This document shows positions 1 through 36,613 of a DNA stretch of 36,613 nucleotides, one piece after another. The position numbers were made by a program, and so were the translations under genes. The notes beneath the pieces were generated by a model. It worked only from the letters and a program-made list of their open reading frames with translations. It was not told the origin of the DNA and did not search any database. Position 1 is the stretch's first letter; every line of letters starts with the position of its first letter. Origin of the DNA: a virus (Duplodnaviria; Caudoviricetes); IMG/VR virus record IMGVR_UViG_3300036819_000335, positions 1 to 36,613 of that record, one strand, 5' to 3'.

Positions 1-1584
1 GTGCTCAAAGGCCTGCCGGCGGTCGATTACTCCGCACGCGACATCATCTACCGGCCGCGCAATGTGCGGGCGCACCGCGTCTACGGCTATTCGCCGGTGC
101 AGCAGGTGCTGATGACCGTCAACATCGCGCTACGCCGCCAGCTCTGGCAATTGGACTATTACTCTGAAGGCTCGATCCCCGACGCACTGATCGGGGTGCC
201 GGCCGGCTGGACGCCCGACCAGATCAAGCAATTCCAGGATTATTGGGACACCGAGTTCTCAGGCGACCTGGCGCGACGCCGCCGCGCCAAGTTCGTGCCG
301 GGCGAGACCGCGGCCCACGTGGTGCAGACCAAGGAGCCCGAGCACAAGGACGACTTCGACGAATGGCTCGCCCGTATCATCTGCTACGCATTCTCGGTGC
401 CGCCGCAATGGGCGACCAAGGTGATGAACCGCGCCACCGCCGATAACCAATCGGCGCAGGCGGAAGACGAGGGTCTCGATCCGACCAAGGAGTGGGTGAA
501 GGACCTCATCGACGAAATCATCACCGAAGAGTTCGCCTCGCCCGATCTCGAACTGGTCTGGCTCGGCGAAGACGACAACGATGCCGGCAAGGCCGAAGCG
601 GCGCTGGAATCGCGCCTCAAGATCGGCGCGGTGACGCTCAATGAGCTGCGCGACGCGCTTGGCCTCGACCCATACACCAACGCCGCCGCCGACCGCCCCA
701 TGGTGCTCACCGCTACAGGCTATGTGCCGATCGAGGCGAATGCCGGAGCCGATGCGGGCGCTAAGGCGAGCCCATCGGCGAACAGCACTGGGCCGCACGC
801 CGCGAAATCCGGGTATTGGCAGACGGCATGCACAGTCCTCACCAAGGACTACGACCCCGATCAGCCCCGCGTGCCGGCGGGCAATGCCGGAGGCGGGCAG
901 TGGACGAGCGATGGTTCTGTTGGATTAGAAACGTCTACTGGCAAAAGAGACTCCGACCGGAGTGAACCGCCCACCGCGCACTCCAATGGTTCACAAATAC
1001 TTTCTGATGCGACACCGGATAATACGTGGATTCCGAGCGCGCAATACGCAGGCGGTATCGAGGAAGGCGAGGGTGAAAGTCGAATCCGTGGAGAACCGGC
1101 CGAAGGAACACCTGCGCAAGAAGCAAGACTCACAGTTGCTGAGGCTCGGTGGCGGGACGCAGTCTCTCAGGTGCAAACCCTCGACCCAAACTGGAAGCCC
1201 ACTCCAGGGCTCTATGAAACCATTGAGGGGCAGATCACCGACCTCGAAGCGCAGACGCGAGAGGCAGAGAACCGTTTCTCCGAGCTCCAGCGCAACGGTG
1301 CCTGCCCGGGGCCGTTTGCAGCCGACTCTATACCAGCCCGCGGCCCGGGCCGTGATTTCACAGACGAAGAACGTGATGAAATCAATCACATTGGCGTCGA
1401 GGCCGGCTGCCACACGTGCGGAACGAGAAACCCAGGTACATCGTCGGGTAACTTCGTGCTCGACCATCAGCCGCCGAATGCATTGAATCTTTCTGGTGGC
1501 GCACAAAGGTTGTATCCTCAGTGTCTGACTTGCAGTTTGCGGCAAGGTGGGTACATACGCCAATACTTTAAGGGCGATCGATGA
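1..1584 (+). CDS. Phage portal protein (probably 5'-truncated by the window) with C-terminal polymorphic toxin extension (HNH-like nuclease)
   Basis: aa 1-247 carry HK97-type portal motifs (IIYRPRN..YGYSPV, YYSEGSIP, ICYAFSVPP, TLNELRDALGLDP). These are followed by a linker with KDYDPDQPRVPAGNAGGGQW, a helical segment, and CHTC..DHQPP..YPQCLTCS (Zn-binding His-Me finger-like). Confidence 0.85.
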   Translation: MLKGLPAVDYSARDIIYRPRNVRAHRVYGYSPVQQVLMTVNIALRRQLWQLDYYSEGSIPDALIGVPAGWTPDQIKQFQDYWDTEFSGDLARRRRAKFVPGETAAHVVQTKEPEHKDDFDEWLARIICYAFSVPPQWATKVMNRATADNQSAQAEDEGLDPTKEWVKDLIDEIITEEFASPDLELVWLGEDDNDAGKAEAALESRLKIGAVTLNELRDALGLDPYTNAAADRPMVLTATGYVPIEANAGADAGAKASPSANSTGPHAAKSGYWQTACTVLTKDYDPDQPRVPAGNAGGGQWTSDGSVGLETSTGKRDSDRSEPPTAHSNGSQILSDATPDNTWIPSAQYAGGIEEGEGESRIRGEPAEGTPAQEARLTVAEARWRDAVSQVQTLDPNWKPTPGLYETIEGQITDLEAQTREAENRFSELQRNGACPGPFAADSIPARGPGRDFTDEERDEINHIGVEAGCHTCGTRNPGTSSGNFVLDHQPPNALNLSGGAQRLYPQCLTCSLRQGGYIRQYFKGDR

Positions 1585-1958
1585 TGGCACAGACAATTAA
1601 AACTGCTCCGCCGAACTCTCTTATATTTGTCACTGACGCTCAGGGTGGCTCCGTGCCTGATCCGAATAAAATAGCGCGGGAAGCAGGCATCACGGCGACC
1701 AGCTCTTGTGTAGTTGTGTGTTGCCTGGCGGAAATGGACGGTAAGACGGAGATCACGATGGGGCCAACCGGCGAGGTGAATCCGGGCCAGGAACCGGACT
1801 TCGATGGTAAGTTGGCAACGCCTACTGGCACCGTTGTAATCTCAACGACTGAGCGAGAAACATTACTCGAAGCAAACGTGCGGACTTTGCAGACTCAGAT
1901 ACGCATTTGGACTAATCGCGCGAGGGAACCCGACAGAGTGATCGTCGGGATTGGATAA
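1581..1958 (+). CDS. Putative immunity protein for the portal-fused toxin
   Basis: 125 aa, ATGA overlap with the toxin stop. Position is typical of immunity genes; family not recognised. Confidence 0.65.
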   Translation: MMAQTIKTAPPNSLIFVTDAQGGSVPDPNKIAREAGITATSSCVVVCCLAEMDGKTEITMGPTGEVNPGQEPDFDGKLATPTGTVVISTTERETLLEANVRTLQTQIRIWTNRAREPDRVIVGIG

Positions 1959-1973
1959 GTTTGCGCGAGCGAG

Positions 1974-2073
1974 ACATCGCGCTGCGCCGCCAGCTCTGGC
2001 AATTGGACTACTAGCGCCTCACCCGATCTGGAATTCGTCTGGCCATCGGAACACGACAACGACCTCGGCAAGG
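1974..2073 (+). pseudogene. Remnant of a second, divergent portal gene with an internal deletion
   Basis: 1974-2013 matches 122-161 (38/40 nt); 2015-2073 matches 534-592 (46/59 nt by hand count). Confidence 0.85.
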
Positions 2074-2131
2074 AAGAGGCGGCGGCGCGCTGGTGGCGCG
2101 CGTACAACTCGGCGCGCACGGGGCGCTATCG

Positions 2132-3493
2132 TCATGCATCTGGCCGGCGGGGCAGGCGACTGACCGCAGCGATGAAAGGCTGTGAAAGGCCTGCGATCGC
2201 ACACATCATGGTCTGCATCATGGGAGCGACTGTCGTGGGGTAACTACCGCCATTTATCTTGGCTGCCATGTAAAGGAAGGAACCCTTCGTTTTTTTGTCC
2301 GCCTGCAGGACGTTGGCGTCACGGCTTAGCGACAGGTAGCCGCCCTTCGCGCTGTTATCGATTGAGACACCGGCGGCGAGCGTGAGGGGTTCGCTAAACG
2401 CGCTGGTCCAATCCGCGTCTGTCGAAATAGTCGCAATGGCTTCGATTTGCGGATCGCCTGACAGACCCGATACGCCAGCCGTCCACTTTTGCGCCAGAGC
2501 GGCAAGAACCGGATTCCCGCCGGCCGCCCTGCTCAGTATGTAATTGATGAGCAGCTTGTAATCCGAGCGCCAAGTCGTCTGGATGACCCCACGCCCTCGA
2601 AACTTATAGAAATCGGCCGCCATCACGAACCCATTGACGGTCGGGTCGACTAAAGTCGAGGGGTAAGACGCCGGCCACGCTTGGCCAGACCATGCCGGGT
2701 CGATACCGCCCGGATTATTCAGTACTGCTACCGAGCCGGCCAGGCCCCCGTGTTGCTTCAAAAAATAGGGGTCCGCGAAGAGCTGATGCGCGATTTTGTT
2801 CGGTGATGTGTTGTAGGACTGTTTCAGGCCGGCAATCTTATCGAAGGCATATGCCAGCCCCGGGTGAGGCCGATTCTGACCGTTCATCTCCTCCGGGGCG
2901 GCGGTAAGATCTCCGGTCGTCTCCTGTATGTTGATGCTCATCAGTGCGCAAAATTCGATCGCCGAAATTTGCGGGCGGCTGAATGTGATCGGGATTTGAT
3001 CCCAAAACTGGGTAAAGTGCTGATTTATGGTAGCGGTGTTTTGCGCCCGTCCGCGATGTCGGAAGGCGCCGGTCGCGGCAAGGACTGAATTATACCAGGC
3101 GAAGAAGCCGCCTTGTGGCGCGAACACTGAAACGACATCGGCAGAATTGCGCAGGACAATGTCGGCACACATGTCCACGACCTGTTGGCTGAACGGAGGA
3201 ATAATCGCGGCGAGCAAAGCCGGCGCGGCGGCAGGAGCGGGGGCCGCGGTGGCGCCGCTAGTGTCCAAAGGGCCGAAAGCGCCGGCCCAAGCATAGCTGC
3301 TGCCGGACGTCCGGTACCACTGCGGATTGCCCTGCACATTGTCGCCGACCGCGATGGCTTCGACCGGAATCGACATTTGCGCGCTGAGCTTCCGCAACAC
3401 CGGGGCTTGCACGCTCGGCGCTCCCTGGCGCAGGTTGACTTTCACATTGGCTGTCGCTTGTCCCGAAATCGGAATTTCGGCAGTCTGTGCCAT
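2132..3493 (-). CDS. Putative peptidoglycan hydrolase: SH3b-like N-terminus plus GH19/lysozyme-like domain
   Basis: VNLRQGAPS..WYR N-terminal module; QETTG, YKFRGRGVIQTTWRSDY and KINGG motifs. Start moved to ATG 3493 (AGGA upstream; 3502 is an alternative). Confidence 0.7.
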   Translation of the reverse strand: MAQTAEIPISGQATANVKVNLRQGAPSVQAPVLRKLSAQMSIPVEAIAVGDNVQGNPQWYRTSGSSYAWAGAFGPLDTSGATAAPAPAAAPALLAAIIPPFSQQVVDMCADIVLRNSADVVSVFAPQGGFFAWYNSVLAATGAFRHRGRAQNTATINQHFTQFWDQIPITFSRPQISAIEFCALMSINIQETTGDLTAAPEEMNGQNRPHPGLAYAFDKIAGLKQSYNTSPNKIAHQLFADPYFLKQHGGLAGSVAVLNNPGGIDPAWSGQAWPASYPSTLVDPTVNGFVMAADFYKFRGRGVIQTTWRSDYKLLINYILSRAAGGNPVLAALAQKWTAGVSGLSGDPQIEAIATISTDADWTSAFSEPLTLAAGVSIDNSAKGGYLSLSRDANVLQADKKTKGSFLYMAAKINGGSYPTTVAPMMQTMMCAIAGLSQPFIAAVSRLPRRPDA

Positions 3494-3498
3494 CACGA

Positions 3499-3870
3499 TC
3501 ATCCTACCGCGTCGTCCGATGATGAGGTGGCGGGCACGGAAGGTGAAGCAACCGCAGCCGTGCCACCCGAAAGTTGTCCGACGAATCCTTCGATGAAGTC
3601 CGTGCCGGCATAGCCGGCCGTAGCGATTCCGAGCAACTGCTCTTGCGAGATTTGTCCGGTGTCGGGGAGGACCGTTATCGCCGCAAACGCTCCGGCGACG
3701 CCGCCGATGGCGAACGAGATCAGAAGCCATACGCCATTACAAAGACAGTTCGTCGGCTGTGTTTGATGGTCGTTCAGCTTCTTGAGCTCGACAATGGTTC
3801 TTGCGCCCTGGCCGAGAGCGCCGAGGATGATGCCTACCACGAGGAGTCCAAGCCAGCCGCCGGGGATCAT
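3499..3870 (-). CDS. Small 3-TM membrane protein, paralogous to the N-terminus of 5563..6195
   Basis: Hydrophobic helices; motifs GALGQGAR..LKK and GYAGTDFIEGF; GAGGA upstream of ATG 3870. Confidence 0.75.
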   Translation of the reverse strand: MIPGGWLGLLVVGIILGALGQGARTIVELKKLNDHQTQPTNCLCNGVWLLISFAIGGVAGAFAAITVLPDTGQISQEQLLGIATAGYAGTDFIEGFVGQLSGGTAAVASPSVPATSSSDDAVG

Positions 3871-3949
3871 GTCACGTCCTCGCTTGTTGGGTCGCACCTA
3901 TTAAGCAACGTGGAAACTGCCGAAGCCGCCAGCCGCCTCGTGATCTGCC

Positions 3950-4330
3950 TTATCGTGCGGCCACGACTATCGGATCGATCGAGGGCGGAGACGCAGCCGC
4001 CACCAGAAAGTTCTGCACCAGCTGGTCTTCGCCGGCGCGCAGCGGATAGACATAAGTGCCGTCTCCAAACAGGACATGAGAGACGATAATGGTTGCGACC
4101 GGCGCGTTGCCGCCGGCGCCTCTCTGGACCGACAGGTCGATCTCGGCAATTAGGTACGAGCAGGTCAAACTCAGCGCCGCCGGATTGGCCTGAACGCCGG
4201 TGACGTCGTAATCCCCATTATTTCCGGGCGCGACGATGGTGATATGGGCCGTATCGGCGCCGGTCTTGGTCAGCGTGATCGTCCGCGTCACGCCGTTAGC
4301 GTCGGAGTGGATGGTGATGGTGGGGTTCAT
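3950..4330 (-). CDS. Hypothetical beta-rich protein
   Basis: 126 aa ORF co-oriented within the antisense operon; alternating Thr/Ile/Val strands. Confidence 0.65.
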   Translation of the reverse strand: MNPTITIHSDANGVTRTITLTKTGADTAHITIVAPGNNGDYDVTGVQANPAALSLTCSYLIAEIDLSVQRGAGGNAPVATIIVSHVLFGDGTYVYPLRAGEDQLVQNFLVAAASPPSIDPIVVAAR

Positions 4331-4402
4331 AGTCTCGTTCTCAGGGCCTTTGCCGGCATATCTCTAATTTCCGAAACGCCGACGAGTGTTACATCATTGC
4401 CG

Positions 4403-5566
4403 TCAAATCTTTGCGCTGAGGCTCGCGAGATATTGGTTCGTCATCGTGCCGCTGTTTTCATCGAGTCCGCGGTTATAGCTAAACTTCAGACCAACATTAC
4501 CCGCCTCATCGAGCCGATAGTTGATGGCGCTCGTCCACCAATAGGAACCATGGCCGGTATACCCCTCGTACCAAGGGTGAAAAGTTGTGTTTAACGCAAG
4601 CCGATCCCAAAAATCATCCCCACCTCCTGCAAAAGGCTTCACCAGAAGGGTAAGATCGGGACCTATACGTAACGATTGCGACTTGCCTGAAAACTGCAGG
4701 GGATTTTTAGGATCGGTGGTGCTGGCGTACTGAAATTTTATGTCGGGATCGAATTGATAGCGTATAGCGCCGCCGAATAAAGGATAAACGGTCCAAAATC
4801 CAAGGCTGGAAAGAGCGGGGATGTATTCCCCCATCACCGCGACCGCAGTTGTATCCTTGATAGCGTCCCAAACGGCGTTTGGGGTGACTCGAAAGAACTG
4901 GTAATCGTTACCTGCGGTATAGCCGAGCTCGCCGGAGAAGCCGGCGGTGCGTGTGTCGGCGTTGTTCTTCTTGGCCAGTTGCGCGTTGGAATTGTAGCTG
5001 GAGTTATCCTCGACATAGAAGGCGAAACTTTTATCGAACCACCGGCCCGGACTATTTCCAGGGGCGAATAGATCGATGTCGGAATAGACTATCGCCGCCA
5101 ATCCTTTCGTCGCCCAGATCCGGTCTTTTGCGACATAATCGTCTGAGTAGGAGATGGACGATCCTGTCGCTTGTTTGACAGCAGTCGGGCAGCCCAGCGT
5201 TCCTGCATCGGACCACGAGTCTCGCAGCAAGAAATGAAATCCCGAGCAGTTTGAGACGTTGTTGGAGGGAGGCGATGCAGGAGGCGTCGGAGGCAATGGG
5301 GCTGGCGGGTCGGCCGTACTAACCTTGACTTTCGGGTTTTTGCTGGGGGCCGATATCTTGCCGGATGGCGCCGGCGTTGCAGTCGCCGCCTGAAACGCAG
5401 GATATTTTGCCTTCAGAGCGGCGAGAGTCGATGCATCGGGACGAAGGATTGCCAATAAGCTCCGCGCATCGTCTTCGCTGATTTCGGCGGACGCTTGGAT
5501 GGTTGACCCGGCAGTCAGGACGCCGGCAAGGGCCAGCAGCAGGCTGGAGCGGATCGGCCGGTTCAT
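4403..5566 (-). CDS. Secreted protein, possibly an outer-membrane beta-barrel
   Basis: Signal peptide (MNRPIRSSLLLALAG..ASA), Pro-rich linker, aromatic amphipathic strands, C-terminal strand QYLASLSAKI. Confidence 0.6.
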   Translation of the reverse strand: MNRPIRSSLLLALAGVLTAGSTIQASAEISEDDARSLLAILRPDASTLAALKAKYPAFQAATATPAPSGKISAPSKNPKVKVSTADPPAPLPPTPPASPPSNNVSNCSGFHFLLRDSWSDAGTLGCPTAVKQATGSSISYSDDYVAKDRIWATKGLAAIVYSDIDLFAPGNSPGRWFDKSFAFYVEDNSSYNSNAQLAKKNNADTRTAGFSGELGYTAGNDYQFFRVTPNAVWDAIKDTTAVAVMGEYIPALSSLGFWTVYPLFGGAIRYQFDPDIKFQYASTTDPKNPLQFSGKSQSLRIGPDLTLLVKPFAGGGDDFWDRLALNTTFHPWYEGYTGHGSYWWTSAINYRLDEAGNVGLKFSYNRGLDENSGTMTNQYLASLSAKI

Positions 5567-6195
5567 GACTGGCTCCCGATTGGTTTGGCAGCCTCAACAC
5601 TTTTGACCACATCCCCGACCGTGCTCCAGCTCGCCACTCCAGAATTGTCGATCTCATAGCCTTTCGGTTTAAGTGCGTCGTTTATCTGACCGGCCAAAAT
5701 GTACAGATTTTCTATGTTCACGTAGTTGAGGTCGCTCAGAGATGTCTTGTCGGTGACTCCGGCGCCGCCCTGCAAGACAGCCATGACGACCTTTTCTGCA
5801 TCATTGTATGGGTAAGTTGCGGGTTGTTGCACCGCGGCGGCCGCCGGTTTCTTTGCTGTCGAAGCGGTCGTTCCCGGCGCCAGATATTGCGCAATGAAGC
5901 CTTCGAGGAAATCGGTGCCCGCATAGGCGCTGACGGCCCACGCCAGCATTATCTGCCAGCTTGGATCGGCCGTGGCTGAGCCGCCGCTCTTGAGATAGAC
6001 CAGCACCGATGCCAGCCCGACGACGATGCCGATCAGAAAGCTGACGAGCAGACGTCCGGCTTCGAACAGGTCGTTGGGATTAAGGCCCTGAGCCTGGGCG
6101 GTATCCGCCATTCCCTTGAGTCCGATGATCGCCCGCGCGCCTTGGCCGAGTATGCCCATGAGCGCGCCGATGATGAGAATTTCCAGCAACATCAC
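5563..6195 (-). CDS. 3-TM membrane protein with C-terminal acyl-carrier-protein-like domain
   Basis: GILGQGAR..LK and AYAGTDFLEGF in the N-terminal part. C-terminal VTDKTSLSDL..EID..WSTVGDVVKSVE resembles ACP. GGAGG RBS. Confidence 0.65.
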   Translation of the reverse strand: MMLLEILIIGALMGILGQGARAIIGLKGMADTAQAQGLNPNDLFEAGRLLVSFLIGIVVGLASVLVYLKSGGSATADPSWQIMLAWAVSAYAGTDFLEGFIAQYLAPGTTASTAKKPAAAAVQQPATYPYNDAEKVVMAVLQGGAGVTDKTSLSDLNYVNIENLYILAGQINDALKPKGYEIDNSGVASWSTVGDVVKSVEAAKPIGSQS

Positions 6196-6666
6196 ATCCT
6201 CCCTCAGTAGCCGAATGATTGTGGCGGACCGCGGTGCGTCCGCGCTGGTTCGTTGGTAATTGTACTCGCGTTGAATGATGCGGCAGCGCGCTCAGCGCCG
6301 CTTGCGCGCGGGGTTTCACCGATCGTGCGCTCTATGTCCGATGCTTTTTGACTGAGATGAGGCAACGCAGAAAATGCGTTTGCCGGCGTTGCGAGACCCG
6401 CATCCGCTGGACGCGAATGGTCTGCAAGCAACGCGGATAGAAACACGAATGCGGACGTTGACGTCCGACCGCCCCACACCACACGCCCCCACCAATCGCT
6501 ACGCGTTTATTCCCAGCGATCAGAGAAACATACTCTCGGTTGATCAATCTCAGGTGTCAATAGGGAAAGCTGACAACCGACAACATTGCCGGCGAGCGTC
6601 AGCCAATTGGCGACGAGCTCGGCCGTCGCCCGCATACCGCAATACCACCAAACAAGGAGCTTACGC

Positions 6667-7710
6667 ATGGACGACATGACTCTCTTCGTGCCGATCACCA
6701 AGATCGACGCGGCGCAGCGCCTGGTTTACGGCGTCGTCACCGCCGAGACGCCGGACGTGTCCGGCGAGGTTTGCGACTATGTCTCGACCAAGCCGCATTA
6801 TCAGAAATGGTCGCAGAATTTCGTGAGCGCCTCGGGCGGCAAGAGTTTCGGCAACCTGCGCGCCATGCACGGCGCTGTCGCCGCCGGCAAGCTCGTCGAC
6901 ATTGCGTTTAACGACGCGCATAAGCGCATCGAGATTTGCGGCAAAGTGGTCGACGACGACGAATGGAAGAAAGTCGAGGAGGGCGTCTATACCGGCTTCT
7001 CGCAAGGCGGCCGCTATCTCAAGCGCTGGCCCGATCCGGATGCGCCGACGCTGACGCGCTACACGGCCGAACCGCTGGAAGTGTCGCTGGTCGATTATCC
7101 CTGCTTGCCGGACGCGACTTTCGCGGTGATCAAGCGCGACGGCTCGACCGAGCTGCGTAAATTTAAATCGGACGTGTCGGAGGATGACGCAGCGACGGCC
7201 GCGGTAGCGCTGACCAAGATCGGCGCGCGCCACTCCAGGGCCGACAAGGAGCGCATCAAGCATGCCCACGATGCGCTGGTCGGGCTCGATCCGGATTGCT
7301 GCCCCGGCGCCGCGGTGCCTGGCGCCAATGTGCACGCCAGGCCGAAATTCTCGCCGCAGGCGGGCGAGGGAGCAGCCGATACTGGCGGCGATGAAATGGA
7401 CGACAATACCGAGAAGCTCGCCAAGATTCTGGATCGCGCGGTGGATCGAAACCTGGCCAAGGCCTTGCGCGGAATGAACGCGCGGCTCGACGACTTCGCC
7501 GCGCGGATGAAAAAGATCGAGAATCAGCCATTGCCGCTCGGTACAACGTCCGTGCGTGTCGCCGAAAAAAGCGATGATGCAATCTTTCCCAAGCCCGAGG
7601 CGTTGCTCGATCAGCCCGGCGCGCTCGAGGCCTTGGCCGAAGCCGCCATCCGCAAGGCGCAAACGCAGCCGCTGCGCGCCATTCCGGGCTTCAAGCCGCG
7701 GCAGGGATGA
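6667..7710 (+). CDS. Prohead (maturation) protease with C-terminal scaffold-like region
   Basis: ITKIDAAQRLVYG, LRAMHG, YTGFSQGG and EVSLVD motifs of HK97/herpes-fold phage proteases; AAGGAG RBS before ATG 6667; lies between portal and capsid. Confidence 0.85.
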   Translation: MDDMTLFVPITKIDAAQRLVYGVVTAETPDVSGEVCDYVSTKPHYQKWSQNFVSASGGKSFGNLRAMHGAVAAGKLVDIAFNDAHKRIEICGKVVDDDEWKKVEEGVYTGFSQGGRYLKRWPDPDAPTLTRYTAEPLEVSLVDYPCLPDATFAVIKRDGSTELRKFKSDVSEDDAATAAVALTKIGARHSRADKERIKHAHDALVGLDPDCCPGAAVPGANVHARPKFSPQAGEGAADTGGDEMDDNTEKLAKILDRAVDRNLAKALRGMNARLDDFAARMKKIENQPLPLGTTSVRVAEKSDDAIFPKPEALLDQPGALEALAEAAIRKAQTQPLRAIPGFKPRQG

Positions 7711-7778
7711 GCGGCCATTTTCGTCGTTCCCAGCACTTTACGCCAAAGCGAAAAGGCCAAGGCGAAACTTTCCTACCG

Positions 7779-7883
7779 CGTCATTCCGGGGCGCGGGCCA
7801 GCGGCCCGCGAGCCCGGAATCCATAACCACCATCAGCAAATGTGGATTCCGGGGCGACGCTTTGACGTCGCTCCGGAATGACG
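7779..7883. repeat. REP-like palindromic element (CGTCATTCCGG...CCGGAATGACG)
   Basis: Terminal inverted repeat plus internal CCCGGAATCCA/TGGATTCCGGG inverted repeat and two sub-hairpins; architecture typical of rhizobial intergenic repeats. Confidence 0.8.
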
Positions 7884-7920
7884 GCTGAGACCTGTCACGC
7901 CAAACATAGGAACCAACATC

Positions 7921-9507
7921 ATGTATCAGCCTAATCTGCAGCACATGCTTGCAAAGTCGATGACCAAGTCGGCTCGGCCTCACACTTTGCAGGACTACAA
8001 CGCCGCGCTGGCGAACGCTGGCGGCTTTCTCCAGGAGATCGAGAAGGCGCACGCCAATCCGCTGCCCGGCGATCCGCTCGCCAAATCGACCTTTTCGGAA
8101 TCGACGTCGCCGACCTCGGGCCTGACCTATTACGATCTCGAGACCGGTGCCAAATTCGTCTATCCGCTGCTCACCCCGTTGCGCAACGAGATCCCGCGCG
8201 TCTCCGGCAAAGGCGGCATCCAGGCCAATTGGCGTGCGGTCACCGGCATCAACACCACTGGGCTCCGCATCGGCGTCTCCGGCGGCAACCGCGGCGGCGT
8301 GCAGGCGGTGACGACGCAGGATTATTCGGCGGCCTACAAGGGCATCGGCGTCGAAACCTCGGTCGACTTCGAGGCGCAATATGCCGGCATGGGCTTCGAC
8401 GACGTGAAAGCCATCGGGGCCAAGATCGGGCTTGAAGCCTGCATGCTCGGCGAGGAGCTTTTGATCCTCGGCGGCAATACCTCGGTGCCGCTTGGTGTGA
8501 CGCCGACGCCGTCGCTGGCGCCGTCGATCTCGGGCGGCACGCTGACCGCCGCTGCCTCGCCGTATAGCGTCATCTGCGTAGCGCTGTCGCTCGACGGCGT
8601 CGTCAACGGCAGCGTCACCGGCGGCATCCAGGGCGCCATTACGCGCAGCAATGCCGATGGCTCGTCCGACACATTCGGCGGCGGCGCCGCGGAGAAATCG
8701 GCCAACGCCACCGCGTCGATCGCATCGGGCACCACGGGCTCGATCGCGGCCACGGTGGCGCCGGTCGGCGGCGCGGTCGGCTACGCTTGGTTCTGGGGCG
8801 CCGCCGGCTCCGAACTGCTCGGCGCCATCACCACCATCAATTCGGTGATCATCGCCGCCAACGCCACCGGCACGCAGACCGCGGCGTCGCTCGGCGGCAG
8901 CGACAATTCGACCAATGCGCTGGTGTTCGACGGCTTGCTCTATCAGGCGTTCAAGTCCGGCTCGAACGCGTACGTGCAATATCTTGCCACCGGCACCGCC
9001 GGCACCGGCTCGACGCTGACCGGCGACGGCGCCGGCGGCATCGTCGAGGTCGATGCGGCGCTGAAGAACCGCTGGGACAATTACCGGCTGTCGCCCGACA
9101 CCATGTGGGTCTCCTCGCAGGTCGCCAATAATCTGTCGGCGAAGATTCTTGCCGGCGGCACCAACGCGGCGCAGCGTTTCGTGTTCGATGCCGACCAGGG
9201 CGCGCTCGGCGGCGGCGTCATGGTGCGCACTTATCTCAACAAGTTCTCCATGGCCGGGCCCAAGACGCTCGACATCCGCGTGCATCCCAATATGCCGGCC
9301 GGCACCATCCTGATGACGTCGCGGACGCTGCCTTATCCGCTGGCCAATATCGGCAATGTCGCGCAGATCCGCACCCGGCAGGACTACTACCAGATCGAGT
9401 GGCCTCCGCGCGCCCGGCGCTACGAGACCGGCGTCTATGCCGACGAAGTGCTGCAGCATTATTTCCCTCCGTCCATGGCGGTGATCTCGAATATCGCCGC
9501 GGGTTAA
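7921..9507 (+). CDS. Major capsid protein with Gly/Ala/Thr-rich insertion domain
   Basis: GLTYYDLE..AKFVYPLLTPLRNEIPRVSG, EELLILGG, FDGL, IRVHPNMPAG; follows the protease gene. Confidence 0.85.
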   Translation: MYQPNLQHMLAKSMTKSARPHTLQDYNAALANAGGFLQEIEKAHANPLPGDPLAKSTFSESTSPTSGLTYYDLETGAKFVYPLLTPLRNEIPRVSGKGGIQANWRAVTGINTTGLRIGVSGGNRGGVQAVTTQDYSAAYKGIGVETSVDFEAQYAGMGFDDVKAIGAKIGLEACMLGEELLILGGNTSVPLGVTPTPSLAPSISGGTLTAAASPYSVICVALSLDGVVNGSVTGGIQGAITRSNADGSSDTFGGGAAEKSANATASIASGTTGSIAATVAPVGGAVGYAWFWGAAGSELLGAITTINSVIIAANATGTQTAASLGGSDNSTNALVFDGLLYQAFKSGSNAYVQYLATGTAGTGSTLTGDGAGGIVEVDAALKNRWDNYRLSPDTMWVSSQVANNLSAKILAGGTNAAQRFVFDADQGALGGGVMVRTYLNKFSMAGPKTLDIRVHPNMPAGTILMTSRTLPYPLANIGNVAQIRTRQDYYQIEWPPRARRYETGVYADEVLQHYFPPSMAVISNIAAG

Positions 9508-9637
9508 CGCACCGCCATGCGGCGGGCCGCCGCCCGCCGCCCGTTGCCTTTTGCTTCGCATTTCCTTCGACTGTCATCACCGGGCCGGCGCACAACGCCG
9601 CGACCCGGTGATCCATTTCAAAGCCTTGGACGCCGGA
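9402..9637 (+). repeat. Capsid 3' end plus downstream intergenic DNA, copy 1 of an imperfect direct repeat
   Basis: Aligns by eye with about 10626-10857 (e.g. tctatgccgacgaagt..gcagcattatttcc..gtgatctcgaa..atcgccgcggg.taacgca). Confidence 0.9.
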
Positions 9638-9823
9638 GGCATTGACGTAGAGGTTTCCGATGATGATTCTGTTGCCCGGGTTGGTTATCAATTCGGTGAG
9701 ATAAAGCCCCGGACTCCTTCAGGCGAAGCCAGATTCAACAGGCAACTTCAAGAGTGGGGTGTGGGACCCGTTCAAGCCATTACCTACGATGCCGCCGGGA
9801 ATGTCTATTATGGATTTCGCTGA
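9638..9823 (+). pseudogene. C-terminal remnant of a PD-(D/E)xK nuclease toxin (paralogue of 10900..11679)
   Basis: GIDV..RVGYQFGEIKPRTPSGE..YDAAGNVYYGF is nearly identical to the end of 10900..11679; RBS, start and the first ~200 codons are missing. Confidence 0.85.
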
Positions 9824-10593
9824 TGGACGCGCTTGATCTCTTACGATCTCATAAATATGCCGAGGCTATTGCCGAGTGTAAGCGACGGCTTTCGACGAAC
9901 CCCAACGATTTTGGGGCCATGGGCACAATGGCATCGGCATTGCGCGCTCTCGAAAAATACGCACAAGCCATCCCATTATTTGAGCGCATTGGCGCGCACG
10001 AAAAGGAACGAAAAATAACGCCGGGTCATCCGGGCCGGCAGATGGATACTGCCTGCCTCTATTGGTTCTTAGGCAATCGGAATGAAGCTATTGCACTGAT
10101 GCGCGGTATGGTCGACGGCATCCTCGACGGATCGATCCAATACGGCGATCTGGCCGGCGGCTTGAAGCAAGGCCTGCTGCTCTACTATATGGCTGTCACC
10201 GAGCGCCAGCCGGAGCAGGCGGCTCGCGCATTGGACTACATGCGAAGCCGAATAAATCAACTGGAGCGGTCGTTGCCGGGACTACCAATAGATTATTGGC
10301 CGGTTCCGGTGGCGCGTTACTATCTCGGCGGTCTCGCCTTTGACGAGGTGTTGCTTTTCGCCACGGGGCAACGGGACTTACCGGGGGCCCTTGCGGCGGC
10401 GCAAGTCAAGCTGATGAGCCGCCGAAAGCTCTGCGTGGCGCTCTTTCACGACGGCGCCAAGAGCCGCGCCCAGGGCGCGGAGAGCCAGTGCCTCGCGCGC
10501 ATGCGTGAGTGTTACGCGCTCGAAGACCCGCTGATCGAGCCGGAATGGTATCTCGCCCGGCACGAAGTAGAGCAAGCAGCTAACAAGGCTTGA
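9823..10593 (+). CDS. TPR-like putative immunity protein, copy 1
   Basis: 256 aa from ATG 9823 (TGATG overlap); helical TPR-like repeats; close paralogue of 11679..12449. Confidence 0.8.
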   Translation: MDALDLLRSHKYAEAIAECKRRLSTNPNDFGAMGTMASALRALEKYAQAIPLFERIGAHEKERKITPGHPGRQMDTACLYWFLGNRNEAIALMRGMVDGILDGSIQYGDLAGGLKQGLLLYYMAVTERQPEQAARALDYMRSRINQLERSLPGLPIDYWPVPVARYYLGGLAFDEVLLFATGQRDLPGALAAAQVKLMSRRKLCVALFHDGAKSRAQGAESQCLARMRECYALEDPLIEPEWYLARHEVEQAANKA

Positions 10594-10625
10594 TCGTTCA
10601 CTCAGAAAATTGGCGCGGGCAAACT

Positions 10626-10857
10626 GCCTCCGTACGCGGCGCTACCGGCATCTATGCCGACGAAGTCTTGCAGCATTATTTCCCGCCGGCCATGGCCGTG
10701 ATCTCGAACATCGCCGCGGGCTAACGCATCGTCCTGCGGCGGGCCGCCGCCCGCCGTCCGTATTCTTTTGGCTTGGCATTTCCTTCGAACGTCATCACCG
10801 GGCCGGTGCCACAGCGCTGCGACCCAGTGATTTGCTTTCAGGACCTTAGACGGCGGA
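10626..10857 (+). repeat. Capsid 3' end plus intergenic DNA, copy 2 (divergent capsid remnant)
   Basis: Encodes TGIYADEVLQHYFPPAMAVISNIAAG*, versus TGVYADEVLQHYFPPSMAVISNIAAG* in the capsid. Confidence 0.9.
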
Positions 10858-10899
10858 CGACCGGGCAAGCCCACACTGATAGGCCGGAGGAGCGCAGCA

Positions 10900-11679
10900 A
10901 TGACGCGTCTGCCGCGCATCCTCTGCGCCGTGCCGCAGCTGCCGCACGTGCATCTGGAGATCGCCAAGGCCATTCAGACGCTTTGGGGCCAAGAGAATGA
11001 GCAAACCGCAAATCGCTTTGTCGCCAAAGCTGCGGTTGACGACCCTGAACATCCCGGATGGCCGGCTCATACTCCGGACCGCAAGGGCGGTGAGTTTCGG
11101 CCAAAGGATGGCGCATTCGATTCGAGTTCATCTGTTCCCGGCAACGGGCCTCGGAATGAGGCGACAGGCGACGTCCGGGTTGCGATGGAGCCTGCGATCG
11201 ATCCGGCAACGGGGCAGCCGTTTTCTTCCGAAACGCCGCTCGATAGATTGGGAGGTGGGGAGGGGCCTGGCGGCGGGGGTGGGCTTGGCGAGCGTTCAAC
11301 CAGCGGGTCGTCCGAAGCGGCGACCGCCGACGCGCAGGGTGCTGGTCCGCCGCAGATCGGTGCGTTCACACCGCCCGATAACTTGACCTATGGAACGACT
11401 CTGTTTGGAAATTATGCTCACGAGAAAATAGCCGATCTTTTGGGCGAGTTGTATCCTGGAGTGACCTTCAAGTTCAGGGTACTCCCAGGTCAGCGAGGGA
11501 TTGATGTAACCGTTCCAAACAAATCTGTTGGCCGCGTTGGCTATCAATTCGGCGAGATAAAGCCCCGGACACCCTCAGGTGAATCCGCCTTCAACCGGCA
11601 ACTCCAACAATGGGGTGTTGGACCCGTGCAATCAATTAGCTACGATGCCGCCGGCAACGTATATTACGGATTTCACTGA
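10900..11679 (+). CDS. Putative polymorphic toxin with C-terminal PD-(D/E)xK (restriction-endonuclease-like) domain
   Basis: GGAGGA RBS; VAKAAVDDPEHPGWPAHTPDRKGGEF motif; Gly-rich linker; FGNYAHE..GIDV..GEIK catalytic pattern. Confidence 0.75.
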   Translation: MTRLPRILCAVPQLPHVHLEIAKAIQTLWGQENEQTANRFVAKAAVDDPEHPGWPAHTPDRKGGEFRPKDGAFDSSSSVPGNGPRNEATGDVRVAMEPAIDPATGQPFSSETPLDRLGGGEGPGGGGGLGERSTSGSSEAATADAQGAGPPQIGAFTPPDNLTYGTTLFGNYAHEKIADLLGELYPGVTFKFRVLPGQRGIDVTVPNKSVGRVGYQFGEIKPRTPSGESAFNRQLQQWGVGPVQSISYDAAGNVYYGFH

Positions 11680-12449
11680 TGGATGCCCTTGATCTCTTAG
11701 AGTCGCATAAATATCCCGAGGCTGTTGCCGCTTGCGTGCGGCGACTTGCGGTGGACCCGAACGACTTTGGCGCTATGGATACGATGGCCTCGGCGTTGCA
11801 GGCAATCGAAAAATATGAGGAAGCACTTCCATTACTCGAGCGCGTGGGCGCGCACGAAAAGGAATGCAAAATAACGCCGGGTCATCCGGGTCGGCAAATG
11901 GATATTTCCTGCCTCTATTGGTTCTTGGGCAATCGGCAGAAGGCGATTGCGCTCATGCGCGGTCTCGTCGACGGCATGCTCGACGGATCGATCGGATACG
12001 GCGATGCGGCGGGCGGCATGCAGCAAGGCCTGCTGCTCTACTACATGGCCGTCACCGCACGACTGTCGGACCAGGCGGCTTGCGCCTTGGACTACATGAG
12101 AAACCGATTAAGGCGATTACAGCGGTTGCTGCCGGGACTACCAATAGAGTCCTGGCCGGTTCCGGTGGCGCGCTATTATCTCGGCGATCTCGCGTTCGAC
12201 CAGCTCTTGGTTTTCGCCACCGGGCAACGGGAATTGCCGCAGGCAACTGCGGCGGCACATGCCAAGTTGATGAGCCGCCGCAAGCTCTGCGTCGCGCTCT
12301 TCCACGATGGGGTCAGAAGCCGCGCCAATGGTGCGGAGAGTCAGTGCCTCGCGCGCATGCTCGAGTGTTACGCGCTCGAAGACCCGCTGATCGAACCCGA
12401 ATGGTATCTCGCCCGGCATGAAGTGGAGCGGGCTGCCGCGAAGCCGTGA
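11679..12449 (+). CDS. TPR-like putative immunity protein, copy 2
   Basis: 256 aa, TGATG-coupled to the toxin gene. Confidence 0.8.
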   Translation: MDALDLLESHKYPEAVAACVRRLAVDPNDFGAMDTMASALQAIEKYEEALPLLERVGAHEKECKITPGHPGRQMDISCLYWFLGNRQKAIALMRGLVDGMLDGSIGYGDAAGGMQQGLLLYYMAVTARLSDQAACALDYMRNRLRRLQRLLPGLPIESWPVPVARYYLGDLAFDQLLVFATGQRELPQATAAAHAKLMSRRKLCVALFHDGVRSRANGAESQCLARMLECYALEDPLIEPEWYLARHEVERAAAKP

Positions 12450-12537
12450 CCCTTTAGAGGCCGAGACTGGGGGTTCAAGATTTGTCATGACATTGTCGGG
12501 CATGCTATGGTACGCTCCCGAGTAACAGGAGTTACCC

Positions 12538-12840
12538 ATGGCCCGACGCAGCATCGCCGCCAGGCGCGGCGCGCGCACAGAAAAGCTAGATGTTCGGCTC
12601 AGCCGCGCTGCAAAGGAGACACTGCAGGCGGCCGCCGCGGCCGTGCGCAAGTCCGTAAGCGAATTCGTGGTTGATTCGGCTCTTGCCGAGGCGGAGGAGC
12701 GGCTTGCCGATCGGCGTCTGTTTACCCTTGATCGTAAGAGCTGGGAAGCCTTTGTCGCGGCGCTTGATGCACCGCCGCGCCGTCATCCGCGTCTTGAGCG
12801 TTTGTTTGGCGAGCCCTCCGTGTTCGATCGGAAAAGCTGA
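12538..12840 (+). CDS. DUF1778 (TacA/AtaR-like RHH) antitoxin
   Basis: RTEKLDVRLS..LQAAA..SVSEFV..W.AF.AALDAPP..PRL; directly upstream of a GNAT gene; tgtcatgaca palindrome at 12483-12492. Confidence 0.9.
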   Translation: MARRSIAARRGARTEKLDVRLSRAAKETLQAAAAAVRKSVSEFVVDSALAEAEERLADRRLFTLDRKSWEAFVAALDAPPRRHPRLERLFGEPSVFDRKS

Positions 12841-12842
12841 TC

Positions 12843-13349
12843 GTGGCGGGTTCCCTCTGCATCGAAAAACTAAAGCGCATCCATGTCGTCGACGCATTTA
12901 GCTGCGGACAGCCGGAGCTTGACCGTTTTCTGATACGGCACGCGCTGCAGGCGCAACAGGCAAATTCGTCGCAAGCCTACGTCGCCGTCAACGGCAGTGA
13001 GGTTCTCGGCTTCTACAGCATGGTTGCCGGCGAGGTTCGACATGCCGATGCCCCCGAGCGCGTCATAAGGGGCATGCCGCGCCATCCGATCCCGCTGTTG
13101 GTCCTTGCCCGGTTGGCCGTTCATACAGAAGCGCAAGGCCGTGGACTTGGAGCCGGCTTGCTGCTCGATGCGCTGGGACGAACGCTTCAGGTTGCCGATC
13201 TCATCGGAATCCGCGCGCTTGCCGTTCATGCCAAGCACGAGCAGGCGGCCGCTTTCTATCGACATTTTGGCTTTGCCCCGTCACCCACCGATCCGCGGCA
13301 TTTGTTCATGCTGGTTAAAGACATTCGCGTTGCTGCGAACCAAAAGTGA
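12843..13349 (+). CDS. GNAT acetyltransferase toxin (TacT/AtaT-like)
   Basis: FSCGQPELDRFL, LARLAVH..QGRGLG, AAFYRHFGF. Confidence 0.9.
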   Translation: MAGSLCIEKLKRIHVVDAFSCGQPELDRFLIRHALQAQQANSSQAYVAVNGSEVLGFYSMVAGEVRHADAPERVIRGMPRHPIPLLVLARLAVHTEAQGRGLGAGLLLDALGRTLQVADLIGIRALAVHAKHEQAAAFYRHFGFAPSPTDPRHLFMLVKDIRVAANQK

Positions 13350-13503
13350 GGAGCAGCTCCTCCTGTTCCCTTGGAATACTTAGCCGACGGCCGCCAAATT
13401 TGGCGGAACGAAACGTCTCGTAGCGCATCACCCCCCATACCGCATACCGGGGTTCGTAGACGCTGCGGCAAAGACCGATGATCCCAAAATTCATGAGGTC
13501 CCC

Positions 13504-13737
13504 ATGAAACTCAAAGCGCCCCCGGGCGTCGGCGAGCCGTGTTTCGCCGGCGTCGCCATCGTTGCACGCCATGGATTCTACGAGGTCGAAGCCGAGATCG
13601 GCGCGCTGCTGATCGAGGCATTCGGCTTCGTCGAACTCGAAGCGGCAGGTCGATCGCGTTCCACGCCTGCGCCGGCAGGTTCGCCGCGCAATCCCGCACC
13701 GCGCCGCCGCGTGGCGGAAAAAAAGCCCTCAGCCTAG
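13504..13737 (+). CDS. Small phage head-associated hypothetical protein
   Basis: GAGG RBS; position between capsid and adaptor; basic C-terminal tail. Confidence 0.6.
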   Translation: MKLKAPPGVGEPCFAGVAIVARHGFYEVEAEIGALLIEAFGFVELEAAGRSRSTPAPAGSPRNPAPRRRVAEKKPSA

Positions 13738-13747
13738 GAAACCGGAC

Positions 13748-14581
13748 ATGGCCGCCTCCGATCTCGCCGTGCTTGCCGACGTGAAAACCTGGTTGTCGGG
13801 TTCGAGCGGCATCGGTACTTCAGACGATGCGCTGCTGGCGCGGCTCATCACCGATGTGTCGGGCGCCATCGCCGCTTATCTTGGCCGGCCCTCGCTCACG
13901 CCGCGCGCGTTCGTCGAGCGGCGCGACGGCGACGGCAAGACGCGGCTTTATCTGCGCCGCTATCCGGCGCTCGCGATCAGCTCGCTCGTCATCGATGGTT
14001 GCGCGGTGGCAGCGTCGTCGCCGCCGGCTGCCGGCGCACGGCCCGGCCGCGGCTATCTGCTCGAAGCCTGGGACGGCTTGCCACCGGGACGGCCGCAGGC
14101 GCTCGATCTATTTGAAGAAATTTTCCGGCCGGGCCGGCAAAATGCGGCGGTGAGCTACAGCGCCGGCTATGCCGTGAGCGGTGAAGCCGGCACGGCGCCC
14201 ACGGCGCCGGGCCCTTATAATGTATCGGCGGCGGCGCCTTTCGGGCCTTGGGCGTCGGATTCCGGCGTCACTTATACCGATGGCGCGCCGCTCACCGCGG
14301 TCGCCGGCACGCCGGGCGCGGGCCAATATAGTGTATCGGGCGGGGTCTATGGCTTTTCCGCCGCCGACGCCGGTGCCGGAGTGATAATCTCCTACGGCTT
14401 CATTCCCGCCGCGATCAACAATGCCTGCATCGAATGGGTGGCCGAGCGCTACCGCTACCGCACCCGCGTCGGCCAGAGTGCGCAGACCGTGGCCGGCCAG
14501 ATGACGTCGTCCTACAGCCTCAAGGACATGCCCGATTTCATCCGCGCCTCGCTCGATCCCTATCGCAGCGTGGTGGCCTGA
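13748..14581 (+). CDS. Head-tail adaptor (gp6-like) with inserted beta-domain
   Basis: LADVKTWL..DDALLARLI, YSAGY, IPAAINNACIEW..LDPYR. Confidence 0.8.
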   Translation: MAASDLAVLADVKTWLSGSSGIGTSDDALLARLITDVSGAIAAYLGRPSLTPRAFVERRDGDGKTRLYLRRYPALAISSLVIDGCAVAASSPPAAGARPGRGYLLEAWDGLPPGRPQALDLFEEIFRPGRQNAAVSYSAGYAVSGEAGTAPTAPGPYNVSAAAPFGPWASDSGVTYTDGAPLTAVAGTPGAGQYSVSGGVYGFSAADAGAGVIISYGFIPAAINNACIEWVAERYRYRTRVGQSAQTVAGQMTSSYSLKDMPDFIRASLDPYRSVVA

Positions 14582-15055
14582 ATGTTCGAGCTCTCGCTGA
14601 ATGACGATGCCAGCGCGGCGCTCGCCGCCATGCCCGAGCGCATCCGCGGCGTGCTAGCGGACAAGGCCAATTCCTTGGCTGCGAAATTGCAGGCGAAGAT
14701 CCAGCAAAAGCTCTCCGGCGGCGTACTCAATCAAAAAAGCGGTGCGCTCGCGCGATCGATTTACGCGACGATCGACGATGCGCCCGCCGATGTATCCGTC
14801 ACACTCGCTACCTCTGCCGATATCAAATACGCCGCGATCCACGAATACGGCGGCATGATCCCGCCGCATCAGATCGTGCCGGACAAAGCTAAGGCGCTCG
14901 CCTTTTTGGTCGGCGGCAAGCAGGCCTTCGCGGCCCGCGTCAACCTGCCGGCGATCGCCATGCCGGAGCGTTCCTATATGCGCTCGTCGCTCGCCGAGAT
15001 GGCGGGTGAGATTAGGGATGAGCTGAGCGAGGCGGTGGCCGAGGTGCTGGACTAG
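14582..15055 (+). CDS. Neck / virion morphogenesis protein (HK97 gp10-like)
   Basis: SGALARSI, YAAIHEYGG, MPERSYMRSSL motifs. Confidence 0.75.
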   Translation: MFELSLNDDASAALAAMPERIRGVLADKANSLAAKLQAKIQQKLSGGVLNQKSGALARSIYATIDDAPADVSVTLATSADIKYAAIHEYGGMIPPHQIVPDKAKALAFLVGGKQAFAARVNLPAIAMPERSYMRSSLAEMAGEIRDELSEAVAEVLD

Positions 15056-15085
15056 CCGTTTATCCGCGCGCGAGCGCCGCGCTTC

Positions 15086-15697
15086 TTGCTCTTTGGAAAG
15101 ACCCCATTTTCGACGGAGCCTGATCGCATGTTCGGGATGCCGGGAGTGCGTGGCTTTCCCATTACCGCCCATCAAAGCCTCGGCCGCGTCTCGTGCAACG
15201 CACGCGGCATCTTTGTCGGCTCCATTCCGTTGCTCGAGCAGGTCAATGGGTTGGAAGCCGCGGCCCACGATCGTCCTCAACGATAAGCTGACGGCTTGTT
15301 ACCGCCTCCCGTTCGACATCGCAGCCAAAGCCAACGCGCTTTCGCTGATCGCCACCGTGCAGATGCAACTTCCCGGTCCTCCGTCACTGGCGAAAGGGCT
15401 AGACAATCCTGAAGACATCGCGAGGCGCGCGCGGGAGTTGGCGCGGAGCGGTCTGCTCAAGGTCTGGGACCCGGAAGAACACCCTCGCGCGGATACGGCG
15501 TCAAATCCCGGTTGGTTCGCACCGCAGCGCTTATGCGCAAGATGGGCATTTCGGAAGCATGGCTGCGGATAAACAACCCAAAGATATGTGACGATTGCTT
15601 GAGGGACTTAGAGACAAAGATGCTACCTCCAGGCGCCACCTTGCATGTCATTCTTCCGAACGGTAGGGATGTTCCGTTCACGGGTCAAAGCCGATGA
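15086..15697 (+). pseudogene. Decayed polymorphic toxin with DddA/SCP1.201-like deaminase C-terminus
   Basis: Three overlapping frames: an N-terminal piece, LLKVWDPEEHPRADTASNPGWFAP, then AALMRKMGISEAWLRINNPKICDDC..MLPPGATLHV. The HxE motif is absent, with the junction at about 15522. The 5' end is uncertain. Confidence 0.7.
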
Positions 15698-16134
15698 AAA
15701 CCGTGTATCGCAACCAGCAGTACGATGACGACCCCTTCAATGGGTCAGCGATTGACAGTGAAAAAAAACTCGTAACGCTGCTTGAGCAGGCTCGAAGCGG
15801 GAAGCCACTCTTCATTCGATTGTCATCCGACGATGGCTGTGAGCTTTTGCTCGGGATCGCCCAGAGGCTCGGCTGCGTACAGCATTCAAATTCGAGTGGT
15901 GCATCGCCGAATCTTTTGGCGATGTCGGCGCGACCCCCGCTGAAACGTGGTTATATAGAGTTTCTAACTGCCAATACGCCGACACCCGTCGCCGCGCGGT
16001 ATATCATAAACTTCGACGACCTGCTGCAGATTGCCGTTCGATTTTTTCGCACAGGTGAGCGAAGCGATAATGTGGTGTGGCAGAAATTTAATCCGCGCGC
16101 TCTTAGAGAGGATGCGGAACGGTCCGCCGATTAG
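15694..16134 (+). CDS. Imm1 (DddI-like) immunity protein
   Basis: ATGA-coupled to the deaminase remnant; C-terminal IINFDDLLQIAVRFFRTGERSDNVVW resembles the Imm1 signature. Confidence 0.7.
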   Translation: MKTVYRNQQYDDDPFNGSAIDSEKKLVTLLEQARSGKPLFIRLSSDDGCELLLGIAQRLGCVQHSNSSGASPNLLAMSARPPLKRGYIEFLTANTPTPVAARYIINFDDLLQIAVRFFRTGERSDNVVWQKFNPRALREDAERSAD

Positions 16135-16294
16135 ATTGGGGATGCGATGCCAGCAGGCTGCCATAGCGCGAATTAGGAAGGAAATTCGCCGACGATGAAC
16201 TCGTTTTGATCCCGAAAAGAAGAATGCCATGACCAGACATCAAATCATGGCCCACTATCAATTCATGTTCTATGCGATGGCGCGGGATCTCACG

Positions 16295-16342
16295 CCGGTG
16301 CTTTCCCTACTGGAAGCTCCGGTGCTTTCCCTACTGGAAGCT
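16295..16342. repeat. Perfect 24-bp tandem duplication (ccggtgctttccctactggaagct x2)
   Basis: Read directly from the sequence. Confidence 0.95.
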
Positions 16343-16679
16343 CGGAAGAAGCTCCAATATACGCCGATACGTCAATCGGCACGGTTTCGGAGAGCGACGC
16401 GTCGCTGAATCTCTACGATTTCATTGTCGAGTCCTATCTTGCCCGCTTTGCCCAGGTGAATGAGTTTTTCTTGGACCGGAGGCGTTCAATCTCTGGAAAT
16501 CCGGCGTAAGGCTGACGACTTCAGCAACGTCGCCCGCGAAATTTGATCTCGAGGCTTGAGCAACCGCGATCCGTGAGTTCGGCGGCGTGGTACCGCCGCC
16601 GCGCGTGGCACTCGCACCCTGCCGACTATTGCCAGCGGCTCTGTTCTTGTGCGATTCCGCAAATTCAAGGAGCGCAAGC

Positions 16680-17120
16680 ATGCCCACCCGCGAACAGATC
16701 TCAGTCGCCTTCTTCGATCTCATCAAAGGCGCCACCAATTTTACCGCCGTGAGCCGGCGCTTCGTGCATTGGGACCAAGTCAACGAAACGCAGATGCCGT
16801 TTCTGACCATGCTCAAGACCGGCGAGCAGCGCGGCCGCCAAAGCGAAGGCCTGCCGGCGCTCACCATCAATACGCATGTGTTCGTTTATCTCTCCGCCGG
16901 CCTCGACCCGGAGGATGTGCCGGATAGCGCGATGAACGCGGTGCTCGATGCCATCGATGCGGCGGTGGCGCCGTCCGGTGCCGATGCGCTTGGCGGCAAC
17001 CGCCAGACGCTCGGTGGGCTCGTTTCGCATTGCTATCCGCTGGGACCGGTGTTCATCGATACCGGCGACGTCGACGGCAAAGCGGTCGCCGCAATTCCGT
17101 TCCAGATTTTGGTGCCGTAG
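16680..17120 (+). CDS. Tail terminator / tail completion protein
   Basis: AAGGAG RBS; MPTREQI..SRR..W..P..LDAIDAA..QTLGGLV; lies upstream of the tail tube. Confidence 0.7.
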   Translation: MPTREQISVAFFDLIKGATNFTAVSRRFVHWDQVNETQMPFLTMLKTGEQRGRQSEGLPALTINTHVFVYLSAGLDPEDVPDSAMNAVLDAIDAAVAPSGADALGGNRQTLGGLVSHCYPLGPVFIDTGDVDGKAVAAIPFQILVP

Positions 17121-17294
17121 CGGGCGATATCTCGCGCGTCGGCTGCCTGCCTGGAGAAATCTTGGCTCATTTCCCGCACAGGCGGCGAAACCCACTGCTT
17201 GATCGTGGTGGGTTACGGCGCGGAGCTTGTCGTCGGGCCGCGCTTGGCGCGGAGCCGTTGACGCCTAACCCACCCTACCCAGGAGACTGCTTCC

Positions 17295-18035
17295 ATGACC
17301 CAATATGCCTTCGGCTCCGGCACGCTGATCGCCAAACGGACCGATATCGCCGGCACGCCGCCGTGTCTGTTCGGTACGCTCGACAGCGTCGAGATCGATT
17401 TCGACCGCAAGATCGAGACCCTGCTCGGGCAATATAACGTCGCGGTCGCGGCCGGCGGCGGCGAATTCAAGATCACCGGCAAGGCCAAATATGCCCGCCT
17501 GCAGGCCGCGCAATTCAACAATCTGTTCCTCGGCCAGACGCTCAGCGCGAACAGCATGCTGGAAATGGCCACAGGGGAAACCGACACCGTGGCGTCGGGC
17601 GCGGTCACGGTCGCCAACAGCGCAAGCTTCGTCGAAGATTACGGCGTGTTCTATGCCGCGAGCGGCACGCAGCTCACGCCGGTCACATCCTCGCCGGTGC
17701 AGGGTCAATACAGCGTTTCGAGCGGCGTCTATGGCTTCAATACTGCCGATAACGGCGCCTCGGTGCTGATCTATTACAGCTATAATGTCTCGTCCGGCAA
17801 CAAGATCAGCCTGGCCAATCAGCTCGCCGGCCCGCTGCCGATGTTCGAGGTCGCTCTCAAGGAGACCTTCAACTATTACGGCACTTCGAAGGACTTGATC
17901 GTGAAGCTCAACGCCTGCGTCTCCTCCAAGCTGTCGCTGCCGTTCTCCAATCAGAAATTCACCGTCGCGGAGTTCGATTTCCAGGCCATCGCCGATGCGG
18001 CGAACAATATCGGCACCATCAGCTTGAGCGAGTAG
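17295..18035 (+). CDS. Major tail tube protein
   Basis: AGGAG RBS; QYAFGSG, FGTLDSVEIDF, AEFDFQA; position. Confidence 0.8.
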   Translation: MTQYAFGSGTLIAKRTDIAGTPPCLFGTLDSVEIDFDRKIETLLGQYNVAVAAGGGEFKITGKAKYARLQAAQFNNLFLGQTLSANSMLEMATGETDTVASGAVTVANSASFVEDYGVFYAASGTQLTPVTSSPVQGQYSVSSGVYGFNTADNGASVLIYYSYNVSSGNKISLANQLAGPLPMFEVALKETFNYYGTSKDLIVKLNACVSSKLSLPFSNQKFTVAEFDFQAIADAANNIGTISLSE

Positions 18036-18045
18036 TTGGACGGGC

Positions 18046-19086
18046 TCATGCTCTTTGCTCGGCAAAAAGCGGTTTCGCCTTCTCAAATACGCGTTTCGGC
18101 AACAGGAGCAATTGGTCGGCGACATAGGGGAGGTGCGGCATATATCTGACGACAAGCTGGCCCACGGCATGGGCCTGGGCGGCGTCGTTCCGCCGTTTTG
18201 TCGCTTCGCGGTCTTTCCGTTGTGACAGCCAGAATTTATGCGCCGCCCAGACACGCGGATCGGTCGTCACGATGCGACAGGGCTCACCTCGTTCGTCAAT
18301 GGCGACGGCTCCGAAGGAGGGTGCGCTTTCCTGCCAGGCCAGTCCTTCGATCTCTGCAGCCAGCAGGTCCTCGGCGTCGGAGCCAATGCCCGCCTTTTCG
18401 TTGGTCCAAGGCGGATCGCGTAATGGCTTGATGAGATCGACGATGTAGCCTTCCCGGTTGCTCGCCTGGAATGTTCGTGATGAGCGGTGGAAGCTCGGAT
18501 CGGCTTTTTGCAAAACCCGCAGCAACGAGGGTTGGGAAACCCCTTCGGGCGTTATGAAGCTTAAGCGGCGGCGCGCATCGAACAACAGATCGATATCGTC
18601 GGTCGCCGTCAGGCCGGGGTCGATGCGAACGCCGGCGACTGCCTCATAAGCGTAGATCGCGTTTGTGCCGAGGATGCGTATTCCCAAGCCGAGCATTCCC
18701 GCCTCGTCTAGGGCGCGCATGATCTTCGCCCCGGCCAATGGGACACGACCCAGACCGAGGGCGCGATTAACGGCCGACTGTCGGGCGAGCACGACCTTCA
18801 GGCTCTTGACACGTTCCTGCGCTTCGGCGCGGCCGCGATCGTATTCGAGCTTGATCGCCTCGGTCTTTTTGGATCGCAATCCCAGCGAAGTCTGTCGCCG
18901 CACGCCGGATTTGCCGTAATAGCTGCGGACCAAGTAGGCGCGGCCTTGAATTTTCTTCCAAGTCATCGATCCGCGATAACCGGTGTTGCGCTCTTCGGCT
19001 TCGCGATAGGCGGCGTAGCGCTGCTGCGTGTTGACCGCCTCGCGCCGTTGGTCGCCGTTAAGCTCTTGAAAATAAATGATTTCCAC
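18046..19086 (-). CDS. GSU2403-family nucleotidyltransferase-fold protein
   Basis: GSMTWKK.GRAYL, LGTNAIYAYE, ATDDIDLL, DPRVWAAHKFWLS..KRRND; inserted antisense in the tail operon. Confidence 0.8.
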   Translation of the reverse strand: MEIIYFQELNGDQRREAVNTQQRYAAYREAEERNTGYRGSMTWKKIQGRAYLVRSYYGKSGVRRQTSLGLRSKKTEAIKLEYDRGRAEAQERVKSLKVVLARQSAVNRALGLGRVPLAGAKIMRALDEAGMLGLGIRILGTNAIYAYEAVAGVRIDPGLTATDDIDLLFDARRRLSFITPEGVSQPSLLRVLQKADPSFHRSSRTFQASNREGYIVDLIKPLRDPPWTNEKAGIGSDAEDLLAAEIEGLAWQESAPSFGAVAIDERGEPCRIVTTDPRVWAAHKFWLSQRKDREATKRRNDAAQAHAVGQLVVRYMPHLPYVADQLLLLPKRVFEKAKPLFAEQRA

Positions 19087-19186
19087 AGTAACGCCGATCT
19101 TTCAGTCAGGGTGTGGAAAATAGCACTTAGGTGTTAAAAATCAATGGCTTCCACAGTTTGGTACGATTCCAGCCCAAAGTGTGGAA
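19081..19186. promoter_or_regulatory. Two TTCCACA-N24-TGTGGAA inverted boxes (putative operators)
   Basis: Half sites at 19081/19112 and 19149/19180, identical spacing, 68-bp period; the first overlaps the GTG start of the NTase gene. Confidence 0.6.
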
Positions 19187-19207
19187 AAACATCAGGGAGA
19201 TGGTCGC

Positions 19208-19642
19208 TTGAGTTTCGAAACTGTCAAAAACGTCGATTTTTCCGCCGCGCGCGCGGTGCGGCTCGGCGGTTGCGACTGGCTGATTGCGCCACTGAGCTTG
19301 CGGCAAATCCTCGCCATCGCCGATTATGTACCGAAGCTCTCGGCCATCGGCATGGACAATCTGTCGGGCGAGCGGCTGGCGCCGCTGGCCGAAGTGCTGT
19401 GGCACGGCCTACGCCGCGCCCATCCGCAGCTCACCCGCGAGGAGTTCTTCGATCTGCCGATCACCATCGCTGAATTGGTCGCGGCCCTGCCGGTGGTGAT
19501 CGAGCAGGCCGGTGGCAAACGAGTGGATGCCGCGCCGGGGGAATCGGAGCCCCATCGCGCGGGCGCGGTGGGGACGGCGGCGCCGGCGGCGGCGAGCGTT
19601 TCGACAGTTTCGACTGGCGCGGACTTGTCGCCGAGCTCGTGA
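19208..19642 (+). CDS. Tail assembly chaperone (G-like)
   Basis: GGGAGA RBS before TTG 19208; IAPLSLRQI..GLRRAHPQLTREEF; lies between tube and TMP. Confidence 0.7.
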   Translation: MSFETVKNVDFSAARAVRLGGCDWLIAPLSLRQILAIADYVPKLSAIGMDNLSGERLAPLAEVLWHGLRRAHPQLTREEFFDLPITIAELVAALPVVIEQAGGKRVDAAPGESEPHRAGAVGTAAPAAASVSTVSTGADLSPSS

Positions 19643-19839
19643 TCGAGCTCAACTGGACGCGCGACCAAGTTCTCGACCAGGTCGACATACCGTTTCTCGA
19701 GGATTTGCATCGCGCCTGGGCGGATGCGCCGCCATTGCGCAAGATGGTTGCGGCCTATCTCGGCTATAAGCCGCGGGCGTCCGCCTCGCGCGATTACAGT
19801 GCGCTTCTGGCGATGTTTCCGGGCGGCAAAATTAAATGA
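19537..19839 (+). CDS. Tail assembly chaperone GT extension, reached by putative -1 frameshift at GGGGGAA
   Basis: The -1 frame is open from 19540 to the stop at 19839 and encodes DWRGLVAELVIELNWTRDQV..PPLRKMVAAYLG. Confidence 0.65.
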   Translation, partial: GGIGAPSRGRGGDGGAGGGERFDSFDWRGLVAELVIELNWTRDQVLDQVDIPFLEDLHRAWADAPPLRKMVAAYLGYKPRASASRDYSALLAMFPGGKIK

Positions 19840-19852
19840 CGGGTGCTTTGCC

Positions 19853-21037
19853 ATGGCTGACGACAACACCGTTCAGATCCGCTTTATCGCCTCGACCGAC
19901 GATGCTTTGGCCGCGATCACCCAAATCCTAGCCGGGCTTACGGCATTAATTGCCGCAATCCGGAGTACGAACGGCAACCTCGGTCAATTGAGCTCTGCAT
20001 TCACTTCGGCGCTGCCGGTAACGCAAATCAATCAATGTGCCAAAGCCTTGGGATCGATCGGGAGCGCGGCGCAAGACGCGCGGACCGGGATGGCGCTTCT
20101 CCATATCGGGATGGCCGAGCAAAAAACGCTGCTCAATTCCGAGGTGAGCCAATTTAAGATCACCCAGGATCAGAAATTCGCGCTGCTCGAAGCCGAGGCG
20201 GCTGACGAATATGCGGCCGAACTTGATGCGCTGGACAAAAAACGCAGTCTCTGGGCGCAAGGAAGTCAACAATACCAGGCGATTACCGATCAAATGAAGA
20301 AAATCGCTGCGAATGGCTACGCCGAGCTGGTCCATCTCGACGGACAATCCATCGCCGCGCAGCAGACCTTGTGGACCAGCTATTTCTCCACCGTGACCAG
20401 CGCCTTTAATTCACAGCTCCGGGGCCTCCTTGAAGGCACCACAAGCTGGCATACGGCCACGATAAAAATGCTCGAGGATTTAACGATCAAATTCATTGAG
20501 ATGACTGAACAGATGGTGGTGAAGTGGCTGGCCGCGGAGGTGGCGCAGACCACGGCGACGACCACCGGCGCGGCGGCGCAAGCGGCGGCCGCGCAAAGCT
20601 CTTCGAATGCCGGCATTCTCGCCAACGCCGCCAATGCCGCTCACACGATCATGGTCGATGCAGGGGAAGCTTTTGCCGGGGTATTCGCCTTTTTGGCCCC
20701 GACCATGGGGCCGGCGGCGGCCGGACCGGCCGCGGCGGCGCAGGCCTCGGTCTCGGCTGCAGCGATCTACGAGGGCGGCACCGACTACGTCGTGCGTGGC
20801 GGCTTGGCGCTCATTCATCCAGGCGAGACAATTATCCCGGCCGCGCGCGGCACGGGTCCATATACCGGGGCGGCGACGCGCCCTCAGGTCCACGCACCGG
20901 TCAGCATCGCCGTTTCGGCGCTCGATTCGCAGAGCGTCGCCCGCTTCTTTAATGACAATTCCCATCATTTGATGCGCGCCATCAATGCCGCGGTGAAACG
21001 CGGCGCGCATCTGGGATTGCGCGCGGCGCGCCCCTGA
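19853..21037 (+). CDS. Short tape measure protein (394 aa)
   Basis: Ala-rich helical body; C-terminal YEGGTDYV..GLALIHPGETIIPA motif. Confidence 0.8.
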   Translation: MADDNTVQIRFIASTDDALAAITQILAGLTALIAAIRSTNGNLGQLSSAFTSALPVTQINQCAKALGSIGSAAQDARTGMALLHIGMAEQKTLLNSEVSQFKITQDQKFALLEAEAADEYAAELDALDKKRSLWAQGSQQYQAITDQMKKIAANGYAELVHLDGQSIAAQQTLWTSYFSTVTSAFNSQLRGLLEGTTSWHTATIKMLEDLTIKFIEMTEQMVVKWLAAEVAQTTATTTGAAAQAAAAQSSSNAGILANAANAAHTIMVDAGEAFAGVFAFLAPTMGPAAAGPAAAAQASVSAAAIYEGGTDYVVRGGLALIHPGETIIPAARGTGPYTGAATRPQVHAPVSIAVSALDSQSVARFFNDNSHHLMRAINAAVKRGAHLGLRAARP

Positions 21038-21057
21038 CGGGCTCAGTGACGGATGGC

Positions 21058-21108
21058 TTGACGGCACCAAAATACCGGCATAATATTCTAGCCAGATATT
21101 CTGGCTAG
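21058..21108 (+). promoter_or_regulatory. Sigma70-like promoter and operator of the Phd/VapC pair
   Basis: TTGACG-N17-TAATAT followed by the inverted repeat CTAGCCAGA-tat-TCTGGCTAG (21088-21108), next to the AGGAGG RBS. Confidence 0.7.
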
Positions 21109-21117
21109 GAGGGGTTC

Positions 21118-21375
21118 ATGGCCCGCGGCACCTGGTCGGTTCAGGATGCTAAAAATCGTTTCAGTGAGGTCGTCGAAGCGGCGCGGCGAAAGCCACAGAC
21201 CGTGACCAAGCATGGCAAGCCGGCCGTTGTCGTCGTTGCTGCCGACGAATTTGACCGCTTGCGAAAGCTGCAGCAGCTCAAAGCGGCGAGCTTTGCTGAA
21301 ATGTTGCTCGCGATGCCTCAAGGCGATGTTGAGTTTGAGCGATTGAACGCGGAGCCGCGCGACGTCGAATTGTGA
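21118..21375 (+). CDS. Phd/YefM family antitoxin
   Basis: WSVQDAKNRFSEVVEAA..PQTVTKHGKPAVVVV. Confidence 0.92.
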   Translation: MARGTWSVQDAKNRFSEVVEAARRKPQTVTKHGKPAVVVVAADEFDRLRKLQQLKAASFAEMLLAMPQGDVEFERLNAEPRDVEL

Positions 21376-21800
21376 TGTTTCTGGTCGACACCGACGTTCT
21401 TTCGGCACTGGCCAAGCGACGGCGCGACGCGCATGTCGAAGCATGGATTGGGCGACAGCGGACCGTCGATCTTTTCATCAGCGTCATCAGTGTTGGCGAG
21501 ATGGAGCGCGGCATCGCTCTGCAGCGCGGTAAGGACCAACAATTTGCCTACTCGCTCGCGATATGGCTCGACCACCTTCTCAATGTCTATGGCGACCGAG
21601 TTTTGCCGTTCGATCTTGCGTCCGCCCGCCGGTGGGGACGGCTGAGCGCGATGCTCGGTCATCACGGCGCTGATCTGCAAATTGCGGCCACCGCTCTCGA
21701 ACATGGCCTTACGGTGGTGACGCGCAATGTCTCGCACTTCGAGCCGGCAGGCGTCCCGGTATTTGATCCTTTTGATCCGCCCCGGCATCGAAAGCCGTAG
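21372..21800 (+). CDS. vapC: VapC PIN-domain toxin
   Basis: FLVDTDVLS, SVISVGE, DLQIAATALEHGLTVVTRNVSHF. Confidence 0.92.
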   Translation: MMFLVDTDVLSALAKRRRDAHVEAWIGRQRTVDLFISVISVGEMERGIALQRGKDQQFAYSLAIWLDHLLNVYGDRVLPFDLASARRWGRLSAMLGHHGADLQIAATALEHGLTVVTRNVSHFEPAGVPVFDPFDPPRHRKP

Positions 21801-21897
21801 CGATCGGTCGCCGAAGTCATGGCGCGGCCGCCAAATGCAGCCTCAATTTGGTTTGTGAAAATCCCTCATCGCGTGGCGGAGAGGGACGAAAGACATC

Positions 21898-24393
21898 ATG
21901 ACCTATATCAGCGGCGTCAATCTATTGCCGGCGACCGGCGAATGGACCTATGACAGCGTCGCCTATCAAGGCCGGCGCGCCGGGGCGGCCGCATTCGCGC
22001 AACTCAACCTTAATTACAATCCGGCCGGCAACAAAACCGACTGCGACTATGCGCTCGATCAATTGCAGGCGCAGTTTCCAGGCTGTGTCACCGTCGCGCT
22101 CGTGGTGGCGTGGTTCGGCAGTGCGACCGATGCGGCGTCCTGTGCGGTCTACCCGTCGACCACATTTATCGGCGGCGCCTTTCAAAAGAACAGCGGCGGC
22201 CCATGGGCTGCCGACAATTGGCAGGTGTCGTCGCTAACGCAGACTTCGTCAGGCCTCGTGGCTCTGCCGACGTCGGCCGGAGCCGCAGTCTACGGTGGCA
22301 CGCCGTCGGATCAGTCGGTCGTGCGCTGCATCCAGGATCTCAAAGCGCGCGGCTTTCGCGTCGTGTTTTATCCGTTCCTGCTGATGACCTGCGCCGGCCT
22401 GCCGTGGCGCGGCGACATTACCTTTGCGCCGGATCTTTCCGCGGCGGCGACGGGCGCGGTCGATGCCTTCCTCGGCATCGCCGCGGCATCGCAATTTACT
22501 CGCGACGCGACAAATTTGACCGTGGCCTATGCCGGCCCGCCGACCGATTACACCTATCGGCGGATGATTTTGCATTATGCCAATCTGGCCGTGCTGGCGG
22601 GCGGGGTCGATCTGTTTTTGCTCGGCTCGGAACTGCGCGGGCTCGAGACCATCCGCGGTCCGGCCTGGAGCAAGGCTGGAACGACCGGGAGCGACGGCCG
22701 GGTGACGTGGGATTATCCCTTCGTCGACGGGTTGATCCAGTTGTCGGATGATGTGCGTGGCGTGTTTGACGCGGCGGCGCTTGGCAAGAACCTCGTCGGC
22801 CTTCATAATTTGATCAGCTACGCGGCCGACTGGTCGGCGTGGATGGGCGTCCAGCACCCCGGGGCGAACGGGCAGTGGCCGCATCTCGACCAGCTTTACG
22901 GCCACGACAATATCGATCTGGTCTGTTTCGACAATTATCTGCCGCTGTCGGATTGGACGACGGGGGACGGCGGTCTTGACGCGCAAAACTGGCTCACGCC
23001 GCCGCCCGGCGGCGCGTGGCCGCCGGCGGCTCCAACGTTCAACGGCCTCGGCCTGAGCGGTGCGCCGACGCTGTACTCGAAGGTCTATTTGAAAGCGAAT
23101 ATCGAAGGCGGCCAATATTTCAATTGGTTCTACAACGACGGCGACAATCTCGGCATCGGGTTGGACCCGAACGGAACCGATCTTCGGGTATCATTGCCTG
23201 CAGGCGATCGGCTGGCGCAGTCGCGCAACGCTTATGCCGCGAACCAGCAATTGCTGGCGCCCAAGCAATTGCGCTGGTGGTGGAACAACAGCCATCAGGC
23301 GGTTTACGACGATGGCGACGGCGCCGGCTGGCAACCGCACGGTCCGGCCACGGAATGGATCGCCCAATCGAAATCGATCGCATTCAGCGAATATGGCTTT
23401 GCGTCCTGCGACCGTTCGACCAATCAGCCGAATACTTTTTTCAATCCGGCCAGCAGCGAAAGCGGAACCGCGTATTGGTCGATCTGGGATCCGAGCGCAA
23501 GCACGGCCGGCGGCTACGCGCCGCGATATGACGACGTCGTGCCGGCACTCGCGCTGCAGGCGGTCTATGAATACTGGGTGACCGACGGCAACAATATGAC
23601 TTCGGCGAGCGGTGTGCCGATGGTGCAAACCGCGTTCATGTCGGCCTGGAATTGGGATGCGCGGCCATTTCCTACCTTCCCGACGCTGACGAATAATTGG
23701 GGGGACGCCGCGCTCTGGTCGTGCGGACTGTGGATCAACGGCAAAGCACCGTTCCTGCCGCCGCCGGTTGCCGATGCGCCGGCGGCCCCGCCGACCTATG
23801 CGGTCTTTCCGCCGGTCCCGACGCTCGGCTGGTCGGTGCGGCTGTCGCCGCGCTTTGCCACGCGGGCGGCCATGCATAGTTCCGGCCGCGAAGTGCGCGC
23901 CGGCAAAGTTTTAACGCCGTTGTGGCGGATCGAGCTGGAATACGATCTGTTGCGCATGGTCTCGCCGAACGACGAGCTCCAGGCGATCCTCGGATTCTTT
24001 GCGCAATGCGCGGGCGAGGACACGGCATTTTATTTCGAGCCGCCGGCGCTTTCGCCGGCGAGCGGGCAGGTGCTCGGTAGCGGCGACGGCACGACGACGA
24101 CGTTTCCCCTCACGGTCTTGATCGGCGGCTTCGCCTTGTCGCCGGCCGGCATCGGTACGGTATCCGCCGTGTGCTTGAACGGCGTGGCGCAAGGCGCCGG
24201 TTACACGGTCGATAGCGTGCTGCCGGCGCCGTCCCTCAATTTCGTCACACCGCCGGGCAGCGGCGTCGTCGTGACGGCGAGTTTCGATTGGTATCTGTTG
24301 TGCCGCTTTGCCGATGACGATCTCGATCTCGAGGAATTCATGGCTCAACTCTACGCGCTGCAATCGTTGCGGTTGCAATCGGTGCGGTCATGA
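21898..24393 (+). CDS. GTA TIM-barrel-like domain fused to DUF2460 (distal tail protein)
   Basis: GGTPSDQSVV, FYPFLLM, YRRMILHYA, GSELRGL, SYAADWS, DNYLPLSDW, WNWDARPFP; then from about 23800 SGREVR..GDGTTTTF..CRFADD. Confidence 0.85.
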   Translation: MTYISGVNLLPATGEWTYDSVAYQGRRAGAAAFAQLNLNYNPAGNKTDCDYALDQLQAQFPGCVTVALVVAWFGSATDAASCAVYPSTTFIGGAFQKNSGGPWAADNWQVSSLTQTSSGLVALPTSAGAAVYGGTPSDQSVVRCIQDLKARGFRVVFYPFLLMTCAGLPWRGDITFAPDLSAAATGAVDAFLGIAAASQFTRDATNLTVAYAGPPTDYTYRRMILHYANLAVLAGGVDLFLLGSELRGLETIRGPAWSKAGTTGSDGRVTWDYPFVDGLIQLSDDVRGVFDAAALGKNLVGLHNLISYAADWSAWMGVQHPGANGQWPHLDQLYGHDNIDLVCFDNYLPLSDWTTGDGGLDAQNWLTPPPGGAWPPAAPTFNGLGLSGAPTLYSKVYLKANIEGGQYFNWFYNDGDNLGIGLDPNGTDLRVSLPAGDRLAQSRNAYAANQQLLAPKQLRWWWNNSHQAVYDDGDGAGWQPHGPATEWIAQSKSIAFSEYGFASCDRSTNQPNTFFNPASSESGTAYWSIWDPSASTAGGYAPRYDDVVPALALQAVYEYWVTDGNNMTSASGVPMVQTAFMSAWNWDARPFPTFPTLTNNWGDAALWSCGLWINGKAPFLPPPVADAPAAPPTYAVFPPVPTLGWSVRLSPRFATRAAMHSSGREVRAGKVLTPLWRIELEYDLLRMVSPNDELQAILGFFAQCAGEDTAFYFEPPALSPASGQVLGSGDGTTTTFPLTVLIGGFALSPAGIGTVSAVCLNGVAQGAGYTVDSVLPAPSLNFVTPPGSGVVVTASFDWYLLCRFADDDLDLEEFMAQLYALQSLRLQSVRS

Positions 24394-26294
24394 CGCCGCC
24401 GGTGCTGCCGAGCTTGCCCGGCCTGGCCTGGTCGCGGCACAAGAAACCGGGCTTCTCGACTCGCGTGGCGTCGCACGTGTCCGGCCGCGAGGTGCGCCTC
24501 GCGCTGATGAGCTATCCGCTTTACGAATTCGAGGCCGCTTACGCCGGTCTTGCCTCGTCGGCGGCGGCATCGATCGCCAATCTTGGCGCATCGAGCCTGC
24601 AAACCCTGATGGGGTTCTTTTTGCAGTCGCTCGGCCAAGCCGGGGTATTTCTCTACACCGATCCGGACGACAACACGGTACTAGGTCAGAGCATCGGCAT
24701 CGGTGACGGCACGACGCTGCAATTCATCGTCTCACGCACGCTCGGCGGATTCTCCGAGCCGGTGTCCTATGTGACCGCGGTCAACACCGTCTATCTCAAT
24801 GGCACCGCACAGCCGAGCAATGACTGGCTGTTCACCGCGCCAAATATGCTGGCGTTTACCACGCCACCCGGTTCTGGCCTCGCCGTCACGGCGGATTTCA
24901 CCTTCGCTTTCCAGTGCCGGTTCTTCGACGATCAGCTCGATTTCGAGGAGTTCATGAGCGCGCTGTGGAAGCTCGACAGCGTGAAATTCCGGTCGATCAA
25001 GCCCAACACTTCGGCATCCGGGGCAGTCATCCCGTCCTGGTACACGCCTTACCAGGCCGGCGGCACTATTCCTTATGCCTTCGCCGACTTTACTACGCAG
25101 GGCACTACCAACCACTATCTCTATAACGGCAACACCTATCCGTCCGGCGCGGCGTGGCTGACAGCGGCGGGCGGCAGCTACAGCAATTCGACCGGCAAGT
25201 ACGTCACCAATTCATCGGGACTGTTGTCGTCAGTCGCGGCCAACACGCTGCCGTTCAATCACGACGGTTCCGGAAATCCGCTCGGGCTGTTGCTCGAAGG
25301 GCCGAGCACGAACCTCCTGGAGCAATCGTCGGGCTTCGGCACGGGTCCGTGGTCCAACTATCAAACCTCGTGGACCGCAGGCCAATCTTCGCCCGATGGC
25401 GGGACGAACGCGCAATTGTTGACGGGGACGGGATCAGGCCTGGTCCAGGTTTACCAGGCGGTAACGACGTCAGCCAACACCGACTACGCGTTTTCGATCT
25501 GGGCGAAGGCCGGGACCTGCAAGGCGCTTTATCTGCTGGCGACGAACGGCTATGGCATCGGTGTCGTTTTCGACCTGCAGACGGGCGTCGTCGGTCAGAC
25601 GAATGTCGGCGGCGGCACGCTGGTATCGACGAGCGTCCAGGCGTTCTCTGGAGGATGGTATCGCCTGTCGATCACTGTGTCGCAAACAAGCGCGACGCTC
25701 TATTGGGAGCTTCAGCAGGCGCAGACATCTGGGAACGCGTTCGGCGCATATGGCAACATCACCAATTATCCGAATTCGGGCGACACTCTCTATCTGTTCG
25801 GCGCCCAGTTGGAACAGTCCATCGTTGCTTCGTCCTACATCCCGACCACGTCGTCGGCCGCGTCGCGCGCCGCGGACAGCCTCTATCTGCCGTGGACGGC
25901 GACCATGTTCACTGCGCGGGTCAAGGCGACGATGCTTAGCGAGCAAGATAATGGCCGGCTCATGGGTGCCGGTTCGGGTGGCCTCTTGTATGAGGCGTCG
26001 GGGCCGAGTGCGACGACCAACAACGGCAGCAACGCGCTTTCGACCGCCGTCAGCGCCTGGACTTCGCAGAACATTCTCGTGATTGGCGGCTCGCCGTCGG
26101 GGCGCGTTTTGTCGGCCAACGGCAACGCCGCGGCGACCGACAGCAATGCATTGGTGCCGTCAGCGCCGTCGCACCTTTATATCGGCGTGGAGTCGGGCGG
26201 CAGCAATTACGGCTTCGGCAACTATGCGCAGATCGGGCTTCACACCGTCGCGCCGACCGCGGCGCAGGCGGCGGCCCTGAGCGGCCTGGCGTAG
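24390..26294 (+). CDS. DUF2460 distal tail protein with C-terminal fibre/carbohydrate-binding-like domain
   Basis: SGREVR, GDGTTLQF, CRFFDD; then GLLLEGPSTNLL..GWYRLS..GAQLEQ..SSYIPT..RAAD. Confidence 0.8.
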   Translation: MTPPVLPSLPGLAWSRHKKPGFSTRVASHVSGREVRLALMSYPLYEFEAAYAGLASSAAASIANLGASSLQTLMGFFLQSLGQAGVFLYTDPDDNTVLGQSIGIGDGTTLQFIVSRTLGGFSEPVSYVTAVNTVYLNGTAQPSNDWLFTAPNMLAFTTPPGSGLAVTADFTFAFQCRFFDDQLDFEEFMSALWKLDSVKFRSIKPNTSASGAVIPSWYTPYQAGGTIPYAFADFTTQGTTNHYLYNGNTYPSGAAWLTAAGGSYSNSTGKYVTNSSGLLSSVAANTLPFNHDGSGNPLGLLLEGPSTNLLEQSSGFGTGPWSNYQTSWTAGQSSPDGGTNAQLLTGTGSGLVQVYQAVTTSANTDYAFSIWAKAGTCKALYLLATNGYGIGVVFDLQTGVVGQTNVGGGTLVSTSVQAFSGGWYRLSITVSQTSATLYWELQQAQTSGNAFGAYGNITNYPNSGDTLYLFGAQLEQSIVASSYIPTTSSAASRAADSLYLPWTATMFTARVKATMLSEQDNGRLMGAGSGGLLYEASGPSATTNNGSNALSTAVSAWTSQNILVIGGSPSGRVLSANGNAAATDSNALVPSAPSHLYIGVESGGSNYGFGNYAQIGLHTVAPTAAQAAALSGLA

Positions 26295-26337
26295 CGCAGG
26301 GTCCGGGCGGTCTGCCGAATCAAGACAGGGGGGTGCC

Positions 26338-27213
26338 ATGAAACCTGCGTCCTCTGCGCTCATCTCCTATCTGAATGCCGCACGCGCGGCGCCGGACGTG
26401 CAATTGCTGTTTGCCGACACGTTCGCTTTCACGCTGCGCTCGGGGCTCATCCTCACCTATACCAATGTCGACGTGACGTTTACCTATAGCGGCGTCAGCT
26501 ATCTCGCCCATTCGATCCTCATCGACGGTCTCAAATACAAGGCGTCCGTCGGTCTCGAAGTCGATCAGCAGCAGATTACCGTTTCGGCGCTCGCCACCGA
26601 CACGATCACCGGCGGCGCGCCGTTCCTGCAAGCGCTGCGCGACGGCGCCTTCGACGGCTGCGAGATCGAGCGCGATCGCGTGTTTTTCTCCGACCGCATT
26701 GGCGGCACGGCGATCGGGGCGGTGACCTTGTTCAAGGGACGGCTCGGTACGGTCGATCAGATCGGCCGCACCAGCGCCAAGCTCACGGTGAATTCCGACC
26801 TGGTGCTGCTCGACATCGATATGCCACGCAATATCTATCAGCCGACCTGTCTGCACACGCTTTACGATTCCGGCTGCACACTGATCAAGAATGCATTCGG
26901 CACAACCGGTACGGTGGGTACGGGCTCGACTGCCGGCGTGATCGTCTGGTCCGGCGCCGATACCAATTTCCAGCAGGGTTCAATCACCTTCACCTCCGGC
27001 GTCAATGCCGGCGTAACCGCCAATGTCAATGCTGTGGCTGCCGGCGTGTCGCTTACGCTCGGCTATCCGCTGCAAAGCGTCCCGGCGCCGGGCGATAGCT
27101 TCACCGTTTATTACGGCTGTGATCACACCCCCGGCACCTGCCAAGCGAAGTTCAATAATCTGTCGAATTTTCGCGGCTTTCCTTATGTCCCGCCGCCGCA
27201 AATGGCGGTGTGA
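26338..27213 (+). CDS. Baseplate hub protein (DUF2163 / BR0599, GpL-like Cys motif)
   Basis: YQPTCLHTLYDSGC..GCDHTPGTC..KFNNLSNFRGFPYVP. Confidence 0.9.
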   Translation: MKPASSALISYLNAARAAPDVQLLFADTFAFTLRSGLILTYTNVDVTFTYSGVSYLAHSILIDGLKYKASVGLEVDQQQITVSALATDTITGGAPFLQALRDGAFDGCEIERDRVFFSDRIGGTAIGAVTLFKGRLGTVDQIGRTSAKLTVNSDLVLLDIDMPRNIYQPTCLHTLYDSGCTLIKNAFGTTGTVGTGSTAGVIVWSGADTNFQQGSITFTSGVNAGVTANVNAVAAGVSLTLGYPLQSVPAPGDSFTVYYGCDHTPGTCQAKFNNLSNFRGFPYVPPPQMAV

Positions 27214-27264
27214 GTTTGCGTCAGGCGCCGGATTTTGGGCGCGTCAGGCATTCGAGGAAGTTCC

Positions 27265-27753
27265 ATGATGGACGTCGAGGTCGCGCAACGCGCCGCCGTC
27301 GTTGCCGAGGCGCGCTCATGGATCGGCACGCCGTATCACAACTGCGCGGACATCAAAAGCGTCGGCGTCGATTGCGGCATGCTGCTGGTCCGCGTCTTTG
27401 TCGATTACGGTTTATGCGCGCCGTTCGATCCGCGACCATATCCGGTCGATTGGCATTTGCATCGCAGCGAGGAGCGCTATCTCGGCTTTGTCTTCGATCG
27501 CGGACAAGAGGTGCGTCCGGCGCAGCCCGGCGATATCATGGTGCTGCGCTACGGCCGCTGCTACTCGCATGGCGGCATTATCGCTGCGGTAAGTCCGCTC
27601 ACTCTGGTGCATGCCTATTATCCGGCGCGCCGGGTCGTCGAAGAGGAGGTCGCGCGCAACGCCGTGCTTGCCGACGCGGCCCGGCAGCCGCGCTTCTTCA
27701 GCCTGTGGGCTAGGGATCGCGTGAGCTATCAGCAAGCCAAGAGTGCGTCATGA
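27265..27753 (+). CDS. Tail-associated NlpC/P60 peptidase
   Basis: ARSWIGTPY..GVDCGML..PGD..HGGI..VHA. Confidence 0.9.
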   Translation: MMDVEVAQRAAVVAEARSWIGTPYHNCADIKSVGVDCGMLLVRVFVDYGLCAPFDPRPYPVDWHLHRSEERYLGFVFDRGQEVRPAQPGDIMVLRYGRCYSHGGIIAAVSPLTLVHAYYPARRVVEEEVARNAVLADAARQPRFFSLWARDRVSYQQAKSAS

Positions 27754-30133
27754 GCATCTTCCGCGTCGGTGCCAAACAGCAGGCCGTGCCGCCGGACTAT
27801 ACCGGCCTGCAGATTCAGACGGCCGTCAATGCTTTGCCGATTCCCATCGTATGGGGCGAGTCCAAGCTCGCGCCGAACGTGGTCTGGTACAATAACTTTC
27901 AATCGATTCCGCAGCAGAACGGCGGCGGCGGCGGCAAGGGCGGACTATTCTCGACCGCAACAACAACCGGCTACGACTACACCGCGTCGATCATCATGGC
28001 GCTGTGCGAAGGCCCGGTCGTCGCCATCAATCAGATTTGGCGCGGACAATCGGTCTACACGCTTGCTGGCCTCGGCCTGTCGCTGTTTACCGGCACGACG
28101 CCGCAAACGGCATGGAATTATCTTGCCACGACCTATCCGGCGCAGGCCCTTGCCTATCAAGGAACGGCTTATCTGTGTGCGGCCAATTACGATCTCAGCG
28201 ACTCGGCGACGCTGGACAATCATAATTTCGAAGTGCAGGGCTTCTTCTACGGCAGCGGCGCCAACGGCGTCGACGCCGATCCGGCGAAGGCCGTTGGCGA
28301 CTTCCTCACCAACGCTCAATATGGCGTCGGCTTTCCAGCGGGCAGCATCGACGCCACCACGCTTTACGGCTCCGGCGGCGACGCGTCGTATCAGACTTAT
28401 TGCGCCGCCATCGGGCTCGCGCTATCGCCGGCGCTCAACGATCAGGAGCAAGCCTCCAGCATTCTCGCCCGTTGGCTGAACCTCACCAATACCGCGGCGG
28501 TGTGGTCAGGGGGGCTCCTGAAACTCATTCCCTATGGCGACGCCGCGACGTCGGTGGGGGCTGTGCAAACGACGACGATCGCCGTGACCTTGCCGGCAGC
28601 CGGGACGTTTATCACGCCGACGCCGCAGGTCTACGTGACACCGCCGTCGCGCTTCGTCGCCGATCTCGGCGTAAAATATTCCGTCAGCGGCACCGCCTTC
28701 AGCTTCATCGGCTCCGCTACGCCGTCGGCCGCCGGGACCTATGCCATTTCGCCGAGCGGCACCTACGTGTTCGCCGCCGCCGACGAGAATGCCGGCGTCA
28801 CCATCGGTTATCAGTACACCACCGCGTCAAGTTTCGCGCCCGATGTGACGCCGCTCTACAATCTCACCGACGACGATTTCAAGGCGGAGAGCAACGAAGA
28901 CCCGCTGCAGGTCACGCGCTCGGATCCCTATCAAGCTTATAATGTCTGGCGTCTGGAGATCGCGGAGCGGGTCAACGCCTATAATCTGACGACGGTGGAA
29001 TCGCGCGACCAGAACGCCATCGAGCTCTACGGCATGCGCATCGCCCCGACCGTCACGGCGCATGAGATTTGCGATCCCAATGTGGCGCTGATCGCCGGCC
29101 AGTTGATGCTGCAGCGTTCGGTCTATATCCGCAACACCTACAAGTTCCGGCTGTCCTGGGAATACTGCCTGCTCGATCCGATGGACCTGGTGACCGTGAG
29201 CGATACCGTGCTCGGCCTGTCCAATGCGCCGATCCGCATCGTCGAGATTGAGGAAGACGAGAACGGCTTCTTGCAGGTGACGGCCGAGGAGTTTCCGCTC
29301 GCGTGGCGACGGCGACGCTCTATGCGACGCAGCCGGTGTCGAACAGCCCGATCAACCGCAATCTGGTGCCCGACCCGGTCAATGCGCCGATCATGTTCGA
29401 ACCGCCCGCGGCGCTGGTCGGGGCGACCGCGCAAGTTTGGATCGCGGCGTCGGGCGGATCGGGCGGCATCGCTGATCCGATTTGGGGCGGCGCCCTGGTC
29501 TGGCTGTCGCTAGACGGCTCCTCGTATTTTCAGATCGGCACCATCGTCTCGCCGGCGCGCCAAGGCGTGCTGACCGCAACATTGCCGGCATTTACCGGCA
29601 CCAATCCCGATGCCGTCGACGATCTGGCGGTGAACTTGAGCGAGAGCGGCGGTGTCTTGGCGAGCGCCAGCGCGCTCGACGCCCAGCTCACCAACACGCT
29701 GTCGATCGTCGACGACGAACTTTTGTCCTACGAAACCGCGACGTTGACCTCGGCCAGCAATTATTCGCTCGCCACGATCTATCGCGGCCTCTACGGCACG
29801 GCGGCGTCGGCGCATGCGAGCGGCGCGCCATTCGCGCGCCTCGACAATGCGATGCTCGAATACGACCTGCCGCCGCAATATGTCGGGCAGACGCTCTACA
29901 TCAAGCTGCAGAGCTTCAACGTGTTCGGGGGCGGCGTGCAGGATTTGTCGAGCTGCGCCGTCTACACCTATACGCCGAGCGGGGTGGCCATCGATCATCC
30001 GGTGGCGCGCGCGCTTCTGGTGTCGACCTCGTTCGATTTCGGCGCGGTGACGGCGTCGGACACGACGACCGACGACTTCGGCGCGCCGCCAAGTCTTACC
30101 GTCGAGCTCGACGTCAATCTCGGCACGGCATGA
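27750..30133 (+). pseudogene. Central tail / megatron-like protein (phage tail-3), split by a 1-nt frameshift at about 29301
   Basis: PIPIVWG, MALCEGP, LDPMDLV, TAEEFPL, then continues in another frame as VATATLY..RGLYGT..FARLD..IKLQSFN. One extra G (ctcGgcgtg) restores a single ORF. Could be a sequencing error. Confidence 0.75.
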
Positions 30134-30145
30134 GGATTTTGACTG

Positions 30146-30703
30146 ATGACCACTGCGGTTCAGGTTCAATACCGGCGCGGCGCCGCGAGCCAGGTGGCGT
30201 CGTTCACCGGCGCGCAAGGCGAGCTCGTCGTCGACACCACCAATAATCGCGTTGTCGTGCAGGACGGCGCCACCGCCGGCGGCTTTGCCGCCGCCAAATT
30301 GACCGACCTCGGCACGGTCACCGGCCTGCACGGCTCGACCATCCAGACCGGCGTGCTCGAAGACCTGATAACCTGTTCCGGCGCATCCTCGGTGTCGACG
30401 GTGACAATCCCCAATCGCGCCATCGTTTGCGCGGTGTCGACCTATGTCGTGACGGCGATCACCGGCGCGACGTCGTTCAATGTCGATGCCACGACAAGCG
30501 CGAGCGGCGGCACCGGCACCACGGCGGGCCAATTCGGCTCAAGCCTCGGCATCGCCCCCGGCGCGAGCAATTGCGGCGTCATCGGCCCGACCGCCTGGTA
30601 CGCCACGTCCACAGTCAAGCTCACGGCCCAAGGCGGCAGCTTCACCGGCGGCACCGTGCGGGTTGCGATCCAGTACATTTTATGTGGCGTGCCGACGGGT
30701 TGA
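30146..30703 (+). CDS. Small tail-fibre-related protein (Mtd-N / hyaluronidase-N-like N-terminus)
   Basis: VQYRRG..FTGAQGELVVDTTNNRVVVQDG. Confidence 0.7.
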   Translation: MTTAVQVQYRRGAASQVASFTGAQGELVVDTTNNRVVVQDGATAGGFAAAKLTDLGTVTGLHGSTIQTGVLEDLITCSGASSVSTVTIPNRAIVCAVSTYVVTAITGATSFNVDATTSASGGTGTTAGQFGSSLGIAPGASNCGVIGPTAWYATSTVKLTAQGGSFTGGTVRVAIQYILCGVPTG

Positions 30704-30772
30704 TCGCGGCGCGCCGACCACGCGCGCCGACCGCGCGCTTCTAACTCTCTGCAAAAACCAAAAGGTGATCCG

Positions 30773-31195
30773 ATGCGAGTGATTCTCGCCACGGCGATCT
30801 ATTGCGTTTTGGCTTGTACGGCCGCCGACGCGCATGGCGGGCGCATTCATCGCGGCCTGTCACCCGCCGCGATGCTCGGGCCCGGTCTCATTCACATGCT
30901 GCAAAGCATGACGCGACCCCGCGCGTGGTGCGGCTGGTATATGCGGCAAATCGAGCATGTCGCAGATCCGGCCTTCAATCGCGCCGTGGAGTGGGCGCAT
31001 TACGGGCATCGCGCAGCCGCACCGGCACCCGGCGTCATCGTCGTGTGGCCGCATCACGTCGGCGTCATCCGCGGCGGTCCCGATGCCGCCGGCGACTGGC
31101 TGATCGAATCCGGCAATGACGGCGGCACTGTGCGCACGCGCTTTCGCTCGCTCGCCGGCGCCATTGCGCTCCGCAGCGGCGGAGATCGGCAATGA
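30773..31195 (+). CDS. Secreted CHAP-like cysteine amidase
   Basis: Signal peptide; WCG..W..YG..PG.IVVWPHHVG..SGN. Confidence 0.7.
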   Translation: MRVILATAIYCVLACTAADAHGGRIHRGLSPAAMLGPGLIHMLQSMTRPRAWCGWYMRQIEHVADPAFNRAVEWAHYGHRAAAPAPGVIVVWPHHVGVIRGGPDAAGDWLIESGNDGGTVRTRFRSLAGAIALRSGGDRQ

Positions 31196-31776
31196 TCGAT
31201 CTCGCCAAGCTGAAAGCCGCCAACGCCGCGCGCTGGAGGGCGATGCGCGCCGATCCAGCGCTTGCCGCCACTTTCGCGCGCGTCGCGTCGCGGCTCGTCG
31301 CCCCGCCGGCCAAGGCGCGCTACGAAATCGTGTCCGCAGAAACCAGCGTGCCCTCGTGCGTCATCGCCGTCGTTCATGAGCGCGAGGCGTCGCAAAGCTG
31401 GGCGGCCAATCTGGCGCAAGGCGATCCCTGGAACGCGGTTTCGGTTCATGTGCCGAAAGGGCAGGGGCCGTTCGCCTCCTGGGAAGCGGCGGCGGTGAAT
31501 GCGCTCGAACGCTCGCCGCCTTACGCCGCGCATTGGGCCGACTGGTCGATCGGCGGCGCGCTGACGCTGCTCGAATCTTACAACGGCCTTGGTTATGCGC
31601 AGCGCGGCGTGCCGTCGCCTTATCTGTGGGCCGGCACCGATCAATACGCGTCAGGAAAATACGTCGCCGACGGCCATTACGACCCGCAGGCGATCGATCA
31701 CCAGTTCGGCTGCGCGGCGCTGCTTTTGCACATGTCGCTCATCGATACGTCCGTGAAACTTGGAGGCGCCGCATGA
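31192..31776 (+). CDS. Lysozyme-like endolysin (COG5526-type)
   Basis: IAVVHEREAS, LAQGDP, LESYNGLGY, SPYLWAGT..GKYVADG. Confidence 0.85.
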   Translation: MIDLAKLKAANAARWRAMRADPALAATFARVASRLVAPPAKARYEIVSAETSVPSCVIAVVHEREASQSWAANLAQGDPWNAVSVHVPKGQGPFASWEAAAVNALERSPPYAAHWADWSIGGALTLLESYNGLGYAQRGVPSPYLWAGTDQYASGKYVADGHYDPQAIDHQFGCAALLLHMSLIDTSVKLGGAA

Positions 31777-32285
31777 TCCGCAAGGTTGCCATTATTTTTG
31801 GCCTCGGCGGCGGCTGGCTCGATCCGCGCGCCGGCGAGGTCTCTCTGCTCGCGCGGCTCAAGGCGCTCGGCCTCACGGTGCCCGATGCGCCGTTCAATTA
31901 TGACGATGGCCAGGGCGTCTATGAGTTTCTCAAGGAAACTGATTGGCGCGGCATCATCGGCGACAGTTTCGGCGCCTGCTTCGGTCCGCACTATGCCGGG
32001 GCCCTCGCGCCGCACACGGTCGACTATCTCGCCGGCTTCCAGCCCTCCATCTATTCGACGCTCGGGCCGGGCCCGATCGCGGTGCCGGCCAATGTCAAGA
32101 CCGCGCATTGCATCCGCGATCCCGATTGGATCGACACCGGCGGCCTCGGCTACGCCACATGGGTCGCCGCCGATCCGAAGAAAACGCGACTGTTCATCAC
32201 CGAGCACCGCGGCGCGCATCCGGACGACACCGGCTACGCGCAAGATCTCGTCTTTGCCGAAGTGAAACAACTGACTGGAGCCTGA
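31773..32285 (+). CDS. Small alpha/beta-hydrolase-like protein
   Basis: GGAGG RBS, ATGA overlap; IIFGLGG, IIGDSFGA (GxSxG) and a C-terminal His (GAHP). Confidence 0.55.
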   Translation: MIRKVAIIFGLGGGWLDPRAGEVSLLARLKALGLTVPDAPFNYDDGQGVYEFLKETDWRGIIGDSFGACFGPHYAGALAPHTVDYLAGFQPSIYSTLGPGPIAVPANVKTAHCIRDPDWIDTGGLGYATWVAADPKKTRLFITEHRGAHPDDTGYAQDLVFAEVKQLTGA

Positions 32286-32286
32286 C

Positions 32287-32523
32287 ATGACCGCTTCCGT
32301 GATGGTTCCCACCAAATCCGCGTGGCTGTCCAAGATCAATTGGACGCAGGGCGTCTCGAGCTTCGCCATGGTGCTGACGCTTGTCAGCGGCGGCACGCTC
32401 AACCTGACTGCCGATCAGCAAACCGCGATGATCGTCACCATCGGCGTCGTCGGCGACATCACCACCTGGGTCATCAAGACCTGGTTCACCCCGACCGTCA
32501 CGCCGGCATCGGTTAAGCCATGA
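32287..32523 (+). CDS. Putative holin (2 TM)
   Basis: KSAWLSKINW followed by two hydrophobic helices; in the lysis cluster. Confidence 0.65.
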   Translation: MTASVMVPTKSAWLSKINWTQGVSSFAMVLTLVSGGTLNLTADQQTAMIVTIGVVGDITTWVIKTWFTPTVTPASVKP

Positions 32524-32723
32524 CCGGCTTCCTCGAAGACAACATGCTGCGGTTCGAAGGGCTCGACGATCAGGACATCGCGGCACTCAACGCCGCGCTG
32601 CCCGATATTCAAGAGCTCGATGCGGCGCTGGCCGCGCAATGGCCGCGCATCGTTCGCGTGGCCCCGGTCCTCTTACGCATCGCTAACAAGTTCATCGCCA
32701 AACAGAAGGAACTCAAGTCATGA
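32520..32723 (+). CDS. Hypothetical protein
   Basis: ATGA overlaps on both sides. Confidence 0.65.
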   Translation: MTGFLEDNMLRFEGLDDQDIAALNAALPDIQELDAALAAQWPRIVRVAPVLLRIANKFIAKQKELKS

Positions 32724-33184
32724 GCTTTGCCAGCGCAGTTGCAGCAGTGGAAGCCGATATCGGCAAGGGCGAGCAGTGGGTCGTCAGCGAAATCGCGAAG
32801 GGCTGGCAAGCGCTGCAAACGGCGGAGCAGACCGCCGCCCTCGACGTGGAGAGCCTGTTCGCATGGATCGGCGCACACCAGCAGGATATCCTGACGCTGT
32901 TTCAGGGCGTCCTCACCGACCTGATCGCCATCGGCTCGATCATTCCGCAAGCCGCTCCGGTCGTCGCCACGGCCACGACGGCGATCGATGCCGCCACGGC
33001 CGCCGTCGATGTCCTGTCGCAGGGCATCACCGCGGGCTCGACGCCGCTTTCAACCGTTGCCAATGCCTATCAGTCGGTGAAAAACGCGCAGACCGCGGTC
33101 AACGCCGTGCTCAAGGCGGGCACGAGCCAGCCGGTGACGACCGCCGCCGCCAATACCGCGGCCAGCACGGCGGCGTCGTCCTAA
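32720..33184 (+). CDS. Ala-rich helical hypothetical protein
   Basis: Translationally coupled ORF with GC3-rich codons. Confidence 0.7.
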   Translation: MSFASAVAAVEADIGKGEQWVVSEIAKGWQALQTAEQTAALDVESLFAWIGAHQQDILTLFQGVLTDLIAIGSIIPQAAPVVATATTAIDAATAAVDVLSQGITAGSTPLSTVANAYQSVKNAQTAVNAVLKAGTSQPVTTAAANTAASTAASS

Positions 33185-33254
33185 CGAGGAGGCGCAGACC
33201 GACGTTACGCGATTTGCGGCGCTCGGCTGAATGAGGAATCTGGGCGAGGAGGCA

Positions 33255-33584
33255 ATGGCCGGCAAATTAGACGAGATCAGCCGCGCGATCGGCGCGCTGG
33301 AGACGAGCGTCGACGAGCTCAAACGACGGCTCGACGAAAGCCGCGAGACGCAATCGCGCCGCCATGCCGACAATGCGGCGGCGCTGTGCGAGCTCGCCGA
33401 CAAGCTCGACCGGCACGCCAGCGCCGTGGCATTGATCCAGCCCGCGGTGGCCGCGCTCGAATTGTCGCGCTCGAAACTGGCGACCTGGGCCTCGATCGGT
33501 CTCGCCGGCGTTGTCGTTCTTGGCTGGATCGTCGAGGCAGGGGTGAAATGGGCGGTGGCGCAATTCTTGGCGCATTTTCAGTGA
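33255..33584 (+). CDS. Coiled-coil protein with C-terminal TM helix (lysis-cassette accessory)
   Basis: GAGGAGG RBS; LDEISRAIGALE coiled coil followed by a TM helix. Confidence 0.7.
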   Translation: MAGKLDEISRAIGALETSVDELKRRLDESRETQSRRHADNAAALCELADKLDRHASAVALIQPAVAALELSRSKLATWASIGLAGVVVLGWIVEAGVKWAVAQFLAHFQ

Positions 33585-33651
33585 GCGATGGGCCGCGCAG
33601 TATGAAAAATTGAAGCCACCGCAAAGATAAAACAACCGGACACGCCGTACA

Positions 33652-34146
33652 TTATATGTGGACTTCGCCTCGCTGGCTTGGCCGGCGGGGCGTTTTTTTT
33701 GCTTCGCGCCGCGGGCTGGCAATATCCGCAAACGATGCAAATCGACTCCACATCACCGGCCGCGCCTTTCGTCCGGAAAGCTCGGTGGCGGGCAGCACGG
33801 TGAGATCGAGCGCACTCCGCGTCGGGGCAGGGTTGGCTTTCAGTCCGACCGTGCTCGTTCCCCAGTCGCCGCAGTCGAGCGTGGTATATTTGATCCATTG
33901 GCGTAAGCCGCGGTTGTGCCGCAACTCACGGCGGATGCGCAGGCCGAAATAGCCGGTGTGGGTGTTGTAAAATCCCGGCGACTTGCCGCGCGCGCGGCCG
34001 TGGCCGTGCACGAAGCGCAGCCGTGCCGCGCCCATCTCCCACGCCTGCTGGACGATGGTCATCATCGGCAGCCCGATGAAGTCGGCCGGCCGGTAACCGT
34101 GCAGGTCGATCTTGGCAAGGAGTGGGTTGGCAGGGTCTGCCGACAT
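33652..34146 (-). CDS. Stand-alone Smr-domain-like protein
   Basis: KIDLHG..LRFVHGHG..GTSTV; the C-terminal ~35 aa run through the terminator and may be spurious. Confidence 0.65.
   Translation of the reverse strand: MSADPANPLLAKIDLHGYRPADFIGLPMMTIVQQAWEMGAARLRFVHGHGRARGKSPGFYNTHTGYFGLRIRRELRHNRGLRQWIKYTTLDCGDWGTSTVGLKANPAPTRSALDLTVLPATELSGRKARPVMWSRFASFADIASPRREAKKTPRRPSQRGEVHI
33666..33700 (+). terminator. Rho-independent terminator ending the late operon
   Basis: cgcctcgctggc-ttg-gccggcggggcg hairpin followed by T8. Confidence 0.75.
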
Positions 34147-34406
34147 CGCCGGCCTTTCCAGGGATGATGCCTACGCCGCGAAGCAGCGCAAAAGCTGGCT
34201 GGGGTAGCTGGATACGTTTGAACTTTGTGTGTCGCGCCGAGCGCGGAATTACGAGCAACATTTGAGGCTATTCAAGAGAATTCCGCAAGCCTTGCACAGC
34301 GTTGGACAATAACTAGAACGGACAATCTCCAAAAACGTCGATCTAACTACGCCTTTGGTCCGCAGGGGCTCGCGACATCTTCAACATCCAATCATGGAGA
34401 AGACAC

Positions 34407-35798
34407 GTGCTGAACGAACAGCTGCGTGAGCAATGGCGTGTGCGCGAGCGCGCCGCGCCGATTTACCCGGTTATGACTTTCGCGTCTGACGGGCTCGTGC
34501 TGGGTGCCGGCACGGTACTCCTTCAGGCGGAGGGGCCACGTCGGCTGCAAAGCCTATGCGGCCAGGAAATGCGGGTGCTCGCCTTGTTGGCCGCGGCTTA
34601 CGGGAGGGCCGTGGCGCTAGCCGTCTTGGGCAACATCGAACGAGCCGCCAAATCCTGGGAGGACGGCGATCAATGCCCCGCCCATATCCACTTGGCGCAC
34701 AGCCGTCTGGATGCGCCAAGTGAGGTTAGAGCCGCAGCGTGCCGGTTATTCGTAGCCGAATGCGCGATGAAGGCCGGCATAAGCCCACGCGCCATCTTCC
34801 GGGCGCTCAGGATCGGCCGTTCATACGTAGGCGCCGTCGAGAAGGCTTACAACCCTGCGGAGCCGCGCGTTCCCGCCGGCAGCGGCAGAGCAAGCGGCGA
34901 GTGGGCATCCGACGGCGCGGAAGCCGGCGGAGCCGACGCCACGGGAGATGAAACAAGTGGCGACGGCGCACAAGGCTCATCTCTGCTCGGCAGAATGTCG
35001 TCCCCGGCGGCCAGCTTTCTTGGCGACCTCGACGCGGCCGAGGTGGCCGAGCTTGGCACCTATGCGTCGCGCATTCTCGGCCCGGTTGGCGCTGCTGTCG
35101 CGGCATTTGGATTACTGTTCATACCGTCTCCCAACGATGTCCGTGTCGAAGGCGAGGTGCCGGAAATACCTGGACTGCGCTACTCCTGGAACCGCGACGA
35201 GACCCAGCTTAATCTGACATACAACGATCCCGACGGTGATCAACGCACCTTCTCTGCGCAATTGGATGGCGATGTATTTCATGACGCGCAGGGCCGAGTT
35301 ATCGGCCGCGTCCTTTCAGGCAGCACCGTTGCCATAGATGCTGCTGCTGTATCCTCCGATCTGGTCGACGAAGACGAGCCCAGACTTTGCCCGGATATCG
35401 CGAAGGACAAACGCACGAATGACCTTGGCCTGGATTACGAGAACTATATAAAGAGTATCGTCAATCCAGAAAATCCGACGCCGCCCTATATGGGGTATGA
35501 GCTTTCGAATGTTACCAGAACGGTGTCGTTCGACGACTGTGAACATTCGACCGGTACGATGGTCGAGATTAAGGACGGATACGCGGGATTCTTGGAAAGT
35601 GATTGGGGCAAAGGGTTTCTCGCGGAGATATTTTGGGAGCAGGCTATGGACCAGATACGGGCCGCCGGAACGCGGCCCGTTCGCTGGTACTTTTCGCAAA
35701 GCGAAGTAGCGGATTATGCTAAAAAGATATTCAGCCAAGTCGACGCTCTGAAAAATATCGAAATCACATTTAAACCCCGGCCCGGGAGAACGAAATGA
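34407..35798 (+). CDS. Polymorphic toxin with Tox-REase-5-like C-terminal nuclease
   Basis: VEKAYNPAEPRVPAGSGRASGEW motif; hydrophobic segment (ILGPVGAAVAAFGLLFIPS); DYENYI..VSFDDC..MVEIKDGY..QIRAA..VRWYFS. Confidence 0.8.
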   Translation: MLNEQLREQWRVRERAAPIYPVMTFASDGLVLGAGTVLLQAEGPRRLQSLCGQEMRVLALLAAAYGRAVALAVLGNIERAAKSWEDGDQCPAHIHLAHSRLDAPSEVRAAACRLFVAECAMKAGISPRAIFRALRIGRSYVGAVEKAYNPAEPRVPAGSGRASGEWASDGAEAGGADATGDETSGDGAQGSSLLGRMSSPAASFLGDLDAAEVAELGTYASRILGPVGAAVAAFGLLFIPSPNDVRVEGEVPEIPGLRYSWNRDETQLNLTYNDPDGDQRTFSAQLDGDVFHDAQGRVIGRVLSGSTVAIDAAAVSSDLVDEDEPRLCPDIAKDKRTNDLGLDYENYIKSIVNPENPTPPYMGYELSNVTRTVSFDDCEHSTGTMVEIKDGYAGFLESDWGKGFLAEIFWEQAMDQIRAAGTRPVRWYFSQSEVADYAKKIFSQVDALKNIEITFKPRPGRTK

Positions 35799-36613
35799 AC
35801 ACGTGGCCCGTTAAATATTCAGAATTCACATATTCAGTCCGTCTGCCGTTTGCCATTCGTCCGGTGACTCCCGAGTGGTTGGGTTCCAAATTTCTGGAGA
35901 CACTCGATGCCTTGACGCAGGTCGACGCGAATAATTTTCCAGATTGGGAGGTCGGCGATCTGCCTGCCATAAAGGGATATCCGCTGACGGCCGCTCGGCC
36001 GCGCATTGCCGAGATCATCAGCCATAATGTCACGCGCGACGACCTCGGTCTTCCGCTGCCGGAGTCCGGTTACACTGCCGTGGCCCAAACGACGATCGCC
36101 GCAAGGTCGCGTCGGATGAGTTTTTGCGCCCGCACGTGGATGGGGCAGGTGCGGCTAGATGCGAGCAATGCAATGGTGGCGCCGGACCCGGCGATCGTGA
36201 CCTATCCGTTGTTTCGCGCCGCTTTGCTGACCATTAATGCGATTTGGCAGGAGCCTTGGGCCTGCGTGCAAGCGTTCCGATCAAACGCGGTGAAAGTGCC
36301 CCTGGTCGGTTCAGATCTTGAGCAGGGTTATACTCTGAAATCTGCCCCGATGATCCCTGCCGACCCGACGTTCCCGGTATCCGTTTTCCATGTCCCTTGG
36401 CTCGCCTATCTTTCTCCGCCGCTCGCCTCCAACGTCAAGCTGCCGCCCGAAATCCAGACCGAGCATACCGTCGACGGGGGCCTTCTGATGACCGCGACGG
36501 AGGAGAGGCTCGACCCCGATATTCCCGAGCACGCGTGGCGCGCGCGTATTTTGGCCGAGACGATGATCGCTCAGACCGGACTCTTTTCGCGGCGAAAGGC
36601 TAACGGGTGGTAA
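35795..36613 (+). CDS. Imm52-like immunity protein
   Basis: ATGA-coupled to the toxin; WQEPWA..PWLAYL..LPP..GGLLMTATEE..P.H pattern. Imm52 is the usual partner of Tox-REase-5. Confidence 0.7.
   Translation: MNTWPVKYSEFTYSVRLPFAIRPVTPEWLGSKFLETLDALTQVDANNFPDWEVGDLPAIKGYPLTAARPRIAEIISHNVTRDDLGLPLPESGYTAVAQTTIAARSRRMSFCARTWMGQVRLDASNAMVAPDPAIVTYPLFRAALLTINAIWQEPWACVQAFRSNAVKVPLVGSDLEQGYTLKSAPMIPADPTFPVSVFHVPWLAYLSPPLASNVKLPPEIQTEHTVDGGLLMTATEERLDPDIPEHAWRARILAETMIAQTGLFSRRKANGW

Follow-up and report, generated by a model that had tools for sequence, protein, structure and literature searches.

The MuF polymorphic toxins, the closest described counterparts of the locus reported here, are carried by temperate phages, mainly of Firmicutes (PMC5576092; Bxa, PMC11699363; PMC3482391). 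In the phage polyvalent proteins, effector domains are fused to MuF or portal proteins and processing by built-in metallopeptidases has been proposed; a repeated Lys-tag goes unnamed in the portions of those accounts that were available (PMC5512222, PMC9503650). RcGTA is a chromosomal structural cluster without replication genes, and the available part of its description does not mention toxin cargo (PMC7296036). Why bacteria retain costly gene-transfer-agent (GTA) clusters is a long-standing open question, and little is known of the way in which phage heads choose their internal proteins and expel them.

The window analysed here, a stretch of 36,613 nucleotides constituting a Caudoviricetes virus record (IMGVR_UViG_3300036819_000335), encodes the head, the tail and the cargo of a phage-derived particle, likely a domesticated one. 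Judged from sequence, the cargo consists of interchangeable toxins, predicted to be antibacterial and paired with partner genes, and a short peptide tag precedes each toxin domain (hereafter, tip; Table 1). Relatives close to this gene cluster occupy one fixed chromosomal site in alphaproteobacteria. With the MuF toxins the window shares a variable C-terminal toxin, a downstream immunity gene, a head module and proposed delivery from the head; it differs in that its anchors are a portal or leaders of 40-145 residues, in that one element holds several cassettes with a shared tag, and in belonging to Alphaproteobacteria, with relatives that lack an end integrase and recognisable replication genes. 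The hallmark domains of polyvalent proteins (ART-PolyVal, GNAT, Nudix) are present in the top matches to the tag profile, but the window proteins carry one tip each together with an immunity partner, the multi-domain architecture being found in tag-bearing relatives. Rhs and CDI arrays share the same toxin tips and the layout in which new tip/partner pairs come after partial repeats, whereas here the tag with a portal or leader replaces the Rhs core or HINT domain.

Table 1. Features of the window, with the evidence for each assignment
Position	Strand	Feature	Basis
1..1584	+	Portal protein (5' end cut by window), linker, tag A and HNH-like tip	PF04860; phrog_2662 E 2e-48
844-903	+	Tag type A, from conserved Lys	Profile, 58.9 bits
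1294..1581	+	HNH/His-Me-finger-like predicted nuclease tip	Common to Rhs toxins
1581..1958	+	Predicted cognate immunity gene of HNH-like tip	Overlaps tip stop; partner family
1974..2084	+	Decayed remnants of second portal copy	Match 122-161 (95%) and 534-603 (77%)
6670..7710	+	XkdF-like prohead protease with scaffold tail	PF14550; PHROG head maturation protease
7921..9507	+	Major capsid protein, [LIV]-x-K sites in first 58 residues	Matches annotated major capsid proteins
9402..9637	+	Capsid 3' end and flank	Repeated at 10626-10857, 82%
9638..10593	+	Untagged truncated tip remnant and intact TPR partner (9823-10593), orphan duplicate	Sequence comparison
10900..11679	+	Standalone leader, tag B and predicted restriction-endonuclease-like tip	Fold unconfirmed
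11026-11106	+	Tag type B	Profile, 65.0 bits, at 11026-11097
11679..12449	+	TPR protein, predicted immunity partner	Pfam TPR; tip/partner clustering
13748..30703	+	Neck and tail genes, RcGTA-like tail tip, short (394 aa) tape measure	Pfam, PHROG
15128..15697	+	Broken leader, tag C and DddA-like deaminase remnant	Pfam DddA-like E 6e-7
15459-15518	+	Tag type C	Profile, 41.5 bits
15694..16134	+	Imm1 immunity gene, intact	PF14430 E 5e-7
34407..35798	+	Standalone helical leader, tag A and Tox-REase-5-like tip, at element's far end	Pfam
34842-34904	+	Tag type A	Profile, 35.1 bits
35795..36613	+	Imm52-like immunity gene	PF15579 E 1e-4, under cut-off

A first-pass annotation, made from the letters of the sequence, had seen no recognisable delivery domain in any of the cassettes. 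For MuF this agrees with Pfam, which gives no PF04233 or PF06152 match in any window cassette, but the annotation overlooked the portal protein encoded by ORF 1-1584. With tag and tip fused to this portal, a structural delivery domain is present. The partial portal scores 23.5 on the HK97-type portal profile TIGR01537 against a cut-off of 112 and fits phrog_2662. Across 54 related portals, some of which are repeat assemblies of one element, the same slot is filled by about nine tip types (counted by eye) with matching partner genes, and the tag follows the portal in 47 by pattern and in three more by eye. The HNH-like tip of the window has no Pfam match and is 67-74% identical to the ends of RHS proteins; among 120 listed homologs, 66 are tagged and another 27, none of them tagged, bear an Rhs or HINT label. 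Its structural model (pLDDT 81) returned His-Me finger proteins as the top five fold matches, though the best reached Z 4.4 with rmsd 4.5 and 75 aligned, and Foldseek gave no match below E 0.001, T4 EndoVII coming closest at E 1.7. The partner family follows seven of the eight tips of this cluster, the eighth running off its contig.

Five toxin/immunity cassettes had been proposed, each with toxin and partner coupled. The coupling holds for all five pairs, which overlap stop to start; three cassettes are intact. The segment at 9638-10593 has neither leader nor tag and is a truncated partial duplicate of 11524-12429, 83% identical to it; position 9618 is joined to 10861 in contigs of three of the four runs. 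The PD-(D/E)xK label given to the tip of the neighbouring tagged gene agrees with its motifs (D47, E64 and K66 are invariant) and goes no further, since the tip has no Pfam hit and no fold match, its model (pLDDT 46) being too poor for a fold search. The standalone leader was considered as a mimic of the scaffold end helix or of the capsid propeptide and this was rejected, profile similarity being absent.

In the deaminase cassette both proposed domains are matched in Pfam but the toxin side is broken: compared with an intact relative of 353 aa, the leader carries a frameshift and some 125 residues have been lost, which puts tag C and the deaminase remnant out of frame with each other. The break is spanned by contigs from two runs. 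At the far end, the Tox-REase-5 match (E 0.002) likewise falls under the cut-off, while a homolog of the Imm52-like gene in one relative, G003, scores over it; both G001 and G003 have a related cassette at the same element end. Searches of viral contigs for relatives of the leaders yielded two loci for the tag-C leader, both spurious, and none for the last leader. Decay thus affects two of the five cassettes and also the tail hub gene, which is frameshifted near 29300 in the window and in frame in close strains (three of four runs). With this frameshift, the present copy of the element may be defective, the close strains not. A promoter scan of the window stayed at chance level, and no RNA holder was listed.

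All four tags reported earlier are present, on the + strand like the structural genes, and score far above chance, the background maximum being 11.8 bits over 20 window shuffles and 20 control loci; profiles A and B were built including the window's own tags and profile C without them. Their relatedness is upheld in part. Types A and B align (profile alignment E 2e-4), but kinship of C with A is unsupported by profile comparison (E 0.06), though some single proteins carry intermediate forms alongside type A. The rough consensus of the 20-residue tag is Lys followed by [YF]-[DNS]-P-[DN]-Q-P-R-x-P-x-G...G-G-Q-W. The tag matched no solved structure and no cultured phage, two tag polyproteins matching cultured phages through single domains only; an ESM Atlas search gave only unnamed clusters, and our literature searches found no paper that names the tag.

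In T4, with its capsid-targeting sequence, and in HK97 head processing, the prohead protease removes a short leader, and the HK97 head protease cuts after Lys. Here, by contrast, the conserved peptide sits after the predicted cut and would remain on the cargo. Of 137 matches to a Lys-free pattern, 113 have Lys directly ahead of the tag, the counts for two upstream windows being 32 and 30, although in polyproteins only 220 of 443 tags have Lys at -1. Two positions ahead of this Lys, L, I or V is found for 81 of 99 tags; the same spacing is seen for three of four Lys in the capsid propeptide against 8 of 69 in mature capsid and tail proteins, and the Lys of scaffold (3/12) and protease (4/14) do not show the bias.

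Each tip is reached in the same order, a portal or short leader, Lys, tag and tip, followed by the coupled partner gene, and the tag likely marks the toxin as cargo that is to leave the particle head and enter rival cells. Toxin precursors would enter the prohead; the XkdF-like protease would then cut after [LIV]-x-K, a pattern that recurs in the capsid propeptide, leaving the tag at the new N-terminus. After cleavage, the tag may retain the pieces inside the head and direct their exit along with the DNA, given that a toxin fused to the portal would be packaged without any signal and that polyproteins repeat the tag before their domains. Partner genes would protect producers and their kin, orphan partners would widen that immunity, and the repeats of portal and capsid ends could serve recombination. 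On balance, we favour this scheme, in which the head protease would release the tagged toxins and a likely domesticated particle would eject them into non-immune cells. The tag might instead itself be the packaging signal, binding the capsid interior or scaffold with no cleavage and with Lys merely a part of it. Many tagged proteins have just 5-15 residues ahead of the tag, which leaves no room for a packaging domain of its own, and the leaders are of several unrelated kinds, both of which fit such a signal; yet a portal fusion would be incorporated regardless, an uncut polyprotein would need one signal where the tags recur before domains, and even short leaders end in Lys, so that we regard this explanation as rather unlikely.

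The tag is found well beyond this element. It occurs in 5,429 protein clusters, behind four portal families that include Mu-type and PF06381 types, and is repeated up to 11 times in giant phage polyproteins, ahead of domains such as ART, GNAT, Nudix, Acb1, Zeta and MuF. The MuF-independent system proposed from the window fits its cassettes, which have no MuF match, but the tag is neither special to this element nor confined to proteins without MuF, since it is found in thousands of proteins, some with MuF. A tag of 20 residues so widely distributed offers a handle on the internal proteins of phage heads and a way to recognise, in phage polyproteins, where domains begin and end and what cargo they contain.

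The genomic check suggested with the first-pass annotation was run and bore out its expectation, the tag being enriched beside head genes and ahead of diverse toxin tips with partner genes. In bacterial genomes, head or tail genes lie within 10 kb of 30 of the 72 tag loci (from queries covering two element families only) and of none of 20 control stretches; tags are co-oriented with structural genes in 65 of 65 cases, and many loci are inside RcGTA-like clusters. The 131 complete tips fall into 19 clusters, and of the 111 with a called downstream gene, 110 are followed by the partner family typical of their cluster, a count in which barstar partners were chained into another cluster. Tips and partners are exchanged as pairs among relatives, and one tip type is attached to tags A, B or C and differing leaders in 25 of 26 homologs. 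Known pairs include barnase/barstar, CdiA RNase A, Ntox37 and colicin E3-type; Pfam matches none of 60 among the 77 tips taken from bacterial genomes. The tag is a predicted source of many uncharacterised antibacterial toxin/immunity pairs. As in polymorphic toxin systems, a conserved N-terminal part precedes interchangeable C-terminal toxin domains, and orphan cassettes and recombination homology are present.

Two ordinary toxin-antitoxin modules share the operon of the toxin/partner pairs. Pairs acting within the carrier cell, in addiction or abortive infection, with the tag a hitch-hiking recombination handle and not a delivery signal, would agree with these modules and with the orphan state of 42 of the 72 tag loci, which have no structural gene in the fetched flank and keep a coupled partner at 18 of 28 long tips. 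We consider this very unlikely, because the tag is fused to four portal families, is conserved at the protein level over all its clusters and is strictly co-oriented with head genes, and the tips are shared with Rhs toxins. Genomes with orphan tags have an RcGTA megatron gene elsewhere in five of five cases, which we do not count as support since the comparison has no matched control. Two records, named Afipia birgiae and Phyllobacterium, have tagged cassettes inside their RcGTA-like clusters. It is possible, and proposed here tentatively, that tailed-phage heads use a general, so far unnamed injection tag and that Alphaproteobacteria have taken it over for loading domesticated particles with polymorphic toxins, in the aspS-linked element of the window as well as in the RcGTA-like clusters of Hyphomicrobiales; some GTAs would thus also be kin-discriminating weapons drawing cargo from scattered orphan genes. 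With toxin/immunity arrays located in GTA clusters, cultured species allow a direct test of whether these clusters serve as weapons or in kin selection.

The relatives also bear on the nature of the particle. Seven elements adjoin aspS with a common gene set (dN/dS 0.12-0.22), and terminase, portal and RcGTA-like tail tip are retained under purifying selection; frameshifts of the long-read genomes G001, G002, G026 and G028 were left out because aspS is also split there. An end integrase is absent from G001-G003 (the integrase search covered G001-G004), G003 having one 212-aa integrase-domain gene in mid-element, and no replication genes were recognised in the aspS-linked relatives. Recurrent genes between aspS and the terminase are limited to a repressor, a GcrA-like gene, DUF6362 and a small gene of unknown type; a repressor of the CI-like kind was found. 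The description of the locus as a temperate phage with lysogen immunity accordingly finds no support: with its aspS site, its purifying selection and no end integrase or replication gene found, the aspS-linked element is more like a domesticated particle. These properties are those of the relatives and not of the window itself, whose aspS site is inferred from them because the window lacks its own left end. Co-divergence with aspS was significant in only two of 18 Mantel tests, and presence is patchy: of 61 relatives of G003, no more than 10 yielded the capsid.

The purifying selection on terminase, portal and tail tip and the CI-like repressor could also be those of a gene transfer agent or helper-dependent prophage whose injected cargo disarms the recipient or stalls it briefly, or selects recipients that acquire the immunity gene as well, rather than killing rivals; the tagged domains of polyproteins, which include host-takeover and anti-defence enzymes such as Acb1 and ARTs, point the same way. 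Such a role is unlikely, however, as the tips of the family are mostly nuclease-type and come with dedicated partners and arrays of orphan immunity genes, an organisation typical of systems for competition between strains. Against delivery to rivals, nuclease tips need the cytoplasm, and RcGTA, in the available part of its description, brings DNA to the periplasm only (PMC7296036). The element resembles RcGTA in being a chromosomal structural cluster that lacks replication genes and in its tail-tip families, but it has no single megatron gene, GTA_TIM and Phage-tail_3 being in separate genes of the window, and its portal, protease and capsid differ. The closest cultured match is to the Brevundimonas phages Polewnik and Strzyga, at 62-63%.

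The window encodes a genuine phage-head-type polymorphic toxin system, whose products are predicted to be toxic and to be delivered by the particle. All four lysine-preceded tags located by the first-pass annotation were recovered; they share a strand with the structural genes and have profile scores of 35-65 bits, compared with at most 11.8 for shuffles and control DNA. The proposed coupling of each toxin to its partner, the downstream predicted immunity gene, likewise held, stop overlapping start in 5/5 pairs. Of the five toxin/immunity cassettes originally claimed, however, only three are intact, although five coupled pairs are present. The ORF of the HNH-like cassette is a portal that continues into a tag and a tip (the C-terminal predicted toxin domain). 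A second pair lacks a tag, partially duplicates 11524-12429 and lies between two copies of the capsid 3' end sequence; since contigs in 3/4 runs join 9618 to 10861, alleles lacking this duplicate exist. The deaminase cassette is a broken version of a 353-aa relative, the break being spanned by contigs in two runs. The tail hub gene is frameshifted in the window copy and in sequencing run X1, with an intact frame in runs X2, X3 and X5.

Positions of features in the window and in related loci
Sequence	Position	Strand	Feature
Window	1-1958		HNH-like cassette
Window	1-1584		ORF: portal continuing into tag and tip
Window	2132-6482	-	Island between portal cassette and protease
Window	5869-7736		Block shared with L001
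Window	9638-10593		Partial duplicate of 11524-12429, untagged
Window	10900-12449		Cassette
Window	10900-11679		Tip-bearing gene of that cassette
Window	12538-13349		TacA1-like/GNAT module
Window	15128-16134		Deaminase/Imm1 cassette
Window	21118-21800		Phd/PIN module
Window	27710-27749		Insertion site in run X2 strain
Window	near 29300		Tail hub frameshift
Window	34407-36613		Tox-REase-5-like/Imm52-like cassette
L001	8342-10210		Block shared with window
L092	716-6889		Tagged protease-fragment repeats
L195	15269-17846		Regulatory block
L201	7673-9997		Polewnik portal

The portal was used to scan viral contigs; its 80 best matches of 141 yielded 54 loci, several of which are repeat assemblies. 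A tag follows the portal at 47/54 by pattern and at three more by eye, with about nine tip forms behind it, also counted by eye. At many loci the portal is followed by arrays made up of a portal fragment, a tag, a tip and a partner. Counting the window together with these loci, 147 frames bear a tag, all of them on the same strand as the portal. Their 131 complete tips fall into 19 clusters; a downstream gene was called for 111, and its family was the one typical of the tip cluster in 110. Among 36 sampled proteins, Pfam matches over cut-off comprised barnase with barstar, CdiA RNase A and Ntox37. Tips from bacterial genomes matched Pfam in 17/77 cases (RNase A in 11), and 14/65 of their partners were DUF2019. 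DUF2019 (partner position at L058, L067, L072, L096, L105, L106, L110, L111 and L119) and DUF6968 (L047) are likely immunity families. Tags also follow prohead-protease sequences at L176 and L092, the latter with three protease-fragment repeats, each bearing a different tip. The block shared by the window and viral locus L001 is 99.4% identical, against merely 81-91% in the portal region, which argues for recent exchange between elements.

The tip of the window's portal is 67-74% identical to Rhs protein ends. It has 262 homologs; in the 120 that were listed, the tag occurs in 66, an Rhs or HINT label in 27 and neither in 27, and none of the 120 combines tag and label. Its structural model (pLDDT 81) best matches His-Me finger nucleases, though weakly. 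The tip of 10900-11679, a putative restriction-endonuclease-like domain, is attached to tag type A, B or C in 25/26 homologs (21 by profile, four by eye).

A DNA pattern for tag A has an estimated 810 matching stretches in GTDB genomes, and nearly all of the 80 listed are alphaproteobacterial. Structural genes lie within 10 kb of 30/72 distinct tag loci (14/39 where flanks are complete) versus 0/20 control stretches from tag-bearing genomes, bearing out the suggested enrichment near head genes; orientations agree in 65/65. These 30 loci are mostly clusters resembling the gene transfer agent RcGTA, with an HK97 portal and, where the flank extends far enough, megatron; several encode the tag as a portal fusion. 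In Hyphomicrobiales clusters of this RcGTA-like kind, tagged cassettes lie between head genes or are joined to them; examples are L056, L085, L092, L097, L105, L110, L111, L123 and L127; L111 holds up to six tags, while L056 and L123 adjoin a penicillin-binding-protein gene. By the queries used, 42/72 loci are orphans. Orphan tagged genes at L058, L075, L090 and L106 all lie at one housekeeping site conserved among related genomes, of which three are named Bosea.

A 34-position tag profile gave 5,429 matches (E 0.001 or better) among 1.84 billion cluster representatives, most of the best 150 being long proteins, in which the tag occurs up to 11 times. In the 85 of these that were scanned, domains included ART-PolyVal, ADP-ribosyltransferase, GNAT, Nudix, Acb1, Zeta, Fic, topoisomerase IB, MuF and two further portal families; many of the 85 lacked a Pfam match. 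No Pfam or NCBIfam model covers the tag in the proteins and loci scanned. P0001-P0125 are giant polyproteins with 2-11 tags each and many domains without a Pfam match; their tags could be sites for cutting them into single cargo domains.

HK97-type head proteases cleave after Lys. A Lys lies immediately upstream of 113/137 genome matches of a Lys-free pattern, whereas two control windows gave counts of 32 and 30. Leu, Ile or Val stands two residues before the tag Lys in 81/99 tags of the window's family and, at the same spacing, before 3/4 Lys in the capsid's first 58 residues, against 8/69 Lys in mature capsid and tail; neither scaffold (3/12 Lys) nor protease core (4/14 Lys) showed a clear bias. 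We infer a cut after the tag Lys. To the observed cassette anatomy, tip/partner pairing, swapping, head-gene association and Lys bias we attach a mechanism in which tagged predicted toxins would be packaged in the particle head, the precursors cleaved and the tips ejected; tips would be toxic and partner genes would confer immunity. Because a portal fusion requires no packaging signal and polyproteins repeat the tag, the tag would act after cleavage. The main objections are the orphan loci and the delivery by RcGTA to the periplasm, as described in PMC7296036.

Three bacterial genomes carrying close relatives, G001, G002 and G003, have 8, 6 and 8 tag-A matches respectively, and in each genome every match falls within a single element of ~50-70 kb. 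The window's gene set directly adjoins aspS in seven genomes, and three viral contigs have the same junction. These aspS-linked relatives carry a CI-like repressor, a GcrA-like gene and DUF6362 ahead of terminase; in L195 a CI-like S24 repressor is divergent from the GcrA-like gene and DUF6362, a candidate induction switch. No integrase was found at the element ends in G001-G003; the interior of the G003 element has one small integrase-domain gene. Structural genes show dN/dS of 0.12-0.22, similar to aspS (0.17). Element distances follow aspS distances in only 2/18 tests, and the element is therefore mosaic. The capsid was found in 10/61 relatives of G003, nine of the ten being close; tags occur in 8/9 of these close relatives versus 7/52 others. 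The window starts inside the portal; since its capsid is 88-97% identical to those of relatives and the gene set is shared, it probably occupied the aspS site as well. The nearest cultured heads are those of Brevundimonas phages Polewnik and Strzyga.

The system belongs to a known kind, represented by MuF toxins (PMC5576092, PMC3482391, PMC11699363) and portal-fused effectors (PMC5512222, PMC9503650); new relative to both are the shared Lys-tag and the seat in probably domesticated particles. In the family's tag and toxin slot, the Polewnik portal has a different C-terminal extension, MuF-like by eye. The long multi-tag proteins correspond to the polyvalent proteins of PMC5512222, whose supplements could contain the tag. 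Among the papers listed by full-text literature searches, which cover few subscription papers, none names the tag, and none reports toxin cassettes within clusters for gene transfer agents.

The structural operon of the window also houses two ordinary toxin-antitoxin modules (TacA1-like/GNAT and Phd/PIN). In a strain from run X2, an insertion of 1,041 bases separates the NlpC/P60-like gene from the tail hub gene. The island opposing the operon consists of 3-4 genes, of which one (532 aa) has a faint endolysin match and the rest no match.
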